Shown one piece after another: positions 1 to 64,000 of a DNA stretch of 64,000 bases. How positions within the stretch are numbered: position 1 is the first letter of the stretch; each line of letters starts with the position of its first letter. The DNA is taken from contig CACYYH010000002.1 of the NCBI GenBank assembly GCA_902778565.1, forward strand, positions 5,659-69,658. The letters run 5' to 3'. The stretch is from an uncultured Eubacteriales bacterium (GTDB taxonomy: Bacteria > Bacillota > Clostridia > Peptostreptococcales > Anaerovoracaceae). The notes beneath the pieces are model-generated. The model saw nothing but the letters and a program-made list of their open reading frames with translations, made no database searches and was not told where the DNA came from. The position numbers were made by a program, and so were the translations under genes.

Positions 1-3000
1 CCTTCCGCCATTGTGCCGTATACGCTTGGAACTTTAACAGTGTAATTATCGCTGTCTCCATTAGCACCTGTCAGCTTCATAACAAAGGTGCGTCCCTGTC
101 CCTCTGATGTCTGGACCATCCAAAGTCCCTTAAGTACGGAACCATTGCCCACAACAGTATGAGTTGACTTGCTGACTGTACCTGATACAAGCGCTGCGCC
201 GCTGTACTCTTCAGCTACGCTGTAAAGGTAAACATATGCAGCGTTTGAACGAGGGCTTATCGTTGCGGCAACGAACGGACTGTTATCAGAAGTATCTACC
301 GCCATGTCATAAATTGCGCCTTCTGCAATACCATCATTGGCGAATGCAACGCAAGCCTCAGCACGATGCAGCTTGAAGAGTGCTGAATCTTCAATATATG
401 CCTTCTGCTGTAATGTCAAAGCTTCATAATCAGCACGTGTCTTTGCAACTGCTGCTGCAGTCGTGTCATTTACATCATAATACTGCTGAATAAGTGTTCC
501 CATTGCAGTTTCAACTGCGATGGTTGCTTCATCCTTTTCAGGAAGTGCAGCATATGCCTCTTCTGCAGCAACGAGCTTATCGAGGTTTGTAACTTCTGTC
601 TTCTGTGTTTCTGTCAGAGCCTCGTAGGCAGCACGTGCAGCCTCGATGGCATCCTTGTCACGAACAGTTACGTTTGCAGCTGCAGGCAGAGCGTCGATCA
701 GACCGACAACTTCAAATGCTGCCTTGGACATCATCGTCTCATCAAATACGAATGCTGTTTGAGTCTTATTAAATGTATTACTCTTGTTCAGCGTTACATA
801 AGGAACAGTCTTGCCAAGGTCAGAAATATCAAAGGAATAAGTAAACTCCCTGTAGCTGGAATCCCCTGCATAAACCTCAGCAGTAATGCAACGCGGATCT
901 GCGAGTTGCTCATCTGTAGCAACTTTACCTAAAGCACTGCTGTCGAGCTCCGCCAGGAAAATCTTAGGATAAGTATTACGCGTATTGTAGTAGTTGATAG
1001 TTGCTGAACCATCAGCAGCTATTGTTATCAGCGCCTTTCCCTTTATGCCATTGTAGTTAGGAATGAACATTCCATAATCAGCGCCGTCTGCAAGCTTGAT
1101 TGAATTAACGCCAACGATGTATTCACCTGCAGGATATGCGGGCTCGCCACCCTGTTTTACTGTCAGGTTTGCATAAGGTGCCATGATCGGACAATCAGAG
1201 ATCAACTGGTTGCTCTTCAGATAGTGGAGACTCTCCCACTCGGTTTCATCGCCTTCTTCATCATACATCGATATGAACTTGACTTCATCCGCTGGATAAG
1301 GTCCATTGCCATGGTCTTCATCAGTGTATGCTACATATGTTTCATATGTATCAAAATCATACTTGACAAAGGCTGTTCCATCAACAGTACCATCCATGGT
1401 CTTGTAGTTCATAAGGTTCCAGTCTGTCACGGTGCCTTCCACAGTACCTTTTGCCGTCAGAATATATTTTCCTGCATCAAGTTTGAATGTGGCTTTTCCG
1501 TCTTTATCAGTAACAGCTCCCTCGATTGCTTCGAAGGATCCGTCCTTCCATACTCCTATCTGAATGCCTTCAAGAGGTACGAACTGCACATCGGTCGAAA
1601 GGTCCATTCCCATATGCCCGGTAAGTGTAACTGTGACATCATCTTCACTGGTTGTTTCTAAATCGCTTTCGCTGAACTTGGTATACCAGTCTGCATAATA
1701 TGAAGCATCTGCATTTATGGACACGTAAAGTACGTCGCCTTCCTTGACAGTATCTGTTGTGACGCCGCTTGGAATTCCTTTATCGTTGATGTAGAACAGA
1801 TTGTTCGTTGAGGAAATTCCCCAGAGTTTTTTGACCATTCCGGTGCTCGGATCATATCCGGCTTCTGCACCGCCTTCATAATATGCATTATGTGCTGCTA
1901 CAAGTGCTTCATCATAGGTAAGGCTGCCATCTTCATCGATATCGGTTACAGTGACAGGTCTGTCTATGACAGCTACTCCGTCCTTGCCTGTTACGAATGA
2001 TCCCTTATTGCTCAATGTGAAGGTTACATTAGCTGGCTCTGCAGGCTCTATTATTTCCTTAGGTGTCAGAGCTGTTCCCTCAACTGTGATAGTCTTGGCG
2101 AGCTGATCGAATGTCACGGTGCGCTCTACGTCAGTGCCGGCTTCCTCATAAGGAGCGGATTCAGCAACATGGAATGTGAATGTAAGAGGTGTCTTATCCT
2201 TAAAAGCATGCTTATTCGGTGCGTTCTCTATGCTGATAGCGAACTTTCCATCCTCAAGTGCAGTTGTCTTGGTGCTTACTGTACCGTCGACAACAGACGG
2301 ATAAACCACAGAGTCATAGGTACTATCAAGCATAGTGATCGTCGGAGCAACACCATAGTTGTTGTTTACCGGGCCACCGGTGATATAAACAGGAACTGTT
2401 GTGTTGGCCTTGAAGTCAGCCAGTTCAGTGGACAGTGTGAATTCCACGTTCTCCTTGTAGTCCTCAAGGTTCATCTTAGTTTCTTCGTCTACGAGTGTTG
2501 CCTGACGTGCATAAAAGCCCTTTTCTTCGATAGGCTGTGTTGCACGATTATCGAAACCTCGCTTTGAAACGGAGATCAGCGGTATATAAGTCTGACCCTC
2601 ATCCAGTGGTATGCGGAACTCATACTTACCTTCATCATTCGTCTGGTAGATAATGGTCTTATCTGTGCTCTCATTTGCCTCCATAGCAGCTACTATGGCG
2701 TCCTTGTCAAGTACAGCCTCGGGATATGTACCTTTGTACAGTGCGATGTAGCCGGTTCCGGACAGAGCAAATACGAGTGTGCGGCTACCATCAGAATAGA
2801 TCTCAAGTGATGCGCTTACAGCCTTGAACATAGCCTGCTCGTTCCACATTTCGAGTGTTCTGTTCTCTATCAGCTCAGGGCCCTGTTCTTCCCCGGGAAG
2901 TGCCGTAGAGTCGCTTTCCCACTCAAGTGTGTAGCCTGTCAGATAGTAGTCTCCGCCCTTGGCTTTATACCAGTCTCCATCGTGAGTTGCGGTGCTTGAT

Positions 3001-3749
3001 GAATATCCATCCCTATACTTGATCATATAATAAATATCACCATTTGATTCAAAAACTGATTTAGGGACAGGCAAAACGAACGTACGACCTATAACGGTTT
3101 CATCGTCATCACCATAAATCTCGATTACATTTGCAATCGGGGTTCCTTCAACCAGAGTATGATTTGTCTCATCAGATGCATCAAGTATCTCACTCTGTTT
3201 GCCATAAGCCATACCATTAAAACGATCAAGAGTACTTGCTTCTGTAGCACCATCAATGGATGTGATAAGCCATGCATTATCGCCTTTGATGACCACGCGT
3301 GCTGATTCAGAATCGAAGTGGTACATGCTAACCAATGCAGTTTTCAGTCCGGGAATAGTGTATGTGCCATCTGCAAGTTCAACGGGATCAGCTGCCGGCT
3401 CATCCCCATCACCTCTGACCGGTTCAGCAGTTACAGCTGCCACTTCAGGAGCTTCTTCCTGTACCTCAGGTTTAGGAATTTCAGCTGTAACTTCAGGAGC
3501 TTCTTCCTGAACAACTTCCGGCGCAGGCTCTTCCTCAGCAGGAAGTTCCTCCTGTACCTCAGCTTCAGGTTCTGCAATTTGCTCTGCCTCTTCGGCTGCC
3601 GGTGCAGCTTCAGCTTCAGGAGCGTCTAAGATCACTTCATTAGCTTCAGCTTCTGTGAAATCATCAGCATAAACCGGCATGGCCATGAACGTGAATACCA
3701 TAGCCACCGACAGGAGCATCACTAAGGCTTTTTTTAATCCTTGTTTCAT
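1..3749 (-). CDS. Large secreted cell-surface protein, C-terminus outside window (>=1249 aa): signal peptide, acidic Pro/Glu/Ala-rich linker, DUF4430-like (transcobalamin-like) module, helical ...ALTxxQK... repeats
   Basis: Absent from the ORF track because no stop lies in the window. Manual minus-strand translation from ATG 3749 gives MKQGLKKALVMLLSVAMVFTFMAMPVYA... with RBS AGAAAGGAAAAG upstream. The frame checked at the window edge still reads ...DNYTVKVPSVYGTMAE. The segment LWGISSTNNLFYINDKGIPSGVTTDTVKEGDVLYV resembles DUF4430. The plus-strand ORFs at 1224-3629 are shadows. Confidence 0.85.
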   Translation of the reverse strand, partial: MKQGLKKALVMLLSVAMVFTFMAMPVYADDFTEAEANEVILDAPEAEAAPAAEEAEQIAEPEAEVQEELPAEEEPAPEVVQEEAPEVTAEIPKPEVQEEAPEVAAVTAEPVRGDGDEPAADPVELADGTYTIPGLKTALVSMYHFDSESARVVIKGDNAWLITSIDGATEASTLDRFNGMAYGKQSEILDASDETNHTLVEGTPIANVIEIYGDDDETVIGRTFVLPVPKSVFESNGDIYYMIKYRDGYSSSTATHDGDWYKAKGGDYYLTGYTLEWESDSTALPGEEQGPELIENRTLEMWNEQAMFKAVSASLEIYSDGSRTLVFALSGTGYIALYKGTYPEAVLDKDAIVAAMEANESTDKTIIYQTNDEGKYEFRIPLDEGQTYIPLISVSKRGFDNRATQPIEEKGFYARQATLVDEETKMNLEDYKENVEFTLSTELADFKANTTVPVYITGGPVNNNYGVAPTITMLDSTYDSVVYPSVVDGTVSTKTTALEDGKFAISIENAPNKHAFKDKTPLTFTFHVAESAPYEEAGTDVERTVTFDQLAKTITVEGTALTPKEIIEPAEPANVTFTLSNKGSFVTGKDGVAVIDRPVTVTDIDEDGSLTYDEALVAAHNAYYEGGAEAGYDPSTGMVKKLWGISSTNNLFYINDKGIPSGVTTDTVKEGDVLYVSINADASYYADWYTKFSESDLETTSEDDVTVTLTGHMGMDLSTDVQFVPLEGIQIGVWKDGSFEAIEGAVTDKDGKATFKLDAGKYILTAKGTVEGTVTDWNLMNYKTMDGTVDGTAFVKYDFDTYETYVAYTDEDHGNGPYPADEVKFISMYDEEGDETEWESLHYLKSNQLISDCPIMAPYANLTVKQGGEPAYPAGEYIVGVNSIKLADGADYGMFIPNYNGIKGKALITIAADGSATINYYNTRNTYPKIFLAELDSSALGKVATDEQLADPRCITAEVYAGDSSYREFTYSFDISDLGKTVPYVTLNKSNTFNKTQTAFVFDETMMSKAAFEVVGLIDALPAAANVTVRDKDAIEAARAAYEALTETQKTEVTNLDKLVAAEEAYAALPEKDEATIAVETAMGTLIQQYYDVNDTTAAAVAKTRADYEALTLQQKAYIEDSALFKLHRAEACVAFANDGIAEGAIYDMAVDTSDNSPFVAATISPRSNAAYVYLYSVAEEYSGAALVSGTVSKSTHTVVGNGSVLKGLWMVQTSEGQGRTFVMKLTGANGDSDNYTVKVPSVYGTMAE

Positions 3750-3832
3750 ATGCTTTTCCTTTCTCTAAAATAACTAGTTTAACAAGTTTCTCGCTTTCTG
3801 GATTTGCTTTCTTTCTTTGGCCCTCCAGCCAA

Positions 3833-3898
3833 ACAAAAAACCTCCTTTCCTCAGAAAGCAGGTGCTCTTAACGCAAAAACAGGCCCGGAGGCCTGTTA
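3833..3898 (-). terminator. Two tandem intrinsic terminator hairpins (expression platform of the cobalamin riboswitch)
   Basis: Minus strand has AACAGGCC-TCCG-GGCCTGTT followed by TTTTGCG (3872-3898). It also has CCTGCTTTC-TGAG-GAAAGGAGG followed by TTTTTTG (3833-3863). Both lie between the aptamer and ATG 3749. Confidence 0.7.
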
Positions 3899-3949
3899 TC
3901 ATGCACTTATAGCATTGGGCACACTTTCTCCGGAAGCAATTACCAATAT

Positions 3950-4140
3950 ATCTTCACAGCAGGTTTCCTGACTCACAGATCTGCATTCCCCCGAGCCTTC
4001 TCAGACGTACCAAAACGTATATATCGTCCGTGTGACGTCCAATGGCATATTTCGGGAAAACTCCCTGTTCACAGTGACCGGATCGCTCAGGATTCTCACC
4101 TGATTCCCTATTATCCAGACTATTACCGCCTGGCACTGTA
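3950..4140 (-). promoter_or_regulatory. Cobalamin (B12) riboswitch aptamer
   Basis: Minus-strand RNA reads ACAGTGCCAGGCGG...AATAGGGAATCAGGTGAGAATCCTGAGCGATCCGGTCACTGTGAACAGGGAG...ATGCCATTGG...GAGTCAGGAAACCTGCTGT. It contains the conserved AGGGAA/GGTGAGAATCC/CACTGT core and a B12-box-like AGTCAGGAAACCTGC, and P1 closes as ACAG...CTGT. Confidence 0.85.
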
Positions 4141-4165
4141 AAGCTTATTATTTTTTGACGCAATT

Positions 4166-4195
4166 ATTATATCAGTATCTACTATTATATGTCAA
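4166..4195 (-). promoter_or_regulatory. Sigma-A type promoter for the riboswitch-controlled transcript
   Basis: Minus strand TTGACA-N18-TATAAT about 25 nt upstream of the aptamer. Confidence 0.55.
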
Positions 4196-4206
4196 TTATT
4201 TCGCAA

Positions 4207-4240
4207 TAAAAAAGAGGGGTCTCACACTCGGAAACCCCTG
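4207..4240 (-). terminator. Intrinsic terminator ending the nine-gene TRAP/enzyme operon
   Basis: Minus strand AGGGGT-loop-ACCCCT followed by CTTTTTTATT, 40 nt after the CoA-transferase stop. Confidence 0.7.
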
Positions 4241-4279
4241 TTTAAATCAAGGTTTTTTGTTCTTAAGCCCTCATATCAC

Positions 4280-5815
4280 TTATTCCTGAAATATCCGTTC
4301 GTCCATCAGCTTCAGTCCTTCGTCCACTATAGGTGTGAAATCCATAAGATCGAGGATCTGGGTCTGCACATCTATGCCCGGCGCAACCTCTGTCAAATGG
4401 AGCCCATCCTTCCTGAGTTCGAATACACATCTCTCAGTTATGTATTTTACGGGCTGTTTTATTTTTTTTGCATATTCTCCGCTGAAGGTGATCTGTTCAG
4501 CCTTATTTATGAACTTTTTAGCTCTACCTTCATTCAGAACAATGAGTTTGCCGTCGTTGACCTCTATCTTGAGTCCTCCTGCCGTAAATGTGCCGCAGAA
4601 ATAAACCCTTTTGGCATTCTGGGTGATATTAATGAAACCTCCGCAGCCAGCTACTCTGCCTCCGAACTTTGAGACATTTACATTACCTTTCTCGTCTACT
4701 TCAGCTAAACCCAGAAATGCATCATCTATACCTCCGCCATCGTAAAAATCAAACTGATTCGCTTGGTCGATTATAGCCTGAATATTAATTGCTCCGCCGA
4801 ACTGCGGTCCTGCCTGAGGAACACCACCGATACCGCCGGCCTCAACTGTCAGTGTCATATAGTCACCTATGCCCCACTCACTGGCACAAAGGGAAACGTA
4901 TTCCGGTATGCCGATTCCCAGGTTTACTACTGTATCAGGGCTGAGCTCCAAAGCACATCTTCTGCCGATTATTTTTTTCGGACTCATTGGAGGATATTTG
5001 ATCTCTCCCAGTTCTTTGATAAAATCACCTGTCATGGAGCCATCATATTCGCATCCCACACACTGTTCATGCTCTTTCGGATCGTCACAAACCACGATAT
5101 AGTCCACGTATATGCCGGGGATTTTCACAAGTTTAGGATCGCAAAGTTCATCCTCGAGCTTACGCTCTACCTGTACTACTACGATGCCTCCGCAGTTTTT
5201 AGTGGCCTGAGCAGTTGAGAGGACTTCTGTAGTTGTTACTTCTCTTTCCAGAGAGATGTTTCCATAGCGGTCTGCGCTAGTTCCACGCAGGAAACAGATG
5301 TCTATGGGGATCGATTTATAGAGAAGTTTTTCTTCCCCAAGGATATCAACCACTTCTACCAGATCCTCTGTTGTTATGCTGTTAAGCTTACCGCCTTCTT
5401 CTCTTGGATCTACAAAAGTGCCGAGACCCACATGCGTGATAGTACCCGGTTTTCCTGCAGCAATGTCTCGCATAAGATGCGACAGCGTTCCCTGAGGGAA
5501 ATTATACGCTTCGATCTTATTATCTAATGCCATCTGTCCCAGCTTAGGAGCCATATTCCAATGACCGCCTATGACCCTTTTAACCATACCTTCATGGGCA
5601 AAATGATCCGTACCTGAACCATCTCTGTTCCCCTGAGCAGAAGTATGGAACAGAGTCAGATTTCTTGGCTTACCTGTCTCAAGGAATCTTTTTTCAAGGG
5701 CTCCTGTCAGGTTCTCCGGAAGAGCGCACGCCACAAATCCGGATGGAACTATAGTCATTCCGTCTTTTACGAGCTCTGCCGCCTGTTCTTTTGTAATGAA
5801 TTTAGCACATTTCAT
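4280..5815 (-). CDS. Family I acyl-CoA transferase (propionate/acetate CoA-transferase, Pct/YdiF type)
   Basis: 511-aa ORF. The N-terminus FITKEQAAELVKDGMTIVPSGF resembles Pct (..IITADEAAKLIKDGDTV..). Length is typical of the family. Confidence 0.8.
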   Translation of the reverse strand: MKCAKFITKEQAAELVKDGMTIVPSGFVACALPENLTGALEKRFLETGKPRNLTLFHTSAQGNRDGSGTDHFAHEGMVKRVIGGHWNMAPKLGQMALDNKIEAYNFPQGTLSHLMRDIAAGKPGTITHVGLGTFVDPREEGGKLNSITTEDLVEVVDILGEEKLLYKSIPIDICFLRGTSADRYGNISLEREVTTTEVLSTAQATKNCGGIVVVQVERKLEDELCDPKLVKIPGIYVDYIVVCDDPKEHEQCVGCEYDGSMTGDFIKELGEIKYPPMSPKKIIGRRCALELSPDTVVNLGIGIPEYVSLCASEWGIGDYMTLTVEAGGIGGVPQAGPQFGGAINIQAIIDQANQFDFYDGGGIDDAFLGLAEVDEKGNVNVSKFGGRVAGCGGFINITQNAKRVYFCGTFTAGGLKIEVNDGKLIVLNEGRAKKFINKAEQITFSGEYAKKIKQPVKYITERCVFELRKDGLHLTEVAPGIDVQTQILDLMDFTPIVDEGLKLMDERIFQE

Positions 5816-5861
5816 AAATTACTGACCTCTTTTCAAATAGAAATAATCATTTCGTTTCGGA

Positions 5862-6836
5862 TCATCCTACAACCAGGTACTTTTCATCAATTACACCGGT
5901 CATAAGGCCTACCAGGTTTTTTGCTGCCAGCCAGTTGGACGCCTTGAAATTTTCGAGTGTAAAAGGTGTGGTATGAGGTGTAAGTATGCAATGGGGGGCG
6001 CCGATAAGTTTGGAATCCGTGCAGGGTTCCTTATCAAATACGTCTACTGCAGCACCTGCCAGTTTGCCGCTCTCAAGGGCTTCCCTGATCGCCTCTTCAT
6101 CTCCCACCCGTCCGCGGGCAATATTGAAAAGAATGCTGCCGTCCTTCATTTTTCCAATGAAATCTCTGTTTATCAGATAAGTAGTTTCTTCTGTAAGCGG
6201 CACACAAACGCAAGTATAGTCGCTCTCAGCCAGAAGTTCGTCAAGCGGCTTGTAAACAGCGCCGTACTGATCTGCTATGCCTGCCAGTTCTTCTCCATTG
6301 GGATGTTGTCTGTTATATATTATGTTCATTTCAAAAGCGCTTGCTCTCTTCGCTATCTCATGTCCAAGTGCTCCGTAACCCACAATACCCAGAGTCCTGG
6401 TCTTTGCACCCGGCATGAACATACGTCTCCACTCGCCCTTATGCATATATTCGCTCTGGAGATCTACCCTGCGGGCAAAGTACAGGATATATGCCATCAC
6501 GCCCTCGCCGACTGACGATTCTATCGTCCCTCTTGCTCTGGCGACCTTAATGCCATGGCCCCTGCAGTACTCTATGTCCACGCTGTCCAGACCGACTCCG
6601 CGGCGGGAAACGTATTTCAGATTCTTACACGCTTTAAATACAGGTTCCGATGCTTTTTCCAGCGCGTTGATCAACCCATCAGCATCACCTATAGCTTCGA
6701 TCATTTCTTCATCGGTAGTGGATGAACTGAATCCTGCATTGCTCAAGTCAATCACTTCCAGCCCTTGCTCCTGAAGCCATTCTATAACTTCCGGGCTTGG
6801 CCCTGAAAACTCTCTTGCTGTTATTACTACTTTCAT
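5862..6836 (-). CDS. D-isomer-specific 2-hydroxyacid dehydrogenase family protein
   Basis: 324 aa. NAD fold GIVGYGALGHEIAKRA. Also ARGRVGDEEAIREALESGKLAGAAVDVFDKEP. Confidence 0.85.
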   Translation of the reverse strand: MKVVITAREFSGPSPEVIEWLQEQGLEVIDLSNAGFSSSTTDEEMIEAIGDADGLINALEKASEPVFKACKNLKYVSRRGVGLDSVDIEYCRGHGIKVARARGTIESSVGEGVMAYILYFARRVDLQSEYMHKGEWRRMFMPGAKTRTLGIVGYGALGHEIAKRASAFEMNIIYNRQHPNGEELAGIADQYGAVYKPLDELLAESDYTCVCVPLTEETTYLINRDFIGKMKDGSILFNIARGRVGDEEAIREALESGKLAGAAVDVFDKEPCTDSKLIGAPHCILTPHTTPFTLENFKASNWLAAKNLVGLMTGVIDEKYLVVG

Positions 6837-6848
6837 CTTGCGTTCCTT

Positions 6849-8810
6849 TCAGAGTTCAGCTACTGCATTGACAGCCGCTTCAGTGGCTCCATGAATCGTT
6901 CCGGGTGCCTTTGCTGCGTCGCCTATCACAACCGGATTTATCCCTATTTCTTTTAATTCTTCCGCTAATGAATTTACGCTTTTAACACCTACTGCAGATA
7001 CTACCGTATCTACGTTTTTTATCTCTTTGATTTCCCCGTCTTTTTCATATCTTATAACATCATTCTCAACCGATAACACCTTTGCCGAGGTAATGATATT
7101 TATGCCCTTTCCCAGCATCCTTCTTATCATCAGAGGCCTTTCGGAAGTCTTCAGATCCGCTGCGACAGACGGGAGCATTTCTATTACCGTTACTTTGCGG
7201 CTCCTTACGTTGAGGTCATTTACCGGATGCGCCAAAAAATCCGCCGTCTCGCAGCCTACAAGGCCTCCGCCTACCACAACGGTATTCACTCCGCTCATTG
7301 CCTTTCCCTCAAGAGCATCAAAAGATGTGATAAGGTTTGCTGCCCCTTTCAGGAAACCCGGCACTATCGGTTCTCCGCCTGTACATACCAATACGTGGTC
7401 ATAGTTTCTTTCTTTGATTTCTTCTGCTGTGAGAGTACAGTCAGTAGTTATCTTCACTCCATATCTCTCACATTCTTCTATCATATACCTCGTGCCGGCA
7501 GCTATTTCCTGCTTGCATGGAGGAAAAGCCGCCAGGTACATCTGACCTCCAAGACGGTCGCTTGCTTCTATAAGTTCAACGTCAAATCCTCTGTAGGCTA
7601 CATACTTTGCAGCGGTCAAGCCCGCAGGCCCTCCGCCTACCACCAGAACTCGACCGGAAGATTTGTCTCTGCCGTTAATAAGCTCTCTCAATTCGAATTC
7701 TCTTCCTGCTTCCGGATTCATCGTGCACCTTACAGGATTATCAAAGTTTACATTCGATATACAATGATTACAGCCTATACACGGTCTGATCTCATTCTCA
7801 ATACCGTTAAAGGCCTTATTCGGGAACTCCGGATCGCACAGCATGCTCCTTCCCATATAGCAGGCATCTGCTTTCCCCAAAGCAAGGATCATTTCAGCGA
7901 CCCATGGTTCATTTATCCTTCCAATGAAGCCAACCGGGATAGAGACTGCTTCTTTTATTGCCGCCGCTCTTTCCATGTTAAAGCCCTTGGGAGTTCCGTT
8001 GGGAGCAAGTGTCTCCCATGGCGTTGTAAAGGTACCATAGGACATGTGTATCATCGATGCTCCTTCTTCCTCAAATCTCTTTGCGACATATCTGCCATCC
8101 ATGAGGGACTGTCCGCCTTCAAATCCGTCCTCAGCCGACATCCTCATCATTATCGGGAATCCTTCCGGTACTCTGCTTCTGATCTCTCTGAGGACTTCCA
8201 GGGTGAGTCTCAGCCTGCCCTCAAGGTTTCCGCCATAACAGTCGACCCTCTTGTTTTCCATTGGTGAAAGAAAACGTCCCAAAAGACCGTGCCCATGGCA
8301 GCAGTGGATCTCTATCGCGTCGAAACCTGCCTTAACAGCTCTCACCGCTGCTTCACCGAACTTCCTGACTATTAGCTTAAGCTCCTCTATAGTAGCAGCT
8401 CTGGATAACTCCCCTATCGCTCTTGCTTCCAACGGAGATGCCGCGACGGACTGTATACCTCCGTTATATGCAGCTGAAGCGTATGAAGATGGATGCATGA
8501 GCTGTACGCATAGCTTGACATCGTACTTGTGAGCCATATTTGTCAGCTTTTTCAGTTCATCTATCATCCTGTCCTCATAGAGCCCGAGATTATGATACGT
8601 CCCATAATTAGTATTCTCCGAAATCAGGACGTATTCGGTAGTCATGAGTCCCATACCGCCTTTGAGACGAGCCTCATAATATGCAAGCATCTCTTCTGTT
8701 ACGTTAAAATCTTCCCCCGCCAGATGTGATCCCACAGGTGACTGGAAGATGCGGTTTTTGACCACCATATTTCCTATAGTTATCGGTTTGAATAAATTGT
8801 CGTATCTCAT
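6849..8810 (-). CDS. OYE-like FMN/FAD/[4Fe-4S] oxidoreductase (2-enoate reductase / 2,4-dienoyl-CoA reductase family)
   Basis: 653 aa. N-terminal OYE barrel (IEIHCCHGHGLLGRFLSP), Cys motif CIGCNHC, C-terminal Rossmann VVGGGPAGL. Confidence 0.85.
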   Translation of the reverse strand: MRYDNLFKPITIGNMVVKNRIFQSPVGSHLAGEDFNVTEEMLAYYEARLKGGMGLMTTEYVLISENTNYGTYHNLGLYEDRMIDELKKLTNMAHKYDVKLCVQLMHPSSYASAAYNGGIQSVAASPLEARAIGELSRAATIEELKLIVRKFGEAAVRAVKAGFDAIEIHCCHGHGLLGRFLSPMENKRVDCYGGNLEGRLRLTLEVLREIRSRVPEGFPIMMRMSAEDGFEGGQSLMDGRYVAKRFEEEGASMIHMSYGTFTTPWETLAPNGTPKGFNMERAAAIKEAVSIPVGFIGRINEPWVAEMILALGKADACYMGRSMLCDPEFPNKAFNGIENEIRPCIGCNHCISNVNFDNPVRCTMNPEAGREFELRELINGRDKSSGRVLVVGGGPAGLTAAKYVAYRGFDVELIEASDRLGGQMYLAAFPPCKQEIAAGTRYMIEECERYGVKITTDCTLTAEEIKERNYDHVLVCTGGEPIVPGFLKGAANLITSFDALEGKAMSGVNTVVVGGGLVGCETADFLAHPVNDLNVRSRKVTVIEMLPSVAADLKTSERPLMIRRMLGKGINIITSAKVLSVENDVIRYEKDGEIKEIKNVDTVVSAVGVKSVNSLAEELKEIGINPVVIGDAAKAPGTIHGATEAAVNAVAEL

Positions 8811-8833
8811 TTGATCGCTCCTTTACTAAAGGT

Positions 8834-8865
8834 CAGCTCCCTGCCCGGGAATGGACAGGGAGCTG
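8834..8865 (-). other. Intercistronic stem-loop between aldolase and reductase genes
   Basis: CAGCTCCCTG ... CAGGGAGCTG forms a 10-bp stem. No U-tract follows on the mRNA strand. Confidence 0.4.
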
Positions 8866-8889
8866 TTCGATTAAAAATCAAGGAGATTT

Positions 8890-9657
8890 TTACTTAGCTA
8901 TAAGGTCCTTTACCGCCTGAAGACGCTTTTCGCTCTCCTGACGGAAGAAAACCTGGTCGTTCATACATGTTACAAGTTTAAATCCCTGCTTGACTTTAGC
9001 TGCAGCTGCTTCTGCTGTACCTGTCACAATACCGGGAACTATCCCGTATTTATTACATGCGTCGAGTACAGTCTGGATTGCTGCCTGAACTTCCGGATCA
9101 GAGGCAGGCTTGCCATAATCCTGAGACAGATCTGCCGTTCCGATGAAAACACAGTCCAGTCCGGGGGTCTGACATATTTCTTCTATGTTCGCAACTCCTT
9201 TTTGGGACTCGCACTGCATGATTGTATACAGATTCTCGTTTGCCTGCTGCTGATAGTTTTCTATCTTTCCCCAGCGGGGTCCGCGGCCGCCATTGGCTCC
9301 GCGCATTCCAAGAGGCGGGTATTTGATATAGTGTATGATCTTATCAGCCTGTTCTCTGCTTTCGACCATTGGTACCATGATTCCATGGATGCCGACGTCC
9401 AGAAGTCTGGACATCATAGTATAATCATCCGGATCATATACTCTTACAAAAGCAGACATCTCATAGAGTTCTGAAGCCCTGGACATTTCCACCAGAGTTT
9501 CGGTATCAGTCTGAGCATGTTCAGCATCTATGATTATGAAATCCATACCGTTTATGGCAAGGCATTCACAATTCATAGGGGATCCGGATGCAACGAAAGC
9601 ACCAAGCACATAACCGTTCTGTTCCAGACGTTCTCTTGCAAAGCATCTCATTTTCAT
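8890..9657 (-). CDS. HpcH/HpaI family 2-keto-3-deoxy-acid aldolase (copy 1)
   Basis: 255 aa. IIIDAEHAQTD and PLGMRGANGGRGPRWG motifs. RBS AAAGAGG. Confidence 0.8.
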   Translation of the reverse strand: MKMRCFARERLEQNGYVLGAFVASGSPMNCECLAINGMDFIIIDAEHAQTDTETLVEMSRASELYEMSAFVRVYDPDDYTMMSRLLDVGIHGIMVPMVESREQADKIIHYIKYPPLGMRGANGGRGPRWGKIENYQQQANENLYTIMQCESQKGVANIEEICQTPGLDCVFIGTADLSQDYGKPASDPEVQAAIQTVLDACNKYGIVPGIVTGTAEAAAAKVKQGFKLVTCMNDQVFFRQESEKRLQAVKDLIAK

Positions 9658-9669
9658 ATCAGTGCCTCT

Positions 9670-10101
9670 TTATTTATTCTTATACTTTACTTCAAGCTTG
9701 TCGTTCAGTTCAACTACGCCCTCTTCAGCAAGCTTCTGTATGAAAGGTACATATGCTTCTTTAAAGTTAGTACGAGGAGTTCCGAAGATATCCATCTGAA
9801 GGCAAGGGAAATCCGTGTCATGTACATCGATATAATGCTCTACGCCGCCGGGAACTGTTACGAATCCACCGGGGGTCAGGTGATAGCATACTCCGTCTAC
9901 CCAGTAATCACACTCACCTGCAATACAGAAAGCTATCTGCTCTTCGGGATGTGAATGAGGTCTCTTTTCATGGCCGGCCTCTACCAGTCCGATCGTTACT
10001 GTGCAGTCATCAGCTCCCATAGCTAAAGTAACCTGCTTGATACCCTCTCTTAAAGGTCTGAACGGCATATCGTTCCAATTTCCACTCATGATCATTGACA
10101 T
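9670..10101 (-). CDS. Cupin domain protein (copy 1)
   Basis: 143 aa. Cupin metal motif HSHPEEQIAF...GGVEHY. RBS TAGGAGG. Confidence 0.8.
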   Translation of the reverse strand: MSMIMSGNWNDMPFRPLREGIKQVTLAMGADDCTVTIGLVEAGHEKRPHSHPEEQIAFCIAGECDYWVDGVCYHLTPGGFVTVPGGVEHYIDVHDTDFPCLQMDIFGTPRTNFKEAYVPFIQKLAEEGVVELNDKLEVKYKNK

Positions 10102-10150
10102 AATTATATCCTCCTAAATCAAACTTTATTTACTAAAGATAATACTCTGT

Positions 10151-11428
10151 TTAAGCTCCCAAAAGATTCGGCAGGAAAAGAACTATCTGCGGTACGAATG
10201 CTATGAGAAGCGTTACCGCAAGTGCTGCTATGATAAACGGAAGCAGCGGTTTGGAGATCTTTTCAAGCGGGATTTTTGTGATATTTGAAGTAACGAACAG
10301 CGTCATGCCTACAGGCGGTGTAACGAGGCCTATGGTAAGCATGATACAGAACCATACACCGAACTGAACTTCATCCATACCCGCATAGAGTGCCAGCGGC
10401 ATCATAACGGGAGTGAATATCAGCTGAGCTGCTGTAGCTTCCATAGCGCAGCCTACGACGATAAGTATCGCGAACATCATCAGGATGATGATCACTGAGC
10501 TTTCCGTCATGCTCATTACAGCATTCTGGATCATCTGAGGTACATTGGCTACGGCCATACTCCATCCGATAATGTTTCCGAATCCGATGATGATGAAGAT
10601 TCCGGAAATAACAGTGGTGGATCTCATCAGTACTCTGGGAATGATCTTGAAGCTGAACTTTCTGTATATCAGACCTGCCACGATAGCTGCAGCGATAGCT
10701 ACAGAACCTGATTCGGCAGGTGTGAATATGCCGGCAGTGATACCAAATACCATAATGAAAGGTACCAGAAGAGCCGGAATGGCTTTAACAAATTTCTTCA
10801 AAAGATCTTTTCCGTCGAAATGCTCAATACTTCTGGGAAGATTGCGCTTTTTGACGTTAAGACGAATGATGATGATGTAAGCCAGACCGATCAGAATGCC
10901 GGGAATGGCTCCGCCTTCGAACATTGCAGATACCGAAATGCCGGTAAGTACGCTGCAATAGATAAATGTGGTGCTGGGCGGTATTACCGGTCCCAGAACA
11001 CCGGATGCGCATACGAGAGCGGACGAGAAATCCGCGGGATATTTATCACGTACCATTTCAGGTACGACTACGGAGCACAGGATCGCTGCTACAGCATTGG
11101 CAGATCCAAGAATAGCTGACAGGATCATTGCTACGATTACTACCACGTATGCCAGGCCGCCTTTGAACTGTCCTACCAGCGCACGGACGAAATCAATGAG
11201 TTTCTCCGTAACGCCGCTGGCATTCATCAGCTCTCCGGCGATGATGAAGAAAGGAATACAGGTCAGAGCGCTTACGCCCATTCCTGCAAACATTTTCTGA
11301 GTTATAACACCAAAATAGCTTGCGTTACCAATGGTAACAATATGTGTAACGCCGGCAAGACCGAGAACGAAGCATATCGGCATACCGATGATCAGCATTA
11401 AAAGAAATACTGCTACTACTATACCCAT
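10151..11428 (-). CDS. dctM: TRAP transporter large permease
   Basis: 425-aa polytopic membrane ORF typical of the DctM family. Overlaps dctQ by 1 nt. Confidence 0.9.
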   Translation of the reverse strand: MGIVVAVFLLMLIIGMPICFVLGLAGVTHIVTIGNASYFGVITQKMFAGMGVSALTCIPFFIIAGELMNASGVTEKLIDFVRALVGQFKGGLAYVVVIVAMILSAILGSANAVAAILCSVVVPEMVRDKYPADFSSALVCASGVLGPVIPPSTTFIYCSVLTGISVSAMFEGGAIPGILIGLAYIIIIRLNVKKRNLPRSIEHFDGKDLLKKFVKAIPALLVPFIMVFGITAGIFTPAESGSVAIAAAIVAGLIYRKFSFKIIPRVLMRSTTVISGIFIIIGFGNIIGWSMAVANVPQMIQNAVMSMTESSVIIILMMFAILIVVGCAMEATAAQLIFTPVMMPLALYAGMDEVQFGVWFCIMLTIGLVTPPVGMTLFVTSNITKIPLEKISKPLLPFIIAALAVTLLIAFVPQIVLFLPNLLGA

Positions 11429-12030
11429 TATGCTTCACCTCCTTCGGTTCCGGCTTCTGCTGCTTCAACTATTGCCTCAACTGCCGAATCATGAACCTGA
11501 TCGTTTATTACCTCTCCGGCCACGTTCAGTTTCAGATCGTAAGTGCCGTCTTTGAATTTCCTGAAAATCTCATAATAGTTTTCTATTGCAAACAAGACGA
11601 TCATTCCCAGACCTATGATGATAGGCAGATAAGGCCAAACCATTGAGATCTGGAGACCGATGCTGACTTGTTTAGCTACAGAAGGCAACATAACTGTATA
11701 GATAGCATTTCTGAAAACAAAAATCGCGAATGCAAGCGAGATAGTGTTGATCACAAGTTCCCATGCAAGTTTGGCAGGACCTCTGACTCTGTTTCGGATC
11801 AAATCGAATGCAACCAACTCACCTTGACGGAAACATGCCGCGCCGCCTATCATAGCTACCAAAACGATGCAGTAACGAATGAGTTCGTCTGCCCACATAG
11901 ATGAATTGCCAAACAGATAACGTCTGGTTATTTCCATCAAGGAGACAACGACCATGACTCCGATAGTCACAGCGGCAATAACCTTAGCTGCATATTCTAT
12001 TATATCCAGGACCTTATTTACAGCTTTCAT
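11428..12030 (-). CDS. dctQ: TRAP transporter small permease
   Basis: The ORF track starts at 12093, but AAGGAG lies 6 nt before ATG 12030 (MKAVNKVLDII...). Four-TM DctQ-like protein with an acidic C-terminal tail. Confidence 0.8.
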   Translation of the reverse strand: MKAVNKVLDIIEYAAKVIAAVTIGVMVVVSLMEITRRYLFGNSSMWADELIRYCIVLVAMIGGAACFRQGELVAFDLIRNRVRGPAKLAWELVINTISLAFAIFVFRNAIYTVMLPSVAKQVSIGLQISMVWPYLPIIIGLGMIVLFAIENYYEIFRKFKDGTYDLKLNVAGEVINDQVHDSAVEAIVEAAEAGTEGGEA

Positions 12031-12060
12031 AAGAATCTCCTTGAAAAATGATATAACATT

Positions 12061-12096
12061 GGAGTGCCCTTTCTGATTAATCAGCCAGGACACTCC
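12061..12096 (-). other. Long imperfect hairpin between dctP and dctQ (possible mRNA stabiliser or partial terminator)
   Basis: GGAGTGCCCTTTCTGATTAATCAGCCAGGACACTCC, with the central CTGATTAATCAG perfectly palindromic. Confidence 0.4.
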
Positions 12097-12117
12097 TTTT
12101 ACTACTTTTTAAGTCAA

Positions 12118-13146
12118 TTATTTTGAGTTAAGCTCTACGACCTTATCTACGAATGCTGCAACGCCTTCGCTCTGAGCTTTGATGTCATCCCAAAGAGGCA
12201 TAGCCTTGTCAACGAATTCCTGACGTGCATCGCCTTCGATGGTGTTGATCTCTAATCCTGCATCAAGGCATGTCTGCTCTGCAGTTGACTCAAGGTCTGC
12301 AAGATACTTTGTGAAGCAGTTTTCCTCACCAAGATCGAATCCTTCGATGATAACATTCTGGGTCTCTTCGGGAAGTGAATTCCAGAAATCAAGATTTACA
12401 CAGGTGAACTCAGGATAAGGATACATACCGATCTTGGAGATGTACTTAAGCTGTTCATAGTGCTTAAGAGCATAAACGGATGTGATGTTGATCTCTTCGC
12501 CGTCTACTACGTTATTCTGAAGTGCAGAATAAACTTCATTGTAGTTAACTACCATAGGGGAAGCTCCAAGGGTCTCCATTACAGTCTGAAGGATTTGTGT
12601 AGGAGCTATACGAAGCTTAAGGCCTTTGAGGTCAGCAAGAGTATTTATAGGACGTACATTGTTTGCAAAGTGACGGATACCGTTCTCAAGGCACATAGGA
12701 AGGATCTTAACTCCCATAGCTTCTCCGGCTTCATCGCAAAGTGCGATCCATTCATCACTGTTGAATGCAGCTCTCTCTACGTCATAGTCACCGATAAGGA
12801 AAGGCAGCTGTGCGCAGTCAAGAACTGTGGTGTAAAGAGATGCCTGTGAAAGTGAAAGGCATGCAATCTGGATGGTTCCATCCATTACCTGCTGCATGGT
12901 ATCAGCTTCTCCACCGAGAACTGCGTCTCCCTTATAGTCAATATTAAGGTTGGAGTTCTCATTGATGTATTTGATAGCATCCTGAACTCCCAGCTGAGGA
13001 GGCATGCTGCTGTTTCCATAGGAAGCGTATACAACATTGATAACCTCATCAGTTTCTGCAGGGGCAGGTTCACTTGATCCGCCGCAGGCTGCGAACATGC
13101 TTACTGCAAGCACAAGTACCATGATTAAAACTAAAAACTTCTTCAT
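12118..13146 (-). CDS. dctP: TRAP transporter substrate-binding lipoprotein
   Basis: 342 aa. Lipobox MFAAC after a hydrophobic signal peptide. DctP-like length and composition. Confidence 0.85.
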   Translation of the reverse strand: MKKFLVLIMVLVLAVSMFAACGGSSEPAPAETDEVINVVYASYGNSSMPPQLGVQDAIKYINENSNLNIDYKGDAVLGGEADTMQQVMDGTIQIACLSLSQASLYTTVLDCAQLPFLIGDYDVERAAFNSDEWIALCDEAGEAMGVKILPMCLENGIRHFANNVRPINTLADLKGLKLRIAPTQILQTVMETLGASPMVVNYNEVYSALQNNVVDGEEINITSVYALKHYEQLKYISKIGMYPYPEFTCVNLDFWNSLPEETQNVIIEGFDLGEENCFTKYLADLESTAEQTCLDAGLEINTIEGDARQEFVDKAMPLWDDIKAQSEGVAAFVDKVVELNSK

Positions 13147-13208
13147 GTTAATCTCCTCTCTTTTTAATAAAAAGACTTTTTAATAACTCGTTAATTGGTA
13201 TATCATGA

Positions 13209-14087
13209 TCAGACGCCCAGAAGTTTTGCGGGATTTTCTTTGGCTATCAGATTGATATCTTCTTCAGTTAAACCGAACTTTTCCATCAGAAGGTTGATGA
13301 AACCATACATGCCTTCTACCGGTGAGCCGTTGTTCTTCTGACCCATGTCAGAGTCAAGTATCAGCTGTGAAAGAGGAACAGCATCAAGCATGCCCTTTAT
13401 AACATCGTCATCCAGGGATCCGAGCTTGGCTCCGCTCTTGAACACACATACATTCATCTCAATGAATGCACCCATCTTTGCCCATTTTGACATCTGCTCA
13501 TATGAGGCTTTGATCATGAACTGAGGATGGTTGACTAATATTCTTTTCACTCCCAGTTCGCATGCCTTTTCAACCAGATGGTCAATTTCCCAGGCAGTGC
13601 CATGACCTGTGCCCAGCACTACGTCCTTTTCAGCGATAAGTTTAAGAAGCTCGATAGCTGCAGGATCCATATTGCCTTCCTCATCGACATATACAACGGG
13701 AGTCTCTTCGACCTTGCCGTTGCCGGCTCCGGCGAAGTGCTGTCCCCTGTGGCTGTCTATATGATTTTTTGTGGAAACCGTAGGGAAGTATACTATCTTT
13801 GCTCCCATATTTATGGCAGACTCAGCTGCCAGGGGATTAAAGAGACCAACGGAATTATTCATGGCAATTGCACCATAAACTTCCACTCCCTGAGAATCAT
13901 TATGTGCCTGAACCATTTTGGTTCCCATGACTGTGGGGAAATAATGATCCTTTACAAGGAATCCTCTGTATCCTGCTGCTTTAGCAAGTACCAGCATCTC
14001 TGCAGCGTCTACTTCTCTGTTTGCGACAGACGGGCCTGCATGGATATGAATATCAAGTATTCCTTTTAAAATGCTGCGATCTACCAT
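13209..14087 (-). CDS. Amidohydrolase-superfamily metal-dependent hydrolase (function unknown)
   Basis: 292 aa. N-terminal DIHIHAGPS (HxH) motif and later GTGHG/ILDSD motifs typical of TIM-barrel metallohydrolases. First gene after the sigma-54 promoter. Confidence 0.6.
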   Translation of the reverse strand: MVDRSILKGILDIHIHAGPSVANREVDAAEMLVLAKAAGYRGFLVKDHYFPTVMGTKMVQAHNDSQGVEVYGAIAMNNSVGLFNPLAAESAINMGAKIVYFPTVSTKNHIDSHRGQHFAGAGNGKVEETPVVYVDEEGNMDPAAIELLKLIAEKDVVLGTGHGTAWEIDHLVEKACELGVKRILVNHPQFMIKASYEQMSKWAKMGAFIEMNVCVFKSGAKLGSLDDDVIKGMLDAVPLSQLILDSDMGQKNNGSPVEGMYGFINLLMEKFGLTEEDINLIAKENPAKLLGV

Positions 14088-14168
14088 ATTTTATCCTCCT
14101 TACTTTATGCTGCGGGATCTCGTCCGTTTGTCCCGCTTAAATTCTTTGCAATATCTGCCATATAACAG

Positions 14169-14186
14169 TTGCAGATTTCGTGCCAA
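14169..14186 (-). promoter_or_regulatory. Sigma-54 (-24/-12) promoter of the nine-gene operon
   Basis: Minus strand TTGGCACGAAATCTGCAA, read as TGGCAC-N5-CTGC. It lies 82 nt upstream of ATG 14087. Confidence 0.8.
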
Positions 14187-14272
14187 AACCAGTTCTATTA
14201 AAACAAGGCTTCTTCACACAGTTTTAATTCACTTTTGAATTATCCAACCTGTTTTTAAGTCATAAATGACTT

Positions 14273-15163
14273 TTAAATAACTGCTTCCATGAAAGTTTTA
14301 AAAGGATCCGGTTCTTCACCATCATCTTCTGCCGGTATTTCGATATAATCGATTCCCAGAATGACGCGTTCGTTCAAAGTCTCTCCGGATTTCAACTCCA
14401 CTTTTTCCTTTGAGTTCATTCTGAACACACATGATGTCGTTTCTCCCGCCTTCTCCTCTTCGGCAGTAGCCTCTGTCAATGTAGAATATACAGAGTAGTG
14501 AAGGAGTCCATCACTCTCTGCCAGCTCCAGCATCGGCTTTATCTCATCACTCTCAGAAACAGCAACAGGGCTTTTTTCCTTAAAAGGGACGAAGGACAGG
14601 TTGCGATATTCGCTTTCCGATGTATCCATCTCATATGGAAAATCATATATGATCTTAGGGCAGAAGCTTCTGAGTGACATCGCCCTGCCTTTTGCTCCTA
14701 TATATATCCTGCTCTCAAAATCGAGTTCCGTGCTCTCTTCAGCACTTATAAAATAGTTTATTATGAGACGATTCAGATTGACCCACATTATCTGGCAGCC
14801 TAGAGTAAGCTCGGAATCTGCCACTTCTCCTTTGTCCACTTTGCAGGTGAAAAGCACGTAATTGTCACCCTCTTCAGCAACGTCCCATACTTTATTTGCT
14901 GTAACTTTTCCCAGATATCCACCCCACAGGCAGCCTGCTGCATTGCTCTTGACAAATTTTTCTTTAATAAAGGAATCATCAAGAAGGCTTTCCATGGACA
15001 TGTTCTCGCCATGTACATGAATACCGCAGATCCTTGAACCGTAACTGCTTACGTCCACATAATCACCTGTATTGTTTGGTATTCTGTACAGCCAGGCTTC
15101 TTTACCGTACTCATCTTTGAAAAAAAGTGCTTTTTTAATCGTTTGTGTCATCTCGTTCACCAT
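14273..15163 (-). CDS. Hypothetical protein (weak resemblance to the N-terminal part of the aldose-1-epimerase fold)
   Basis: The ORF runs to 15265, but the sigma-54 promoter at 15196-15212 places the TSS near 15185. The start is therefore most likely ATG 15163 (MVNEMTQ) or 15151 (MTQTIKK). Confidence 0.6.
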   Translation of the reverse strand: MVNEMTQTIKKALFFKDEYGKEAWLYRIPNNTGDYVDVSSYGSRICGIHVHGENMSMESLLDDSFIKEKFVKSNAAGCLWGGYLGKVTANKVWDVAEEGDNYVLFTCKVDKGEVADSELTLGCQIMWVNLNRLIINYFISAEESTELDFESRIYIGAKGRAMSLRSFCPKIIYDFPYEMDTSESEYRNLSFVPFKEKSPVAVSESDEIKPMLELAESDGLLHYSVYSTLTEATAEEEKAGETTSCVFRMNSKEKVELKSGETLNERVILGIDYIEIPAEDDGEEPDPFKTFMEAVI

Positions 15164-15195
15164 TTTCCGTAAGTTATGATTGATGCCAATAAGAT

Positions 15196-15212
15196 TAGCA
15201 ATTGTTATGCCA
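15196..15212 (-). promoter_or_regulatory. Sigma-54 (-24/-12) promoter
   Basis: Minus strand TTGGCATAACAATTGCT, read as TGGCAT-N5-TTGCT with exact spacing. Confidence 0.75.
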
Positions 15213-15229
15213 ACATCAAAAAATTTTAA

Positions 15230-15270
15230 ATGGTATGGTTTTTGCTTTAATATTTCGCAAAACATAATAA
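15230..15270 (+). promoter_or_regulatory. Promoter region of the second cupin-aldolase pair: sigma-54-like element with 1-nt-long spacer, overlapping a sigma-A-like element
   Basis: TGGTATGGTTTTTTGCT puts GG-to-GC spacing one nt longer than consensus. The alternative is TTGCTT-N17-TAATAA (15242-15270). Confidence 0.4.
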
Positions 15271-15302
15271 TCTAATCACAGATTTTGAAAGGAGATATTC
15301 TC

Positions 15303-15779
15303 ATGGCAAAAATTATGTATGGCAATTATAATGATCTTCCTTGGATGCCCAACCATAACAAGGACGTTGATGGCAAAATAATGTGCTGGACAAAAGCTTT
15401 CGCAATGGAAGCAGCTAACTTCCATATGGGTATCGGCAAGATGCTCAACGGAATGCCCCAGGGTCCTCACACTCATCCCAATGAGCAGATCGCAATGGTA
15501 GTTAAAGGCGAATGTGATTATTGGGTTAACGGCGTACCTTACCGTCTTACTCCCGGTTCTTGGGTAAACGTTCCCCCTCACTATGTACACTGGGCTCACG
15601 TATACCGCTCAGTAGGTCCCTGCTATCAGCTCGACATAATGAGTCCCAGAAGAACTTCAACCTGCGATGCTTATATCAAATGGCTCAAGGAAGAGCATGA
15701 CATCGACTGGAATGCAGGTGGAATCGAAGTGCCCGACCTCGATGCTCCTCAGGATCCCAACGTAGAAGCAAGACTGTAA
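15303..15779 (+). CDS. Cupin domain protein (copy 2)
   Basis: AGGAG lies 8 nt before ATG 15303 (MAKIMYGNYNDL...). Motif HTHPNEQIAM. Paralog of 9670-10101. Confidence 0.8.
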   Translation: MAKIMYGNYNDLPWMPNHNKDVDGKIMCWTKAFAMEAANFHMGIGKMLNGMPQGPHTHPNEQIAMVVKGECDYWVNGVPYRLTPGSWVNVPPHYVHWAHVYRSVGPCYQLDIMSPRRTSTCDAYIKWLKEEHDIDWNAGGIEVPDLDAPQDPNVEARL

Positions 15780-15802
15780 CCTTTAAAAGGAGGCGCCGCT
15801 AT

Positions 15803-16600
15803 ATGCAAATGAGAAATCTCGTAAGAGAAAAAATCGAGAAACAGGGATATGCTCTCGGTGCATTCGTGGCTTCGAGTTCTCCCATGCACTGTGAGATACT
15901 CGCCATGAACGGGATCGATTTCATGATACTTGACTGTGAGCATGCACAGACAGATGCAGAATCCGCCGTAAACATGTTCAGAGCATGCGAACTTTATGGT
16001 GCTGCTCCCATCGTACGCGTATACAATCCGTTTGACGGTCCCATGATGAGCCGCTATCTCGATATAGGCGCTCATGGAGTTATGACTCCGCTCGTCAGCA
16101 CAGTAGAGCAGGCCCGGAATATAGTTGACAATATGAAGTATGCCCCTATAGGTAAGAGAGGCGCAAACGGAGGCAGAGGCCCGCGCTGGGGAGCATATGA
16201 AGATTATATCCACGTCGCTAATGACAATACCCTTGCCATTGCTCAGATCGAATCACTTGAAGGTGTTGAAAACGTAGAAGAGATCGCTGCTATGCCCGGA
16301 ATAGATGCGCTTTTTATCGGAACCGGCGACCTTTCTTTAGAGATGGGACTTCAGTTCAAAGCCGATTCAGCCGCCAACCATAAAGTGGAATCCGAAGAAA
16401 TGGTTAAGAATATTGACCGTATACTTCAGGCTGCACTGAAAAATGGCAAGATACCCGGGATAGTTACAGCTTCAGCAGAAGACGCTATCAGGAGGATCAA
16501 GCAGGGTTTCCAATTCGTAACGTGCATGAACGATCTGGGTTTCTTCCGTTCAAGAAGCAAGATGCATCTGGACAGTATACGCGAAGCAGTAAGCAAATAA
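15803..16600 (+). CDS. HpcH/HpaI family aldolase (copy 2)
   Basis: 265 aa. Aligns by eye along its full length with 8890-9657 (ILDCEHAQTD, PIGKRGANGGRGPRWG). Confidence 0.8.
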   Translation: MQMRNLVREKIEKQGYALGAFVASSSPMHCEILAMNGIDFMILDCEHAQTDAESAVNMFRACELYGAAPIVRVYNPFDGPMMSRYLDIGAHGVMTPLVSTVEQARNIVDNMKYAPIGKRGANGGRGPRWGAYEDYIHVANDNTLAIAQIESLEGVENVEEIAAMPGIDALFIGTGDLSLEMGLQFKADSAANHKVESEEMVKNIDRILQAALKNGKIPGIVTASAEDAIRRIKQGFQFVTCMNDLGFFRSRSKMHLDSIREAVSK

Positions 16601-16637
16601 TCATATTGAATCTTGTTCCTTTATTAATCAACTATTA

Positions 16638-16670
16638 CAAAACCTCCTCATTTGAGGAGGTTTTGTTTTG
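16638..16670. terminator. Bidirectional intrinsic terminator
   Basis: AAACCTCCTC-ATTT-GAGGAGGTTT followed by TGTTTTG. It sits between convergent genes. Confidence 0.8.
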
Positions 16671-16702
16671 TGCTGACAGTGTTCTGTTTTAAAATATTGT
16701 CA

Positions 16703-18184
16703 TTACTCATCTATGTCTATACCCAGTTGTCGCATTTTCCTGACAATAGTCGACTGTGAAGTCTGCAGTGCTTCAGCTACTTTATATGTGGATTTATATA
16801 TGCCATAAGCATCCTTGATTATCCTTCGTTCAAAGTCATTTACAGCATCTTTCAAACTTGTATTAGCGGAATACTCCAGAGCAGGATTATCCTCCTCTGT
16901 AAGAGCAAAATCCATAATATACTTAAGCTGTTCTATGGTTATAGCCGGTTCATTTCCTACTATTACGAGACGTTCCACTATATTTTCAAGTTCTCTTACA
17001 TTCCCCGGCCATTCATACCGCTCCATTGCAGCGGCTGCATAAGGTGTAAAGAATTTTGCTTTTTTATATTTTTTATTGAAACTTTCAAGGAAAGCTGTGG
17101 CAAGAGGAGCCACGTCTTCTTTTCTCTCACTGAGAGGCGGGATGTTTATAGGGAACACGTTCAATCGGTAATACAGATCTGTACGGAAATTCCCCTCTTT
17201 GACCATAGCTCCGAGATCGCGGTTGGTAGCTGCAATAACGCGTACATCTATAGGGATATTCCTGGTGCCTCCTACTTTTCTGATCTCCCTCTCCTGAAGC
17301 ACCCTGAGGAGTTTAGGCTGAAGCGCCAGCGGAAATTCGCCTATTTCGTCCAGAAGTATCGTTCCATGATTTGCCACCTCGAACAGGCCTACTTTGGGAG
17401 AAACCGCGCCGGTAAAAGCCCCTTTCTCATGGCCAAAAAGCTCGGATTCAAGCAGATTTTCAGGTATAGCAGCGCAATTCACCGTAATGAATGGACCGTT
17501 GGCCCTTTCACTTTTGAAGTGTATCTCCTTAGCAACGACTTCCTTTCCGGTACCGCTGTCTCCACGGATCAAAACGGTAGCATCGCTTGGAGCCACTATG
17601 GAGATCAGTTTCCTTATTTCTTCTATCTTACGGGAATTGCCCAGAAGACTTGAATCATTAAGACTGGCTCTGAGATATGCAAGTTCCTGCGCTTCTGCCT
17701 CAGTCTTTTCATTCAATCTTTCGATATAGTTATTCCAGCTGCTGGACATGGTAAGGTCGTGGATTATGGTAACCACGAGCTTTATTTCCCCTTTTTCATC
17801 GTACACAGGAGTAGATGTAACCAGTACCTGATTGCCGGTAGGACTCAAAGTTATCATGGAAACACGTCGGTTTTCCTCTATCGCAACTAATGCGGCAGAC
17901 CTGTTTATGGGCTTTTCAAGCATTTCATACTCGGAATCCATGAAATCCGATTTGATATCGTCATCCAGCTCGACATAGAATGAATTATTCAAAAAAATCG
18001 CGTCATGGATATAAAGACCTAATACGTCCTCCCGCTTTTTCCCATAGGTCTGACACCAGGCATCATTGACCATCTTCACCTTTCCATCAGGTGTTATGAT
18101 ATGTATAGGCATAGACACAAGGTTAGCCAGTTCCTCGATGCCAAAAGTATTTATATCCGTAAAACCATGTTTAGAAGAACTCAT
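16703..18184 (-). CDS. Sigma-54-dependent transcriptional activator (PAS sensor, AAA+ domain, C-terminal HTH)
   Basis: 493 aa. Walker [10 protein letters not shown], sigma-54 contact loop [17 protein letters not shown]-terminal HTH ...[30 protein letters not shown]. Confidence 0.9.
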
Positions 18185-18244
18185 AAATTTCAGCCTCTCA
18201 CTACGTGTGTTATAAACATATGATATAATATTATATTATAAAAA

Positions 18245-18272
18245 ATTATACTTGAAAAGATTATTGATTCAA
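18245..18272 (-). promoter_or_regulatory. Sigma-A type promoter for the activator gene
   Basis: Minus strand TTGAAT-N16-TATAAT. Confidence 0.45.
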
Positions 18273-18292
18273 ATTTAAGTATTTAACTCAAA

Positions 18293-18631
18293 TCATTCAC
18301 TGTAAACCCAAACAGTGAAACTTTTTGGCTTTTCTTTATCCTCTTTGATAAGTATCTTTCCTTTATCAGAGCCTTTTACACATGATAGGGCTCCTTTATT
18401 TTCTATCACATTACCGTCTTTTACAGGAAAATGTTCCGGATCCCCACATAAATAAATATCAGGATGCTTTCCTTCATCCGCCAGTTCACAGCCAATGCAT
18501 CTGCCGCAGTTGAGGCCGAATCCATAAGGACACAGGTATGCTTTTGCTGCTTCAAGAGCTTCAGCTGCGCTTATACTTTCATCCCTTAGCGGTCTGAATA
18601 TTAAATTGTGTGTATCTTTTAGAGAATTCAT
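18293..18631 (-). CDS. Small Cys-rich hypothetical protein
   Basis: 112-aa ORF with motif CGRCIGCELADEGKHPDIYL. The RBS is weak, and the start codon abuts the sigma-54 promoter on the opposite strand. Confidence 0.5.
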   Translation of the reverse strand: MNSLKDTHNLIFRPLRDESISAAEALEAAKAYLCPYGFGLNCGRCIGCELADEGKHPDIYLCGDPEHFPVKDGNVIENKGALSCVKGSDKGKILIKEDKEKPKSFTVWVYSE

Positions 18632-18646
18632 GGCATATAATTTGCT
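18631..18646 (+). promoter_or_regulatory. Sigma-54 (-24/-12) promoter
   Basis: TGGCATATAATTTGCT with exact spacing, 88 nt upstream of ATG 18734. Confidence 0.7.
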
Positions 18647-18733
18647 TCTTTATATTATCAACTTACAGAATATTTTATCATATAGAAACATATCTGTCAT
18701 TGGTGTCTATTATTACACTCCAAAGCTAAAGAA

Positions 18734-19675
18734 ATGCTGAATAATTTTTTATTGTCATTACAAGCGGTCCTTCCGATGTTCATAATCATTTTCGTGGGAT
18801 ACTTTATACGTCGTAAGGACCTCATATCAGACGCGCAGGTGAAGGCTTTCAATAAGATCATCTTCATTGTGTGTTTTCCATGTCTGAGTTTTGATAATAT
18901 TTATGGCAAAAACATAACCGGAGCAGATTATAAAGTTGTCTGGGTCACGCTTTTAGCTCTTGCCATAATCTATGCGCTTGGTACGGTCATTGTGCTTTCC
19001 GTTGAAAAGGACAGCAGAAGCAGAGGCGCCATGATCCAGGCTATTTACAGATCTAATGTAGTAATAATGGGTATATCAATGGTCCAGAATCTTTTCGGTT
19101 CGGACATTGACATATCTATCACCGCTATAATAATCGCCATAGTCGTTCCTGTTTATAATGTCCTTGCAGTCATAACGCTGGAAATATACAGAGGAGGAAG
19201 ATTACACCTCAAAGATATACTGATCTCTATCGCAACTAATCCGATCATTATCGGATCTGCAGCAGGAATACTGGCTGTGATATTCGGTCTGACCCTTCCG
19301 GAAGTCATGTACAAACCAGTAGCTTCTCTGGCTGATGCTGCTTCGCCGATGGCATTGCTGGTCCTTGGAGCTTCCTTTAACTTAAAGTCTCTGAGCTCAA
19401 ATATCAGGAATGTGGCTATCTGCGTGATAGGAAGGCTAATAGTTGCCCCTTCCATAGGGTTATTCCTGTTATACACAGCAGGTATAAGAGGAGTAGCTCT
19501 GGCAACAGCAGTCGCTGTCTTTGCATCTCCTACTGCGGTAGCCAGCTATACTATGGCTCAGCAGATGGATTCAAATGGAGAGCTGGCAGGTGAATGCGTT
19601 GTGGTCTCATCACTGTTTTCATGTTTCACTATGTTCATGTGGGTATTCATTCTGAAATGCACCGGACTGATATAA
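18734..19675 (+). CDS. AEC (auxin efflux carrier) family permease
   Basis: 313-aa polytopic membrane protein. N-terminus MLNNFLLSLQAVLPMFIIIFVGYFIRR is typical of AEC/malate-permease-like transporters. Confidence 0.8.
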   Translation: MLNNFLLSLQAVLPMFIIIFVGYFIRRKDLISDAQVKAFNKIIFIVCFPCLSFDNIYGKNITGADYKVVWVTLLALAIIYALGTVIVLSVEKDSRSRGAMIQAIYRSNVVIMGISMVQNLFGSDIDISITAIIIAIVVPVYNVLAVITLEIYRGGRLHLKDILISIATNPIIIGSAAGILAVIFGLTLPEVMYKPVASLADAASPMALLVLGASFNLKSLSSNIRNVAICVIGRLIVAPSIGLFLLYTAGIRGVALATAVAVFASPTAVASYTMAQQMDSNGELAGECVVVSSLFSCFTMFMWVFILKCTGLI

Positions 19676-19759
19676 TGCCCAGGTTCAGACATACTTCTAA
19701 AGGAGCGTTTACATGATTTTTACCGACTGATTCTGCATTTAATGTTTTCAGCGTAGTTT

Positions 19760-19775
19760 TGGAACAACTTTTGCA
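19760..19775 (+). promoter_or_regulatory. Sigma-54 (-24/-12) promoter
   Basis: TGGAACAACTTTTGCA with exact GG/GC spacing, 62 nt upstream of ATG 19838. Confidence 0.65.
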
Positions 19776-19837
19776 TTTTAATTATGTAGTTATCGTTAAA
19801 CCACCACTTAATACTTTTCAGAAAAGAGGTTTTTAAT

Positions 19838-20698
19838 ATGAACGAGAAAAGAATCATCACCTGTGCACTTACCGGAAACTGGGGCCAGAAAAAAAATAAT
19901 CCCAACATTCCACTGTCCCCTGCTGAGATCCACGAGTCTGCAGAAGCAGCCATCGCAGAAGGCGCATCAGTCCTTCACATCCATGCCAGAAATGACGAAG
20001 GCATGCCCACATGCGACCCTGAGAGATTTGCAGAGATCGTAGAACCTATCAGAGCCAAGCATCCTGACATTATTATTAACCTTACATCTTCAGGAGAGCA
20101 CTCATTTACCGATATAGCCCCTGATGAAAAGAGGATCGCTCCGTTTTACAGAGTTAAGTCAGAGCTGGGTACATATGACTGTGGAACGCTTAACTGGATG
20201 CATAAGACTATCTTTGAGAATAACCCGCAATTCCTCGAAAAACTGGGTACCGCATATAATGAGTTAGGCGTTAAACCGGAGATCGAGATTTTTGATGCGG
20301 GTATGATAGACACAGCTAAGCATTATCTGAAGACCGGTATTCTGAAAGCTCCAGCACACTTTGCTTTCATCTTAGGAGCTGCCAGCGGCATGCCTGCAAC
20401 CCCTGAGAACCTTTGCTTCCTGGTTAGACAGCTCCCCGAAGGATCCACTTTCTCCGCAAACGGAATGGGAGCAAATCACGTTCCTATCATCATGACTTCC
20501 TTGGCTTTGGGCGGACACGTCAGAGTTGGAATTGAAGATAATATCTACTTCAAAAAAGGCGTAGTCGCTGAATCCAACGCACAGTTCGTAAAGCAGGCTG
20601 CTGACCTCATCAAAGCTGCAGGCCTGGAAGTGGCTACTCCAAAAGAAGCCAGAGAGATCCTTTCAATAGAAAAGTTCCAGAATAAGCAGTGGGACTGA
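19838..20698 (+). CDS. BKACE family enzyme (beta-keto acid cleavage enzyme, DUF849; 3-keto-5-aminohexanoate cleavage enzyme-like)
   Basis: 286 aa. N-terminus IITCALTGNWGQKKNNPNIPLSPAEI...VLHIHARNDEG is typical of DUF849. RBS AAGAGG. Confidence 0.8.
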   Translation: MNEKRIITCALTGNWGQKKNNPNIPLSPAEIHESAEAAIAEGASVLHIHARNDEGMPTCDPERFAEIVEPIRAKHPDIIINLTSSGEHSFTDIAPDEKRIAPFYRVKSELGTYDCGTLNWMHKTIFENNPQFLEKLGTAYNELGVKPEIEIFDAGMIDTAKHYLKTGILKAPAHFAFILGAASGMPATPENLCFLVRQLPEGSTFSANGMGANHVPIIMTSLALGGHVRVGIEDNIYFKKGVVAESNAQFVKQAADLIKAAGLEVATPKEAREILSIEKFQNKQWD

Positions 20699-20717
20699 TA
20701 ATATAACTGCAAATCAC

Positions 20718-20750
20718 AAGACCCGGGATATCTGATACCCGGGTCTTATT
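20718..20750. terminator. Hairpin terminator between convergent genes
   Basis: AAGACCCGGG-loop-CCCGGGTCTT followed by ATT. Confidence 0.6.
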
Positions 20751-20790
20751 ACGTAAAGAAGGGAACTTTGAAAAAATATCAGTATTGATA

Positions 20791-21552
20791 TCAGAATTCC
20801 AGGTAGTGCGGCGGTAAACCCTCAAGTATATCACTCGTTAAGCTATAGGATGCGATGGGATATCTGAGGCCGTTCTTGCTCATGATCTTCAGTCCTTCCA
20901 ATGCTTTGACCGTATCCTCAGGTGAAAAAGACACTCTTACGTCCGTTTCAGACATGCCGGCGAATTTTTTATCCGCATAGCAAGGGAGTCCAAGCCCGGG
21001 CTTACCGGTGTTAAAAGTCTTGCACCAGCAGTCAGAACATGTGGATTCTCCTGAGAAAGTGAACTGAAATCTCTCATAATCATGCACCTGAAGTCCTCCA
21101 AGAAGCATGAATGCCTGAGCAGGAGTAACGTGGAATACGACTACGTCCGGATCTATCCTTTCAGATACAAGGGGCGAGGCGACAACCGCTATATATTTTG
21201 CCGGTACACATTCAAGTTCTCTGTTATGTGCTTTAGATGCTTCGATATTATCGAACCATACGTTATTGAACATCTCGCCTGAGTACCATTTATCATCCCT
21301 TTCAAACATTCCGTTGATGCCTCTGCAATAATTGGCATGTATGTTTTCCGGCTTGCAGGCACTTGTCCAGTTGAACTGAGCCGCATGGCTTACGATCGTG
21401 CAGGGAGGCATATGCTTTTTATGGATCCTTACCTTTGGAATGGCCATAAGTTCTTCTTCTGTCTCGATCCATTTCATGGCGACCGGCGGGGTGCTGAGCC
21501 TCAAAAGAGATATAAATTCGGGGGCGATTTCTTTCCAATTGTATTTTTCCAT
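20791..21552 (-). CDS. DUF169 domain protein
   Basis: AAGGTGA lies 5 nt before ATG 21552 (MEKYNWKEI...). The ORF-track start at 21561 is GTG. Size of about 250 aa and conserved Cys pattern are typical of DUF169. Confidence 0.75.
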   Translation of the reverse strand: MEKYNWKEIAPEFISLLRLSTPPVAMKWIETEEELMAIPKVRIHKKHMPPCTIVSHAAQFNWTSACKPENIHANYCRGINGMFERDDKWYSGEMFNNVWFDNIEASKAHNRELECVPAKYIAVVASPLVSERIDPDVVVFHVTPAQAFMLLGGLQVHDYERFQFTFSGESTCSDCWCKTFNTGKPGLGLPCYADKKFAGMSETDVRVSFSPEDTVKALEGLKIMSKNGLRYPIASYSLTSDILEGLPPHYLEF

Positions 21553-21657
21553 ATTCTTCACCTTGTGCTTTTAAGTTGAATTTGACTCAGAAGTATATAC
21601 CATTTAAGTCATTTGTGGTTTAAAGAGTCAGTTTTAATATTCACGTACAATAAAATA

Positions 21658-21674
21658 TTGCAAATCTTATGCCA
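21658..21674 (-). promoter_or_regulatory. Sigma-54 (-24/-12) promoter
   Basis: Minus strand TGGCATAAGATTTGCAA with exact spacing, about 105 nt upstream of ATG 21552. Confidence 0.75.
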
Positions 21675-21727
21675 TCGAATTACTTTTAAAATCTCTCTTT
21701 ATGCTCGCTTCACGCTGTATTTTTTCA

Positions 21728-21772
21728 ATAAAAAAGCCCCTCGCATTCAGATATTTCCCGAATGTGAGGAGC
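21728..21772 (-). terminator. Intrinsic terminator after the crotonase gene
   Basis: Minus strand CTCCTCACATTCGG-loop-CTGAATGCGAGGGG followed by CTTTTTTATT. Confidence 0.7.
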
Positions 21773-21803
21773 TGTTTCTCGTGTCTTTATTTCCGAGTAC
21801 TTT

Positions 21804-22580
21804 TTATTTGTTCTTGAACTCTGCAGGTCTCTTCTCGAGGAATGCTGCCATTCCTTCCTTCTGATCTTCCGTTCCGAAGCACTTAGCGAACCACTTGCTC
21901 TCTGTCTTGACGCCTCCGTCGATATCGAGCTGATAGCCCTCGTCGATGGCCTTCTTGCAGTTAGCTACAGCGATAGGAGCGTTCTTTGTAAAGGAATTCA
22001 TGAGTTCCATTACCTTATCCATGAGTTCTTCAGGAGCAACGAGCTTATCTACGATACCAAGCTCATATGCTTCCTGTGCGCTGATAACTCTTGCGCTGAA
22101 AATCAGTTCCTTAGCTTTGGAAACGCCGATCTTTCTGGGAAGTCTCTGGGTTCCGCCGAAGCCGGGGGTGATTCCCAGTCCTGCTTCAGGCTGTCCGAAC
22201 TTAGCCTTTTCACTGGCTACGATGTAGTCGCTTGTCATGGCAAGTTCGCATCCGCCGCCCAGTGCAAATCCGTTGACGGCAGCGATTACAGGTATGTCAA
22301 GCAGTTCGATCTTTCTGAAAACGCCGTTGCCATAAACACCGAAGTTGAAACCTTCTTCTTCATTCATAACGCTCATAGCGGCAATATCAGCGCCTGCAAC
22401 GAATGACCTTCCTGCGCCTGTTAAGATGAGTCCTCTGATATTCTTGTCTGCCTTGATCTCATCAAGCACTTTATCGAGATCAGCCAGAACCTGATTGTTG
22501 ATAGCGTTCAGCGCCTTCTCTCTGTTGATGGTTACGATAGCGATGGAATCTTTTACTTCATAAATAATGGTCTCGTACAT
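21804..22580 (-). CDS. crt: Enoyl-CoA hydratase (crotonase family)
   Basis: 258 aa. ...GAGRSFVAGADI... and AAVNGFALGGGCELAM are typical short-chain crotonase motifs. Confidence 0.9.
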   Translation of the reverse strand: MYETIIYEVKDSIAIVTINREKALNAINNQVLADLDKVLDEIKADKNIRGLILTGAGRSFVAGADIAAMSVMNEEEGFNFGVYGNGVFRKIELLDIPVIAAVNGFALGGGCELAMTSDYIVASEKAKFGQPEAGLGITPGFGGTQRLPRKIGVSKAKELIFSARVISAQEAYELGIVDKLVAPEELMDKVMELMNSFTKNAPIAVANCKKAIDEGYQLDIDGGVKTESKWFAKCFGTEDQKEGMAAFLEKRPAEFKNK

Positions 22581-22611
22581 TTCTCTTTCTCCTGTTCGAT
22601 TTATATTATTT

Positions 22612-23595
22612 TTATCCTCTTATCAGTCCTGCAAGCTCCGACGGGCTGATCCCGGCCATATATTCGCCAAGGTCCAGCTCGTTAAGTTTATCTTCCAGTC
22701 TACTGTCAAGTATAACACCTTTGAGGCTTTCTTCCAAGTCCTCAATTTCTCGGTTCCCAAAGAAGTCTCCGTAAAATCGTATATCTGCGATCCGTCCGTC
22801 TTTGGCGGTGAGATGCACGGTAACGAGTCCCGCATCGAATTTTTCTTCCCTGGTCATTTCGTATGCAACTGCTTTTCCATAGTTCCATTCCCAGGTGGAA
22901 TACTTTTCATCCCTGAGTCTGTTGATCTCTGCAATATCCGCAGGCGTGAGTTCGTAAGGCTCTACGCTTTCGTCTCCCAGGATATGCGCTTTAAGCGCCG
23001 CCTTAAAAGCCTCCATGCTGATCTTCTCAGGTGCGTGAGCATTTATGGTGGTGACCCGGGACCTAACCGACTTGGAACTCTTCGACTTGAACTTGGCCTC
23101 CTTTACCCTGAGAGCATCGGCCACTTTCTCAAGGTCTGAGTCCAGCATGATGCATCCATGATGCATCACCCTGTCCTTCTTCACGTACTGGGAATTGCCG
23201 GATATCTTCATACCTTCGATCAGTATATCGTTCCTGCCGCTGAATTCGGCGTCCACGCCAAAGCCTTTCAGAGTCTCCACCACCGGCTCAACAAAGACCT
23301 TGAAATTCATGCCTTCAATATCCTGACGGTCCACTATAAAGGTGAAGTTCAGGTTTCCCATGTCATGATAGACCGCACCTCCGCCTGACAGTCTGCGTGC
23401 TACTTTGATGCCCTTCTCATCCACCGCCTTCTGGTTCACCTCTTCAAAGGCATTCTGAAACTTGCCGATGACGATGGTATTGGCGTTCTGCCAGAGCATG
23501 AAGTAGCTTTCATCCTTCGGAAGACGCTCAAAAACATACTCTTCGAGAGCAAGGTTGAAATATGGATCTGTACTGTTGGATTCGATGTATTTCAT
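22612..23595 (-). CDS. lplA: Lipoate-protein ligase A
   Basis: MKYIESNSTDPYFNLALEEYVF... is the usual LplA N-terminus. The ORF-track start at 23643 is GTG and lies inside the promoter described next. Confidence 0.8.
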   Translation of the reverse strand: MKYIESNSTDPYFNLALEEYVFERLPKDESYFMLWQNANTIVIGKFQNAFEEVNQKAVDEKGIKVARRLSGGGAVYHDMGNLNFTFIVDRQDIEGMNFKVFVEPVVETLKGFGVDAEFSGRNDILIEGMKISGNSQYVKKDRVMHHGCIMLDSDLEKVADALRVKEAKFKSKSSKSVRSRVTTINAHAPEKISMEAFKAALKAHILGDESVEPYELTPADIAEINRLRDEKYSTWEWNYGKAVAYEMTREEKFDAGLVTVHLTAKDGRIADIRFYGDFFGNREIEDLEESLKGVILDSRLEDKLNELDLGEYMAGISPSELAGLIRG

Positions 23596-23601
23596 GGTTA
23601 G

Positions 23602-23630
23602 ATTATAACGGCAAATATATGGCAGTTCAA
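23602..23630 (-). promoter_or_regulatory. Sigma-A type promoter placed for a leaderless lplA mRNA
   Basis: Minus strand TTGAAC-N17-TATAAT, then CTAACC, then ATG (23595). No SD sequence precedes this ATG. Confidence 0.5.
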
Positions 23631-23670
23631 GATTCTTTGGCACCCCAAAGAAACGCTGCTCATCCTGTGC

Positions 23671-24090
23671 TTAAATTATGTATTCCTGTCCTTCGCCTTT
23701 TATTACTAGTTCTCCATTTTGGTTGAAGCACTCTGTTCTTACGACCACTCTGTGCTTCTCTTCCAGTTTATCTATAACTTCAGCCCTGGCAGTGATAACG
23801 TCTCCCACAAATACCGGCTTTATAAACTTCAAGGTCTGTCCTGAATAAACATTCCCGAAGGTTGCCTTTGTCATTATAGTCGATATCAGGCCTGCGACCA
23901 TTAACCCCGGAGCGATGACTTTACCGAAACGCGTGGTCCTGGCATAATCTTCATCCACATGGACGGGATTATCATCTCCCATCATTTCTACCCACGTGAT
24001 AATGTCTTCCTTGGTTATCGTTTTGGTGAAAGCATATGTTTCTCCGATATCGATATCGTCCCAACTTTTTATTTTATGAGAATCACTCAT
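23671..24090 (-). CDS. MaoC-like (R)-specific enoyl-CoA hydratase/dehydratase (copy 1)
   Basis: GAGAGGA lies 7 nt before ATG 24090 (MSDSHKIKSWDDIDIGE...). Hot-dog fold motif DDNPVHVD. Confidence 0.85.
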   Translation of the reverse strand: MSDSHKIKSWDDIDIGETYAFTKTITKEDIITWVEMMGDDNPVHVDEDYARTTRFGKVIAPGLMVAGLISTIMTKATFGNVYSGQTLKFIKPVFVGDVITARAEVIDKLEEKHRVVVRTECFNQNGELVIKGEGQEYII

Positions 24091-24241
24091 ACTTAATCCT
24101 CTCTTTCTGAACTGCAAAGTTCGGCTATAGTATAACACATCTCCACCTAAAAAGCTAAACCAGAAAGTGCCTGAAGCGTAATTCGCTTCAGGCACCTTCT
24201 AAATAAGCGTATAGGAAAAAATTTCTTCAGAATTTCTTCTT

Positions 24242-25369
24242 TTAGTCCTCTTCTTTGATCTTCTTTATGGAATCGATCAGTAGCGGAGTTACCTTGAACA
24301 GGTCTCCTACGATACCATAGTCTGCGATCTCGAAGATGGGCGCTGTCTCATTCTTGTTGACAGCTATTATGGTTCCGGATTCCTTCATGCCGGCCTGATG
24401 CTGGATGGCTCCGGAAATACCCAGTGCAACATATACCTTAGGATGTACTGTCTTTCCGGTCTGTCCTACCTGATGGTCAGCTGAAAGCCAGCCTGCATCT
24501 ACTACAGCACGGGAGGATCCTACAACGCCGCCAAGTACGTCTGCCAGTTCTTCTGCCAGCTTGATTCCGCCCTCAACATCCTTTGAGATACCACGTCCTA
24601 CAGAAACGATGTAGTCTGCGCCGATGAGGTCCACCAGCTTCCTTGCAGCCTTTACGACTTCCAGTACTTCTGTCTGGAAATCTGCTTCGGAAAGTTCAAA
24701 TGCAGGGTGGATGATCTCGCAGTCATGAGGTGTATCCAGCACTACCTTCTTCATAACGCCGGGACGTACAGTTGCCATCGACGGTCTGAATCTCGGGCAG
24801 ACGATGGAAGCCATAAGGTTTCCGCCGAATGCAGGACGGGTCATCTTCATATCCATATTGATATCATGTTCTTCGCCAAAAAGTTTGATGACGCCAAGTC
24901 CGGAAATTCTTTCTTCTGTCAGTGTGGATGCTTCTCTTAAGAAGTCCTTGTATGTCGGCATATCGATGTCAAGGTGTGTGCAGTCTGCACAAAGTCCGGT
25001 GTGAAGTCTGGCAGCGCATCTGGGTGCCAGGTCACGTCCGATGTTGGAAGCTCCGAAGATCATGATCTCGGGCTTGAATTCCTGAACTGCTTCGCAGATG
25101 ATCTTGGTATATCCCTCTGTGGTGTAGTTCTTAAGGAAAGGGCTGTCATAAACGTAAACCTTGTCTGCCCCGTATTTGCCCAGATCCTGAGCCAGTTCCT
25201 CGATGTTATCGCCAAGGAGAATTCCACAAAGTTCAACGTTCAGTTCATTTGCCAGTTTTCTTCCTTCTGAAAGAAGCTCATAGGAAGTGGGCATCATTTT
25301 GCCCTGACGCTGTTCGCAATATACCCAAACATTTTTGAAGCTTGCTATGTCTCTGCTATCGTAAGCCAT
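24242..25369 (-). CDS. etfA: Electron transfer flavoprotein alpha subunit
   Basis: 375 aa. ...RPAFGGN... and GISGAIQHQAGM are present. An extra segment of about 32 aa sits between LDID and TRPAFGGN. Confidence 0.9.
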   Translation of the reverse strand: MAYDSRDIASFKNVWVYCEQRQGKMMPTSYELLSEGRKLANELNVELCGILLGDNIEELAQDLGKYGADKVYVYDSPFLKNYTTEGYTKIICEAVQEFKPEIMIFGASNIGRDLAPRCAARLHTGLCADCTHLDIDMPTYKDFLREASTLTEERISGLGVIKLFGEEHDINMDMKMTRPAFGGNLMASIVCPRFRPSMATVRPGVMKKVVLDTPHDCEIIHPAFELSEADFQTEVLEVVKAARKLVDLIGADYIVSVGRGISKDVEGGIKLAEELADVLGGVVGSSRAVVDAGWLSADHQVGQTGKTVHPKVYVALGISGAIQHQAGMKESGTIIAVNKNETAPIFEIADYGIVGDLFKVTPLLIDSIKKIKEED

Positions 25370-25385
25370 TTCAGTTCTCCTTTCG

Positions 25386-26186
25386 TTAAATTATGTGCTT
25401 GTTGGCAAGAATGCCTGCAAGCTCGTCAGTTGTTTCCTTCCCATTTCCTTTAAGCATAGTGCCTGCGCCCTTCAGAGGAGGGGTAAAGGAGGTGAGAATG
25501 TTGGTCGGGGAGCCCTGAAGTCCGATGGTAGACTTGTCCATTAAAGGATGATCCTTTAATTTCTCATAGTCGAATACCTGGAGCGGCTTCTCATAAGTAT
25601 TGAGTATATCCCAGACGTTCATGAATCTGGGTGTATTGAGTTCCTTGATACAGGTTACGAGACAAGGTGTCTTTACCTTGAGCATCATATATCCGTCTTC
25701 AAGAATCCTCTTGATGGTAAGTGTATTTCCATCCTTCTTGATCTCGCCTGCATAGGAAACCTGTGGAAGTCCAAGTTTCTCGGCGATCTGAGGTCCGACC
25801 TGCGCGGTATCTCCGTCGATAGCCTGACGTCCGCTCATGATGATGTCATCCTCATCGATTCCATAAGTATCGATGGCAGCTGCCAGGATCTGGGATGTTG
25901 CGTATGTATCAGATCCTCCGAATTCTCTTCCGGAAACCAGAATGGATTCATCAACGCCCATTGCCATCAGTTCTCTCAGCATTCCTTCTGCAGGAGGAGG
26001 TCCCATGGTTATAGCTACTACCTTGCAGCCAAGTTCATCCTTGAGATCCAGCGCTGCTTCAACAGCGTTGAGGTCATCGGGGTTGATGATTGTCTGCATG
26101 GAAGCACGATTAAGGGTTCCATCCGGATTGACTGCGATCCTTCCGGAGGTATCAGGAACCTGTTTTACAGTTACTATAATCTTCAT
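25386..26186 (-). CDS. etfB: Electron transfer flavoprotein beta subunit
   Basis: 266 aa. N-terminus MKIIVTVKQVPDTSG is typical of EtfB/FixA. Confidence 0.9.
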   Translation of the reverse strand: MKIIVTVKQVPDTSGRIAVNPDGTLNRASMQTIINPDDLNAVEAALDLKDELGCKVVAITMGPPPAEGMLRELMAMGVDESILVSGREFGGSDTYATSQILAAAIDTYGIDEDDIIMSGRQAIDGDTAQVGPQIAEKLGLPQVSYAGEIKKDGNTLTIKRILEDGYMMLKVKTPCLVTCIKELNTPRFMNVWDILNTYEKPLQVFDYEKLKDHPLMDKSTIGLQGSPTNILTSFTPPLKGAGTMLKGNGKETTDELAGILANKHII

Positions 26187-26198
26187 CTGTGCGCCTCC

Positions 26199-27338
26199 TT
26201 ATAATCCCATATTTGCCGAAATAACTATTCTCTGAACTTCCGAGGTGCCTTCGTAGATCTCTGTGATCTTAGCATCTCTCATCATTCTTTCTACAGGATA
26301 GTCATTGGTGTATCCATATCCGCCGAACATCTGAACGACCTTTGTGGTGGTCTTCATTGCATGCTCGGAATTGAACAGTTTAGCCATAGCAGCATCCTTG
26401 GTGTATCTCTGTCCTGCAGCCTTCTTCAGTGCCGCCTGATAGATGAGGAGTCTGCCTGCTTCGCATCCCAGTTCCATATCAGCCAGTGTGAACTGTGTGT
26501 TCTGGAACTTGGATATGGGCTTGCCGAACTGTACTCTGCCCTTGGTGTAGTTGATGGCTTCTGCCAGAGCTCCCTCTGCGATGCCGAGGGCCTGAGCAGC
26601 GATTCCGATACGGCCTCCGTCAAGAGTAGCCATAGCGATCTTGAAGCCTTCGCCTTCTTTTCCAAGAAGGTTTTCCTTGGGAACGATGCAATCCTGGAAT
26701 ACTATTTCTGCTGTAGGAGATCCGTGAAGTCCCATCTTGACCTCATGCTTTCCTACGGAGAATCCGGGGAAGGTATTCTCTACTATGAATGCGGAAATGC
26801 CCTTTGTGCCCTTGGACTTATCTGTCATGGCAAATACAACGAACACTTCTGCTACGTATCCGTTAGTGATAAATATCTTGGATCCGTTCATTACGTAATG
26901 ATCCCCTTCAAGTACGCATTCAGTCTGTCCCTTGGATGCGTCAGAGCCTGCGTTAGGCTCAGTAAGGCAGAATGCTCCTACCTTGTGTCCTTTAGTAAGC
27001 ATAGGCAGATATTTTGCCTTTTGTTCTGCAGTACCATAAGTAAGGATGGGATCGCAGCAAAGTCCGTTATGAGTTGCAAGGATGTCAGCTGTGGATGCGC
27101 ACTGTTTAGCAAGCTCCTCAACTGCGATGGCAGCTGCGAGAGGATCTGCTCCGGCTCCGCCGTACTCTTTGGGTACGCACATGCCCATGATTCCGACATC
27201 AAACAACTTTTCTATGGTTTCCCTCGGATACTCTGCAGTACGGTCTGTTTCTGCAGTGATTGGCTTTACTACACTTTCGGTAAACTCAGCCATCATCTTA
27301 CGAACCAGTTTATGTTCGTTGCTAAGGTTAAAATCCAT
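26199..27338 (-). CDS. Acyl-CoA dehydrogenase (butyryl-CoA dehydrogenase-like)
   Basis: 379 aa. ...CLTEPNAGSD... and a C-terminal ...ITEIYEGTSEVQR motif. Confidence 0.9.
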   Translation of the reverse strand: MDFNLSNEHKLVRKMMAEFTESVVKPITAETDRTAEYPRETIEKLFDVGIMGMCVPKEYGGAGADPLAAAIAVEELAKQCASTADILATHNGLCCDPILTYGTAEQKAKYLPMLTKGHKVGAFCLTEPNAGSDASKGQTECVLEGDHYVMNGSKIFITNGYVAEVFVVFAMTDKSKGTKGISAFIVENTFPGFSVGKHEVKMGLHGSPTAEIVFQDCIVPKENLLGKEGEGFKIAMATLDGGRIGIAAQALGIAEGALAEAINYTKGRVQFGKPISKFQNTQFTLADMELGCEAGRLLIYQAALKKAAGQRYTKDAAMAKLFNSEHAMKTTTKVVQMFGGYGYTNDYPVERMMRDAKITEIYEGTSEVQRIVISANMGL

Positions 27339-27377
27339 TTTTATCTCCTCTTCTTGTTTAAATTATAAAGAATACAG

Positions 27378-28856
27378 TTATTCTTCTATTCCAACTATGT
27401 CTTTCACCAGCTGCTTCTTGCCTTGGATGTTGCCCTGTCTCTGGATCATGATCCTCTGTGCCTGAGGGGAGCCTGCTCCGTGCAGTGACTCTGTCCTGTA
27501 GCCTACGGCTGCTGCTCCCAGGCAGATGTTCTCCAGGAACCTGAAGACCTTCATCCTGTCCATGGTGTCGCACTTGCCGTTTCCTACAAAGAATTTATGG
27601 CAAAAGTCTCCTATGGTCTCTCCTTCTCTTCCTACCACCAGGTCGGAATTGAAGTCAACGTTGCTCGGCATCGTTACCATAAGCCCTCCTGCGATGTCTT
27701 CTGCAAGTCTCACGATCTCATAAGGGAATCTGGTGATGTTCTGCTTGCATACGTTGGCGAGCAGCAGGTCGATGATGTAGGATCCTGACTTAGTAGGATG
27801 TCCCTCTGCTGAGCATGCTATTCCGCAGCTGTAAAGGGTCTCGTTAAGATGTGTCATCTCGATGAGCTTATCCTTTACTGCAGATGCTTTCTCAACTCCG
27901 TTATACTCTGCTGCAAGCGCTGCGGCTCCGATCACTACGTCGCCTACTCCTACCTTGCAGCCGCCGTAAGATTGTCTGTGGAAGCCTGCGAATCTCTCTA
28001 CCAGCATCCCTGCAAAGTCATATTCTCCGTTCATGAACACGTACTCATTGGGAATGAATACGTCATCGAAGACTACTAACGCTTCCTGACCTCCGAACTT
28101 GGGGTTGCCTACGTCCATGCCGCCGCCTTCTTCCAGCTTACGTGTATCACATGACTGTCTTCCGTATACCATGAACAGGCCTTCTGCATCACTTGGACAT
28201 GCGAAGCATACTGCATAGTCCTTGTCGTCCTCTCCCATGGCTATGGTAGGCATGACTATATGCCAGTGTGAGTTGATGGATCCGGTCTGATGGCACTTAG
28301 CTCCTCTTACCACGATGCCATCCTCTCTTACTTCCTTTACTCTCAGGAACAGATCCGGATCGTCCTGTGCGTGAGGAGCTCTGGAACGATCTCCCTTGGG
28401 GTCTGTCATGGCTCCGTCCACCACAAGGTCCTCGTTCTGGACCATGATCAGGAACTTCTTGAATCTCTCGAAGTAGTCCGTTCCGTACTTCTCGTCGATC
28501 TCGAAGGTGGTGGAATATACTGCGTTGAATGCGTCCATTCCAACGCATCTCTGGAAGCAGGATGCGGTCTTCTGTCCCAGAAGCCTCTGCATCTTTACCT
28601 TGTTTTTCAGATCCTCAGTTGACTGATGGATGTTGGAGAAACGGTTGATCTTCTCTCCTGTTAAGTGTGACTTTGCTGTCATCAGATCCTCATACTGAGG
28701 GTCCTGAGCAAGCTCATATGTCATGGCCACGCAGTTGATGGATGGTCTGATCATGGGATGATCCACCCAGTTCTCTATCTTCTCGCCGAACATGTACACT
28801 CTCGTGTTCAGTTTTCTTAAGCTCTCTATGTACTGAGCTCCTGTCATTAATGCCAT
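27378..28856 (-). CDS. 4-hydroxybutyryl-CoA dehydratase / vinylacetyl-CoA isomerase family protein (AbfD-like)
   Basis: 492 aa. N-terminus MALMTGAQYIESLRKLN...VYMFGEKI and its length are typical of the AbfD/HpaB family. RBS AAAGGAAA. Confidence 0.8.
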   Translation of the reverse strand: MALMTGAQYIESLRKLNTRVYMFGEKIENWVDHPMIRPSINCVAMTYELAQDPQYEDLMTAKSHLTGEKINRFSNIHQSTEDLKNKVKMQRLLGQKTASCFQRCVGMDAFNAVYSTTFEIDEKYGTDYFERFKKFLIMVQNEDLVVDGAMTDPKGDRSRAPHAQDDPDLFLRVKEVREDGIVVRGAKCHQTGSINSHWHIVMPTIAMGEDDKDYAVCFACPSDAEGLFMVYGRQSCDTRKLEEGGGMDVGNPKFGGQEALVVFDDVFIPNEYVFMNGEYDFAGMLVERFAGFHRQSYGGCKVGVGDVVIGAAALAAEYNGVEKASAVKDKLIEMTHLNETLYSCGIACSAEGHPTKSGSYIIDLLLANVCKQNITRFPYEIVRLAEDIAGGLMVTMPSNVDFNSDLVVGREGETIGDFCHKFFVGNGKCDTMDRMKVFRFLENICLGAAAVGYRTESLHGAGSPQAQRIMIQRQGNIQGKKQLVKDIVGIEE

Positions 28857-28907
28857 AGTGTTTCCTTTCTTTTATTATGATCGCAATTCATATCACAATT
28901 AAACTAC

Positions 28908-28924
28908 AGCAAGATCTATGCCAA
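28908..28924 (-). promoter_or_regulatory. Sigma-54 (-24/-12) promoter of the AbfD-like/ACAD/Etf cluster
   Basis: Minus strand TTGGCATAGATCTTGCT with exact spacing, about 50 nt upstream of ATG 28856. Confidence 0.8.
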
Positions 28925-29037
28925 AGCATAACTTACCGAAAATTGAATGTTTTAGCTGCATTTTGGCATCTTACACGGTCTTTTGATGCAAAATTCATTT
29001 ACTATAGTAATGCAAAATTACATCATTAAATCAGAAA

Positions 29038-29545
29038 TTACAGTCCGAGATATGCTTTCTGCACGTGCGGATTGCTGATCAGATTCTCTGACACGTCTTC
29101 CATAGCGATACTGCCGTTCTCAAGTACATAGGCACGTTTACTGAACTTCAGAGCCTGTTTTACGTTCTGCTCTACCAGAAGAACGGTGGTTCCCTGGTTG
29201 GCAATGGTCCTGATAAGATCGAATACTGTGCTTACCAGAATAGGTGAAAGGCCAAGAGAAGGCTCGTCGAGCATAAGTATCTTGGGATTTTCCATAAGTG
29301 CTCTTCCGATGGCGAGCATCTGCTGCTCTCCTCCGGAAAGTGTCTTTGCAGTCTGGTTCTCACGTTCTTTAAGACGCGGAAGCAGATTGTAGACATAGTC
29401 CAGATTTTTCTGACGGTCTCCCCTCACATGTTTCATCGTGCTTCCGATGAGCAGGTTCTCATGAACCGACATCTGCGGGAAAAGGCGCCGGCCTTCAGGG
29501 ACCTGAACGATGCCCTGAGCCGCTATTTCATGCGCCGTCTTTGAT
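29038..29545 (-). pseudogene. 5'-truncated livF-like ABC ATPase remnant (Walker A region missing)
   Basis: The frame reads ..HEIAAQGIVQVPEGRRLFPQMSVHENLL...LSGGEQQMLAIGRALMENPKILMLDEPSLGLSP.... Homology starts abruptly after an in-frame TGA. The roughly 70 N-terminal residues carrying the P-loop are absent. Confidence 0.7.
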
Positions 29546-29587
29546 CAGGTATGCAGCTTCTTTGGATGTAATAATTTTAGGATTCAT
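29528..29587 (-). pseudogene. 19-codon remnant of a Pct-like CoA-transferase N-terminus
   Basis: GGAAGGAG RBS followed by MNPKIITSKEAAYLIKDGA-stop. This matches the N-terminus of Pct-type transferases (compare 4280-5815) and then breaks into the livF remnant. Confidence 0.6.
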
Positions 29588-29619
29588 TATATTGGTTGCT
29601 CCTTCCGAACTAAAGCTTC

Positions 29620-30048
29620 CTACATGATGTACTCCTGGCCCTCGCCTACGATAACCAGTTCATCTCTCTGATTGAAGCATTCAGTCTTTATAACTACACG
29701 ATGTTTTTCTTCAAGTTTGTCTACAACTGTGGCAACAGCTGTGATGGTATCGCCCATGTAAACAGGCTTGAGGAACTTCAGTGTCTGGCCGGAATAAACA
29801 TTTCCAAAGGTTGAATTTGTCATTACCGTGGAGATAAGACCTGCTACCATAAGACCGGGTACGATAACGTCTCCGAAGCGGGTGGTCTTGCCGTACTCAG
29901 TGTCGATATGAACAGGATTCATATCTCCGGTGAGTCCAACCCAGATCGTAACGTCGACCTGAGTCATGGTCTTGGTAAACGTCTGAACATCTCCGATGTT
30001 GATGTCATCCCAGTGTTTGATTTTCGATGCATAATCCATAACCTTCAC
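29620..30048 (-). CDS. MaoC-like dehydratase (copy 2)
   Basis: 142 aa. Near-colinear paralog of 23671-24090 (..GNVYSGQTLKF.KPV..GD.IT..A.V.DKLEEKHRVV..TECFNQ..ELVI.GEGQEYI). Confidence 0.85.
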   Translation of the reverse strand: MKVMDYASKIKHWDDINIGDVQTFTKTMTQVDVTIWVGLTGDMNPVHIDTEYGKTTRFGDVIVPGLMVAGLISTVMTNSTFGNVYSGQTLKFLKPVYMGDTITAVATVVDKLEEKHRVVIKTECFNQRDELVIVGEGQEYIM

Positions 30049-30285
30049 CTAAACGCAGAAAGCGTTTTTCCTTTCTTTTTTATAGTAGTTAAAAGGCAAT
30101 GGATACGCTTATTTAAATACAGTTTTTTGCATATCCACTGTCGCATCTTTCTACTATAAATTTTAGCATTGTAAAGTTTTTAAGTAAAACAACTCTAAAT
30201 TATTAAAGAGTTTATTGCATAATTAATTATTATATCTGCAAAACAGAAAGTTGGCACGGCCATGAAGCGCAAAGGCTGATGGCTC

Positions 30286-30302
30286 TATAACTTATAGTTA
30301 TA
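30286..30302. promoter_or_regulatory. Palindrome TATAACT-TAT-AGTTATA (candidate LysR-type T-N11-A box)
   Basis: Inverted repeat with perfect 7-bp arms in the 410-bp AT-rich divergent region upstream of the LysR gene. Confidence 0.4.
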
Positions 30303-30459
30303 TATTGCTATAGTTTTTGTGTATAACTTTTTATGCTATCACCTTTTGCAAAAAGTATAATTATGCATTATTATTATTACAGGAAATATAACCATATAAT
30401 TTTTATTTATAGCATGTAAGTCAGTCCCCTTTTTAACAGCTAGCGTATGGAGGAAAACC

Positions 30460-31392
30460 ATGGATATCAGACAACTTCACTATTTCATTCAGGTGGCGGA
30501 CTGCGGAAACTACTCTAAAGCTTCGCAAAAGCTCTTTATTTCACAACCCGCTTTGAGTAAGACCATAAAAAACATGGAAGAAGAAATGGGTTTCACCTTT
30601 TTCTATACTCATCAGAGAAAACAGCATCTTACAGATGCCGGCCAGGCTTTCTACGACAAGGCCGTTCACATCCTTAAGGAGTACGATGCTTTGATGAACA
30701 CCGAATATGAGGATACCGGAGTCGTCAGCGGACATCTTACCATAGGTCTCAGCGCTGCTGCCGGCCCCGCCATGTTCGCCCACGTGTCGCCGAAGTTCTC
30801 TTCAATATATCCTCTTATAGATATTTCACTTATCGAAAAAGATTCCAGCATAATACAGGAAGAAGTTTTCAAGAGAAACATCGACGCGGCCTTCGTGGAT
30901 CTGTATTATCTTAACAGTGAAGATTCTTCGCTGTTTGACATTTTCGAAGTTGCGAAAAGTGAACTGGTGGCCGTAGTATCCACAGATAATCCTTTATCTG
31001 AGAAAAAGCGCATCTATTTTGATGACCTCGATGGGAAGGACATAATCTTCTTCCAAAGCGACGAGTCATCTTTCGGTCTGCTTTCCATCGATTTAAGATC
31101 ATCCAAAGCTCGTCCCAAGATGGTAATGTCCAGTTCGCAGTGGCACCTTATATTTGATCTGGTAGAGGCAGATTACGGCATCACTATTGCCCCGTATTAC
31201 ATTTACAGCAAGCTTTCCAATCCTAAACTGAAAGCCATTCCTTTTGACGAGCCTTCCAGCAAGAGGTCCATCGCTTTGATAACAAAAAAAGACGAAAACA
31301 GATCCAGAGCCCTTAAAGCCTTTATCGAGTTCACGTCAAACAAAGAATTATATGCAGATCTTGCAGACAAGCTTAATCTGATAGAAGGCTGA
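30460..31392 (+). CDS. LysR family transcriptional regulator
   Basis: 310 aa. N-terminal HTH MDIRQLHYFIQVADCGNYSKASQKLFISQPALSKTIKNMEEEMG. Confidence 0.9.
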   Translation: MDIRQLHYFIQVADCGNYSKASQKLFISQPALSKTIKNMEEEMGFTFFYTHQRKQHLTDAGQAFYDKAVHILKEYDALMNTEYEDTGVVSGHLTIGLSAAAGPAMFAHVSPKFSSIYPLIDISLIEKDSSIIQEEVFKRNIDAAFVDLYYLNSEDSSLFDIFEVAKSELVAVVSTDNPLSEKKRIYFDDLDGKDIIFFQSDESSFGLLSIDLRSSKARPKMVMSSSQWHLIFDLVEADYGITIAPYYIYSKLSNPKLKAIPFDEPSSKRSIALITKKDENRSRALKAFIEFTSNKELYADLADKLNLIEG

Positions 31393-31444
31393 GGATAAAG
31401 TTTCAGACCCTGTGGGAAGTTTGCGGTACATCTGTTTCCGGCTC

Positions 31445-31473
31445 TTTACAGTCCGGCACCAATCGGGTATAAT
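31445..31473 (+). promoter_or_regulatory. Sigma-A promoter of the M16 peptidase gene
   Basis: TTTACA-N17-TATAAT. Confidence 0.6.
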
Positions 31474-31541
31474 TTAATATGTAAAAACTTCAGGCGGATC
31501 TTCATGGTCCGCCTGCTTATATCTTAATGAAAGGCTATTCA

Positions 31542-34421
31542 ATGAAAGTAAACGACATCATTCATGGTTTTAAAGTGACGAGAGTGCGCGAGAGCGAAGA
31601 GCTCAAAGGTACTCTCTATGAAACGGAACATATAAAGACCGGCGCACAGCTGGCATGGCTGGATAACGGATGCGAGAACAAACTGTTCTCCGCCACCTTC
31701 AAGACCCTGCCCTGGGACAACACAGGTGTCTTCCATATCATGGAGCACTCAGTGCTGGCAGGATCGGAGAATTATCCCGTCAAAGAACCCTTCCTGGACC
31801 TCATCAAGAGTTCTATGAACACCTTCCTGAACGCCATGACTTTCCCCGACAAGACCATGTATCCTGTATCTTCAAAAAATGAGCAGGATTTCATCAACCT
31901 TGTGGGAGTCTATCTGGACGCAGTTTTCCGTCCTGCCATCTACACCAATGACAGCATCTTCAGGCAGGAAGGCTGGCATTATGAAGTAGAGGACGAAGAA
32001 CCTTCATATAACGGAGTCGTATTCAACGAGATGAAGGGAGCCTACGCTTCCGTTGATACTCAGATCGAAGACGAGCTCCAGAAGGCTCTCTATCCCGACA
32101 GCATATACGGCTTCATCTCAGGAGGAGATCCGGCAGAGATCCCCAACCTTACCTATGAGAATTTCCTCAGAGCCCACAGCGAGTTCTATTCGCCCTCCAA
32201 CTGCAGGATCTGGCTGGATGGAGACGTGCCTTTTGACAGAGTCATGACCATCATCGACGAAGAGTACCTTTCCACCTTCGAAAGAGATGACAGAACTCAT
32301 GAGATCGCAATGCAGGCGCCTGTTGAGTCTGTCGACACCGTCAGGTTCTATGAGATCGGCAAAGATGAGGACGAAGAGAAAAAGTCGCACCTGGTTCTGG
32401 GCAAAGTATTTTCCGACTGGGAAAACCGCAAAAGAAACATCGCCTACACCCTCATGTCCATCTACCTTGCCGGAGATAATGAATCTCCCTTAAAGCGCGC
32501 CATCCTTGAAAAGGGGCTGGCTCAGGACGTAGAGTTTGCCATCATGGACGGCATCGCACAGCCCTTCTACGTCATCGTTTTCAGAAACATGGAGCCTTCC
32601 GACAAGGAAGAGATCCTTAAAGTATACCGCAGCACGCTGGAAAAGATCCTGGCAGAAGGCGTGGATAAAGAAGCTCTCACAGGCTGCATCAACCGCTTTG
32701 AATTCTCTCTCAGGGAGACCGGTGAGCCCCAGGGTCTGCACCGCGTGATAAACGCCATGAATTCATGGCTTTACGGCGGCGATCCTCTTCTCTATCTCGA
32801 AAGCAACGATCTGGTGCATGAGCTCAGAGAAGGCCTTGAAGGCAGTCTTTACACAGACGTGATCCGTGAGCTCCTTGACAAGGAGGGGCTGGTCACCATC
32901 ACCATGCTTCCGTCGAAGACCAAGGGCGATGAGGATGCCGAAAAAGAATACGAAAGAGTGGCAAAAGAATACTCATCCTTCTCAGAGGATGAGCTTAAAG
33001 AAATAGAAGAGATCAATGAACGCATGAGGAAGTGGCAGACCACCCCGGATTCTCCTGAAGCGGTGGCAAAACTCCCTGTGCTTGAACTGTCGGACGTAAG
33101 TCCCGAGCCTCAGTGGGTAGAGCCTCAGGTCACAAAGAAGAACGGAGTCACATTCCTTTATGAACCCATCTTCACCAACGGAGTAGCCCACGTCAATCTC
33201 TACTTCGCCATGACTGACTTTACGGAGGAAGAACTGAAAATGGCATCCGCCATGACCGAATTCATCGGTCTTCTTCCAACTGCGAAACATACCGCAGCCG
33301 AACTGCAGAAGGAAGTCCGCAAGATCTTCGGAGTACTGGATTACAACGTGATCGCTCCCTGGGTCAAAGGTCATACCGACAGGGTCGAGCCCTGTCTCGT
33401 TGTCAACTTCAGCGTTCTTGAAGAAAACCTTGATGCGGCCATCGACCTCGTCCTGGAGATCCTGACCGAGACGGATTATGACAATAAAGAGATAATCTCC
33501 GAGAACATGATCCAGTGCCGAGAGGTGATATACCAGAACATCATGGGCTCCGGCAATCAGTTTGCTGCAAGGCGCGTGCTCTCACATTATGCTGCTTCTT
33601 CTTACATAGAAGAAGAGATGAACGGCTATGACTTCTACCTCTTCGTAAAGGATCTGCTTAAGGACTTCAACGATAAAGCCGAGAGTCTGATCCTTCAATG
33701 GAGATCCCTCGCGGATAAGCTGTTCACCGCAGCCCGTCTGCTGGTAGGCGAGACCTCCACAGAAAGGCATGAGGTAATAGAGAGATTTTCCACAGAACTG
33801 CCTTACGGAGAAGATATTCCCGGATATATGGAGATCGCTTTAAGCGGAGAATCAAAAAAAGAAGCCATACTGATCCCTGCAGGCATATCCTTTGCGGGAT
33901 TCGGCTCCAACATGCTGAAATATGGTTTTGAATGCGGCGGCAGGTTCCAGGTCCTCAGCCAGATCATGAGCTACGGCTACCTCTGGGAGGAGATCAGAGT
34001 CCGCGGAGGCGCCTACGGCTGCGGCTTCAGCGCAGGGCTTACCGGAAACATGATCTTCACCTCATACAGAGACCCCAACCCTCAGAACTCGCTGAAGGTC
34101 TATGCTAACGCCGGAGACTTTATCCGCGACTTCACCGAAAGCGATGAAGATCTGACCAAATACGTCATCTCCTCCATCTCCGGAATGGATGGGCTGGTAA
34201 GTTCCGCAAGGCGCGGCTACGGCCAGGAACTGAACTTTATAAGGGGTACCGGCTACGAAGATCTCTGTGAGATCAGACAGCAGATGCTCAAGGTGACCAA
34301 AGAAGAACTTGCAGAACTGGCAGGACTCTTCGACAAGACAGGCCTTGACGCTTCCATCTGCGTAGTCGGAAACGAAGAAGCCATCGCCCCGGACGACAGC
34401 TGGGAAGTGTACAGGCTGTAA
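31542..34421 (+). CDS. M16C family zinc metallopeptidase (insulinase/PreP-like)
   Basis: Inverted zinc motif HIMEH. Length about 960 aa. GAAAGG lies 8 nt before ATG 31542, whereas the ORF-track ATG 31527 lacks an RBS. Confidence 0.85.
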   Translation: MKVNDIIHGFKVTRVRESEELKGTLYETEHIKTGAQLAWLDNGCENKLFSATFKTLPWDNTGVFHIMEHSVLAGSENYPVKEPFLDLIKSSMNTFLNAMTFPDKTMYPVSSKNEQDFINLVGVYLDAVFRPAIYTNDSIFRQEGWHYEVEDEEPSYNGVVFNEMKGAYASVDTQIEDELQKALYPDSIYGFISGGDPAEIPNLTYENFLRAHSEFYSPSNCRIWLDGDVPFDRVMTIIDEEYLSTFERDDRTHEIAMQAPVESVDTVRFYEIGKDEDEEKKSHLVLGKVFSDWENRKRNIAYTLMSIYLAGDNESPLKRAILEKGLAQDVEFAIMDGIAQPFYVIVFRNMEPSDKEEILKVYRSTLEKILAEGVDKEALTGCINRFEFSLRETGEPQGLHRVINAMNSWLYGGDPLLYLESNDLVHELREGLEGSLYTDVIRELLDKEGLVTITMLPSKTKGDEDAEKEYERVAKEYSSFSEDELKEIEEINERMRKWQTTPDSPEAVAKLPVLELSDVSPEPQWVEPQVTKKNGVTFLYEPIFTNGVAHVNLYFAMTDFTEEELKMASAMTEFIGLLPTAKHTAAELQKEVRKIFGVLDYNVIAPWVKGHTDRVEPCLVVNFSVLEENLDAAIDLVLEILTETDYDNKEIISENMIQCREVIYQNIMGSGNQFAARRVLSHYAASSYIEEEMNGYDFYLFVKDLLKDFNDKAESLILQWRSLADKLFTAARLLVGETSTERHEVIERFSTELPYGEDIPGYMEIALSGESKKEAILIPAGISFAGFGSNMLKYGFECGGRFQVLSQIMSYGYLWEEIRVRGGAYGCGFSAGLTGNMIFTSYRDPNPQNSLKVYANAGDFIRDFTESDEDLTKYVISSISGMDGLVSSARRGYGQELNFIRGTGYEDLCEIRQQMLKVTKEELAELAGLFDKTGLDASICVVGNEEAIAPDDSWEVYRL

Positions 34422-34447
34422 ACAGCAAATAGATCAAAAATAATAGA

Positions 34448-34480
34448 AAGCAGGGAACGCTTTGTTTCCTGCTTTTATTT
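34448..34480. terminator. Bidirectional intrinsic terminator
   Basis: AGCAGGGAAC-GCTT-TGTTTCCTGCT followed by TTTATTTATT. Confidence 0.7.
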
Positions 34481-34813
34481 ATTATTAAGTTCTTTTAGAT
34501 AGTGTTGGATTCTCTTCTTGAAGCCCTTGTCTTTTTTATAATATGATATAAATTCGAACATATCAGGATCATCAGCCTTTCTTATTACGACTTGATCCGG
34601 ACCAGGATCGTCTGTCTTTCCCATCAGATAATCCACCGACGTATTTAGCTTCTGCGCCATTACTTCAATTGTCTGCACAGACGGAATCCTTTCACCGCTC
34701 TCATAGCGACCATATCCCATTTTTGACAGACCTACACGCCTCGCAGCCTCTGCTTTACTAATTCCAAGTTTCTCTCTAATAAGAATAAGCCTTTCCGGAA
34801 CAAAAACATCCAT
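34475..34813 (-). CDS. XRE family HTH transcriptional regulator
   Basis: 112 aa. ...LILIREKLGISKAEAARRVGLSKMGYGRYESGERIPSVQTIEVMAQKL. Confidence 0.85.
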   Translation of the reverse strand: MDVFVPERLILIREKLGISKAEAARRVGLSKMGYGRYESGERIPSVQTIEVMAQKLNTSVDYLMGKTDDPGPDQVVIRKADDPDMFEFISYYKKDKGFKKRIQHYLKELNNK

Positions 34814-34833
34814 AATATTATCTCCTCTTGCCG

Positions 34834-34881
34834 TTGACAGTAACCATTGGTTATGCTATTATTTGAGTAACCGTCGGTTAC
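34834..34881 (+). promoter_or_regulatory. Sigma-A promoter with two palindromic operators
   Basis: TTGACA-N17-TATTAT (34834-34862). GTAACCATTGGTTAT lies inside the spacer (34840-34854). A perfect GTAACC-GTC-GGTTAC lies just downstream of the -10 (34867-34881). Confidence 0.7.
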
Positions 34882-34927
34882 ATATTACCATATTCAACAG
34901 TTTTTATCAATAACAAAAGGAGGAAAA

Positions 34928-35395
34928 ATGGATTTATACTTTAAAACAGAAAAAAGAAGCAGAGACGGATTAAGGATCATATATTCTTTATCCTTTGACA
35001 ATGAGGAATGCAGAGAATTCTATGGAAGGATCTACAATCTGATACATTCACTGCCCATAGCGGAATACACAGTTATAAAAGATAGAGAAGATATGTACGG
35101 CAATTATGATTATCCCGGTATTGGACAAGTGTGGGGAGACTGGGAACTGCCGAACGGTGACGGGTGGGAGGATACTCAGCACTGCCTTGAAGCTATAGTT
35201 TTTGAGCAAAGAAAGTATTCCAGGTTAAAAACTTTGGCTTTTGGATTGAAACACCTTCAGGACATGGAAACCAAATTAGGCTGGGAATTTGTCAAAAGTT
35301 ATCTGATAATCTCACTGTATAACAATGGCTTTTTAGATAAAGAATCAGATCTGGCATTGACATTAGGTGATATATCCCCTAAAATTGAGGTGTGA
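34928..35395 (+). CDS. Hypothetical protein (no recognisable family)
   Basis: 155-aa ORF with a strong RBS, AAAGGAGGAAAA-ATG. Confidence 0.65.
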   Translation: MDLYFKTEKRSRDGLRIIYSLSFDNEECREFYGRIYNLIHSLPIAEYTVIKDREDMYGNYDYPGIGQVWGDWELPNGDGWEDTQHCLEAIVFEQRKYSRLKTLAFGLKHLQDMETKLGWEFVKSYLIISLYNNGFLDKESDLALTLGDISPKIEV

Positions 35396-35399
35396 ACAA

Positions 35400-35654
35400 A
35401 TGCCGACTATCAGTAGTTTTTATGGGATAACCATAATCATGTTTCTCAGAGATAAGGAGCACAACCCACCTCATATCCATGCTATTACTCAGGATTTCGA
35501 AGCCCCTTTCCTATTAGAAGACGGTGAGATCATGGAGGGCTACTTCCCTCCGAAGGCAAAAGCTTTAGTCAAGGAATTTGTTCTCAAATATCAGACAGAA
35601 CTGGAGGTCATGTGGGAAACCGGACAGTTTATCAAACTTCCGCCACTATATTGA
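35400..35654 (+). CDS. DUF4160 domain protein
   Basis: GAGGTG lies 8 nt before ATG 35400. MPTISSFYGITIIMFLRDKEHNPPHIH is the DUF4160 signature. Confidence 0.8.
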   Translation: MPTISSFYGITIIMFLRDKEHNPPHIHAITQDFEAPFLLEDGEIMEGYFPPKAKALVKEFVLKYQTELEVMWETGQFIKLPPLY

Positions 35655-35655
35655 G

Positions 35656-36120
35656 ATGTTTCACAGAGCAATAGATCTTAAATTTACAGGAGATACCGAA
35701 GTAGAAGTCACTTTCCGCGACGGTAAAGTCATGCGTTATGATGTAAGCGAGCTTTTCGATAAGATCCCTCCGCTGAGTTCTCTCAGAAACAGATCATTGT
35801 TCACCTCCGGATATCTTTCTCCGGGGGGATACGGCATTATTTGGAATGATGATCTCGATCTGGATATCGAGACCATATATTATGATGGCCATCTAATCAA
35901 AACCCTTTCTCTTCCTGGCATAGCAGCAGGAGAAGAAGTACAGCGCGTTAGAGCCGAAGCTGGTTTATCACAAAAGGAATTAGCTGACCTGACAGGAATA
36001 GATCAGTCTGACATATCTAAAATTGAAAGGGGTGCTTCAAATCCCACATTAGGCACTCTGGAGCGAATAGCAAATGCCCTGGGCGGTAAACTGGTTATAA
36101 GTATCGAAACTGAACATTGA
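35656..36120 (+). CDS. DUF2442 domain fused to a C-terminal XRE-type HTH
   Basis: The ATG lies 1 nt after the DUF4160 stop (TGAGATG). The N-terminal part fits DUF2442, and the C-terminus reads RAEAGLSQKELADLTGIDQSDISKIERGASNPTLGTLERIANALG. Confidence 0.75.
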   Translation: MFHRAIDLKFTGDTEVEVTFRDGKVMRYDVSELFDKIPPLSSLRNRSLFTSGYLSPGGYGIIWNDDLDLDIETIYYDGHLIKTLSLPGIAAGEEVQRVRAEAGLSQKELADLTGIDQSDISKIERGASNPTLGTLERIANALGGKLVISIETEH

Positions 36121-36142
36121 ATCGCATAAGTCATTAAAAAAG

Positions 36143-36178
36143 AAAAAAACCAAGGTCCATAAAGGTCCTTGGTTTTTT
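36143..36178. terminator. Bidirectional intrinsic terminator
   Basis: A-run, then CCAAGGTCC-ATAAA-GGTCCTTGG, then TTTTTTG. Confidence 0.75.
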
Positions 36179-36193
36179 GATAGCCTCGATCGA

Positions 36194-36589
36194 TTAACGC
36201 TTTGAGAACTGGGAAGCTCTTCTGGCCTTCTTGAGACCGTACTTCTTTCTTTCCTTCATTCTCGGGTCTCTCGTTAAGAAACCGGCTGCCTTAAGGGTAG
36301 CTCTGTAAGCTTCCTTATCAGCTTCGCAGAGTGCTCTGGAGATACCATGTCTCAGTGCGCCTGCCTGGCCTGTGAATCCGCCACCTGCTACGGTAGCAAC
36401 TACGTCGAACTTTCCTTCTGCTCCAACGAGCTCCAGGGGACGACGAACTTCTCTCTTAACGATCTCCATTCCGAAATAATCGTCTAAGTCTTTCTTGTTG
36501 ACAGTGATCTTACCGGTTCCGGGGATCAGTCTAACTCTGGCAACAGATGATTTTCTTCTGCCAGTACCTTGATACTGCATTTTAGCCAT
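36194..36589 (-). CDS. rpsI: 30S ribosomal protein S9
   Basis: 131 aa ending ...[12 protein letters not shown]. Confidence 0.97.
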
Positions 36590-36610
36590 TTGTCATTTCC
36601 TCCCTTTCCC

Positions 36611-37039
36611 TTAAATTTCCAAAGTCTCAGGCTTCTGTGCTGTATGAGGATGCTCAGCTCCAGCATATACCTTTAACTTCTTGAACATCTGTCTTCCAAG
36701 CTTTCCATCAGGAAGCATGCCTTTAACAGCATGTCTGATGATCTCTTCAGGCTTCTTCTGCTGTAACTTGTCGAAGGTGATCTCTCTGAGTCCGCCGGGA
36801 TATCCGGTGTGCTTCTTGTAGATCTTTTCAGCTCTCTTCTTACCGGTTACGGCAACCTTCTCTGCGTTGATAACGATAACGTAATCTCCGCAGTCAACAT
36901 GTGGTGTAAAGGTCGGCTTGTTCTTTCCTCTGAGAACGGAAGCAACCTCTGAAGCAAGCCTTCCAAGAGTCTTGCCATCTGCATCAACGACGTACCACTT
37001 ACGTTCAACTTCTGCAGGCTTTGCGATGAATGACTTCAT
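36611..37039 (-). CDS. rplM: 50S ribosomal protein L13
   Basis: 142 aa starting [20 protein letters not shown]. Confidence 0.97.
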
Positions 37040-37224
37040 TGCGTTCCAAATTCCTTTCTACCTACTGGGTTCAGCAAAATATCTGCTGAGCTTTTTCGGT
37101 TCTGCCTACTGAGTTTCCCTCTGCAAGATGGAGGTAAACCTGGTCGGCATTCTAAAAATAACTTTCTAGTCCGGGCATCTCCGGATGATACCTAACGCCC
37201 GGAAGCGCACAATCGTGCTTGTAT
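37040..37224 (-). promoter_or_regulatory. Structured 5' leader of rplM-rpsI (candidate L13 ribosomal-protein leader)
   Basis: About 185-nt untranslated leader with stems such as TCCGGGC...GCCCGGA. Position and host clade fit the L13 leader, but the consensus was not checked. Confidence 0.35.
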
Positions 37225-37253
37225 ATTATATGACCAAACGCCATACAATGCAA
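37225..37253 (-). promoter_or_regulatory. Sigma-A promoter of rplM-rpsI
   Basis: Minus strand TTGCAT-N17-TATAAT. Confidence 0.65.
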
Positions 37254-37261
37254 GTGTTTTT

Positions 37262-38605
37262 TTAGCCTAATTCCACCATATGGAATTTCTTTTTGCCCTT
37301 CTGAATGAGGAGCTTGCCCTCTTCATCGAAGTTCTCAAGAGTGATCTTCATCTTAGGGTCGGTAACCTTCTCTCCCTGAAGGGAAAGTCCGCCCTGCTCA
37401 ACGGTCCTGAATCCTTCAGAAGTGTTCTGGATGAGTTTCAATTCTTTAAGAAGGTTGAGAAGTCCGAGACCTTCACCTTCGAACTCAGAACGATCTTTCT
37501 TGGTCGTAGGGACATTGGACATATCTCCTGATCCGCCAAAGGCTGCGCGTGCTCCGTCAAGAGCCTTCTTAGCTTCCTCTTCGCCATGAACCAGCTTGGT
37601 GACTTCGTATGCCAGGATTTCCTTGGCCTTGTTGATCTCTGCTCCTTCAAGAGCTGAAAGTCTGTTGACCTCTTCCATGGGAAGGAAGGTGAGCATTCTC
37701 AGGCACTTGTTCACGTCAGCGTCAGCTACGTTTCTCCAGTACTGGAAGAACTCGTAAGGAGAAGTCTTGTCGGGTCTCAGCCAAAGAGCTCCCTTGGCAG
37801 TCTTGCCCATCTTTTTGCCCTCGGAATTGGTGAGCAGTGAGAATGTCATGCCGTACACTTCTTTTCCGGTCATCTTTCTGGTGAGATCAACTCCGCCGAT
37901 GATGTTGGACCACTGGTCGTTTCCGCCGAACTGGATCTTTACGCCGAAGTCTCTGGCCATTACCATGAAGTCGTAGGACTGCATCAGCATGTAGTTCAGT
38001 TCGAACATGGTGAGACCGCCTTCTCTTTCCATCCTCTGCTTGAAGCACTCGGCTCTCAGCATGGTGTTTACGTTGAACTGGGAACCTACTTCTCTTAAGA
38101 AATCGATGTAGTTCAGAGGTCTCAGCCAGCGGGCGTTGTTTACAGCTACGGCCTTGCCGGGCTCAGGTTCTTTGTTCTGGTGTCCGGGCACGTATACGCC
38201 CTCGTTTCCTTCGTACTTCCATTCTTCATCGAAGTCAAGGAACTGGTCAAAGAGTTTCTTGAACTGCTCGCAGTTGTGCTCGATGGTCTCGATGTCCATT
38301 ACCTGGCGCATGTCAGTCCTGCCTGAGGGGTCTCCCACCATGCCGGTGCCGCCGCCTATGAGAACTACCGGAGTGTGTCCGAACTTCTGCATGTACATCA
38401 TGATGATGACCTGCATGAAGTGACCTACGTGAAGGCAGTCGGCGGTAGGGTCAAAGCCAATGTAGAACTTGACCTTTTCGTTCTTAAGGAGCTCTCTCAC
38501 CTTATCCTCGTCTGTGGATTGCTCAATGAAGCCTCTCTCCTTGAGAACATCATATACGTTATCAAATTTACTTACGTTATCGGGTATTAACTTGTTGAAA
38601 TCCAT
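37262..38605 (-). CDS. tyrS: Tyrosine--tRNA ligase
   Basis: 447 aa. HIGH-type motif DCLHVGH, KMSKS-type KKMGKT, C-terminal S4-like domain. Confidence 0.9.
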
Positions 38606-38643
38606 TTTGTTGTTCTATCCTTTCAGTTTATCGGATATGGGTA

Positions 38644-39273
38644 TTACTTGGTGCCGAAAAGTCTGTCACCGGCATCGCCTAAGCCCGGAACGATGTATGC
38701 GTTCTCGTTCAGTCTCTCATCTTCCTGAGCAATGTAGATGTCTACGTCAGGATGTGCTTCCTGCAGAGCCTTGATTCCTTCGGGAGCAGCGATCAGGCAC
38801 ATAAACTTGATGTTCTTGCCGCCTCTCTGCTTGATGGAGTTGATGGCGTCGATAGCAGATCCGCCGGTAGCGAGCATGGGGTCTACGACAAAGATAGTTC
38901 TCTTTTCAATGTCGGTAGGCAGTTTGCAGTAGTACTCAACGGGCAGGTGAGTTCTGGGGTCTCTGTAAAGACCGATGTGTCCTACCTTTGCGTTGGGATA
39001 AAGAGCGAGCATTCCGTCAACGAAGCCAAGGCCTGCTCTTAAGATGGGGATGATAGCGATATCTTCGCCCTCGAGCATGTTCTGCTTTGTCTTGCAGATG
39101 GGAGTCTCGATCTCAACTTCCTTAAGAGGAAGATCGCGGGTAGCTTCGTAACCCATAAGGGTAACGACCTCCTTGGCGAGTTCCTTGAACTCTTTGTTAT
39201 TTGTCTCTTTTTTTCTCATAAGAGTAACTTTGTGCTGGATCAGCGGGTGATCAAATACAAGTAATTTTCCCAT
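38644..39273 (-). CDS. upp: Uracil phosphoribosyltransferase
   Basis: 209 aa. [17 protein letters not shown] motif and the typical C-terminal [17 protein letters not shown]. Confidence 0.97.
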
Positions 39274-39315
39274 TTTTTCTCTCCTTTATATATAATGCTT
39301 TTCAGCGTTATCTGA

Positions 39316-40803
39316 CTACATCTCGTCGAGCATGTCCGTTCTTCTCTTGTGGCGTCCGCCTGCGAACTCGGTATCCAGCCATTCGTCCACGATGGCACAG
39401 GCGAGTTCAGGCGTTGTGGTGCGTCCGCCAAGAGCGATCATATTCGCGTTGTTATGCTCCTTGGTAAGGTGGGCCATCTCAACGGAAGTGCAGAGTCCGC
39501 ATCTCACGCCCTTTACCTTGTTGGCCGCGATGGAAATACCGATACCGGTACCGCAGCAAACTATTCCGAGATCGGCTTTCCCGGAAGCCACTGCTTCTCC
39601 GCAGGCCTTGCCGTAGACAGGGTAATCCACAGATTCTTCAGAATGTGTTCCCAGATCCACGAGTTTAAGGGTCTTGTCTTTTTCCTTGAGATGCTTTTTG
39701 ATCTCTTCTTTCAGGGCATATCCGCCGTGATCACTGGCTAATGCAATAATCATAGTCCTATCACTTCCTTTCTCATTGTTGAGATCTATTATGTTATATC
39801 CGGCAGACTTGAACATGCGGTTCATTACCGAGAACCCCACGCCCTGTTCGCTCAGTGCAGCCGCCAGGATAACATCTGTACCTTTTTTGTCGCAGTCCCT
39901 CAGCCTCGCAAAAAACTCGCGCGCAGCTTTTTCAGACTCAGCGTCATCATAATCTATCACTTCGACGGTCTTTCCCTCCGCCGTAAGTTCAGCTTTTTTC
40001 TTAGCGATGGCGTCTTCTACCGCTTCTTTGCTTCCCCTGTATATCACCATCTCCGCCTTGGGAGCGTAGTGCTTGTATTTCATGCCGGGAGATTTCGGCC
40101 TGAAGTCAGGATCCGCCACCGGATTGCCGGTCTCCTTGGAGATCTCAGGCTTCTTGAGAAGCGCGGGATCGGGGATGACTTCCTTTCCCAGTATCTCAGA
40201 GAGCTTTTCTTTAGTGAGGATCCCGGGTCTGAGGATCATGGGAGTATCGCCCGTCATGTCTATGACGGTGGACTCGATGCCTACCTGACAGTCCTCTCCG
40301 CAGACTATGGCGTCCACTCTTCCCATGAGATCGTCTATGCAATGCTGATATGTGGTGGGGCTTGGATGACCGCTCAGGTTTGCAGAAGGCGCCGCAATTG
40401 GCACCCCGGACTCTGTGATGAGTCTGCGGGCAACCTCAGAAGATGGCATCCTGACAGCCACTGTATCCAGTCCGCCGGTGGTGACCCTGGGAATCATGTC
40501 CTTCGCAGGAACCACCATGGTGATGGGCCCCGGCCAGCAGTTATCCATGAGGATCTCCATGTCTGACGTCATCAGATCCGTCAGCTTTGTCAGATCGTCT
40601 TTATGCGATATGTGCACGATCATGGGATTGTCGGAAGGTCTCCCCTTGGCTTTGTACACCTTGCCTACGGCTACAGGATCCAGCGCATTTGCGCCCAGGC
40701 CGTATACCGTCTCCGTGGGGAAGGCCACCAGGCCGCCGGCTGCTATGATCTCAGCCGCTTCCCTTATATCCTGTTCACTTGTAGAAAGAATCTTTGTTTC
40801 CAA
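39316..40803 (-). CDS. Fusion protein: threonylcarbamoyl-AMP synthase (Sua5/YwlC) plus ribose-5-phosphate isomerase B
   Basis: 495 aa. N-terminal part FPTETVYGLGANA...GRPSDNPMIVHI (YrdC/Sua5). The last roughly 145 aa, MIIALASDHGGYALK...CGTGIGISIAANK, is RpiB/LacAB. There is no stop between the two parts. Confidence 0.85.
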   Translation of the reverse strand: METKILSTSEQDIREAAEIIAAGGLVAFPTETVYGLGANALDPVAVGKVYKAKGRPSDNPMIVHISHKDDLTKLTDLMTSDMEILMDNCWPGPITMVVPAKDMIPRVTTGGLDTVAVRMPSSEVARRLITESGVPIAAPSANLSGHPSPTTYQHCIDDLMGRVDAIVCGEDCQVGIESTVIDMTGDTPMILRPGILTKEKLSEILGKEVIPDPALLKKPEISKETGNPVADPDFRPKSPGMKYKHYAPKAEMVIYRGSKEAVEDAIAKKKAELTAEGKTVEVIDYDDAESEKAAREFFARLRDCDKKGTDVILAAALSEQGVGFSVMNRMFKSAGYNIIDLNNEKGSDRTMIIALASDHGGYALKEEIKKHLKEKDKTLKLVDLGTHSEESVDYPVYGKACGEAVASGKADLGIVCCGTGIGISIAANKVKGVRCGLCTSVEMAHLTKEHNNANMIALGGRTTTPELACAIVDEWLDTEFAGGRHKRRTDMLDEM

Positions 40804-40820
40804 AATCTCTCCGAATACAA

Positions 40821-41882
40821 TCAGAAGTTTTTCATCTTTTCAGCCTGGTCGGATGTGATGAGAGCATCTACGATCTCATCGATATCTCCGTCCAGGAAAT
40901 TATCCAGCTTATATATGGTCATGTTGATCCTGTGATCCGTGACCCTTCCCTGAGGGAAGTTGTAGGTTCTGATACGCTCGGATCTGTCTCCGGAACCTAC
41001 CTGTGAGCGTCTGTCTGCTGCCAGCGCATCGTTCTGCTCCTGGAGCATCTTGTCATAAAGTCTGGCTTTAAGAACTCTCAGGGCCTTGTCCTTGTTCTTT
41101 ATCTGGGACTTTTCGTCCTGGCAGGTAACCACAAGGCCTGTGGGCAGGTGTGTGATACGTACAGCTGAGTCTGTGGTGTTTACGCACTGTCCGCCGTGAC
41201 CTGATGAACGGTATACATCCACTCTGATGTCGTTGGGGTCGATGGTTACTTCCACGTCGTCTACTTCAGGAAGTACGGCGATGGTAGCCGCAGAAGTGTG
41301 GATCCTTCCGGAGGACTCAGTGTCAGGCACGCGCTGCACCCTGTGGGTGCCGGACTCATACTTCATTCTGGAATATGCGCCCTTGCCCTTGATCATTACT
41401 TCGGCTTCCTTAACTCCGCCGATATCGGTCTCGTTGGCGTCTATGACCTCGGCCTTCCAACCGCGTCTCTCTGCGTATCTCAGATACATCCTTAAGAGGT
41501 CCATGCCGAACAGCGCAGCCTCGTCTCCGCCGGTACCCGCTCTGACTTCCAGAATAACGTTCTTCTCATCGTTAGGGTCTTTGGGAAGCATGAGGACCTT
41601 CAGGTCGTTTTCGATCTCCGGGATCTTATCTTCCAGATCAGCCAGTTCCATCTTGGCCAGTTCCTTCATCTCCTCGTCGTCGGATTCCAGCATTTCCTTA
41701 GCAGCTTCCTGCTCTTCCTTTGCCTTCTTGTATTCCTTGTATTTCAAAGCCACCGGCTCAAGTTCTCCCAACTCCTTCATGTGCTTCTTCCACACAGGCT
41801 GGTTGCTGATGATATCAGGGTCTGAGACCTTAAGGGACAGCTCTTCGTATTTTTCTAAAATAAAGTTTAATTTGTCAAACAT
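40821..41882 (-). CDS. prfA: Peptide chain release factor 1
   Basis: 353 aa with the GGQ motif [23 protein letters not shown]. Confidence 0.95.
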
Positions 41883-41959
41883 TTTGGCTCCTTGAACTCG
41901 ATTTACTCCATATTTCTCTAACTTAATATATTATCATATTTTCACAAGTTTGTGAAGAT

Positions 41960-41991
41960 AAAAAACAGCCCCCGGAAAAATCCGAGGGCTG
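41960..41991 (-). terminator. Intrinsic terminator after rpmE
   Basis: Minus strand CAGCCCTCGG-ATTTTT-CCGGGGGCTG followed by TTTTTTAT. Confidence 0.8.
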
Positions 41992-42003
41992 GTCTTATGT
42001 GAA

Positions 42004-42201
42004 TTAAAGTCCGTATTTGTTCTTGAACTTCTCAACACGTCCGCCACGGTTAACCATCTTGGCTGCACCTGTGAAGAACGGATGGCAAGCTGAGCAGACG
42101 TCAAGTCTCATCTCAGGCTTGGTTGACTTAGTCATAAACGTGTTACCGCATGCGCAAGTTACTTTACATTCCACATAATTAGGATGGATTCCTTCCTTCA
42201 T
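42004..42201 (-). CDS. rpmE: 50S ribosomal protein L31 (Zn-binding type)
   Basis: 65 aa. MKEGIHPNY...CACGN...[10 protein letters not shown]. Confidence 0.95.
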
Positions 42202-42337
42202 GTCAGTTCCTTTCCCGGCAGCAAGTTACTGCCGTAATTCGAATTCTTTGCAAAAAACTCTTCGCCGCAAACTGCGACTAGTACAATATATCACAAGAAC
42301 CCTTGACATGCAAGGGTTTTTTGAATTTTTTTCAGTT

Positions 42338-43171
42338 TCACAAAACAGCCGCCACAACCCGGTCATTTCCGGCCATATCCTTCAGGACTTCAATACTTTT
42401 ACAACCCGCTGCTTCCAGCAGTGCAGGCACTGACTCTCCCAGATCGTAACCGATCTCCAGCAGCACCTGTCCTCCCGGCGCGAGGTACTTCGGAGCTTCC
42501 GAAGCGATGACCCTGTAAAAATCAAGTCCGTCCTCTCCACCGTCTAGCGCGAGCCTTGGGTCGTGATCTCTGACTTCCGGATCCAGCTTTTCGATCTCAG
42601 CCGCCGGGATATATGGCGGATTCGACACGATCAGGGTAAACTTCTCCTTCGGATCCAGCGCTTCGAACATGTCGGACTTCACTATCCTGACTTCTGCCTT
42701 GTTGGCCTTGGCATTCTCCTCTGCTATCATAAGTGCCTCATCGCTTACGTCGGTCATGGTTACTTCAGAGCCGAAGCACATCTTCTTAAGGGCAATGCCG
42801 ATGATGCCTGAACCTGTGCAGAGATCCAGGATCTTTGCGCCCAGGATGGCGCGTTTAGCGGCCTCTTCAACCAGAAGTTCGGTATCAAACCTCGGAACCA
42901 GCACGTCCTTCGTGACCTTGAAGCGGTAGCCCATGAACTCCTGCTCACCGGTTATGTGCTGCAGCGGCGTACGGCCTGCGCGCTCAGCGACAAGGTCGTA
43001 GTAACGCTGTGCCGTCTCGTTGGCCACTTCGCTGTTGATATACATTATGAGCCCTGTCCTGTCCTTCCCCGTAGCAAGACAGAGAAGTTCCCGCGCATCG
43101 TTGGCATAATCATGTATGCCGGCATTATTAAGTTTTTCCTCACCTATGGCGATCAGTTCTTTTATGGTCAT
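42338..43171 (-). CDS. prmC: Release-factor glutamine N5-methyltransferase
   Basis: 277 aa. SAM motif ILDLCTGSG and catalytic NPPY (IVSNPPYIP). Confidence 0.92.
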   Translation of the reverse strand: MTIKELIAIGEEKLNNAGIHDYANDARELLCLATGKDRTGLIMYINSEVANETAQRYYDLVAERAGRTPLQHITGEQEFMGYRFKVTKDVLVPRFDTELLVEEAAKRAILGAKILDLCTGSGIIGIALKKMCFGSEVTMTDVSDEALMIAEENAKANKAEVRIVKSDMFEALDPKEKFTLIVSNPPYIPAAEIEKLDPEVRDHDPRLALDGGEDGLDFYRVIASEAPKYLAPGGQVLLEIGYDLGESVPALLEAAGCKSIEVLKDMAGNDRVVAAVL

Positions 43172-43440
43172 TACAGTCTGTCGTAGTGTCCTCTGCAGGA
43201 CAGTATCAGGATCCCGTCATTTTCAACGACATATACGAGGCGGTGTTCGCCGTCTATGCGCCTGCTCCATGCTCCCGATAAGTCACCTTTCAGTGGTTCG
43301 GGTTTGCCCGGTCCCCTGAAAGGGTCCCTGCAAGTCTCTTTTATTAACATATTGATTCTTTTCAGCATCCCCCTGTCATACGTCTGCCAGTATAAATAGT
43401 CTTCCCACGCATCATAATCCCATCTCAGTTTATTCCCCAT
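43171..43440 (-). CDS. yoeB: YoeB/Txe family type II toxin (mRNA interferase)
   Basis: 89 aa. ...AWEDYLYWQ...DPFRGPGKPEPLKGDLSGAWSRRIDGEHRLVY...RGHY. Confidence 0.9.
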   Translation of the reverse strand: MGNKLRWDYDAWEDYLYWQTYDRGMLKRINMLIKETCRDPFRGPGKPEPLKGDLSGAWSRRIDGEHRLVYVVENDGILILSCRGHYDRL

Positions 43441-43443
43441 ATA

Positions 43444-43707
43444 TTACTCCTCTATCAGTGAATGCTCAGCCACCTTCAGCGTGCCTGCTCTATACTCAGC
43501 CATTTTCTTTTCCAGATATTCCATATTGCTTTCTGAGTAAAATGGGTCTGCAGATACTTCGAAAGGGATCCTTCTTTCTCTTCCCACCTTTTTTGCAAAA
43601 ATAGTAAATGCGGCGCTCATGGACAAGCCCATGTCCTGACATGCTATTTCCATGCTTTTTTTAACATCTGCATCCAGTTTAAAGTTTACGTTTACTGTCT
43701 GTGCCAT
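43444..43707 (-). CDS. RelB/DinJ family antitoxin
   Basis: AAGGGAG lies 8 nt before ATG 43707. ...VNVNFKLDADVKKSMEIACQDMGLSMSAAFTIFAKKV..RIPFEV. Confidence 0.85.
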   Translation of the reverse strand: MAQTVNVNFKLDADVKKSMEIACQDMGLSMSAAFTIFAKKVGRERRIPFEVSADPFYSESNMEYLEKKMAEYRAGTLKVAEHSLIEE

Positions 43708-43740
43708 TTTTCTCACTCCCTTCGCACTATGATTATAATA

Positions 43741-43780
43741 AAAAATAAAGAAGATAGCAAGTGTTCTTCTTTATTTTTTC
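43741..43780. terminator. Hairpin terminator after sfsA
   Basis: ATAAAGAAGA-loop-TCTTCTTTAT flanked by an A-run and a T-run. Confidence 0.65.
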
Positions 43781-43784
43781 TTTA

Positions 43785-44468
43785 TTATATATTGACTGAT
43801 GTTGGTGCTATCACCATCTCATCCGGTTCCACATGGCAGGGCAGGAAAAGTATTTTTACTCCTGCCTTCTGTGCCTCTTCCATGGCTTCGCCAAATTCAG
43901 GATGGGTCTCAACGTTAGGCCTCACCTCAGTCACGCCGTCCATCTGGATCACAAAGGCCAGTATGGCCTCATACCCCTCGGCCTTGGCTTTTATCAGCTC
44001 TCTTATATGCTTGACTCCGCGTTCTGTAGGCGCATCCGGGAAGTAACCTATCCCATCGAACTCCAAAGTACAGCCTTTGACTTCCATGAGAAATCTGCGC
44101 ACGTTGCCGTCGGGCATGGTCTTCTCCATATAGAAATCTATCCTGGAATCTCCGTAGGTGTACTCGGACACCACTTTACTGAAGGTCTGCTCTGCCAGCC
44201 ATTCCTTTGCCGCCTTGTTGGGCGCCTGGCTGTCAATGTTGAACAGGATCCCTGTGGATTTACGCACTGCTACCAGATCGTACTTCGTTTTCCTGTCGGG
44301 AGTGCCGGGTGCCGTCAGCCAGACCTCGCAGCCAGGGACCAGCAGTTCTTTGCACCTTCCGGTGTTCTTTACGTGGACCGTCTCAGTCTTTCCGTCTATT
44401 TCAACGCGGGCAATGAAGCGATTAGGCCTTTCAATAAATATTCCGCGCGTAATGTTTTCATACTTCAT
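43785..44468 (-). CDS. sfsA: Sugar fermentation stimulation protein SfsA
   Basis: 227 aa. GIFIERPNRFIARVEIDGK..VHVKNTGRCKELL. Confidence 0.9.
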   Translation of the reverse strand: MKYENITRGIFIERPNRFIARVEIDGKTETVHVKNTGRCKELLVPGCEVWLTAPGTPDRKTKYDLVAVRKSTGILFNIDSQAPNKAAKEWLAEQTFSKVVSEYTYGDSRIDFYMEKTMPDGNVRRFLMEVKGCTLEFDGIGYFPDAPTERGVKHIRELIKAKAEGYEAILAFVIQMDGVTEVRPNVETHPEFGEAMEEAQKAGVKILFLPCHVEPDEMVIAPTSVNI

Positions 44469-44474
44469 GATACG

Positions 44475-45512
44475 TTATGCTGCCTGGGGATCGTAGATCT
44501 CGGCTTCGCCCTCCACAGGCTCGCCGTTTAGATCGCATATGCCTTCGAAGTAAGGCTTGGCAGCCTCTTCTTCTTCGGTCTCACAGGGAATGACAGCTTT
44601 CATAGCCGCTATGGCTACCTCAAGTTGCTTAAGGTTAGGTTCTCTGGTGGTGAGTTTCTGAAGATAGATACCCGGCAGGCTCAGGAATTCCACGATTTTG
44701 TTGTTGGATCTTCCCGCCCACTTCAGGAGCTCGTAGGAGATGCCTGCGATGAGCGGCAATGCCAGTAATCTCAGTCCGACTCTCATCCACACGTTGGGCC
44801 AGCCCATGAATACGTGTACGATGATGGCTATGATCATTACGAACATCAGGAAGGAAGTTCCGCACCTGGGATGCAGCCTGTAGAAAGACTGCGCGTTCTC
44901 GGGTGTCAGTTCTTTGCCGTTTTCGAAGCAGTGAATGGTCTTATGCTCAGCGCCGTGATACTGGAATACCGTATTGATGTCCTCCAGTTTCGGGATCAAG
45001 GCAATATATCCTATGAAGATCGCGATACGGACGATACCCTCTATAAGGTTCAGAATGATAACGTTTTCTGTTATGTTCTTGAATATCCCTACTACCGCGG
45101 TGGGGAGAAGCATGAATACTCCAATGGAGAATACCAGCGCCAGTGCTACCGACAGCCAGAGCAAAACATTCCATGCCTTTTCCTTACCGAATTTCTTCTC
45201 GATCCATTGGTCGAACTTATCGGGCTCCACGTCTTCAGGCGTGTATTTTTCCAGTACGTCAGCGGAGTACATAAGCACTTTCGTGCCAAATACCAGAGAC
45301 GATATGAATGCCGCAACGCCGCGGACCAGAGGGATCTTTCCCCAGTTGCCCATGTTGGGCGCAGGCTGGGTCTTCATATGTATCTTTCCGTCCGGCAGGC
45401 GCACTGCAATGGCGGTCCTCTTCGGTCCGCGCATCATTATGCCCTCCATTATGGCCTGACCTCCGATAGACGTCGGGCAGGCGTCTTTATGAAATATCTT
45501 TTCAAAATCCAT
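44475..45512 (-). CDS. DUF1385 (YqhQ-like) membrane protein
   Basis: 345 aa. ...IGGQAIMEGIMMRG...HGAEHK. Confidence 0.85.
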   Translation of the reverse strand: MDFEKIFHKDACPTSIGGQAIMEGIMMRGPKRTAIAVRLPDGKIHMKTQPAPNMGNWGKIPLVRGVAAFISSLVFGTKVLMYSADVLEKYTPEDVEPDKFDQWIEKKFGKEKAWNVLLWLSVALALVFSIGVFMLLPTAVVGIFKNITENVIILNLIEGIVRIAIFIGYIALIPKLEDINTVFQYHGAEHKTIHCFENGKELTPENAQSFYRLHPRCGTSFLMFVMIIAIIVHVFMGWPNVWMRVGLRLLALPLIAGISYELLKWAGRSNNKIVEFLSLPGIYLQKLTTREPNLKQLEVAIAAMKAVIPCETEEEEAAKPYFEGICDLNGEPVEGEAEIYDPQAA

Positions 45513-46744
45513 CAGTCAATAAAAACCTTTCTGATTATGTCTATGAAATCCTTGTTGTTTCTGGTGTGGGCCAGATTGTCTATGATCTCCTCAGTGACCT
45601 GATGCTCAGGCTTGGATGAAAGGGCTTTTCTCATAGCCCAGACTGCTTCCAGCTCGTCCTGGCTCATCAGAAGATCCTCACGTCTCGTTCCGGACTTGTT
45701 CAGGTTCACTGCCGGGAAGATCCTCAGCTCGCTGAGTTTGCGGTCAAGATGGAGTTCCATGTTGCCGGTGCCCTTGAACTCTTCATAGATGACGTCGTCC
45801 ATTCTGGAACCCGTCTCCACAAGGGCTGTGGCAAGGATCGTGATGGATCCTCCCTCTTCCATGTTTCTGGCTGCTCCGAAGAACTTCTTGGGTTTATGAA
45901 GAGCTCCCGGATCAAGTCCGCCGGAAAGGGTCCTGCCTGAACTGGGCACCACCATATTGTAAGCCCTGGCAAGACGTGTGATACTGTCTAATAATATTAC
46001 CACATCTTTCTTATGTTCAACCAGACGTTTTGCGCGTTCGAGGACCATTTCCGCCACCTGCACGTGGTGCTCCGGAAGTTCGTCGAAGGTGGAGTATATG
46101 ACTTCCCCATCCTTCAGACTTCTCTTCATATCGGTCACCTCTTCAGGTCTTTCATCCACAAGGAGCACGATGAGTTCCACGTCGGGATAGTTGGTCTCTA
46201 TGGCGTTGGCGATCTTTTTGAGAAGCACGGTCTTGCCCGCCTTGGGCGGAGCTACGATCAGGCCACGCTGGCCTTTTCCTATAGGCGCTATAAGGTCTAT
46301 AAGGCGAGTGGAGAGCTCCGTTCTCACGGTCTCCAATCTCAGCCTCTCATTAGGAAATACAGGCGTCAGATCGTCGAATTTCGGCCTTCTGATGGCTGCC
46401 CCGGGTTCCTCTCCATTAACCGTATTCACGTAAAGCAGTGCACCGAAACGTTCTCCCTCGTGAGGAAGTCTGGTGACGCAGTTTATCTTGTCGCCGGTCT
46501 TCAGATTGAAGCGGCGGATCTGCACCGGCGACACGTAGATGTCCTTGTCAGAGGTGAGAAAGTTGTCGAATCTGAGGAATCCGAAGCTGTTCTCCTCCTG
46601 GATATCCAGGATACCCTCCACCACAGGGCGCTCGTCCTTTGGCTTGGCTTTGGGCTCCTGAGCTGAGGTTTCCGCTGCCTCTTCAGAAGCCGGAATCTCT
46701 TCAGAATTCAGTTTTTCTTCTATTATATTTTTATTATCTTCCAT
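45512..46744 (-). CDS. rho: Transcription termination factor Rho
   Basis: GGAGA lies 6 nt before ATG 46744. CSD-like GFGFLRF, Walker A APPKAGKT. Confidence 0.92.
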
Positions 46745-47396
46745 TTTTGTCTCCGTAATATACTTTGTTGTGAGCAAAGCGCATGATCAGTCCGGCGCCC
46801 CAGGTCATGATGATAAGGACTGCAAATATCAGTACTCCGACTTTCCAGCCCCAGGTCAGGAATCCATACCAGTCGTTGGTGTCCGGCCATTCGCCTGTTC
46901 CGTTTATGAGATTGTTCCCGACATACCCGGCGCCATAAATAAGCGTGGGGATCACCGAAACAATGCTTTCCTTCAGGCTGATGGGTACTCTTGCTCCCAG
47001 CACAAAGGATGCAATAGCCATAAGCGGTACCAGAAGATGCAGCCATAGGGTTGCACCGCTGTAAAGTCCGGGGATTTTAAGTACAGGCCACAGAAACAGC
47101 AACACTACGAGAAACGTCAGGGTAACCGCCGTCGCTCCTGCGAGCCTCAGCTTCGTGATCCAGGCCGGAATATCAGTGTTATGCTTAAGTTTTCTGATGG
47201 TGTATACAACAGTCAGAGCAGAAGCTGCTCCCATGAGCAGATTCGAAAGAATCGTGAAATATTTGAGATTTCTGAGACCACTGGCTGAGATCGTTCCGTT
47301 ATCGCCCCATGCAAATATCATCTTGAGCCAGGCGTAAAGGAACATAATTGAAATTAAGATGTCTAATGCAAAAGAAATTTTTTCTCTGGTCTTCAT
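46734..47396 (-). CDS. Integral membrane protein, about six TM segments, function unknown
   Basis: The ORF extends to 47501 (GTG). However, TTGCAA-N17-TAAACT (47432-47460, minus strand) lies inside that extension. The likely start is therefore ATG 47396 ([12 protein letters not shown]...), with a distant RBS. Confidence 0.6.
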
Positions 47397-47561
47397 AGTT
47401 GCAAATGCGGGAACCCTCCCCGCTGCAGTATAGTTTACTACAGGCAATGGTTTTTTGCAAGTGGCCGGGAGACAAGGGAACATCGCCTTGCTTTCAGCCA
47501 CACGTCCCCTTTGTTGCTTAATGCGGCTGAACTGATAGATTTTCTTTTCTTATCTTTTTAA

Positions 47562-48356
47562 TTACAGCAGAAACTCCTCTACCAACCGATGCACGACCTT
47601 GACGTTCAGGGGCGAGTGCTTTGTTTCAAAGGTCAGGATCATATTCACGCCGGGATAAAATCCGCTGAGCATCAGATCGTTGAGACGCCCTACATTGTAT
47701 TCCATGTATTCCGTATCGTCTGCTCTTCCGAAGTGTTCCCAGATAAATATCCTGCGCAGAGCCACGTTCAGCAAAGTGAAGTCCGGGTGTATGATCTTAC
47801 CATTCCAAAGTTTAAGCGGGCACTCGTACTTCTTAGGAACAGGATAGCTGTCAAAAACATCTGCCAGCAATGCTTCGGATTTAGATCTGACTCTCAGACC
47901 GTTGACAGAGTAATATTCAGGGTCATTTTCATTAAACCTTTTAGGTTCATATGGGTCATTCAGCCATTGCTCAGCATACTCCGCATCCGTGATGAACGCC
48001 TTTCTTACCAATTCTTTCCTCGGGAGAGTCAGTTTTTCATATACTCCCTCTGCAGACTCCCTGTCCCGGATCCTGACCAGTTCCTTAATGGCCGCACTCT
48101 CTTTCTCTGCTGCCTTTTTTACCAGGATATCATAATCACGCTGCGCGATAGCTTCAGCGTTGATCATATTATCTCTTCTGACATATTTACCTGACCTGTC
48201 AGAGGCTGCGCTGCGTATATAGCACCTGGTTCTTCCCTTGTCGTTTACTACCCTCAGCTTTCCCTGCGGAGCATCTGACAGTATTTTTTCAAATGTTATG
48301 ATCATCTTATCCAATTCAGCTTCTCTTTTTCTCAATTCACTTTCTAATAATCTCAT
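47562..48356 (-). CDS. Hypothetical protein with N-terminal coiled coil and C-terminal PD-(D/E)XK-like nuclease motifs
   Basis: GGGAGG lies 7 nt before ATG 48356 (MRLLESELRK...). The C-terminal region RSKSEALLADVF...YECPL...IHPDFTLL...IFIWEHFG resembles restriction-endonuclease-fold (DUF559/TnsA_N-like) cores. Confidence 0.55.
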   Translation of the reverse strand: MRLLESELRKREAELDKMIITFEKILSDAPQGKLRVVNDKGRTRCYIRSAASDRSGKYVRRDNMINAEAIAQRDYDILVKKAAEKESAAIKELVRIRDRESAEGVYEKLTLPRKELVRKAFITDAEYAEQWLNDPYEPKRFNENDPEYYSVNGLRVRSKSEALLADVFDSYPVPKKYECPLKLWNGKIIHPDFTLLNVALRRIFIWEHFGRADDTEYMEYNVGRLNDLMLSGFYPGVNMILTFETKHSPLNVKVVHRLVEEFLL

Positions 48357-48382
48357 TTCCATACCTCCCTGATAATAAAATA

Positions 48383-48690
48383 GACCACACATCCCTATTA
48401 TCTTGGATTGTGGTCCAGTATTATTAGTTTTTATTTGGTTTTTTGCTAAGGGTCTGGCCTGTTCAACCCTTGTTATCTGGTTGTTTTGGACCGCATCAGC
48501 TGCTCCACATCAATTGTGGTCCAAAGCACATCTTTTGCATTGGACCGCATCAGCCACTCCACATCAATTGTGGTCCAAAATACATCTTTTGCAGTGGACT
48601 GCATCAGGCGCTCCACATCAATTGTGGTCCAAAATACATCTTTTGCATTGGACCGCATTCGGAGTAATGCACTTTTGTGGTCCACTGAAT
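48383..48690. repeat. Array of five dyad elements (T[GT]GAC[CT][GA]CA - about 19-nt spacer - TTGTGGTCCA); four of them form 54-bp tandem units
   Basis: Units are 48486-48539, 48540-48593, 48594-48647 and a diverged 48648-48690. An isolated dyad GACCACA-N19-TGTGGTC lies at 48383-48415. Confidence 0.85.
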
Positions 48691-48767
48691 GAATTCATCC
48701 CGGCAAAAACCTTTTGACACTGCCATTTTACCACACCCAAACTTCCTTTTCAGTCCAATCCTGCAAA

Positions 48768-48799
48768 AAACACAAAAAACGGCGCCCCGCAGGGCGCCG
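48768..48799 (-). terminator. Intrinsic terminator after hbd
   Basis: Minus strand GGCGCCC-TGCG-GGGCGCC followed by GTTTTTTGTGTTTTTTG. Confidence 0.85.
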
Positions 48800-48817
48800 C
48801 ATTCATGCTAAGCGATA

Positions 48818-49666
48818 TTATTTCTGATAGTTGTAGAATCCTTCGCCTGTCTTACGTCCAAGCTTGCCTGCTCTTACCATCTTTCTGAGTAAAGGATGTG
48901 CTGCATACTTGGGGTTGCCGAATTCATTGTAAAGAACGTCCATGATAGCTAAGCATACATCGAGTCCGATGAGGTCGCCCAGTTCAAGAGGTCCCATGGG
49001 GTGGTTAGCACCAAGCTTCATAGCTGTGTCGATTCCTTCTACGGAAGCAACGCCGTCAGCATAGATGCCGATACCTTCGTTGATCATAGGGATCAGGATC
49101 CTGTTAACTACGAATCCGGGAGCTTCTGCTACTTCTACAGGAGTCTTGCCCAGGATCTGGGTGAGTTCAAGGATAGTAGCCTTTGTCTCTTCGGAAGTTG
49201 TAAGTCCGCAGATGATCTCAACGAGCTTCATAGCGGGTACAGGATTGAAGAAGTGCATTCCGATAACCTTGTCAGGTCTGCCGGATGCAACTGCGATCTC
49301 TGTGATTGAAAGGGAGGATGTATTGGTAGCGATGATGGTATCAGGCTTGCAGATCTCATTGAGCTGTGCAAATAATGCCTTCTTGGCTTCCATATCCTCT
49401 GTTGCTGCCTCGATTACCAGGTCTGCGTCTGCGATGATGTTGATATCGGTGGAGCCATGAACTCTTCCGAAGATCTCATCAGCTTCAGCTTGCTCGATCT
49501 TGCCCTTGGCAACCATCTTGTCCAGGTTCTTCTTAACGGTAGCAAGTCCCTTCTCGATAGAAGTTTCACGTCTTGCTCTCATTACTACTTCATAACCCTT
49601 CTGAGCGCATACCTGAATGATGCCTGCTCCCATTGTGCCTGTTCCTAATACGCCGATTTTCTTCAT
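48818..49666 (-). CDS. hbd: 3-hydroxybutyryl-CoA dehydrogenase
   Basis: 282 aa starting MKKIGVLGTGTMGAGI, and continuing ...FFNPVPAMKLVE. Confidence 0.92.
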   Translation of the reverse strand: MKKIGVLGTGTMGAGIIQVCAQKGYEVVMRARRETSIEKGLATVKKNLDKMVAKGKIEQAEADEIFGRVHGSTDINIIADADLVIEAATEDMEAKKALFAQLNEICKPDTIIATNTSSLSITEIAVASGRPDKVIGMHFFNPVPAMKLVEIICGLTTSEETKATILELTQILGKTPVEVAEAPGFVVNRILIPMINEGIGIYADGVASVEGIDTAMKLGANHPMGPLELGDLIGLDVCLAIMDVLYNEFGNPKYAAHPLLRKMVRAGKLGRKTGEGFYNYQK

Positions 49667-49840
49667 TAATATTGCCTCCTTAAAAATATATTTAGTGGAT
49701 TGCTTATCGTTTTTGATGACTCGTTAAAAAATTAACTGCCATACATAATTATTATAACATAATTCCCTCGGAAAGTAACCCCATTTCGCGATTTATTCGT
49801 GTATTTTTTATGATACTCGCGGGTCTTTCCTCGGATCAGT

Positions 49841-51352
49841 TTAACCTAGATAAAGGTTCGTGGTCAGATACTCGGGATCGCAGGTAACGTCGATTCCCAT
49901 AGACCTCAGTGTCTGCTCGTCGTTGTCGGATAAAATGGCTGTGCAGTGTGCCTTGCAGCCGTCCAGCATACCCAGCATTCCTACGGTCCTGTTTGCATAT
50001 TCATTCATGTCAGCAGAGATCGAAAGGGCTGTCAGGATATCGTCCACGTTAAGGGACGTCCTGTCGTGGTGAAGTACGTTTACTTTCAGATTCTGGATGT
50101 TGTTGAAAACTTCAGGTGAGATGACATACATGGGATCAGGCAGACCTGCCAGCTTCTTTACTGCATTCAGGATGCAGGCTCCGGCGGCTACCATTCTTCT
50201 GGAGGAACGGCCTGTTACGATGGTTCCATCAGGAAGCTCCAGCGCCATAACTACCACGTTCAGATACTTTTTGTCCAGTTCCTGCTTCTTTGCAGCATAT
50301 TCTCTGGCGGGAAGTACCACGGATCTGTCGGTCTCCTTGGCTCCCACGTCCTTCATGAGAAGTTCGGATCTCTCGAGGACTTTGGAATCGATCTTGCCCT
50401 TCTTGTAATCTACCTTGGCCATCATGAATCTGCGGATGATCTCCTGGATGGCGGCCTCTCTCACCACTTCATCGTCGGTGATGCAGAAACCAACGCGGTT
50501 AACTCCCATGTCGGTAGGGCTCTGGTATTCAGACTCTCCGGTGATGGTATCGATGATCCTCTTGATGACCGGGAAGACCTCCAGGTCGCGGTTGTAGTTG
50601 ACAGCCTTTTCACCGTATGCTTCCAGGTGGAAGCTGTCTATCATGTTAACGTCCTTAAGGTCTGCGGTTGCAGCCTCATAGGCGATGTTCACAGGATGCT
50701 TCAGAGGAAGGTTCCATACAGGGAAGGTCTCGAACTTGGCGTATCTTACCCTTCTTCCCAGTTTGTACTCATGGTAAAGCTGTGAAAGGCAGGTGGCCAG
50801 CTTGCCTGAGCCGCCTCCCGGACCGGTCACCACGATGAGGGGCTTGGTCACTTCGATATAAGGGTTGGCTCCGTATCCCTCTTCGGATACGATGGTATCC
50901 ACGTCTGTGGGATATCCCTTCGTAAAGAAATGCTTATAGACCTTGATGTCTCTTCTCTGGAGCTTGTTAATGAACTGCTCAACAGACGGAGACTCCTGAT
51001 ATCTTGTGACAACTACTGAATTGATCTTAAGGTCATACTTTCTGTATATATCGATGAGCCTCAGCACTTCCAGGTCGTAGGTGATACCGAAATCCTGCCT
51101 GGTCTTGGAATTGATGATGTCTCCTGAGTAGATACAGATGATGATCTCTGCCTGATCTTTCATCTTTTCCAGGAGCTTGATCTTTGCGTTTTCATCGAAT
51201 CCCGGCAGCACTCTCATGGCGTGCTTGTCGTGGACCAGCTTGCCGCCGAATTCAAGATAAAGCCTTTCGCTGTTCTTGTGATTGATCCTTTCCAGAATGT
51301 ACTTGGACTGCTCTTCAATATACTTTTCTGAGTCAAAACCTATCTTCTGCAT
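49841..51352 (-). CDS. DUF1846 (UPF0371) family protein
   Basis: 503 aa starting [23 protein letters not shown]...YLEFGGKL. Confidence 0.8.
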
Positions 51353-51417
51353 TTTTCACCTCTTTCATATACGGGAAACGCAAAGCATGCGCATCAAAAC
51401 TGCGCCGCAGTGCATTT

Positions 51418-51843
51418 TTACATCACGTCGATTATCAGCTTGTTCTTTCCTTCTGCAACGCCTCCGAGGGACACGTCATATTCAATGTCGATGGAACCTT
51501 TTTTTGCCTCATGATCCATGAGATTCTTTATGCTCCTGGTGAGCACCTCCACCTCCATGGGTCCCATGGGTGTCTCGTAGTTGGATGAGAATCTCTTTCC
51601 CTCCTCGAAGTACAGCTCGGGGCCCGGGCCTTCCTTGCTGATCCTCTTCATCTTAAGGGATGTATCGTTGAACTTCAGAGTCGTCCGGAAGCCTTCAAGC
51701 CCGGAGATCTCTGACTCATCATATATGAGGTAGAAGAATCCGTTTCTTTCGTAGATCCTTCCGTCAGTGATGAATTCCATCTGGTCTTCTTCACTGCCAT
51801 CAAAGCATTGCTTGCCTGTTATTTTGATCGTAATATCTTTCAT
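51418..51843 (-). CDS. DUF1934 (YwiB-like) protein
   Basis: 141 aa. Its start overlaps the ddl 3' end by 44 nt. Confidence 0.7.
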   Translation of the reverse strand: MKDITIKITGKQCFDGSEEDQMEFITDGRIYERNGFFYLIYDESEISGLEGFRTTLKFNDTSLKMKRISKEGPGPELYFEEGKRFSSNYETPMGPMEVEVLTRSIKNLMDHEAKKGSIDIEYDVSLGGVAEGKNKLIIDVM

Positions 51844-52870
51844 AGCCCAGTTCTATTATCCTTTCTATGGTATCCGGATAACTGAGTCCCGCCGCTTCCC
51901 AAAGCATCGGGAACATGCTTATCTTGGTAAATCCCGGCAAGGTGTTGATCTCGTTGATGTACACCTTGTCCGTTCCTTTTTCTACAAAAAAGTCTATTCT
52001 GGCGTAGCCTTCGCCGTCGATGGCTCTGAAGGCGTTGACTGCCAGTTCCCTGATCTCTTCAGTGAGCTCAGGTGAAAGTTCTGCAGGGATCTTCAGCACC
52101 GATCTTTCATCTTCGTATTTGGATTCGTATGTGTAGAATTCTCCGAAGGGAATGATCTCTCCCAGCACTGCAGCCTCCGGATGCTCGTTTCCGAGGACTG
52201 CCGCCTCCACTTCTCTGGCGTTTATGGCTTCTTCAATGATCAGCCTCTTGTCAAACTTGAAAGCCAAGTCGCAGGCCCTGAAGAATTCCTTCTTGTCATG
52301 AGCCTTTGTTATTCCCACAGAGGAGCCCATATTTGCCGGTTTTACGAAGCAGGGGTAACCCAGCTCTCTAGCTACAGAAGCCTCTGCTTTTTCCCTGTCT
52401 TCGTCATATTTATACTTGAAGAGCGCCCTGTGCTTGCAGATGGGGAATCCGACTTTTTCGAATACGTCCTTGGCTGCCAGCTTGTCCATGGCAAGAGCTG
52501 ACGCCAGCACTCCGCAGCCGCCGTAAGGAATTCCCACGGTCTCAAAGAAGCCCTGGAGCTTACCGTCTTCACAGTATGGCCCGTGAATGATGGGAAGCGC
52601 AAAATCCGCCACCTTCACTATGTCGCTCATGTTGAAGTCTTCGGAATAATCCTGCCAGGTGCCCTTTTCCAGAACCTCTGCGGCGAAAGCAGGACCTTCT
52701 CCCGCAGGGAGCACCAGCCTCTTCCATACTCCGGCCCTGGTTATGCCCAGGTATACCAGCTCATATCTTTCTTTATTGATGGCACGGATCACTGATGCCG
52801 CTGACATCAGGGATACGTCATGCTCTGATGATCTTCCTCCGAAGACCACCGCGATCTTTCTTTTATTCAT
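51800..52870 (-). CDS. ddl: D-alanine--D-alanine ligase
   Basis: ATGA overlap with the hslO stop, with GGAGGAG upstream. MNKRKIAVVFGGRSSEHDVSL.... Confidence 0.92.
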   Translation of the reverse strand: MNKRKIAVVFGGRSSEHDVSLMSAASVIRAINKERYELVYLGITRAGVWKRLVLPAGEGPAFAAEVLEKGTWQDYSEDFNMSDIVKVADFALPIIHGPYCEDGKLQGFFETVGIPYGGCGVLASALAMDKLAAKDVFEKVGFPICKHRALFKYKYDEDREKAEASVARELGYPCFVKPANMGSSVGITKAHDKKEFFRACDLAFKFDKRLIIEEAINAREVEAAVLGNEHPEAAVLGEIIPFGEFYTYESKYEDERSVLKIPAELSPELTEEIRELAVNAFRAIDGEGYARIDFFVEKGTDKVYINEINTLPGFTKISMFPMLWEAAGLSYPDTIERIIELGYERYYDQNNRQAML

Positions 52871-53793
52871 CTGATCTCCTCCAACAGTCTCAAAAGGTGA
52901 TCCTTTGTAAAATGATATTTCTTCAGGCAGAACTGACATGTAAGCTCAGCCTGTCCGTCTTCTTCTATGATTTCCATCAGGTCCTTCTTTCCGATGGACA
53001 TAAGGGCTTTTTCGATCCTCTCCTCGGAACAGTCGCAATGCCATTCCATCTCACCGTAGGAAAGCACCTGGACCTTATACTCTTCGGGCATGCCGCCGAA
53101 GATGCTCTCCAGCATTGCCTGCATGACGCCCTCGTCCGACTTGCCGACGTTTGCGTCTACGGTCTCCTCAACGATCGTTGTGATGGGCGGAAGATCCGCC
53201 AGCATCTCTTCCAGCGCGTCTACAGCCTTTTCATCTCCTCCGGGGAGCATCTGGATGAACATACCGCCTGCAGCCTTTATGCTCCAGTCAGTGTCAACCT
53301 TTACTCCCAGTGAGATGGCTGTATTCTGCTGTTCAGATATATAGTAGTAGGCCGTGAGATCGTCAGCGATCTCTCCGTCCACAAGAGCGATGGTTCCGAC
53401 GTAGGGTTCCTTGAGTCCAAGGTCTTTTATGACCGTAAGGTTTCCGATGCCCAGAGAACCGCCTACGTCCAGTTTGCCTCTGTCGTTCAAAGGAAGGTCG
53501 CATGAAGGATTGGCTATGTATCCCTTGACTTTCCCTCCCCTGGTGGCTGTGGCAAGGATCTGCTCTGCCGGTCCGTCGCCTTTGAAGAGCACCGTCAGTT
53601 TGTCTGTAGGATTCTTCATGTCAAGGCTCATGAGGCCTGCGCCGGTCAGTACCCTTCCCAGTCCTGCCGAGGCAAGAGGCGTGGTATCGTGTATCTTCCT
53701 GGCCTCTTCAACCATGTCTGTGGTTATCGCCAGAAATACTCTGTAGGATCCGCTTTTATCTATAGCTGTGATTACATTTTTCATATTATTCAA
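52867..53793 (-). CDS. hslO: Hsp33 family redox-regulated chaperone
   Basis: 308 aa. C-terminal zinc centre CDCS...CQFC. The start (TTG 53793 or ATG 53784) is uncertain. Confidence 0.9.
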   Translation of the reverse strand: MNNMKNVITAIDKSGSYRVFLAITTDMVEEARKIHDTTPLASAGLGRVLTGAGLMSLDMKNPTDKLTVLFKGDGPAEQILATATRGGKVKGYIANPSCDLPLNDRGKLDVGGSLGIGNLTVIKDLGLKEPYVGTIALVDGEIADDLTAYYYISEQQNTAISLGVKVDTDWSIKAAGGMFIQMLPGGDEKAVDALEEMLADLPPITTIVEETVDANVGKSDEGVMQAMLESIFGGMPEEYKVQVLSYGEMEWHCDCSEERIEKALMSIGKKDLMEIIEEDGQAELTCQFCLKKYHFTKDHLLRLLEEIR

Positions 53794-53937
53794 TATTCCC
53801 CCATTTTGAATTACATCTTATTTTATCATATTTCACATAGTTTTTACACATAAATATCACAAATGTTAAATATAATTTGGTTGTATCGGGAGAGGACCAT
53901 AGAGTTCTCAGTCCGATCATATCAAGGAGGCAAAAAA

Positions 53938-55194
53938 ATGGACGATTGGGATAAGTTCAACTATTCAAAGGAAACAGGCAACGCGGGACCTCAGGGAGCT
54001 CCCCACGGTGAACCCCAGACCTACATCAATTACAGCAATACCGGCTCCGGCAGCGCATACGCTCCTCAGCCGAAATACGTCACCATGAAGGTGCTGATCA
54101 TAGCGCTGATCATCTGCATGGTATTATCCGCCACCATTGGCGCTGCGGCATACGCATTTGCCATGTCCGCCTTCGGAGGCACAACGGTAGACAAGACCAT
54201 CAAGACTACAAACTACAACCTGGCAAGGTCTACAGGCGCAGTTCTTTCCATCCAGGAGATCATAGCAAGAAACGAAAACTCCGTGGTGGCCATCTCCACA
54301 GAAACGGTCCAGACCGACTTCTGGGCGGGACAGTACGTTACTCAGGGCGCAGGTTCCGGAGTCGTATATTCCGAGGACGGTTACATCATAACAAACAATC
54401 ACGTTATTGCCGGAGCATCCAACATCAAAGTTACTCTTCACGACGGCACAGAATATGACGCTACATTGGTGGCTACAGATCAGCTGACCGACGTGGCCGT
54501 CATCAAGATCGACGCAACCGGTCTTCCCGCAGTGCAGTTCGGAAGCATGGATGATCTCAACGTGGGCGATGCAGTCGTTGCCATCGGAAATCCTCTGGGT
54601 ACCCTTTCGGGAACCGCAACAGAGGGCATAGTAAGCGCTCTTGAAAGAGAGATTACGATTGACGGCAAGCAGATGACTCTGATCCAGACTTCAGCTTCCA
54701 TCAACCCCGGAAACTCCGGCGGCGGACTCTTTGACCAGTACGGCAACCTCATCGGTATCGTTGTGGCCAAGTCTTCCGGTTCCGACGTTGAAGGCCTCGG
54801 CTTCGCCATCCCTTGCGACAAGGTGGCAAGCGTAGCCAAGTCCCTCATCGAGAACGGATACGTTGAAGGCAGACCTCAGGCCGGGATCACCATCGTGGAT
54901 CTGACGGATGCCAATGCTGCAATGCGTGCAGGCGTTACCATCACAGGCGTTTACATCTCCGACGTTACCGGAAAGAATGCCAAGAAAGCCGGCCTTCAGA
55001 AGGGCGATCTGATCTATTATCTTGACGATACCAAGATCACAAGCTCTGCTCATCTTGTGGGACTGATCCAGAAGCATGAGGTAGGCGACGTTGTGACCTT
55101 TACCGTCGTAAGAGATAACGAACTCCTTAAGATGGACGTTGAACTTGAACTGTCACAGCCTCAGCAAGCTGCTCAGCAAAGTACTGAGGGCTGA
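53938..55194 (+). CDS. htrA: HtrA/DegP family serine protease with TM anchor and PDZ domain
   Basis: AAGGAGG precedes ATG 53938. TNNHV, GNSGGGL catalytic motifs and a C-terminal PDZ. Confidence 0.9.
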   Translation: MDDWDKFNYSKETGNAGPQGAPHGEPQTYINYSNTGSGSAYAPQPKYVTMKVLIIALIICMVLSATIGAAAYAFAMSAFGGTTVDKTIKTTNYNLARSTGAVLSIQEIIARNENSVVAISTETVQTDFWAGQYVTQGAGSGVVYSEDGYIITNNHVIAGASNIKVTLHDGTEYDATLVATDQLTDVAVIKIDATGLPAVQFGSMDDLNVGDAVVAIGNPLGTLSGTATEGIVSALEREITIDGKQMTLIQTSASINPGNSGGGLFDQYGNLIGIVVAKSSGSDVEGLGFAIPCDKVASVAKSLIENGYVEGRPQAGITIVDLTDANAAMRAGVTITGVYISDVTGKNAKKAGLQKGDLIYYLDDTKITSSAHLVGLIQKHEVGDVVTFTVVRDNELLKMDVELELSQPQQAAQQSTEG

Positions 55195-55228
55195 TAACAG
55201 ACGAGCCCATTTTCCTGAATATTACACA

Positions 55229-55262
55229 AAGATCCCCGCGATCATCGCGGGGATCTTTTTAC
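55229..55262 (+). terminator. Intrinsic terminator after htrA
   Basis: AAGATCCCCGCGAT-CATCGCGGGGATCTT followed by TTT. Confidence 0.85.
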
Positions 55263-55263
55263 A

Positions 55264-55291
55264 ATAAAAAGGAGCCTGTTCAGGGCTCCTC
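55264..55291 (-). terminator. Intrinsic terminator after the GntR gene
   Basis: Minus strand AGGAGCC-CTGAACA-GGCTCCT followed by TTTTATTG. Confidence 0.75.
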
Positions 55292-55295
55292 TGTT

Positions 55296-55988
55296 TTATT
55301 TGCTATGTACGTTAACGACGTGCTTGTTAAGCTTGTCGCCTTCTTTTCTTACGAAGTCTTTCAGCCTGGCCAGATGTTCCTCTGCGTTCACTCTGGCGCT
55401 GGTAACGTCGCCGCTTACTATGGCATCCACGATCGCCTGATGCTCAGTGGGCTGATTCTTGAATCTTGAAAAATCTTCGTAGTAGATATATCTGAATCTC
55501 AGAGCCAGCTCCTGGACCTGGGACACCATTTTGATAAGGGTCTTGTTTCCGCTTAAGGATACGATATATTTATGGAAAGCCTCGTCGTTCTTGATGATCT
55601 GCTCGATATCTTCCTTATCCACGGATTCCTTGTATTTTCTGGCTATGCTCTCCAGCTCCAGCCTGCCCTCTTCGGTGATCCTCTGAGCAGCGATCCCTGC
55701 AGCCATGCCTTCCAGATCCTGTCTTACTTCCAGGATGTCTACCATGTCCTTTGCAGAAATGTCGGAAGCATAAGCTCCTCTTCTGGGCTCTATGGTTACC
55801 AGACCTTCTTTTTCCAGCTTTCTGATGGCTTCTCTCACCGGAGTACGGCTTACGCCCATCTCTTCAGCAAGCTCCACTTCCATCATTCTGGTACCGGGAG
55901 CGATCTCTCCCACCATTATCTGGCGCTTAAGTTCCTCATAGACGATCTCCCTTAAGGGCTTATGATTCTGTAACGTGAAATTTATCAT
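55296..55988 (-). CDS. GntR family (FadR/FCD subfamily) transcriptional regulator
   Basis: 230 aa. ...EEMGVSRTPVREAIRKLEKEGLV. Confidence 0.9.
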   Translation of the reverse strand: MINFTLQNHKPLREIVYEELKRQIMVGEIAPGTRMMEVELAEEMGVSRTPVREAIRKLEKEGLVTIEPRRGAYASDISAKDMVDILEVRQDLEGMAAGIAAQRITEEGRLELESIARKYKESVDKEDIEQIIKNDEAFHKYIVSLSGNKTLIKMVSQVQELALRFRYIYYEDFSRFKNQPTEHQAIVDAIVSGDVTSARVNAEEHLARLKDFVRKEGDKLNKHVVNVHSK

Positions 55989-55990
55989 TA

Positions 55991-56884
55991 TTACTTTCCT
56001 CTGTTTCTTCTCATATTGCCGGCGTAAAAACTCTCATATCCAAGTTCTCTGAACTCAGCCGCCGCCTTTTTCGCATCCCCTAAGTCATCATAGAAGCCAA
56101 TGACGGTCGGTCCGCTGCCGCTCATCATGGTGAATCTGACTCCCTCTGTCTCTGCGATCATTTGCTTTAGTTTGTTAACTTCCGGATATGCCTTCAGCGT
56201 ATAGGCTTCCAGAACGTTTCCCATATTACTCAGGGCTTCTTCAGTGTCTCCGCTTTCAAGAGCCCTGATGAGAGCCTCCCTGTCGGGATGGTCCAGTTCC
56301 TCAGCCTCGTCGATCCCTTTATAGACTTCCTTGGTGGATACGCCGAACTTAGGCTTGGCAAGCAAAAAACACATGTCAAGATCTTTCGGTATGGGAGTGA
56401 GGGCCTCGCCCTTTCCCGTTCCCAAAGCACAGGTATACCTGCTGTTCTGAGTGAGCACCATGAAAGGAACGTCGGAGCCGAGCTCCCCTGCCACAGCGCA
56501 GAGTTCTTTAGTATTCAGTCCCAGCTCCCACAGCCTGTTCAGTCCTATGATGACTGCAGCGCCGTTTCCGCTTCCGCCTGCCAGTCCGGCAGCTACCGGT
56601 ATCCTCTTGAAAATGTCTATCTGAAGATCACCGGACACGGGCCTTCCCATCTCCATGGCTTTCTGTTCCATGATGAGAGCAGCCTTATATGCAAGGTTGC
56701 TCCTGTCCGTGGGAAGGAATTTTTTGTTAGTGGTTATTCTGATATTCAGTTTTGATCCTTCCTGATGTCCGTTTACGTCTTCAGGGGACCTCTCCTTCCA
56801 AAGGATCTCGATATCATCATTGATGGATATCTGCTGCATAACGGTAGCTACTTCATGATAGCCGTCTTCTCTTATGCCCAGCAC
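55991..56884 (-). CDS. ispE: 4-diphosphocytidyl-2-C-methyl-D-erythritol kinase
   Basis: GHMP kinase motif PVAAGLAGGSGNGAA. Coordinates use the first canonical start (GTG 56884). Homology (..SYAKINLSLDV) continues upstream to 56926 with no ATG/GTG/TTG; see findings. Confidence 0.85.
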   Translation of the reverse strand: MLGIREDGYHEVATVMQQISINDDIEILWKERSPEDVNGHQEGSKLNIRITTNKKFLPTDRSNLAYKAALIMEQKAMEMGRPVSGDLQIDIFKRIPVAAGLAGGSGNGAAVIIGLNRLWELGLNTKELCAVAGELGSDVPFMVLTQNSRYTCALGTGKGEALTPIPKDLDMCFLLAKPKFGVSTKEVYKGIDEAEELDHPDREALIRALESGDTEEALSNMGNVLEAYTLKAYPEVNKLKQMIAETEGVRFTMMSGSGPTVIGFYDDLGDAKKAAAEFRELGYESFYAGNMRRNRGK

Positions 56885-56922
56885 GTCCAGTGAAAGATTT
56901 ATCTTAGCGTAAGATCTGAGTT

Positions 56923-57804
56923 TTATTTTTTCTTACCCTTACCCTTTACTTTTTTCTTCTGCTTTGCCTGATTTCTGGCATATCTGGCCTCTCTCTCGGC
57001 TCTTGCCTCGGCTTCGGCCTTTCTTCCTGTTATATATGAGCTGCCGCCTGAAGCTACAGTGCGCCTGGTCTTGACTCTGTAGTGACCTTCTTCGATATAG
57101 TCATCGTCATCGTCGTCATCATCGTCATCCTTTTCTTCAGCTTTTCTGGCCAGCTTTTCTTTTCTCTTCTGATCCTTTTCTACGATCTCTTCTACGGACT
57201 TGCCGGTCTTCTTAGCTTCCTTATAGGGATTGACCTTGGCTTCCTTAGCCTGCTTTTCTGCGCCCTTCTTGGCGTTTCTAAGGGAGAATCCGATGATACC
57301 TGCATAGAGAACCAGCATAAGGCCCATACTGATCATGGAGTTTCTGCTCTGGTTGATGGTGGTGAATTTGATTGTCTTATTGGCGCCAAGGGTATTGCCC
57401 AGGTCATCCTTAAGACTTCCATCTATCTTAAGAGTATATTCGGTGTTGCCTTTGATGACGATCTGCTTGCCGTTGGAATCCAGGTTCTCCTTGTTGGAGT
57501 CGAAGAGTACCATGACTACTCCGGTTTCCTTAGGTGAATAGAGCACTAAGATAGGAAGAACGTTTCCGTCCGCATCTGTCAGCTGGAAGCAGTTGTCATT
57601 TGTCTTTCCAAGTATATCCTTGGACATCTCGTTGTTGAAGTAAAGCTTGATGTCGAAGTTCTCGATAGCTGCTCCGGATGTTCCTTCCTTAGGATAAGTA
57701 TCCTCAAGAATGAGGCCTCCCTCTGTTCCGTCTGCAAAGCACAGTCCTGTTGCCATCATTACGATGATCGCTATTACAACCAGTATACGGCCAAATTTTT
57801 TCAT
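56923..57804 (-). CDS. Membrane-anchored protein: signal peptide, extracellular Ig-like domain, one TM, Lys/Glu-rich tail with a 10-Asp run
   Basis: 293 aa. MKKFGRILVVIAIIVMMATGLCFA..., TM segment MISMGLMLVLYAGIIGF, then ...EEKDDDDDDDDDDYIEE.... Confidence 0.7.
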   Translation of the reverse strand: MKKFGRILVVIAIIVMMATGLCFADGTEGGLILEDTYPKEGTSGAAIENFDIKLYFNNEMSKDILGKTNDNCFQLTDADGNVLPILVLYSPKETGVVMVLFDSNKENLDSNGKQIVIKGNTEYTLKIDGSLKDDLGNTLGANKTIKFTTINQSRNSMISMGLMLVLYAGIIGFSLRNAKKGAEKQAKEAKVNPYKEAKKTGKSVEEIVEKDQKRKEKLARKAEEKDDDDDDDDDDYIEEGHYRVKTRRTVASGGSSYITGRKAEAEARAEREARYARNQAKQKKKVKGKGKKK

Positions 57805-58319
57805 AAGTTCTTTTCCTCCGCTTTTTTAGCTTTTTGCTTGATCCTCAGATCCCTGAAAAACCCCTGTACGACTTCACGGCACTCATCTTTGATGGGCCCG
57901 TCTTCTATTTCGATTAGTTCTACCTGATGATTCAGTTTCTGTTCTCCGATAATATTAAGCACGGAACCGCAGCCTCCGGCCTTGGGATCCATAACACCCA
58001 CATAAAGATGTTCGATCCTTGCCCACACCAGGGCTCCTGCACACATGGAGCAGGGCTCCATGGTAACGTACATATCACAGCCCGTCAGCCGCCGCCAGTT
58101 CAGGGTCTCCTTAAGGAGCTTGCCTGCCTGTCTTAAGGCATTGATCTCGGCATGAGCCGTGGGATCGCCGTCAGTATCGGTGGTATTGTGTCCACGGGCA
58201 ATGATTTCTCCGTCTTTTACGATGACCGCACCTACGGGTATCTCACTCATTTCGGCAGCGATCTTCGCCTCTTTTATGGCTTCAAGCATATAATTTTCCA
58301 TACTGATTGATTTTATCAC
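57801..58319 (-). CDS. tadA: tRNA adenosine(34) deaminase
   Basis: 172 aa. HAEINAL and PCSMCAGAL zinc motifs. Confidence 0.92.
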   Translation of the reverse strand: MIKSISMENYMLEAIKEAKIAAEMSEIPVGAVIVKDGEIIARGHNTTDTDGDPTAHAEINALRQAGKLLKETLNWRRLTGCDMYVTMEPCSMCAGALVWARIEHLYVGVMDPKAGGCGSVLNIIGEQKLNHQVELIEIEDGPIKDECREVVQGFFRDLRIKQKAKKAEEKNL

Positions 58320-58428
58320 AAAACGCCCTTGTATTCAACATGATTTTTGTACACAAAGTGCAAAACACTGAAATATCCTCTTCAAAAACATTCGGTTTTA
58401 GTGTAAAATATCCTTTGAGGTAACTATC

Positions 58429-59067
58429 ATGAAAATGGACATAACAGTAATCGTAATATTTGCGCTGACTATATTCCTGACAATGAGGAAAGGCTTTATC
58501 GGTACCATCGCAGGGTTTATGAAAGGTATCCTGTCGGTGGCTGCCGCCTACTTTCTCGCCGGTCCCCTGGCAGCTCTCATCGAGGATTCCAAGATCGGGG
58601 AAGCCACGGAGTACAGGATATCCGAAGCCCTTTCAATGAAGCTTGATTCATCAGAGATATACAGCACTCTGCCCGGAATGTTCAAGGCAGGAGCTGAATC
58701 GGCAACGTCAGGTTTCATAGCAAAATCAGCCACGGAGATAAATCACGCGGCCTGGGTCGTCATGTCCTTCGTGCTGATACTCATCGTGGTGCGTATAATA
58801 CTCGGCCTTCTGGTCAGCATGGTGAAATCCTCCAGGGATAAGGAAGGTTTTACCGGGACAGTCGACTGGATCCTCGGACTTGTCATGGGCCTGATCCTCG
58901 GTCTTATCGTCGTCTTCATGTTCCTGGCTCTGCTGTTCCCTGTGGCAAGCCTTATAGTTCCCGACCGGTCACAGGATATAATGTCATGGTTCGACGGCTC
59001 ATTCTTTGCACAGGATCTCTATGACAATAACCTGCTGCTTCTGATATTCAGCACTCTGTTTAAATAA
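58429..59067 (+). CDS. cvpA: CvpA family membrane protein
   Basis: 212 aa with four hydrophobic segments and a typical CvpA-like N-terminus. Confidence 0.7.
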   Translation: MKMDITVIVIFALTIFLTMRKGFIGTIAGFMKGILSVAAAYFLAGPLAALIEDSKIGEATEYRISEALSMKLDSSEIYSTLPGMFKAGAESATSGFIAKSATEINHAAWVVMSFVLILIVVRIILGLLVSMVKSSRDKEGFTGTVDWILGLVMGLILGLIVVFMFLALLFPVASLIVPDRSQDIMSWFDGSFFAQDLYDNNLLLLIFSTLFK

Positions 59068-59076
59068 TAACTATTA

Positions 59077-59105
59077 TTGACATCTGCCTTCCGTAGATTT
59101 AAAAT
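59077..59105 (+). promoter_or_regulatory. Sigma-A promoter immediately after cvpA
   Basis: TTGACA-N17-TAAAAT. Confidence 0.6.
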
Positions 59106-59163
59106 ATTTACGTATTTTAATTTTTATACGGAAAAGGCTTAAATAACTGACCATTTTACTGGC

Positions 59164-59207
59164 GGCGAAAAGCGGATCCCGGATCCTGCTTTGAGTCGCT
59201 TTTTTTA
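59164..59207 (+). terminator. Intrinsic terminator about 55-95 nt downstream of that promoter
   Basis: GCGAAAAGCGGATCC-CG-GGATCCTGCTTTGAGTCGC imperfect long stem followed by TTTTTTTATTT. Confidence 0.75.
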
Positions 59208-59382
59208 TTTCAATATGAATCCGGGTGGACAGCGTGCATCATCTTTGCTCCGCGTGCTCTGCCGCATGCTTCCATCCGGCTCATATATTCTTTTCTCATA
59301 ATAACTATTCCATGACGCGGACATGGACGATCGCGGCAGCAATGCCGCTTTTGACTTGAACATTCATTTTAGGGAGGCAACT

Positions 59383-60660
59383 ATGTCAAATTGTGCAATC
59401 GTCGGTATCAACTGGGGTGATGAAGGAAAAGGCCGTATGGTGGATCTGCTTACTGAAGACTACGACATCGTGGTCCGTTTCCAGGGAGGCGGAAACGCAG
59501 GCCATACAGTAAAAAACGAACTCGGTAAGTTCGCCCTGCATCTCCTTCCATCCGGGATCTTCAGAAAAGGCGTGATGAACATTCTCGGAAACGGGGTGGC
59601 GCTGGACCCCGAGAACCTTCTCACAGAGATCAAAGACGTGAGGAGCAAAGGGATCTCCATAACCCCTGAGAATCTCATGATCAGCGACCGCGCATCCCTG
59701 CTCCTCCCCTGGCACAGGGATCTGGATGAGCTGGAAGAGCAAAGGCTGAAAGACAAGAAATACGGTTCTACAAAGCAGGGCATTGCCCCCTTCTATTCTG
59801 ATAAATACCAGAAAAAGACATTAATGGCCGGAGAACTCTTCTACCCTGACAAGCTTCTTTCACACCTGAAGGACATCATGGAGTGGAAAGACCTCACCCT
59901 CACCTCTGTATACGGCCACGAGCCCTATACCATGGACATGCTGGAGGACTGGCTGAGACGCTCCTGCGAAGGCATCATGCCTTTCATTAAAAACACCGGA
60001 GCTTTCCTCAAAAAAGCATCCAAAGAAGGCAAAAACATTCTTTTCGAAGCTCAGCTCGGCTCTTTAAGAGATCTGGATTACGGTATTTATCCATATACCA
60101 CGTCATCAAATACCATGGCGGCTTTTGCACCCATCGGTTCAGGACTTCCGTCAGCCAGGATCGACGATATTGTCGGAGTCGTGAAAGCCTATTCCACCTG
60201 TGTGGGAGAAGGTCCCTTTGTGTGTGAAATGTCCGGTGACGAAGCCGAAAAGCTCAGGGAGGCAGGAAATGAGTACGGTGCCAAGACCGGAAGACCCAGA
60301 CGGGTGGGCCCCATCGATATCGTAGCAACAAGGTACGGAGTAGAGGTGCAGGCAGCTACCGAAATCGCCCTCACCAAGCTGGACGTACTGAGCTACATGG
60401 AGGAGATCCCGGTGTGCGTCAGATATGAGATCGAAGGCCAGGAGACCGATGACTTCCCCTTCCCTCTGGCTCTTGAAGACGCAAAACCCGTTATAAAGTA
60501 TCTTCCGGGCTGGAAGACCGATATCTCCGGGATCAGGAGCTTCGAGGCCCTTCCCAGAGAAGCCCGCGAATACGTGAAGTTTATTGAAGAAAATATAAGC
60601 TGCCCTATCACCTACATTTCCGTAGGTCCTGAAAGGCACAGCATAATCATAAGAAAATAA
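59383..60660 (+). CDS. purA: Adenylosuccinate synthetase
   Basis: AGGGAGG lies 6 nt before ATG 59383. MSNCAIVGINWGDEGKGRMVD. Confidence 0.95.
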   Translation: MSNCAIVGINWGDEGKGRMVDLLTEDYDIVVRFQGGGNAGHTVKNELGKFALHLLPSGIFRKGVMNILGNGVALDPENLLTEIKDVRSKGISITPENLMISDRASLLLPWHRDLDELEEQRLKDKKYGSTKQGIAPFYSDKYQKKTLMAGELFYPDKLLSHLKDIMEWKDLTLTSVYGHEPYTMDMLEDWLRRSCEGIMPFIKNTGAFLKKASKEGKNILFEAQLGSLRDLDYGIYPYTTSSNTMAAFAPIGSGLPSARIDDIVGVVKAYSTCVGEGPFVCEMSGDEAEKLREAGNEYGAKTGRPRRVGPIDIVATRYGVEVQAATEIALTKLDVLSYMEEIPVCVRYEIEGQETDDFPFPLALEDAKPVIKYLPGWKTDISGIRSFEALPREAREYVKFIEENISCPITYISVGPERHSIIIRK

Positions 60661-60681
60661 TTTAAGAAAGGCCATTATCAT

Positions 60682-62094
60682 ATGGACAAATACGAATCAC
60701 CATTCTCATCAAGGTACGCTTCAGACTATATGCTGGAACTGTTTTCCGCAAACACCAGATACCGCATCTGGAGGGAACTCTGGATCTCTCTGGCGAAGGC
60801 CGAAAGCAAGCTGGGTCTTCCCATAACGGAAGAACAGATAAAAGATCTTGAGGAGCACAAGGAACCTATCGACTATGAGCTCGTTAAAGCCCGTGAAAAA
60901 GAGGTGCGTCACGACGTCATGGCTCACGTCTATGCCTACGGTAAAGCTGCGCCGTCAGCGGCGGGTATCATCCATCTCGGAGCAACCAGCTGTTACGTTA
61001 CAGATAATGCAGATCTTGTGATCTACAGAGATGCCCTTGAATACATCCGTAAAGAACTTCTTGAAGTCATCTCCAACCTGGCGGATTTTTCGCTTCAGTA
61101 TAAGGACGTTCCTACGCTGGGGTATACTCACTATCAGCCTGCTCAGCCGGTAACCGTAGGTAAGCGCGCGACCCTTTGGATCCAGGATCTGGTATCAGAC
61201 TTGGCCGAGGTTGATTTTGCGCTTTCCAACATCAGGTTTTTGGGTTCCCGCGGCACCACAGGAACAGAGGCAAGCTTTATGGATCTCTTTGAGGGCGATA
61301 CGGCTAAGATCGATGAGATGAACCGGATGATCGCCGGTGATTTCGGCTTCAAGGACATCTTCCCGGTTTCAGGTCAGACTTATCCCAGAAAGACAGACGT
61401 GAGGATCCTGAACTGCCTTTCATCCATAGCTCAGAGTCTTTACCGTATGGCAAACGACATCCGTCTCCTGGCCCATGACCGGCAGTTGGAGGAGCCATTT
61501 GAAAAGAATCAGATCGGATCCTCTGCAATGGCTTACAAGAGGAACCCCATGAGATGTGAGCGTATTTGTTCCCTTTCAAGATATCTCATGACCAACGCCA
61601 TGAACGGCGTTATGACCGCTTCGTCACAATGGCTTGAAAGGACGCTGGATGATTCTGCCAACCGCAGGATATCTCTTCCGGAAGGCTTCCTTTGCTGTGA
61701 CTCTGTTTTACGTCTCGCAAAAAATGTGACTAACGGCTTACACGTCAACGAAAAGGTCATAGCCAAGGCTCTCCGTGAGAATCTGCCATTCATCGCAACA
61801 GAAAACATCATCATGGAAGCCGTCAAACGCGGCGGTGACCGTCAGGCCGTCCACGAGATAATCAGAAGATGTTCCATGGAAGCCACCGCAAAGATGAAGG
61901 ATGGTGAAGACTGCGATCTGGTTGAAAGGCTGCTGAAAGAACCCGAACTCGGCCTTGACAGGGAAACCTTTGACGCACTGCTGGATCCTGCCCTGTATAT
62001 CGGAAGATGCCCGGAGCAGGTGGAAAAGTACGTTGAGAGCATCAGACCCTTTTTGAAAGATATTATGTCGGGATCTGAAGAGATAAATATATAA
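60682..62094 (+). CDS. purB: Adenylosuccinate lyase
   Basis: 470 aa. ...SSAMAYKRNPMRCE signature. Confidence 0.95.
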   Translation: MDKYESPFSSRYASDYMLELFSANTRYRIWRELWISLAKAESKLGLPITEEQIKDLEEHKEPIDYELVKAREKEVRHDVMAHVYAYGKAAPSAAGIIHLGATSCYVTDNADLVIYRDALEYIRKELLEVISNLADFSLQYKDVPTLGYTHYQPAQPVTVGKRATLWIQDLVSDLAEVDFALSNIRFLGSRGTTGTEASFMDLFEGDTAKIDEMNRMIAGDFGFKDIFPVSGQTYPRKTDVRILNCLSSIAQSLYRMANDIRLLAHDRQLEEPFEKNQIGSSAMAYKRNPMRCERICSLSRYLMTNAMNGVMTASSQWLERTLDDSANRRISLPEGFLCCDSVLRLAKNVTNGLHVNEKVIAKALRENLPFIATENIIMEAVKRGGDRQAVHEIIRRCSMEATAKMKDGEDCDLVERLLKEPELGLDRETFDALLDPALYIGRCPEQVEKYVESIRPFLKDIMSGSEEINI

Positions 62095-62114
62095 GGTAAA
62101 GAAAGAAGGATACT

Positions 62115-63662
62115 ATGGATAAAGTACTTGTGCTGGATTTCGGCGGACAATACGATCAGCTCATCGCAAGGCGCGTAAGGGAGCTGGGCGTATATTCCGA
62201 GATCAAAGCATACAGCAGCATAAGTCCCGAAGAGATCGCCGCCTGCGGCTACAATGCCGTGATCTTTACCGGCGGTCCCAACAGCGTTTATCTGGAGACC
62301 TCTCCGCACTACGATCCTTCCCTGCTCGGTATGGGCATACCGGTCCTGGGGATCTGCTACGGCGACCAGCTCTTATGCTGGATGGCAGGCGGCACTGTGG
62401 AAAGCGCGGGTGTGTCTTCCGAATACGGAAAGACTGAACTCGTGACCGATCATCCCGGCGGAGAAGCGGAAGCTCTTTTGGCCGGTGTCCCTGACATCAG
62501 TACAGTATGGATGAGCCACACGGATCACGTAGGCGCTCTGCCTCCGGGATTTGTAAACCTGGCTCATACTTCGAGCTGCCCCTCTGCAGCCATGGGCGAT
62601 CCCTCAAGGAAACTTTACGGAGTGCAGTTCCACCCTGAGGTCACCCATACCGAATACGGAAAAAACATTCTTTCCAACTTTCTGTTCAGGATCGCTGAAC
62701 TAAAAGCCGACTGGAGAATGGACGACTTCATAGAGAGCTCCATTGAAAAATACCGCAGAGAACTCAAGGGCAAAAAAGTCCTTCTGGCTCTTTCCGGAGG
62801 CGTTGACTCCTCTGTGTGCGCAGCGCTTTTAAGCAAAGCTATCGGAAGCGACCTGACATGCGTCTTCGTTGACCACGGTCTCCTCAGAAAAGACGAAGGC
62901 GACCTGGTGGAAGATACCTTCAAAGACCGTTTCGGTATGAACTTCATAAGGATAAACGCCGAAGATCGTTTCTTAAGCAAGCTCAAAGGCGTTACGGAAC
63001 CCGAGAAAAAGAGAAAGATCATAGGCGAAGAGTTCATCAGGACCTTTGAGGATGCGTCAGACTCCATCGGACAGGCCGAAGTCCTTGCCCAGGGAACCAT
63101 ATATCCTGACGTGATAGAAAGCGGCAAAGGTGACTCATCGGTGATCAAGAGCCATCACAACGTAGGCGGACTGCCCAGCGTCATGGCTTTCAGCGATATA
63201 GCCGAGCCTCTCAGGGATCTCTTCAAGGATGAAGTCAGGGCCGTAGGCGAAAAGCTGGGTCTCCCCAAAGAACTGGTATGGCGCCAGCCCTTCCCCGGTC
63301 CGGGTCTCGCGGTGAGGGTCATCGGAGAGATAACCAAAGAAAAACTCGATACCCTGAGAGAAGCGGATGCGATCTTCAGGGAGGAACTTGAAAAGGCAGG
63401 CCCCGAAAAGAGTCCGAGCCAGTATTTTGCAGTTCTTACCGATCTCAGATCCGTAGGGGTCAAGGGAGATGCAAGGACCTATGGCTATACCGTGGCTCTC
63501 CGGGCAGTCACCACCGACGATTTCATGACTGCAGAATGGACAAGACTGCCATATGAAGTCCTTGAAAAGGCCAGCCTTAGAATAACCAACGAAGTAAACG
63601 ACATAACCAGAGTAGTATATGACATAACATCCAAACCGCCTGCAACGGTGGAATGGGAATAG
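62115..63662 (+). CDS. guaA: GMP synthase (glutamine-hydrolysing)
   Basis: 515 aa. GATase Cys motif ICYGDQ, ATP-PPase [10 protein letters not shown], and C-terminal ...PPATVEWE. Confidence 0.97.
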
Positions 63663-63690
63663 GACAGCATAGGCTAAGACAGGATAGACA

Positions 63691-64000
63691 ATGAAGACTT
63701 ATACGCCGATAAAAGAGGGAAAGGTCCGCGAGGTTTATGACCTCGGGGATTGCATGATGATCGAAGCAACAGACAGAATATCGGCTTTTGACGTTATACT
63801 GGGATCTGTGATACCCGATAAGGGCAGGATCCTTACGAAAATGTCTGAATTCTGGTTCGATCTTACTAAGGACCTGGTCCCTAACCACATGATAACAACA
63901 GATAATGATGAAATGCCTGAGTTTTTCAGAGATGACTACCACAGAGGCCGGACCATGAAATGCAGGAAGCTCGATATGCTTCCCATCGAGTGCGTCGTAA
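63691..64000 (+). CDS. purC: SAICAR synthetase, 3' end outside window
   Basis: Manual translation from ATG 63691 gives MKTYTPIKEGKVREVYDLGDCMMIEATDRISAFDVILGSVIPDKGRILT.... Absent from the ORF track because there is no stop in the window. Confidence 0.9.
   Translation, partial: MKTYTPIKEGKVREVYDLGDCMMIEATDRISAFDVILGSVIPDKGRILTKMSEFWFDLTKDLVPNHMITTDNDEMPEFFRDDYHRGRTMKCRKLDMLPIECVV

Follow-up and report, generated by a model that had tools for sequence, protein, structure and literature searches.

The window analysed here, 64,000 nucleotides of a contig from an uncultured rumen Clostridia bacterium, contains a 25-kb gene island in which seven -24/-12 (sigma-54-type) promoter sites surround a single activator gene (Table 1). 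Terminators delimit the units of the island. The nine-gene P1 operon runs DUF6282-dctPQM-cupin143-HpcH-OYE/BaiCD-like reductase-2-hydroxyacid dehydrogenase-CoA transferase, and a terminator scan of this operon returned no convincing internal terminator. The product of the P2 gene, unk292, gave no Pfam, NCBIfam or PDB sequence match and its family amounts to just 28 clusters in a search of 5.8 billion sequences; it is predicted to adopt a galactose-mutarotase-like (GalM) fold (pLDDT 91, TM 0.70-0.76). The cupin of the P3 unit, cupin158, was 80-97% identical over the aligned loci and showed weak matches to KdgF and BacB, while the aldolases were nearest to GarL and HpaI. The maoC-lplA-ech genes have their own sigmaA-like extended -10 and RBS, and their order is the same in the related locus L100; they probably form a unit of their own that depends on sigma-54 solely through read-through. 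A first-pass annotation of this DNA had placed about 25 genes under the activator. The sigma-54 units it described are present, but they contain 19 genes, or 22 with read-through past the terminator after etfA.

Table 1 Features of the island. Positions count from the first nucleotide of the window; promoter scores are from the -24/-12 matrix; L numbers denote related loci.
Feature	Position	Strand	Sequence	Bits	Remarks
P1	14170..14185	-	TGGCACGAAATCTGCA	18.8	Drives DUF6282 operon; promoters precede DUF6282 operons in L091, L094, L100
P2	15197..15212	-	TGGCATAACAATTGCT	21.0	Drives monocistronic unk292; promoter before homologue in L087, L089, L091, L092, L094, L096, L100, L102, L103, L107, L110, L116
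P3	15231..15246	+	TGGTATGGTTTTTGCT	20.4	Drives cupin158-HpcH; TGGTAT variant before cupin also in L092, L095, L107
P4	18631..18646	+	TGGCATATAATTTGCT	21.3	Drives Mem_trans gene; first base overlaps start codon of divergent 112-aa ORF
P5	19760..19775	+	TGGAACAACTTTTGCA	18.6	Drives monocistronic BKACE; non-consensus -24; TGGAAC kept in L092, L094, L100 (L100 BKACE 98% identical), TGGTAC in L102
P6	21659..21674	-	TGGCATAAGATTTGCA	23.5	Drives DUF169; best in window; DUF169 with own promoter also in L085, L101
P7	28908..28923	-	TGGCATAGATCTTGCT	21.4	Drives abfD-like-acd-etfB-etfA; same operon in L100 (AbfD 95% identical) behind TGGCATTGATTTTGCA
P1 operon	4280..14087	-			Nine genes (Pfam); closed by intrinsic terminator 4215-4239
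unk292	14273..15151	-			
cupin158 and HpcH/HpaI-type aldolase	15303..16600	+			Closed by terminator 16637-16666
EBP (activator)	16703..18184	-			PAS, AAA+ (Sigma54_activat), AAA_lid, HTH_50; GAFTGA, Walker A
sigmaA-like promoters	18230-18272	-			Ahead of EBP gene
112-aa Cys-rich ORF	18293..18631	-			Upstream of EBP; C-x7-C-x2-C-x2-C; kept in closest relative
sigmaA-like promoter	18672-18700	-			Before 112-aa ORF
Mem_trans (AEC family) transporter	18734..19675	+			
BKACE (beta-keto acid cleavage enzyme)	19838..20698	+			Below Kce equivalog cut-off
DUF169 protein	20791..21552	-			True start ATG 21552
maoC-lplA-ech	21804..24090	-			Behind etfA terminator; ech terminator 21730-21769 lies upstream of P6
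P7 operon	24242..28856	-			AbfD-like (HpaB family), acyl-CoA dehydrogenase, EtfB, EtfA; closed by 19-bp-stem terminator 24160-24202
Candidate palindrome, P1	14226-14241		AATTCACTTTTGAATT		Upstream of P1
Candidate palindrome, P1	14257-14272		AAGTCATAAATGACTT		Upstream of P1
Degenerate palindromes, P7	28955-28970, 28985-29000, 29009-29024		TGCAAAAT/ATTTTGCA copies		Upstream of P7
Candidate palindromes, DUF169 leader	21573..21640				2-3 copies downstream of P6, +41 to +93 from TGG; equivalent copies immediately before DUF169 in L094, L100, L102

All seven sites lay in non-ORF DNA, which amounts to 3.2 kb inside the island. The exact pattern TGGYAY-N5-YTGCW occurred seven times in the window compared to 0.53 expected, a count reached in none of 100 shuffles; six of the occurrences are island sites and the seventh (49336, plus strand) is within an ORF. 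A 22-column -24/-12 matrix was built from 44 promoters, all from loci other than the window (training range 16.1-25.8 bits). The seven island sites scored within this range (18.6-23.5 bits), whereas the next best match among the 128 kb scanned was in coding DNA and reached only 12.4 bits, 6 bits below the island sites. Non-ORF DNA beyond the island, 7.4 kb in all, contained no match. That annotation had listed six of the sites, all of which were present within 1 nt of the places given, and had set P3 aside as having a spacer one nt too long. Recounting gave five T in TGGTATGGTTTTTGCT, not six, and hence the canonical GG-N10-GC, so that the island has seven correctly spaced promoters rather than six and one off-spacing candidate. 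Once the start codons of unk292, the cupin and DUF169 had been corrected (15151, 15303 and 21552), each start codon followed the C of its -12 GC by 47-108 nt, and all seven sites had the right orientation. P2 and P3 are back-to-back, with 18 bp separating their TGG ends.

Related loci came from the isolate Oscillibacter valericigenes Sjm18-20 and from rumen and human-gut contigs, of which at least 15 are distinct. Mostly common to them are genes for the enhancer-binding protein (EBP), the cupin-HpcH aldolase pair, the unknown 290-aa protein, BKACE, DUF169, DUF6282 and the TRAP transporter. Their EBPs are 47-76% identical to that of the island, and -24/-12 promoters precede the same genes; most island genes, with sigma-54 promoters ahead of the same ones, recur in the EBP-linked loci L085, L087, L089, L090, L091, L092, L094, L096-L112 and L116. 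Non-consensus variants were also kept across loci (TGGAAC before BKACE, TGGTAT before the cupin), and L100 and L094 carry six promoters in 14 kb and five in 7 kb, respectively. The Mem_trans gene occupies its island position in this species only, leaving P4 with no orthologous comparison. It is extremely improbable that the -24/-12 matches are chance or relic look-alikes in AT-rich spacers, with the genes transcribed from sigmaA promoters. A few 9/12 sigma70-like matches do overlap the spacers, and sigmaA-like matches in the P1, P5, P6 and P7 regions were absent or weak. The excess of exact matches, the 6-bit gap, the empty non-ORF DNA outside the island, the presence of an intact EBP and the conservation of promoter positions, non-consensus variants included, across species with such diverged EBPs bring this explanation close to refutation. 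Phylogenetic footprinting supports, at the level of sequence, a sigma-54 regulon around one PAS-AAA+-HTH activator, and with it the earlier proposal that the DUF169, BKACE, cupin, amidohydrolase-like and AbfD-like genes form one co-regulated system.

The activator was the sole EBP in the window, as first annotated, no other EBP signature being found there; an RpoN box was absent from the window. Among the related loci no regulator gene other than that of the EBP is conserved, and in most loci examined the P2/P3 pair directly flanks the EBP gene. The EBP appears to be produced from its own sigmaA-type promoter. O. valericigenes Sjm18-20 carries the regulon with an unk292 homologue (OBV_33460) and an adjoining EBP, presumably OBV_33450, that is 51% identical to that of the island. 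This organism is reported to have a sigL gene (OBV_07640) and four EBPs, OBV_33450 listed among them (PMC6615313 Tables S1, S2). In the supplement of that study, OBV_33450 and OBV_334 returned the EBP-table entry and no other, so that OBV_33450 seems to have no reconstructed regulon there.

The first-pass annotation had derived no convincing shared activator site and had noted only the copies at 28950-29020. We derived a candidate enhancer, the palindrome AAKTCA-W4-TGAMTT, of which these TGCAAAAT copies proved to be degenerate members. The palindrome was first seen by Gibbs sampler and by eye, then tested on held-out loci. In eight loci outside the training set, 10 of the 14 matches of at least 13 bits lay between -220 and -35 relative to a sigma-54 promoter, a zone comprising 4% of the sequence (binomial P ~1e-11, ignoring the AT-richness of intergenic DNA). 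Using a matrix from non-window loci, the window's top three matches were in promoter-bearing intergenic regions, the top two being the P1 copies (centres at -48 and -79 from TGG, 31 bp apart; 18.8 and 20.6 bits when scored with an expanded matrix). P1, P7 and the DUF169 leader accounted for five of the six window matches of at least 9 bits that this expanded matrix gave; at P7 the copy at 29009 scored 13.3 bits and the other two were weaker. Counting k-mers and dyads without bias across all intergenic regions gave no significant result. Alternatively, the palindrome may serve as operator for another DNA-binding protein (a repressor or a global regulator, for example) that happens to accompany the promoters. 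It lies downstream of the promoter at P6, occurs in cupin-DUF169 spacers without a promoter, and is unlike the TGT-N10-12-ACA motif that many clostridial EBPs are reported to use. We consider this unlikely, however, given the classical enhancer distance (centres -48 to -126 from TGG), the arrays spaced 19-32 bp at many promoters in many species, the EBP as the only conserved regulator, and the distinct non-TGT motifs reported for 15 EBP groups (Nie et al., PMC6615313).

Only three of the seven units had a detectable palindrome. None was found within 200 bp of P2, P3, P4 or P5, and a Gibbs search of the P2-P5 non-coding DNA recovered only the cupin RBS, so that the proposed link of P2-P5 to the EBP is one of co-localisation and conservation. 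This distribution, and the four EBPs of O. valericigenes, would fit real sigma-54 promoters split between at least two activators, the local EBP acting at P1, P6 and P7 and an EBP encoded elsewhere at P2-P5. Such a division seems doubtful, as the P2/P3 pair adjoins the EBP gene in most loci examined, no second regulator gene is conserved over the related loci, and the palindrome is located between P2 and P3 where the gap is long (L087, L096, L103).

We favour, as the probable reading, a sigma-54 (SigL)-dependent catabolic regulon in which the EBP acts on the palindromes to activate all seven promoters. The PAS domain would sense a small-molecule substrate or intermediate, and the EBP would assemble on the 16-bp palindromes, often ~19-32 bp apart; ATP hydrolysis and the GAFTGA loop would then open sigma-54 holoenzyme closed complexes at the seven promoters. 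At P2-P5, activation would depend on looping from the P1, P6 or P7 sites, or on unrecognised sites. Activation would yield the TRAP uptake system and six enzymes (P1), the GalM-fold protein (P2), the highly conserved cupin and HpcH-type aldolase (P3), the AEC family transporter (P4), BKACE (P5), DUF169 (P6), and the 4-hydroxybutyryl-CoA dehydratase-like enzyme, acyl-CoA dehydrogenase and Etf (P7). Together the genes look like a system for carboxylate uptake and breakdown. As no island enzyme reaches an NCBIfam equivalog cut-off, any substrate is a guess; it is possibly sugar-acid-like, because of the GalM fold of unk292, the KdgF-like cupin and the GarL/HpaI-like aldolase, and the products may be pyruvate and a C4 unit entering a butyryl-CoA branch.

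The island BKACE (best PDB match 2y7d, E 1.7e-59) shares fold and family with Kce, the 3-keto-5-aminohexanoate cleavage enzyme of lysine fermentation, but scores 292.7 bits compared to the equivalog cut-off of 382, and the lysine-fermentation genes kamA, kamDE, kdd and kal are absent from the island. XylR and DmpR of Pseudomonas are ligand-sensing one-component EBPs that control catabolic operons through -24/-12 promoters and upstream palindromes. The island shares with them a one-component EBP that would switch substrate-specific catabolic operons by upstream palindromes, whereas XylR and DmpR have a V4R/XylR_N sensor, depend on IHF and usually serve one or two promoters of aerobic aromatic pathways. 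In Klebsiella, the NifA gene lies inside the ~23 kb nif cluster of some seven operons, each with a sigma-54 promoter, at a density comparable to that of the island. Both systems have one EBP in a compact cluster, a promoter per operon and divergent promoter pairs, although divergent nif promoters leave space for intervening enhancers and island P2 and P3, 18 bp apart, do not. NifA has a GAF sensor, a TGT-N10-ACA enhancer and biosynthetic targets; the island belongs to a different phylum, with a PAS sensor and catabolic genes. The density that the first-pass annotation called unusual is not unprecedented, although seven units are just above the 2-6 operons reported for multi-operon EBPs in Clostridiales (Nie et al. 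2019, PMC6615313). A further close resemblance is to the PAS-domain one-component EBP regulons of Clostridiales, such as those of DioR, CrbR, XanR and PrdR (Nie, Dong and Yang 2019, PMC6615313), which have the same single PAS, AAA+ with GAFTGA and C-terminal HTH, the same promoter consensus (TTGGCAT-N5-TTGCT), targets co-localised with the EBP gene, multiple upstream enhancer sites, and fermentation or catabolic targets including abfD, bcd and etfAB-type operons. Compared to these regulons, the island has a different candidate enhancer (AAKTCA-W4-TGAMTT in place of TGT-N10-12-ACA), whose centres are some 70-150 bp away from the start site expected, whereas theirs mostly lie 100-250 bp ahead of the promoter. 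None of the 39 groups described (PMC6615313) has a target gene set matching that of the island (cupin158-HpcH, GalM-fold protein, BKACE, DUF169, DUF6282, TRAP). The layout of the island is that of a conserved, still uncharacterised catabolic switch of a regulatory type that is already familiar.

The seven candidate sigma-54 promoters of the island, P1 to P7, all show a GG-to-GC spacing of exactly 10 nt (TGG-N9-TGC in 7/7). Six of them had been listed in the first-pass annotation, and all six are present in the sequence; the seventh had been set apart as off-spacing. That site, P3, reads TGGTATGGTTTTTGCT and its spacing is canonical (GG-N10-GC), because its T run holds five T and not six. The 64-kb window holds seven exact matches to TGGYAY-N5-YTGCW, where 0.53 would be expected, a count reached by 0 of 100 shuffles; six matches fall in the island and the remaining one, at 49336(+), lies inside an ORF. 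A 22-column promoter matrix was built solely from 44 intergenic, correctly oriented promoters of loci outside the window, which themselves score 16.1-25.8 bits. With this matrix P1-P7 score 18.6-23.5 bits, inside the training range, and the next best window position on either strand reaches 12.4 bits. All seven match the extended consensus TTGGCAT-N5-TTGCT clearly above background, are intergenic and face a gene, with 47-108 nt between the -12 GC and the start codon.

About 10.6 kb of the window lies outside long ORFs, 3.2 kb of it within the island and 7.4 kb beyond. Every one of P1-P7 is in the island's 3.2 kb and no site was found in the 7.4 kb outside, which answers, at the scope of one window, the earlier concern that equal matches might occur in AT-rich intergenic DNA. 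P1-P3 and P5-P7 are kept at orthologous positions in related genomes; P4 is the exception, standing without an orthologous comparison. SigmaA promoters were considered as an alternative for the island units and rejected. No RpoN box was found in the 64-kb window. The regulon is also present in Oscillibacter valericigenes Sjm18-20, for which sigL (OBV_07640) is listed (Nie et al. 2019, PMC6615313, Table S1), so at least one organism with the regulon is reported to have sigma-54. We regard the island as confirmed to be a conserved sigma-54 regulon.

The enhancer-binding protein (EBP) encoded in the island carries a Sigma54_activat AAA+ domain (PF00158, E 3.8e-72) with Walker A GDSGTGKE and Walker B ILLDEIGE, an exact GAFTGA sigma-54 contact loop, an N-terminal PAS_9 domain (residues 26-145) and a C-terminal HTH_50 domain (residues 442-489). 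SigmaA-like promoters lie upstream of its gene. When compared with NCBIfam equivalogs for named EBPs, the best score was to PrdR (379.6 bits, cut-off 795), and the other named EBPs likewise remained under cut-off. A scan of a genome collection with the EBP returned 80 unrelated EBPs (L005-L084) through the generic AAA+ peptide FGHEKGAF, and no orthologue. Upstream of the EBP gene is a 112-aa Cys-rich ORF (C-x7-C-x2-C-x2-C) without a family match, which is kept beside a 76%-identical EBP in another locus (L093); the first base of the P4 -24 element, on the opposite strand, falls within its ATG, and it has no clear RBS in the window.

The gene map was drawn from Pfam and NCBIfam scans, terminator scans and direct reading. 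The nine genes behind P1 encode, in order, DUF6282, DctP, DctQ, DctM, a 143-aa cupin, an HpcH/HpaI aldolase, an OYE/BaiCD-like Fe-S flavoreductase, a D-2-hydroxyacid dehydrogenase and a 511-aa CoA transferase, and the operon ends at a clean terminator. Between etfA, the last gene behind P7, and maoC (24090-24242) stands a strong intrinsic terminator with a 19-bp stem, followed by a sigmaA-like extended -10 (TGtGtTATACT), an RBS and an ATG at 24090 (-); maoC-lplA-ech is therefore probably a unit apart from the P7 operon. This unit includes a lipoate-protein ligase, and the island holds no lipoyl-protein gene. The size first given for the regulon, about 25 genes, is revised to 19 in sigma-54 units, or 22 with read-through. 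Leader RNAs showed no unusual folding (z-scores -1.7 to +0.8) and Rfam gave no matches inside the island. Just past the P1-operon terminator lies a cobalamin riboswitch, which marks the left edge of the island; immediately upstream of the riboswitch is a perfect sigma70-type promoter. One ORF, which ends directly upstream of the P7 enhancer region, codes for no more than the C-terminal part of an ABC-transporter ATPase and may be a truncated or frameshifted gene.

Features of the island and of related loci (positions in the window unless a locus is named)
Feature	Position	Strand	Description
P1	14170-14185	-	nine-gene operon
P2	15197-15212	-	unk292 (292 aa, no family match; 14273-15151), true start 15151
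P3	15231-15246	+	158-aa cupin (cupin158, 15303-15779) and second HpcH aldolase; terminator 16637-16666
P4	18631-18646	+	AEC family transporter
P5	19760-19775	+	-24 element TGGAAC; BKACE (19838-20698)
P6	21659-21674	-	DUF169 (start 21552); preceded by ech terminator 21730-21769
P7	28908-28923	-	AbfD-like enzyme, acyl-CoA dehydrogenase, EtfB, EtfA
EBP gene	16703-18184	-	PAS-AAA+-HTH activator
P1-operon terminator	4215-4239
etfA-maoC terminator	24160-24202
Cobalamin riboswitch	3941-4155	-	RF00174, 113.7 bits
Sigma70-type promoter	4166-4195	-	TTGACA-18-TATAAT with TG extension
Cys-rich ORF	18293-18631; L093 43-381	- (window)	112 aa
ABC-transporter ATPase ORF	29038-29472	-	C-terminal part
Best palindrome matches	14257-14272; 14226-14241; 21606-21621		matrix without window sites
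Palindromes before DUF169	21573-21640; L094 4552-4599; L100 10484-10531; L102 1785-1800
P2/P3 pair	15197-15246		18 bp between TGG ends
Other short-gap pairs	L089 12482-12532; L092 4172-4245; L094 5156-5215; L100 9873-9932; L102 1162-1254; L107 9850-9921; L110 9056-9137
BKACE, window type	L100 11411-12271; L102 2738-3598
BKACE, further locus	L096 13076-14005

An identical locus was found in several rumen metagenome assemblies, so the island is not an assembly artefact. The closest named relatives of the GuaA protein of the window organism are from Oscillospiraceae MAGs, at only 74% identity. Related loci were collected first from contigs of proteins 56-76% identical to the EBP. These contigs draw, several genes each, on a shared pool of BKACE (beta-keto acid cleavage enzyme), DUF169, DUF6282, two cupins, HpcH, unk292, TRAP, the OYE-like reductase and Acd/Etf, with sigma-54 promoters before the same genes as in the window. 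Cupin158, 80-97% identical among these loci, then served as query in a metagenome scan. This added 21 loci, drawn from rumen and human-gut samples, which local BLAST annotation and promoter scanning showed to have the same layout. The locus L100 has six promoters in 14 kb, preceding an abfD operon, HpcH, an unk292-type gene, cupin-DUF169, BKACE and a DUF6282-TRAP operon. Even departures from the promoter consensus recur at the same genes: TGGAAC before BKACE in the window, L092, L094 and L100 (TGGTAC in L102), and TGGTAT before the cupin in the window, L092, L095 and L107. In the cultured O. valericigenes Sjm18-20 the unk292 homologue is OBV_33460, and the corresponding region (L116) encodes an EBP 51% identical to that of the window, together with DUF169-HpcH, cupin158, a BKACE-Mem_trans-AbfD-Acd cluster and four sigma-54 promoters. 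From its position adjoining OBV_33460, this EBP would be OBV_33450, one of four EBPs listed for the organism (Nie et al. 2019, PMC6615313, supplement). The promoters and genes kept across related loci support the original core reading of a sigma-54 regulon island around one EBP.

The degree of conservation differs among the proteins. Cupin158 is 77-97% identical in all loci L085-L115 but L113 (63%); identity across these loci is 47-76% for the EBP and about 30-75% for the neighbouring unk292. Judged by these identities, the constraint on cupin158 is unusually strong for a small enzyme without assigned function. BKACE occurs as two subtypes. The window type is 89-98% identical in L100 and L102 and forms a single-gene unit with a weak -24 element, TGGAAC or TGGTAC; the second, about 30% identical, is found in other species as the first gene of the DUF6282-TRAP operon, preceded by a consensus TGGCAT. 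A variant locus was seen in L104, L105, L108, L109, L114 and L115, some from human-gut metagenomes, where unk292 heads an operon with abfD behind one sigma-54 promoter (L109 adds acd and etfBA) and an EBP of 47-48% identity is encoded 7 kb away. No pattern-matching promoter precedes the cupin in these six loci.

The first-pass annotation had held that no convincing shared upstream activator site could be derived. In 23 intergenic regions, counts of 6-8-mers and of dyads, palindromic or not, were no higher than in shuffles. A Gibbs run combined with inspection suggested a 16-bp palindrome, AAGTCA-W4-TGACTT, with the half-site variants AATTCA, AATGCA and GATGCA; the run was in part contaminated by conserved coding sequence, and it was a 12-mer solution that indicated the palindrome. 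An initial seed matrix contained window sites, which made it circular, and was dropped for matrices trained on other loci; it had also caught P5 in reverse complement, since ATGCAAAA is similar to a -12 box. In loci outside the training set the top matches are intergenic, with centres at -48 to -126 from sigma-54 promoters. Of the 14 matches that reach 13 bits in eight held-out loci, 10 lie at -220 to -35 from a promoter, a zone making up 4% of the sequence (binomial P ~1e-11, which is optimistic because intergenic DNA is AT-rich). Of the six matches in the whole window that reach 9 bits with an expanded 22-site matrix, two lie upstream of P1 and one upstream of P7, two are in the DUF169 leader, and the last is a weak match within the EBP gene. 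Two weaker copies upstream of P7 are the TGCAAAAT repeats that had been noted before. The palindromes stand in arrays, often spaced about 19-32 bp. Given this promoter association and the arrays, we propose the palindrome AAKTCA-W4-TGAMTT as an enhancer that the EBP would bind.

Among the island's units the palindrome is seen only at P1, P7 and the DUF169 leader, where it lies downstream of P6; in L094, L100 and L102 palindromes likewise lie directly before DUF169, in a promoter-less cupin-DUF169 spacer. P4 and P5 have no palindrome nearby. P2 and P3 stand back-to-back, and the same divergent pair recurs with gaps of 19-61 bp in no fewer than seven further loci (L089, L091, L092, L094/L100, L102, L107 and L110). 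No palindrome occurs within 200 bp of these short-gap pairs, in the window or in those loci, and in the non-coding DNA around eight such pairs a Gibbs search returned only the cupin RBS GAAAGGAG. Long-gap pairs (129-307 bp; L087, L096 and L103) have the palindrome between the two promoters. EBPs in general can activate from downstream or remote sites by looping. The short-gap pair might be activated without a promoter-proximal enhancer, through remote or promoter-downstream sites. Where the activator binds is a question of mechanism, if a minor one, that the pair raises for sigma-54 research.

No island enzyme reaches an NCBIfam equivalog cut-off, and our literature searches on the gene set returned nothing on DUF6282 (PF19799) and nothing relevant on BKACE with DUF169 or on BKACE with aldolase and TRAP. 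PDB sequence searches with unk292, DUF6282 and DUF169 gave no match, and unk292 has no Pfam or NCBIfam match either. The predicted structure of unk292 (pLDDT 91) is a galactose-mutarotase-like beta-sandwich, and Foldseek aligned the model to 1lur, 4rnl and 1ns4 (E 7e-13, probability 1.00, TM 0.70-0.76); unk292 is thus predicted to have the galactose mutarotase/aldose 1-epimerase superfamily fold. A search of 5.8 billion sequences gave only 28 clusters for its family, whose named members all come from Oscillibacter. The island transporter is a TRAP system for carboxylates, whose DctP matched many TRAP binding proteins in the PDB with no ligand indicated. The aldolases come closest to GarL and HpaI, the cupin is weakly similar to KdgF and BacB, and the P7 operon resembles the branch that leads from 4-hydroxybutyryl-CoA through crotonyl-CoA to butyryl-CoA. 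Our best guess, held with low confidence, is that a sugar-acid-like carboxylate is taken up and cleaved to pyruvate and a C4 unit, with fermentation of the latter to butyrate.

We tentatively suggest, as a reading to which we give rather less than even odds, that the island is the regulatory framework of an anaerobic catabolic pathway not described so far, combined with a remotely activated short-gap promoter pair. The pathway would belong to rumen and gut Oscillospiraceae-like Clostridia, and would join families without assigned function (DUF169, DUF6282 and the rare GalM-fold protein) to the strongly kept cupin, the HpcH aldolases and BKACE, leading into the 4-hydroxybutyryl-CoA to butyrate branch. 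The island ties five protein families of unknown or unassigned function into one conserved, co-regulated unit of rumen and human-gut bacteria, which probably ends in butyrate-type fermentation. We consider the island of moderate interest, mainly for the uncharted pathway that the regulon delimits and for the enhancer-less back-to-back promoter pair. Since the regulon is present in a cultured organism with a complete genome, O. valericigenes Sjm18-20 (genome AP012044), its substrate and regulatory logic are directly testable.

Lysine fermentation offers one point of comparison: the island BKACE scores 292.7 bits against Kce, below the equivalog cut-off of 382, and the genes kam, kdd and kal are absent from the island. 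The density of units is similar to that of the Klebsiella nif cluster. In a survey of Clostridiales, 65% of EBPs control one operon and the others two to six (PMC6615313), so the island's seven units lie just above the reported range, but this involves no new principle. The same survey mentions OBV_33450 only in its EBP list, and none of its 39 Clostridiales EBP groups has the island's gene set (PMC6615313, Table 1). With the one-component PAS-EBP regulons of Clostridiales the island shares the promoter consensus and the co-localisation of targets with the activator gene (PMC6615313). As a sigma-54/EBP regulon group the island is new: the sole systematic survey of Clostridiales sigma-54 regulons that we found (PMC6615313) does not include it. 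It brings with it a promoter matrix and a candidate enhancer motif open to test.

Follow-up and report, generated by a model that had tools for sequence, protein, structure and literature searches.

What does an anaerobe take up and break down with an operon that sets a TRAP importer beside an aldolase, an Fe-S flavoenzyme, and a CoA-transferase? We examined this question for nine genes in a 64,000-nt stretch of DNA, the window (CACYYH010000002.1 positions 5,659-69,658, assembly GCA_902778565.1), from an uncultured Eubacteriales bacterium (Anaerovoracaceae). Judged from sequence, we lean toward a putative catabolic operon under sigma-54/EBP control, in a ruminant-gut Anaerovoracaceae-type host, for an imported di- or tricarboxylic acid.

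Gene layout and control

The earlier note had placed nine genes between one promoter and one terminator, which the ORFs, motif, and stem-loop confirmed. Nine co-directional minus-strand ORFs (g1-g9) lie between a -24/-12 site and an intrinsic terminator at the operon end (4207..4239, minus strand), in which a 9-bp stem (4239-4215) precedes a T run. Pfam matches of all nine exceeded curated cut-offs and bore out the gene families that had been named, in the series DUF6282, DctP, DctQ, DctM, Cupin_2, HpcH_HpaI, Oxidored_FMN+Pyr_redox_2, 2-Hacid_dh(_C), and CoA_trans. Every enzyme of the operon scored below its NCBIfam equivalog cut-off and a literature search found no substrate or pathway assignment for the DUF6282 module, in line with the note's view that no named pathway fits. 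The operon is not an assembly artefact, because its entire 9,951-base stretch recurs, with 218 differences, in a 17,675-base contig that another study obtained from sheep gut.

The sigma-54 setting was also upheld: a correctly spaced -24/-12 element (TGGCAC-N5-CTGC; 14171..14185, minus strand) precedes the g1 start codon (ATG) by 84 nt and the genome contains rpoN (462 bits vs cut-off 277). The bare motif is not rare in the window, with six matches at up to one mismatch where 3.5 were expected, a count that 15 of 100 shuffled sequences also reached. All six matches sit 35-99 nt 5' of a start codon in the correct orientation. The PAS-AAA+-HTH sigma-54 activator (EBP) at 16703..18184 (minus strand), the sole such activator in the window, is likely the regulator of the nine-gene unit, and EBP homologues adjoin the DUF6282 module, within 8 kb, in 19/69 genome loci. 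A search for an upstream activator site common to the six window promoters found none, so a single regulon is not established.

The conserved core and its partners

All nine genes are given by minus-strand coordinates. The DUF6282 protein g1 (13209..14087; Pfam PF19799, 223.7 bits; AlphaFold model with pLDDT 96) is an amidohydrolase-superfamily metalloenzyme, putatively a hydrolase, hydratase, or lactonase. Its structural matches (VIA) at Z 19-21, which shared 8-15% identity with it, were renal dipeptidases, dihydroorotase, TatD, and PTE-like proteins, and H14, H16, K46, H162, H187, E210, and D247 were invariant in 56 sequences. Against PDB sequences, the DUF6282 profile retrieved nothing below E 0.099. 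The TRAP genes begin with g2 (12118..13146; Pfam DctP, 194 bits), a DctP-type solute-binding lipoprotein with a lipobox-like N-terminal signal and no close solved relative (best 2hpg, E 3e-28). The small permease g3 (Pfam DctQ, 88 bits), listed as an ORF at 11428-12093 from GTG 12093, most likely starts at ATG 12030 (11428..12030), 7 nt after a Shine-Dalgarno AAGGAG; a hairpin at 12061..12096 (minus strand; -26 kcal/mol, z -5.4) therefore falls within an 87-nt DctP-DctQ spacer. The start of the large permease g4 (10151..11428; Pfam DctM, 328 bits) shares 1 nt with the stop codon of g3, and g4 exceeded the TIGR00786 cut-off (338 bits vs 268). The small metal cupin g5 (9670..10101; Cupin_2, 47 bits) carries an HxH...E...H motif and had weak PDB matches to 4e2g, quercetinase, and BacB (a 2-oxo-acid allylic isomerase); by analogy, we propose that it may be an isomerase or tautomerase. 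The HpcH/HpaI class II pyruvate aldolase g6 (8890..9657; Pfam, 117 bits) aligned H47, R72, E150, and D176 with the HpaI catalytic residues H45, R70, E149, and D175. It reached none of the equivalog cut-offs for HpaI, GarL, and RhmA, scoring best with the HpaI model (171 bits vs 369).

TRAP, DUF6282, cupin, and HpcH aldolase genes form a conserved core. Among 69 genome loci with DUF6282 at ≥40% identity, features within 8 kb included cupin (50/69), HpcH (52/69), both (42/69), both with DctM (24/69), DctM (38/69), and BKACE (19/69). By these sequence comparisons g1-g6 are a conserved module recurring in many anaerobes, in identical order in three Oscillibacter loci (L009, L011, and L012). The full nine-gene order recurs only in ruminant-gut contigs. 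Other partners were tallied in the DUF6282 gene runs of 85 loci, where CtfA/CtfB occurred in 14, thiolase in 13, and aminotransferase genes in six. In one locus (L086), HpcH and the reductase are separated by a 4-OT tautomerase gene, and elsewhere the module is accompanied by a ScpC-type succinyl-CoA:acetate transferase, class I fumarase, or 3-hydroxyacyl-CoA dehydrogenase. Import of a carboxylate, as noted earlier, was supported, and a di- or tricarboxylate is suggested because the module's carriers span DctPQM, TAXI-TRAP, TctABC, CitMHS/MatC, AAE, and AEC.

The g7 product (6849..8810; Pfam Oxidored_FMN+Pyr_redox_2) is an OYE/FadH-type FMN, [4Fe-4S], and FAD/NAD(P) flavoenzyme, a putative ene-reductase with cluster cysteines C344, C347, C350, and C362. 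Its best solved relatives were 2-naphthoyl-CoA reductase (6qkg, E 8e-70) and FadH (1ps9), and it fell short of the models for BaiCD (483 bits, cut-off 825) and bilirubin reductase (426 bits, cut-off 750). Enzymes of this type associate pathway-specifically with the DUF6282 core: all nine metagenome homologues at ≥48% identity adjoined DUF6282, cupin, HpcH, or BKACE genes, vs 0/34 at ≤39% identity, and a g7-type reductase lay within 8 kb of DUF6282 in 14/69 genome loci. An unrelated flavin/Fe-S type, the PreA/DHODH-like reductase, occurred within the DUF6282 gene run at 11/85 loci. These neighbourhoods indicate that g7 belongs to the DUF6282 pathway with its reductase step integral. The proposed division of the operon into a ring-cleavage half and a Stickland half is unsupported, because they place g7 with the first half.

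Only g8 and g9 appear peculiar to this lineage, as a lineage-specific tail, and g7, g8, and g9 were found together in 0/78 genome loci. By Pfam, NCBIfam, and PDB relatives, g8 (5862..6836) is a D-isomer-specific 2-hydroxyacid dehydrogenase resembling glyoxylate/hydroxypyruvate reductases. The fused family-I CoA-transferase g9 (4280..5815; E 1.2e-138 to 2ahu) scored 408 bits with the FadX model (cut-off 750) and is predicted to be a YdiF-type acetoacetate/short-chain CoA-transferase. Such CoA-transferases are linked to BKACE/butyrate genes; in a sister species (G001), EBP, BKACE, and the g9 orthologue (82%) are consecutive, the orthologue directly after BKACE.

A candidate route and its alternatives

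A single catabolic route, with the conserved core extended by a reductase and a CoA tail, is the probable general architecture. More tentatively, its chemistry may be meta-cleavage-like, giving pyruvate plus a C4 unit, in an anaerobic route that would pass a C4-type fragment into acetoacetate/butyrate metabolism. The TRAP system would import a compound, probably C6-C7, that is either an unsaturated oxo-dicarboxylate or the corresponding lactone/lactam ring, and g7 would reduce an activated C=C bond. The DUF6282 metalloenzyme would then add water or open the ring, as LigI and LigJ do in protocatechuate 4,5-cleavage, the cupin would move the double bond or keto-enol form to yield a 4-hydroxy-2-oxo acid, and the HpcH aldolase would split this into pyruvate and a ~C4 carbonyl fragment (succinate-semialdehyde-like or beta-keto-acid-like). 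In this organism, g8 might oxidise or reduce the fragment or its 2-oxo/2-hydroxy form and g9 might transfer CoA among the resulting acid, acetoacetate, and short acyl-CoAs. Two neighbouring sigma-54 units, one with BKACE (19838-20698) and one with a genuine AbfD-Bcd-Etf-crotonase cluster (21804-28856), would provide the link to acetyl-CoA and butyrate as end products.

The 4-OT tautomerase and the weak cupin match to BacB argue for enol/keto chemistry in this meta-cleavage-like route. A C4/acetoacetate end is favored by CtfAB, thiolase, BKACE, the ScpC-type transferase, the EBP-BKACE-g9 row, and AbfD (912 bits to 1u8v), which shares an island with the operon. Against the route as a whole, the genome holds further CoA-transferases and Fe-ADHs that could serve AbfD, BKACE is in the run of only 18/85 loci and the scheme does not produce the beta-keto acid on which it acts, and the structure of DUF6282 is no closer to one than to another of dipeptidases, dihydroorotase, TatD, lactonases, and decarboxylases, all tied at Z 19-21. 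The window BKACE fell below all equivalog cut-offs (Kce 293 vs 382; 3-oxoadipate type 224 vs 350). The DUF6282 and cupin roles are drawn by analogy, because the operon contains no dedicated hydratase or dehydratase.

A further count against the meta-cleavage-like route is the strong hairpin between g6 and g7 (13-bp GC-rich stem; 8834..8865, minus strand), which could end many transcripts. It marks the exact boundary between g1-g6 and g7-g9, where synteny with other genomes stops, and so bears on a rather improbable alternative of two functional units in place of one transcript, in which g1-g6 would end at this hairpin and g7-g9 would be a redox/CoA unit that was acquired separately and need not act on the imported acid. 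The absence of a joint g7-g9 set from the 78 genome loci fits this, as does the stability of the 79-nt spacer (-33.6 kcal/mol, z -5.9), and the hairpin pairing is retained in locus L084 via two compensatory swaps; the sheep-gut contig differs at 8848 and 8852, both loop positions. However, neither this hairpin nor that at 12061-12096 has a U tract directly 3' of the stem or was called in a terminator scan, no promoter-like site was found in the g6/g7 spacer, and sigma-70-like sites across 3500-18500 were at chance (32 vs 27.5 ± 4.8). Moreover, g7-type genes are specifically tied to the module elsewhere, L084 keeps the g1-g8 order (74-98% protein identity), and the sheep-gut contig keeps the whole order. 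A Stickland-type route, in which g8 reduces a 2-oxo acid, g9 activates it, the 2-hydroxyacyl-CoA is dehydrated, and g7 reduces the enoate/enoyl-CoA, had been suggested from the combination of 2HADH, CoA-transferase, and enoate-reductase-like families, and we consider it highly improbable. The genome does have one HGD-D dehydratase gene, but on another contig (C31, 5 kb from another EBP gene), and neither a dehydratase nor an activator gene is present in the operon or the window. The CoA-transferases of known 2-hydroxyacyl routes are of family III (FldA/HadA type), g9 is family I with BKACE/crotonase ties in relatives, and g7 travels with the DUF6282 module rather than with g8 or g9.

In an unlikely non-phosphorylative sugar-acid route, TRAP would import an aldonate, uronate, aldarate, or lactone, DUF6282 would be lactonase/uronate-isomerase-like, the cupin a KduI/KdgF-like isomerase, HpcH would cleave a 2-keto-3-deoxy sugar acid to pyruvate and an aldehyde, and g8 would convert the aldehyde or hydroxypyruvate (glycerate/glycolate type). 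Lactonases, uronate isomerase, and galactarolactone isomerase all occur in the amidohydrolase superfamily; among solved structures g6 is closest to YfaU (a 2-keto-3-deoxy sugar aldolase) and GarL, the adjoining gene u1 has a galactose-mutarotase fold, and MR_MLE enolase-superfamily and LarA-like genes follow DUF6282 in L025-L028, the last three of which also weigh against the meta-cleavage-like route. The likeness of g8 to glyoxylate/hydroxypyruvate reductases fits as well, and deoxyribonate catabolism as described by Price et al. (10.1101/205583) includes a BKACE step. Yet by Pfam the operon has no acid-sugar dehydratase or kinase, the TctABC and CitMHS types are among the carriers, and the tight association of two ene-reductase families, CtfAB, thiolase, and 4-OT tautomerase is unexpected for hexonates/hexarates. 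Many module hosts (Oscillibacter, Intestinimonas, Sedimentibacter, and Tissierella) are amino-acid fermenters, which also argues against sugar acids. Reductive cleavage of an orotate-, dipicolinate-, or nicotinate-like N-heterocyclic carboxylate is quite unlikely; here the reductase would saturate a ring C=C, DUF6282 would act as a cyclic amidohydrolase/enamidase, and cupin and aldolase would process the open-chain oxo/amino acid. The pairing of an amidohydrolase fold with either of two unrelated reductase families is consistent with this, as are dihydroorotase and allantoinase among the top structural matches of DUF6282, the aminotransferase genes, and the dearomatising 6qkg as closest solved g7 relative. 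Those structural matches are tied with non-amidase superfamily members, though, CtfAB, thiolase, and BKACE go unexplained, by Pfam the operon encodes neither a deaminase nor a ureidohydrolase or aminotransferase, and no nitrogen-releasing step was identified in the sequence.

Comparison with known systems

The meta-cleavage-like route most resembles the lower pathway of protocatechuate 4,5-cleavage/gallate (LigI lactonase, LigU/GalD isomerase, LigJ/GalB hydratase, and LigK/GalC aldolase) in its order of amidohydrolase-fold lactone opening or enoate hydration, isomerase, and pyruvate-releasing class II aldolase on a di-/tricarboxylate, and LigI-like structures (4i6k, Z 18.9; 2ffi) are among the g1 fold matches. 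The two differ in that DUF6282 is unrelated to LigI and LigJ in sequence, the isomerase is a cupin rather than PrpF-like, the aldolase is HpcH-type rather than RraA-like, and the operon of this anaerobic host lacks a dioxygenase and adds an Fe-S flavoenzyme reductase. Homoprotocatechuate meta-cleavage (HpaF/HpaG/HpaH/HpaI) yields pyruvate and succinate semialdehyde; the g6 score and four shared catalytic residues, the tautomerase-superfamily gene of one related locus, and the succinate-semialdehyde/4-hydroxybutyrate sink (AbfD) recall it, but g6 is far under the HpaI cut-off, FAH-family HpaG or HpaH genes are absent, and the substrate here would have to form without oxygen.

BKACE modules include lysine fermentation (Kce) and triacetate acetoacetate-lyase in anaerobic phloroglucinol degradation, which, as described in PMC10470551, ends in BKACE, acetoacetate CoA-transferase, and thiolase attached to a ring-opening hydrolase, an ending like that seen here. 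Its ring-opening enzyme is a 'cyclase'-family Mn enzyme unlike DUF6282, and the pathway as presented there has no aldolase or TRAP importer. Finally, g7 shares its three-domain build and four-cysteine cluster motif with 2-enoate reductases, FadH, BaiCD, and 2-naphthoyl-CoA reductase, whereas its close homologues, below the BaiCD and bilirubin reductase cut-offs, form their own group tied to the DUF6282 module.

Operon architecture and sigma-54 regulation

The nine open reading frames (g1-g9) lay on the minus strand from 14087 down to 4280, separated by short spacers of 62 nt (g1-g2), 87 nt (g2-g3, with the DctQ start revised to the ATG at 12030), 49 nt (g4-g5), 12 nt (g5-g6), 79 nt (g6-g7), 12 nt (g7-g8), and 46 nt (g8-g9), with a 1-nt overlap at the g3-g4 junction. 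Pfam placed g1-g9, all above curated cut-offs, in DUF6282, DctP, DctQ, DctM, Cupin_2, HpcH_HpaI, Oxidored_FMN plus Pyr_redox_2, 2-Hacid_dh, and CoA_trans, in agreement with the families that an earlier note had named for all nine. The TRAP importer proposed there was complete (DctP 194, DctQ 88, and DctM 328 bits, all above Pfam cut-offs; TIGR00786 338 against a cut-off of 268), and the intrinsic terminator expected to close the operon was located at 4215-4239 on the minus strand. Immediately past the terminator a separate unit begins, with a strong TTGACA-N18-TATAAT promoter of its own at 4195-4166 and a cobalamin riboswitch at 3941-4155 (minus strand, 113.7 bits). The riboswitch, outside the operon, was the only Rfam match over positions 1-30000.

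The predicted sigma-54 promoter of the operon, TGGCAC-N5-CTGC at 14171-14185, lies 84 nt 5' of g1 with a single mismatch to TTGC. The sigma-54 setting suggested earlier is thus consistent with canonical -24 GG/-12 GC spacing before g1 and with the presence of both rpoN (genome contig C49, 462 bits, cut-off 277) and an AAA+ activator, a PAS-AAA+-HTH enhancer-binding protein (EBP) at 16703-18184 (Sigma54_activat 242 bits) that is one of at least 11 EBP matches in the genome (E ≤ 1e-55). The bare -24/-12 motif with up to one mismatch occurred six times in the window (3.5 expected) and at least six times in 15 of 100 shuffles; on its own, this count shows no excess over chance. Placement of the sites, unlike their count, is above chance: all six sit 35-99 nt ahead of a start codon in the correct orientation, upstream of g1, the neighbouring gene u1, an AEC permease, a beta-keto acid cleavage enzyme (BKACE), a DUF169 gene, and abfD. 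No 10-mer (up to one mismatch) was shared by five or more of the six upstream regions as a common activator site. It is plausible that the six promoters form a single regulon.

Both internal hairpins described in the earlier note are real by folding energy and z-score. In the g6-g7 spacer, a 13-bp GC-rich stem at 8834-8865 is the centre of a fold of -33.6 kcal/mol (z -5.9), and the DctP-DctQ spacer, with its hairpin at 12061-12096, folded at -26 kcal/mol (z -5.4). No U tract comes directly after either hairpin, and neither was called in the terminator scan. The 8834-8865 hairpin is conserved: its pairing is kept in the metagenomic locus L084, where two compensatory swaps have occurred at the base of the stem, and both differences between a sheep-gut contig and the window at this hairpin fall in the loop. 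It may attenuate or stabilize the transcript at the g6/g7 seam. A hairpin 3' of a binding-protein gene is a common means of raising the binding protein over the permease.

A conserved core with additions

A search with a DUF6282 alignment returned 294 candidate stretches, from which 245 loci were confirmed in species-representative genomes and the best 80 of the 245 were analysed. DUF6282 is a large family without a characterised member, with 624 matches in the protein collection at E ≤ 0.001. Neighbourhoods were tallied within 8 kb for the 69 loci of these 80 with at least 40% identity to g1. A second tally of gene runs covered 85 loci, including nine fetched via the reductase g7; because those nine inflate its reductase count, the g7 figure is taken from the 69 loci. 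Both tallies are lower bounds, since contig ends truncate many of the loci. The cupin was found at 50/69 loci, the HpcH aldolase at 52/69, and the two together at 42/69. DctM followed at 38/69, BKACE and an EBP at 19/69 each, and a g7-type reductase at 14/69, while g8-like and g9-like genes each appeared at a single locus (1/69).

The operon is therefore a conserved core plus additions, and conservation of the nine-gene order, the question left by the earlier note, holds for part of its length. Three Oscillibacter loci (L009, L011, L012) share the g1-g6 order, L084 keeps g1-g8 at 74-98% protein identity until its contig ends within g8, and all 9,951 bases of the operon stretch were contained in a single 17.7-kb sheep-gut contig; g7, g8, and g9 occurred jointly in none of the 78 genome loci with a g1 match among the best 80 of 245. 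With g1 as query, DUF6282 was found in 0/9 same-genus and 1/24 same-family genomes. The closest homologues (73-79% identity) belong to Oscillospiraceae of the genera Lawsonibacter, Intestinimonas, Papillibacter, and Oscillibacter.

The window lies on contig 2 of a 1.78-Mb assembly (86 contigs, 90% complete). A genome of the same family (G021) matched Bacilliculturomica massiliensis at 100% identity over 3,882 bases, a species that NCBI assigns to Anaerovoracaceae, and the host is accordingly a probable Anaerovoracaceae-type Clostridium. At least part of the operon stretch was present in 20 or more sequencing runs. Twelve runs, possibly including the source run, carried at least half of its sampled words, and nine of these were labelled bovine or sheep gut. 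Gut metagenomes of cattle and sheep from 13 studies contained the host.

The reductase g7 belongs to the DUF6282 pathway. A metagenome scan gave 50 g7 loci, in which all nine homologues of at least 48% identity shared a contig with DUF6282, cupin, HpcH, or BKACE, compared with 0/34 of the homologues at 28-39% identity among the matches listed; one of those 34 had a weak g8-like gene only, on the opposite strand. BKACE adjoined the reductase in several loci (L019, L089-L092) and lay about 0.9 kb 5' of it on the same strand in another (L088). The earlier assignment of the reductase to a separate second half of the operon is not supported by these neighbourhoods. A PreA/DHODH-like flavin/Fe-S reductase unrelated to g7 was found in the same-strand DUF6282 run of 11/85 loci, and this recurrence of non-homologous reductases at one position argues for C=C reduction as part of the route. 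At residues 344-362, g7 carries the motif C-x2-C-x2-C-x11-C; it also has two glycine motifs for dinucleotide binding, and its closest solved relative is 2-naphthoyl-CoA reductase. Scores below NCBIfam cut-offs rejected BaiCD (483 vs 825), bilirubin reductase (426 vs 750), and mycofactocin-type OYE (413 vs 793) as identities.

Several sigma-54 units neighbour this core. The neighbour u1 (14273-15163, minus strand, 296 aa) has its own sigma-54 site at 15198-15212 and is in an operon with a g7-type reductase in Oscillospiraceae loci. Neither a Pfam family (E up to 10) nor a PDB sequence match (E ≤ 10) was found for it; its model is a galactose-mutarotase-like beta sandwich (TM 0.75 to 4rnl). Bacterial chalcone isomerase is a partner of enoate reductase, but this identity was not supported for u1, given the missing PDB match and the mutarotase-like fold. 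Divergent from u1, the window has a second cupin and HpcH aldolase pair at 15285-16600 (plus strand), with 76-80% (cupin) and 66-73% (aldolase) identity to the Lawsonibacter, Intestinimonas, and Oscillibacter pairs, so the island of sigma-54 units holds two paralogous isomerase-aldolase modules. The BKACE gene (19838-20698, plus strand) is monocistronic behind its own sigma-54 site and scored below all equivalog cut-offs (Kce 293 vs 382). The DUF169 gene (20791-21561, minus strand) also has its own site; with homologues within the DUF6282 run of 9/85 loci, DUF169 is probably a further member of the pathway. A variant of the module in four Clostridiales and Oscillibacter loci (L025-L028) lacked cupin and aldolase in the gene run. 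Its order in L025 was DUF6282, an MR_MLE enolase-superfamily gene, a LarA-like gene, BKACE, DUF169, and u1; in L027 and L028 the run extended to BKACE and DUF169, and the contig of L026 stopped at BKACE.

Core enzymes and the CoA-transferase tail

The g1 product has a confident structure model (pLDDT 96), an amidohydrolase-type (beta/alpha)8 barrel in which strand 1 is followed by HxH, strands 5 and 6 by His, and strand 8 by Asp, consistent with the fold proposed earlier; H14/H16, K46, H162, H187, E210, and D247 were invariant in 56 DUF6282 sequences. Structural matches to renal dipeptidases, Aquifex dihydroorotase, TatD, PTE-like lactonases, isoaspartyl dipeptidase, and LigI-like proteins were tied at Z 19-21 and 8-18% identity, and consequently no amidohydrolase subfamily could be named. 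The DUF6282 profile found no PDB sequence, the ESM Atlas returned DUF6282 clusters only and no structure for the g1 protein, and our literature search found no mention of DUF6282. The g5 cupin retained the HxH...E...H metal motif. The g6 product is an HpcH/HpaI class II pyruvate aldolase, in line with the HpcH type named earlier, by family profile (PF03328, 117 bits, cut-off 25) and by H47, R72, E150, and D176, which align with the catalytic His/Arg and metal-ligand Glu/Asp of HpaI in 4b5s (H45, R70, E149, and D175). NCBIfam equivalogs excluded HpaI itself (171 vs 369), GarL (160-161 vs 393-407), and RhmA (136 vs 441). No close solved relative was found for the g2 DctP; the best matches (E 3e-28) were to proteins with many different ligands.

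The g9 product matched YdiF (2ahu) at E 1.2e-138 over residues 10-509 with a fused alpha-beta CoA_trans architecture, and by this similarity to YdiF it belongs to the family I, YdiF/Pct type, in line with the Pct type named earlier. Staphylococcus FadX was rejected (408 against an equivalog cut-off of 750). In a sister genome without DUF6282 (G001), an EBP gene, a 47% identical BKACE, and directly after it an 82% identical g9 orthologue stand in this order on contig C10 (L146). Homologues of 62-64% identity adjoin a crotonase gene in two other relatives (G021, G022), and in a third (G026) a 58% homologue and the Bcd and Etf genes are at most about 7 kb apart. Elsewhere, DUF6282 runs contained two-subunit CtfA/CtfB (14/85 loci) and thiolase (13/85), and a few loci had a ScpC-type succinyl-CoA:acetate transferase, class I fumarase, 3-hydroxyacyl-CoA dehydrogenase, or an AAE-family carrier. 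From its similarity to YdiF and the neighbouring genes in relatives, g9 is best read as a putative acetoacetate/short-acyl CoA-transferase of the route, not a lactate-/phenyllactate-type activator.

2-Hydroxyacid dehydrogenase (2HADH) genes like g8 were rare in DUF6282 runs (4/85, including L052 and L086), and g8 scored 183 against a cut-off of 455 for the NCBIfam glyoxylate reductase model. The Stickland-type half envisaged in the earlier note is not supported by the gene content: no HgdAB/FldBC-type 2-hydroxyacyl-CoA dehydratase or activator was among the nine products or their neighbours, and the single HGD-D match of the genome was on contig C31.

A genuine AbfD gene (4-hydroxybutyryl-CoA dehydratase/vinylacetyl-CoA isomerase; 27378-28856, minus strand) lies behind a sigma-54 site and heads a Bcd-EtfBA-MaoC-LplA-crotonase cluster. 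It matched 1u8v with 912 bits (E 4e-274) over 488 residues, and no AbfT or AbfH gene was beside it. We rejected g9 as the sole possible 4-hydroxybutyrate CoA-transferase for AbfD, as four AcetylCoA_hydro-type transferases, CtfAB, and two Fe-ADH genes are present at other places in the genome.

Candidate route and comparison with known systems

Carriers joined to the module across genomes comprised DctPQM, TAXI-TRAP, TctABC, CitMHS/MatC, AAE, and AEC, a range compatible with a di- or tricarboxylate substrate. In the metagenomic locus L086, a 4-oxalocrotonate-tautomerase-family gene (7582-7974) between aldolase and reductase and a 280-aa ferredoxin-motif protein (9941-10783) flank the reductase, with TctC, 2HADH, and TctA downstream of this flank. 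Together with the carriers and tautomerase, the AbfD island and the CtfAB, thiolase, BKACE, and ScpC partners point to cleavage into pyruvate and a C4-type unit that feeds into the metabolism of acetoacetate, succinate, or 4-hydroxybutyrate. The upstream steps would resemble lower meta-cleavage, with an isomerase or tautomerase, then a hydratase or lactonase, and then the aldolase, and the whole route would be oxygen-independent and start from an imported acid. We infer the order of steps, and the possible roles of g1 and g5, by analogy with LigI, LigJ, and LigU.

A sugar-acid or lactone substrate is a live rival to this reading because of the galactose-mutarotase fold of u1, the MR_MLE and LarA-like genes that follow DUF6282 in four loci, and the nearest solved relatives of the aldolase g6, which are sugar-acid aldolases. 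Reductive opening of an N-heterocyclic carboxylate would also fit the pairing of a reductase with an amidohydrolase. We consider it improbable that g7 is a dearomatising, CoA-independent ring reductase and that the DUF6282-cupin-HpcH module anaerobically breaks down an abundant ring dicarboxylate, for example spore dipicolinate or a plant pyrone-dicarboxylate. Ring reduction would there be followed by hydrolytic opening, catalysed by DUF6282; after isomerisation, an aldol split resembling DapA in reverse would yield pyruvate and a C4 unit. Searches for anaerobic dipicolinic acid degradation gene clusters found none on catabolism among the matches listed. If true, this reading would supply the function of a DUF family found in hundreds of anaerobes and explain a carbon flow in guts and digesters that lacks assigned genes.

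The operon is ordinary-looking in construction, yet it encodes a conserved, widespread pathway with a key family of no known function. The window provides the fullest context of DUF6282, with importer, reductase, cupin, aldolase, CoA tail, and a dedicated sigma-54 activator. Defining the substrate would allow five co-evolving gene families to be assigned functions together, and would define a route in gut and digester Clostridia from a plant- or microbe-derived di- or tricarboxylate to pyruvate, acetate, and butyrate. Cultured carriers with DctP, TctC, or TAXI binding proteins include Oscillibacter valericigenes, Papillibacter cinnamivorans, Intestinimonas massiliensis, Lawsonibacter celer, and Fusibacter paucivorans.

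The earlier view that the enzyme set matches no named pathway was borne out. NCBIfam gave an equivalog-level name to none of the operon's enzymes, the best models falling far below their cut-offs, and the literature search found no experimentally assigned orthologous cluster. Searches on the BKACE/cupin/aldolase/TRAP combination returned nothing relevant among the matches listed except a deoxyribonate preprint, and those on BKACE or amidohydrolase with HpcH in anaerobes, or on amidohydrolase/cupin/HpcH/TRAP, found none. The main text of Nie et al. 2019 (PMC6615313) mentions none of TRAP, aldolase, cupin, amidohydrolase, and BKACE. Anaerobic phloroglucinol degradation (PGR, DPGC, TfD, TAL) was rejected as the identity of the route: in the available part of its description, the ring-opening enzyme DPGC belongs to the cyclase family and not to DUF6282 (PMC10470551), and no cyclase-family product was among those scanned. 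As far as that part describes it, the phloroglucinol pathway has only the BKACE/Ctf/thiolase ending in common with the route proposed here (PMC10470551).

Follow-up and report, generated by a model that had tools for sequence, protein, structure and literature searches.

The 410-bp region upstream of the gene at 47562-48356 (minus strand) in the window, the 64,000-nucleotide stretch of DNA analysed here, is probably a DNA-level array of five dyad-symmetric predicted binding sites for the 264-aa protein encoded directly downstream. Modules of such a gene and an adjoining array of putative sites, with a site sequence of their own each time, recur in thousands of gut and rumen bacteria. No description of the 264-aa protein family or of this type of array was found in the literature, and the gene-plus-array module has not been described previously.

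The five dyads lie no more than 330 bp 5' of the gene, each consisting of TGGACC(A/G)CA, 18–19 nt and TGTGGTCCA. The motif TGTGGTCCA occurs exactly five times in the window, always on the plus strand and within 48409-48684, compared with 0.53 copies expected by chance, and none of 100 shuffled sequences reached five. The inverted partner of each copy is located 18–19 nt upstream on the plus strand, as TGGACCGCA at 48487, 48541 and 48649, TGGACTGCA at 48595 and TAGACCACA at 48381. The exact motif count and the located partners bear out the five dyads of the original prediction. In gene sense, the proximal dyad (48381-48417) reads TGGACCACA (48417-48409), 19 nt and TGTGGTCTA (48389-48381). The four distal dyads, identified at 48487-48684 by motif search, TRF and sequence reading, form 53–54-bp units with plus-strand arms at 48487-48495/48515-48523, 48541-48549/48569-48577, 48595-48603/48623-48631 and 48649-48657/48676-48684. 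TRF reported a tandem repeat at 48486-48658 with a period of 54, 3.2 copies, 91% matches and a score of 297. In the fourth unit (48649-48684), the arms are kept and the loop has diverged.

The F-arm spacings in gene sense are 53, 54, 54 and 106 bp. The last of these, the distance from the proximal dyad to the nearest distal one, corresponds to 10 helical turns. Each TGTGGTCCA also pairs as a dyad with the next TGGACCGCA, 17 nt downstream on the plus strand, which had been missed earlier, indicating that the array is a chain of half-sites about 27 bp apart with alternating orientation. With one mismatch allowed, 14 half-sites were found in the window against 11.8 expected. Only five of them fall outside the array, which is the chance level, suggesting that the motif is not dispersed in the window. 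The check for a dispersed REP-like dyad likewise revealed no further copy in these 64 kb.

The array is bounded by recognizable expression signals. A ribosome binding site (GGAGG, 48364-48368, minus strand) was read from the sequence 7 nt upstream of the ATG at 48356 and 12 nt from the edge of the proximal dyad, and GGAGG or AGGAGG is likewise found directly past the last arm in the orthologues. On the other side of the array, the promoter scan and sequence conservation point to a promoter block, GGATTGGACTGAAAAG-N14-TGTGGTAAAATGG (48722-48762, minus strand), with a predicted -35-like CTGAAA at 48753-48748 and a TRTG-extended -10 TAAAAT at 48730-48725, separated by a 17-nt gap. In this orientation, transcription is predicted to run through the entire array into the gene. 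The block is kept upstream of the array in eight of the homologous loci compared, which are labelled L002, L003 and so on to L225 (here L002, L003, L129, L131, L132, L134, L135 and L138). Loci that share the block differ in arms and spacers, and L003 differs in genomic context as well. A second, weaker promoter-like site, TTAGCA-18-AATAAT, matches 9 of 12 consensus positions at 48420-48449 (minus strand); if it were active, transcription would start within the proximal dyad. The intrinsic terminator of the upstream hbd gene, located by a terminator scan at 48779-48800 (minus strand), marks the outer boundary of the module, and the order hbd, terminator, block, array and gene is common to L002, L129, L131, L132 and L135. 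No minus-strand terminator between array and gene was identified in 48356-48720. The proposed position of the array in a 5' leader behind an extended -10 fits the subfamily of the window, where the promoter was found and is conserved in orthologous loci. In other subfamilies, however, the array is placed 5' of the promoter or 3' of the gene.

The ORF at 47562-48356 encodes the 264-aa protein (MRLLESEL...), which gave no match in Pfam, NCBIfam or PHROG and nothing meaningful in PDB sequence and profile searches. Its AF2 model (pLDDT 93) comprises a variable N-terminal helix and beta-hairpin (aa 1-48), a long coiled-coil helix (aa 61-100) and a PD-(D/E)XK nuclease-like domain (aa ~150-264). Foldseek matches to the PDB were all PD-(D/E)XK nucleases but weak (E≥3e-3), with Bax1 (E 3e-3), DrdV, MunI, R2 RLE and FAN1 as the best ones. 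The C-terminal domain resembles the C-terminus of PADLOC PDC-S68 (HMM, E 1e-13 to 6e-30). Across 87 sequences, R157, S158, K159, E161, E178, D192 and R201 do not vary, and conservation of E207 and H208 reaches at least 90%. The conserved acidic residues and lysine (E161, E178, D192 and K159) are presumed to be metal-binding or catalytic. Together with the fold matches and the PDC-S68 homology, they support the initial assignment of a PD-(D/E)XK-like gene. A fold search with the N-terminal module only returned no DNA-binding fold, with weak look-alikes among prefoldins, V-ATPase stalks and coiled coils (E≥0.07).

Homologues of the protein form 3,360 clusters at E≤1e-30, and the family comprises more than 3,000 clusters at 50% identity, in which named members are annotated as hypothetical protein only. 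Its hosts include Lachnospiraceae, Oscillospiraceae, Erysipelotrichaceae, Fibrobacter and Treponema from gut and rumen, and Butyrivibrio sp. XPD2002 and JL13D10 are among the carriers in culture. Of the 112 loci that have 700 nt or more of flank, 63 show arrays of alternating inverted arms beside the gene in a strict test. Looser tests detected an array at about 79% of loci with enough flank, and about a fifth of such loci retain the gene with no detectable array. The comparison strongly supports array and gene as a conserved two-part module. The arm sequence is 8–10 bp long and locus-specific; within one array, arms are 91–100% identical, and spacers are random in sequence and constant in length (loops and linkers are 21–47% identical in L003, L132, L135 and L144). 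This pattern firmly supports strong purifying selection on the arms, with spacers that appear free in sequence and fixed in length.

Array size and position vary among the homologous loci. L002, whose protein is 83% identical to that of the window in the same genomic context, carries two distal dyads and the proximal one, and dyad copy number varies between close relatives in general. Near-identical units occur in the window, L134 and L177, suggesting that arrays grow by tandem duplication and that spacers drift afterwards. The array is downstream of the gene in L152, L170, L171, L191 and L198, on both sides of it in L141, L168, L195 and L225, and far upstream of the promoter in L126. Across subfamilies, only its proximity to the gene is conserved, not its position relative to promoter or gene. 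The loci lie between housekeeping genes with conserved synteny, also across species with hbd 88–97% identical. At orthologous loci with 97% identical hbd and 89% identical rho, the family protein is only 58% identical and the arms are different. Searches of 72,556 plasmids and 50,697 phage records found essentially no members of the family, with one weak partial plasmid match. A scan of the whole collection for TGGACCGCA-N15-25-TGTGGTCCA returned only single chance matches in unrelated phyla. Four MAGs contain two family copies, and none has strictly detectable arrays at both.

The spacing of the units points to a role of the array as DNA. Unit-to-unit distances cluster at 52–54, 63–64, 72–75, 85–86, 95, 105–108, 117, 128, 137, 146–149, 158, 264, 296 and 307 bp, and single arrays mix spacings (e.g., 63/95/85 and 64/64/117/64). 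The best Rayleigh period of these distances is 10.55 bp with phase 0. The Rayleigh R was 0.886 in the first analysis and 0.853 and 0.812 in two independent locus sets, compared with a maximum of 0.44 in 1000 random-distance simulations per set. The spacings are thus whole multiples of 10.55 bp, as in B-DNA phasing, and dyads an integral number of B-DNA turns apart would all face one side of the helix. Helical phasing of successive dyads on one face is therefore strongly supported by the distances.

Arm identity also tracks the N-terminus of the protein. For pairs of proteins that share at least 65% identity over aa 49-264, identity over aa 1-48 is 66% when the arms are the same and 44% when they are different (Mann-Whitney p=1.4e-4), whereas the rest of the protein shows 76% and 74% identity, respectively (p=0.18). 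L133 and L134, which differ in their arms, are 99% identical past residue 45, and 27 of their 29 differences fall within aa 1-45. Arm alleles differ between loci (e.g., TGGACCACA in the window and TCAGCTACA in L129). They can differ even between proteins 77–89% identical overall, which weighs against the binding model in that it demands a specificity set by few residues. These comparisons strongly support a correspondence between arm identity and the first ~45 residues (helix 1 and the first strand of the beta-hairpin); the coiled coil and the PD-(D/E)XK domain are conserved. Upstream arrays physically adjoin the start of the gene, however, and recombination of the two together could yield the same correlation without functional coupling. 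The alternative offered in the original prediction, a phased array of protein-binding sites, gains strong support from this co-variation and the 10.55-bp quantisation.

A working model can be proposed for the binding array. The 264-aa protein would bind each dyad as a dimer joined via an antiparallel coiled coil, with half-site centres 27–28 bp (about 95 Å) apart. Dimers on the same face may interact and form one cooperative nucleoprotein complex. In the subfamily of the window, where the array is preceded by the conserved promoter block and its last arm directly adjoins the ribosome binding site, this complex would span promoter to ribosome binding site and could act as a roadblock or operator stack, resulting in tight negative autoregulation. 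Autoregulation cannot be the whole story, since the arrays of other subfamilies lie downstream of the gene, on both sides of it or far upstream of the promoter. The array may also provide a high-affinity sink that holds a catalytically competent, potentially toxic nuclease off other chromosomal DNA. Arrays would expand and contract via unit duplication, and array and recognition module may be exchanged or co-evolve as a pair, giving each lineage a private specificity.

An RNA-level element, in which the array is transcribed, either as the gene's 5' leader or as an antisense RNA from the plus strand, and its tandem hairpins are bound or processed by the protein, as for ToxI, a CsrB-type sponge or a TIGR/CRISPR-like guide array, is an unlikely alternative. 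The conserved promoter would transcribe the array in the subfamily of the window, a terminator hairpin follows the downstream array in L168 and L175, and some PD-(D/E)XK enzymes cut RNA, with cap-snatching and splicing endonucleases among the weak fold matches. Both strands fold better than shuffled sequences (z = -4.0 and -5.1), as any inverted repeat would, and in the minimum-energy predictions the arms are nested across long distances instead of forming five separate hairpins, so that folding does not discriminate. The arms are complementary and co-vary between loci. Dyad-symmetric protein sites, however, give arm covariation resembling that of RNA structure, and the two can be told apart by helical quantisation and the absence of G-U bias. 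Spacings mixed within arrays in steps of 10.55 bp have no RNA rationale. In 36 homologous arrays, wobble-compatible mismatches are equally frequent on the two strands (42 vs 37; 30 vs 30), and transversion mismatches outnumber them (101 and 102). L002 contains an A-opposite-G arm mismatch that is unpaired on either strand. In the window itself, the four distal units are recent duplicates, so that its G-T pattern represents no more than one or two events. The stem sequence is common to all hairpins of an array and the loops are randomised, suggesting selection for sequence rather than structure. No terminator separates array and gene, the region 47000-49500 gave only chance-level Rfam matches (E≥1.4), Nop, Cas and ToxN-like domains are missing from the protein, and an exact search of viral contigs with two unique, constant-length spacers of L144 gave nothing, a weak result when taken alone. 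The plus-strand multi-hairpin RNA that was formerly read from the G-T oppositions is not supported. The DnaA-box-like loop motif noted at the same time is not conserved in any homologous array, where loops are unrelated in sequence. The array of the window would itself be transcribed, so it may have an additional RNA-level role. The type III toxin-antitoxin class was rejected on the lack of a terminator, the PD-(D/E)XK fold, the absence of G-U or strand bias and the helical spacing. CRISPR- or TIGR-like guide arrays were rejected because Cas and Nop domains are missing and unit length varies within arrays in ~10.5-bp steps, in line with the original view that nothing here is CRISPR-like.

Two further readings keep the array at the DNA level. 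In one, regarded here as rather unlikely, the array has a non-regulatory role in cis (centromere-like, iteron-like or chromosome-anchoring), perhaps as the remnant of an integrated element, and its adjacency to the gene reflects co-inheritance only. Partition sites and iterons typically are phased tandem sites with private specificities, as observed here, and the preservation of proximity alone across subfamilies is consistent with this reading. The spread across phyla implies horizontal transfer, and the L141 contig, which starts and ends in the same array and carries only the gene and an acetyltransferase gene, may be a small circle. On the other hand, no ParA, ParM, TubZ or Rep-type partner gene was found in the examined neighbourhoods, the family is nearly missing from plasmid and phage records, the loci are syntenic between housekeeping genes, and a pure centromere-binding protein would not need the conserved catalytic residues of a nuclease. 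A ParABS-type partition system or an iteron replicon was rejected as a class, with no ParB, RHH or Rep match, a coiled coil plus PD-(D/E)XK fold, and housekeeping neighbours. The other reading, mobile-element ends or relics (REP/BIME-like repeats with a cognate nuclease, or multi-site transposon ends), is very unlikely. Each RAYT has its own REP type, and BIMEs are alternating inverted short repeats, which the short inverted repeats of alternating orientation in these arrays resemble; at some loci the gene is flanked by arrays on either side, and many metagenomic contigs break within the array. However, the dyad is confined to the array within the 64-kb window, no HUH, DDE or recombinase gene was found, the locus is syntenic across species, and neither target-site duplications nor a terminal inverted structure beyond the array were detected. 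REP/BIME with RAYT was rejected as a class on the missing HUH domain and the lack of further dyads in the 64 kb of the window.

Among known systems, plasmid partition and operator arrays (F sopC-SopB, R1 parC-ParR and the pSM19035 omega heptads) also consist of tandem, phased sites adjoining the gene of the binding protein, with private, fast-diverging specificities. The F sopC units also hold an inverted repeat like the dyads of the window. Cooperative binding on one face, and an array that doubles as an autoregulatory operator as in R1 parC, are proposed likenesses. The differences are a protein with a coiled coil and a PD-(D/E)XK nuclease-like domain in place of ParB, RHH or HTH, 9-bp half-sites with 17–26 bp of free sequence between them, no partner ATPase, and chromosomal, syntenic loci essentially absent from plasmids. 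Iteron-Rep origins share phased repeats adjoining the cognate gene, variable copy number and promoter-near inverted copies that could autorepress. Iterons are direct repeats of 17–22 bp, whereas the units here are dyads, and the family has no Rep fold, no plasmid context and no DnaA boxes or AT-rich unwinding element conserved across its loci. Type III toxin-antitoxin systems (ToxIN, CptIN and TenpIN) have the same order of promoter, tandem repeats and potentially toxic nuclease gene, with repeats that are locus-specific in sequence and number; in both cases the repeats are proposed to neutralise the protein. ToxI, however, acts as RNA, with a terminator before toxN and a Kid/MazF-like RNase fold, none of which is found in the window.

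TIGR-Tas arrays contain two alternating 8–12-nt repeats with variable sequences of constant length between them, and the repeat, which is specific to each locus, is recognized by a symmetric dimer with a coiled coil (Faure et al., 2025; PMC12045711). In TIGR, the units are RNA, the spacers measure 9 nt and the product is fixed at 36 nt, and the systems include box C/D motifs and Nop-domain proteins (PMC12045711). The arrays of the window's family share the alternating short repeats, the variable sequences of constant length, the locus-specific repeat sequence and a proposed coiled-coil dimer as reader, but their repeats are mutually reverse-complementary, their spacers are 17–60 nt long, their units lengthen or shorten by single turns of DNA, and a Nop domain is missing from the protein. 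In the parts of Altae-Tran et al. (2023; PMC10910872) considered here, non-CRISPR interspaced repeats with variable spacers are described beside nucleic-acid-interacting proteins, including an AddB-like PD(D/E)XK protein with an array preceded by a conserved promoter. That protein differs in being a helicase-nuclease of large size, and small RNAs were demonstrated from the arrays. Neither the 264-aa family nor helical phasing can be recognized in those parts of the main text.

FokI-type and TALEN/ZFN nucleases resemble the proposed module in mechanism only. They combine a swappable recognition module with a conserved nuclease domain, and inverted half-sites with an ~18-bp spacer could likewise allow two nuclease domains to meet here. 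The domains are unrelated in sequence, the sites of the window are arrayed beside their own gene, and cleavage is only predicted. We tentatively suggest, as a possibility that should be read as speculative, that the module could represent a new class of modular nuclease that is site-specific and self-addressed. The choice of 9-bp half-site would depend on a swappable module of ~45 residues, and two PD-(D/E)XK domains would meet over the ~18-bp spacer in a natural FokI/TALEN-like geometry. The phased array would serve as a DNA 'antitoxin' or sink, and the nuclease could be released by loss or replacement of the locus (addiction or allelic exclusion) or by infection-induced changes (defence). 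The rapid joint turnover of array and module, which takes place at a conserved chromosomal site, would then reflect selection for private specificities.

A large undescribed family now has a testable hypothesis, in which a DNA array is its proposed partner and sequence specificity apparently resides in a small exchangeable module. If the ~45-residue module reads 9–10 bp, the natural pairs of module and arm would reveal how protein-DNA recognition co-evolves, and the family may be a source of compact, re-targetable DNA-binding or DNA-cleaving domains.

The five dyads predicted originally between the hbd terminator (48779–48800) and the start of gene 47562–48356(−) are present as described. The arm TGTGGTCCA occurs five times in the 64-kb window, always on the plus strand (48409–48684), against a chance expectation of 0.53, and this count was reached by no shuffle. 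An inverted partner lies 18–19 nt to the left of every copy. A 54-bp period was detected by TRF at 48486–48658 (3.2 copies, 91% matches), and a fourth unit keeps the arms with a diverged loop. Read in gene sense, the array consists of an F arm (TGGACCACA), 18–19 nt, an R arm (TGCGGTCCA), 17 nt and the next F arm, with F-to-F distances of 53, 54, 54 and 106 bp. The R arm of the gene-proximal dyad is TGTGGTCTA instead of TGCGGTCCA. A GGAGG ribosome-binding site begins 12 nt downstream of the end of the last arm, and no terminator was found between array and gene in the window. A small hairpin (AAGGGT, 12 nt, ACCCTT) at 48451–48474, between the distal array and the proximal dyad, is kept in L001 and L002; it is not an obvious terminator because no U-tract follows it on the gene strand.

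The gene order hbd, module (family gene plus array), membrane protein, rho and DUF1385 is syntenic in two homologous loci, L002 and L129. The module occupies the same position in L132, L134, L135 and L213, where no copy of the membrane-protein gene was detectable; rho lies closer behind the module in L132 and L134. Compared with the window, L129 shares 97% identity in hbd and 89% in rho but only 58% in the family protein, and its arms differ. L002 shares 97% identity in rho and 83% in the family protein, with the same arms and two distal units versus four. The module thus forms a hypervariable island in a position that is itself conserved. Fast evolution is also seen in the membrane-protein gene that directly follows the module (46734–47501, minus strand), which shares 73% identity with its counterpart in L002 and 61% with that in L129 (rho, 97% and 89%). 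A block of about 40 nt upstream of the array (GGAATTGGACTGAAAAG-N14-TGTGGTAnnAT) combines a −35-like hexamer with a TRTG extension and a −10; it is conserved in all the loci that share this position and also in L003, which is located elsewhere in its genome. The block is therefore part of the module, and the array is most likely transcribed from it. The 5′ end of the gene, which encodes the variable N-terminus, also contains a promoter-like site on the opposite strand that is directed into the array (48275–48302, plus strand; CTGACA-16-TATGAT with TG, matching the consensus at 10 of 12 positions).

A total of 160 further homologous loci from metagenomes and GTDB species genomes were compared, with several more from exact-protein look-up. 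Arrays in which arms of inverted orientation alternate were found throughout; they reach about 20 dyads and differ in arm sequence from one locus to the next, examples being TGGGCCACA, CGACCACA, TCAGCTACA, CAGACGCAA, GGGTCGAA, ACCTATAA, TACATACT, GGGGCGTA, GGCTAATA, GGCTATAA, GGCAGACA and CCTATGCC. For example, L003, with a 56% identical homologue in another genomic context, carries four dyads TGGTACACA-N18-TGTGTACCA at the same position with unrelated spacers. Of 112 loci flanked on each side by 700 nt or more, 63 passed a strict test (at least three similar dyads, 9-nt arms, at most one mismatch); inverted 7-mers were enriched above shuffles in about 14 more of the 112, and about 11 more loci have tandem repeats of period 52–74 or 128 beside the gene. 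These three screens detected no array in roughly a fifth of loci. The array usually lies upstream of the family gene; it is immediately 3′ of the stop codon in some subfamilies (L152, L170, L171, L189, L191 and L198) and on both sides of the gene in L141, L168, L195 and L225.

L168 has four 73-bp units upstream (1973–2264) and eight downstream (3284–3867) followed by a terminator hairpin, and L225 has about 20 dyads in total on the two sides of the gene. Linkers of the 74-bp subfamily (L177 1877–2432, L170 3250–3810, L141 1–360) are strongly purine-rich on the gene-sense strand with phased A-tracts (e.g., GGAAGAAGTGATAATGCAAGGAAAAAAAGAAGAAAA), in upstream and downstream arrays alike, which suggests intrinsic DNA curvature or transcription of the gene-sense strand. 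The noncoding stretch upstream of the family gene in L126 (Butyrivibrio sp. JL13D10, CP172573) is 1.1 kb long; about 20 copies of a 17–18-bp A/C-rich tandem repeat (CAACAAATCAACGATAAG-like, 3420–3790) sit there between TTCATCC/GGATGAA dyads and a good TTGACA-17-TATTAT promoter. Both ends of metagenome contig JAEEGL014098554.1 (L141, 1–2927) lie inside the same GGCTAAGT dyad array, and its only genes are the family gene, a 216-aa hexapeptide-repeat acetyltransferase with a Vat/streptogramin-type look (assigned by eye) and a truncated P-loop ORF. L141 could represent a small circle, a tandem arrangement or an artefact of assembly.

The 264-aa product has no match in Pfam, NCBIfam or PHROGs, nor in PDB by sequence. 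All family members named by any source among 2,419 relatives from a word-seeded search are "hypothetical protein". An exhaustive profile search retrieved 8,720 clusters (50% identity), and for 3,360 the E-value is 1e-30 or lower; the 150 best-scoring have lengths of 249–344 aa. The AlphaFold model, built from 87 homologues, is confident (pLDDT 93). It comprises helix 2–27, a beta-hairpin at 33–48 and a 40-residue helix (61–100) packed antiparallel to helix 1. Short helices come next, and an alpha/beta domain begins near residue 150. Modelled alone, the N-terminal 148 residues resemble only coiled-coil proteins, e.g., prefoldin (E ≥ 0.07). The Foldseek matches of the alpha/beta domain are weak, and every one is a PD-(D/E)XK nuclease (Bax1, DrdV, MunI, R2 endonuclease, FAN1). 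Homology also links this domain to the last ~120 residues of the PADLOC defence-candidate PDC-S68 proteins, which are ~1,200 aa long (E 1e-13 with the window protein, 6e-30 with a Butyrivibrio homologue). The nuclease-like active site is conserved: R157, S158, K159, E161, E178, D192 and R201 are invariant in 87 sequences, and E207 and H208 nearly so, and from this the domain looks capable of catalysis. Overall, the product is a modular PD-(D/E)XK-domain protein, widespread and uncharacterised; literature searches yielded no description of the family or of the array type.

Because arm sequences are private to each locus, their reader must be locally encoded, and the family protein is the only conserved neighbour of the array. 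The arms co-vary with its N-terminal 45 residues. Among protein pairs at least 65% identical over residues 49–264, identity in residues 1–48 is 66% in same-arm pairs (n = 11) versus 44% in different-arm pairs (n = 34; Mann-Whitney p = 1.4e-4, the pairs not being independent), and the rest of the protein is alike in both (76 vs 74%, p = 0.18). The most extreme pair, L133 and L134, with arms TCAGGCTACA and CAGACGCAA, is 99% identical over residues 46–264, and 27 of its 29 differences fall within residues 1–45. Between the window and L002, whose arms are the same, the N-terminus is better conserved than the rest (88 vs 82%). We read residues 1–45 (helix 1 and the first hairpin strand) as a putative specificity module. 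Because an upstream array is the immediate neighbour of the gene's 5′ end, recombination of one DNA segment could produce this correlation too. The divergent block stops just before the conserved YYIR motif (residues 46–48) in several independent pairs; that its limit falls repeatedly on a structural landmark favours a functional unit without proving one.

The original prediction saw in the G-T oppositions a hint of a plus-strand multi-hairpin RNA and offered a phased protein-binding array as the alternative; the RNA reading is not supported, and the alternative is strongly supported. In non-duplicate arrays, unit-to-unit distances are quantised (52–54, 63–64, 72–75, 85–86, 95, 105–108, 117, 128, 137, 146–149, 158, 177, 189, 212–222, 264, 296 and 307 bp), and their Rayleigh periodogram has its maximum at 10.55 bp and phase zero (R = 0.886). 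The phasing recurs in two independent sets, window plus metagenome loci (R = 0.853) and GTDB genomes (R = 0.812), against a maximum of 0.44 over 1000 random-distance simulations per set; with each distinct distance counted once, R is 0.857 versus a null maximum of 0.72. Different multiples are mixed within single arrays (63/95/85, 64/64/117/64, 73/94/73/94). This period is one turn of B-DNA, so the dyads within an array all lie on the same side of the duplex, a constraint for which RNA offers no rationale. Among the arm mismatches of 36 arrays, 42 sense versus 37 antisense are wobble-compatible in F-to-R pairs and 30 on each strand in R-to-F pairs; transversion mismatches are commoner (101 and 102). 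Selection for an RNA helix should leave an excess of G-U and a strand asymmetry, and the mismatches show neither. The G-T pattern in the window is one or two substitutions copied by recent unit duplication, and L002 has an A-opposite-G arm mismatch. Near-identical units in the window, L134 and L177 indicate that arrays grow by tandem duplication. In arrays of old units, arms are 91–100% identical, and loops and linkers have drifted to 21–47% identity at exactly unchanged lengths; purifying selection therefore maintains the arm sequence common to the units as well as the spacing, and goes beyond pairing inside individual units. Both leader strands fold better than shuffles (z = −4.0 and −5.1), which does not discriminate because any inverted repeat must fold so. 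Arms that stay complementary while their sequence changes between loci would register as "covariation" if analysed as RNA; here this is the signature of a symmetric binding site. Rfam has no match for the array in the window. An RNA element is accordingly quite improbable.

A DNA-level binding-site array for the adjacent protein is, on these comparisons, very probable. The protein would dimerise through the antiparallel coiled coil, and a dimer would read both half-sites of one dyad, their centres 27–28 bp (about 95 Å) apart; dimers lined up on one DNA face would cooperate. In the subfamily of the window, the complex would fill the leader from promoter to RBS, repress the gene and act as a high-affinity sink holding the nuclease. 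Repression and sequestration as the main function of the array has somewhat less than an even chance; the binding-site array and this role taken together form a model that we consider reasonably likely. Some arrays are found on the 3′ side of the gene, or at a long distance from the promoter on its upstream side (L126), so autoregulation cannot be the sole role. The arrangement works like partition-site, operator or iteron arrays (sopC, parC, iterons) but departs from those classes in protein family, partner genes and replicon context. A site of centromere, iteron or anchor type is unlikely. Mobile-element ends or REP-like repeats are very improbable. Half-sites with one mismatch occur outside the array at chance frequency only, and the motif is not a dispersed repeat within the window; collections of plasmids and phages contain essentially no members of the family.

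TIGR arrays (PMC12045711) and the non-CRISPR interspaced arrays of Altae-Tran et al. (PMC10910872) have layout features in common with the arrays described here, but differ in protein domains, arm symmetry and, above all, the quantisation by DNA turns seen here. Type III toxin-antitoxin loci are alike in gene order only. With a recognition module that can be swapped, a nuclease domain that is conserved and half-sites in inverted orientation about 18 bp apart, the arrangement recalls FokI/TALEN geometry, as an analogy and not a finding.

The family is represented in Lachnospiraceae, Oscillospiraceae, Erysipelotrichaceae, Fibrobacter, Treponema and a Tenericutes MAG, in every case from gut or rumen, so the family has moved horizontally. 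Modules with phased dyads were found in rumen and gut Fibrobacter (L232, L236, L253, L255, L259) and Treponema (L248, L266, L271, L272). The presence of the module in Fibrobacterota, Spirochaetota and Firmicutes implies transfer between phyla within these habitats. The constant feature is the linkage of the protein to a cognate cis array, and the specificity of the protein appears to co-evolve with its own site array.
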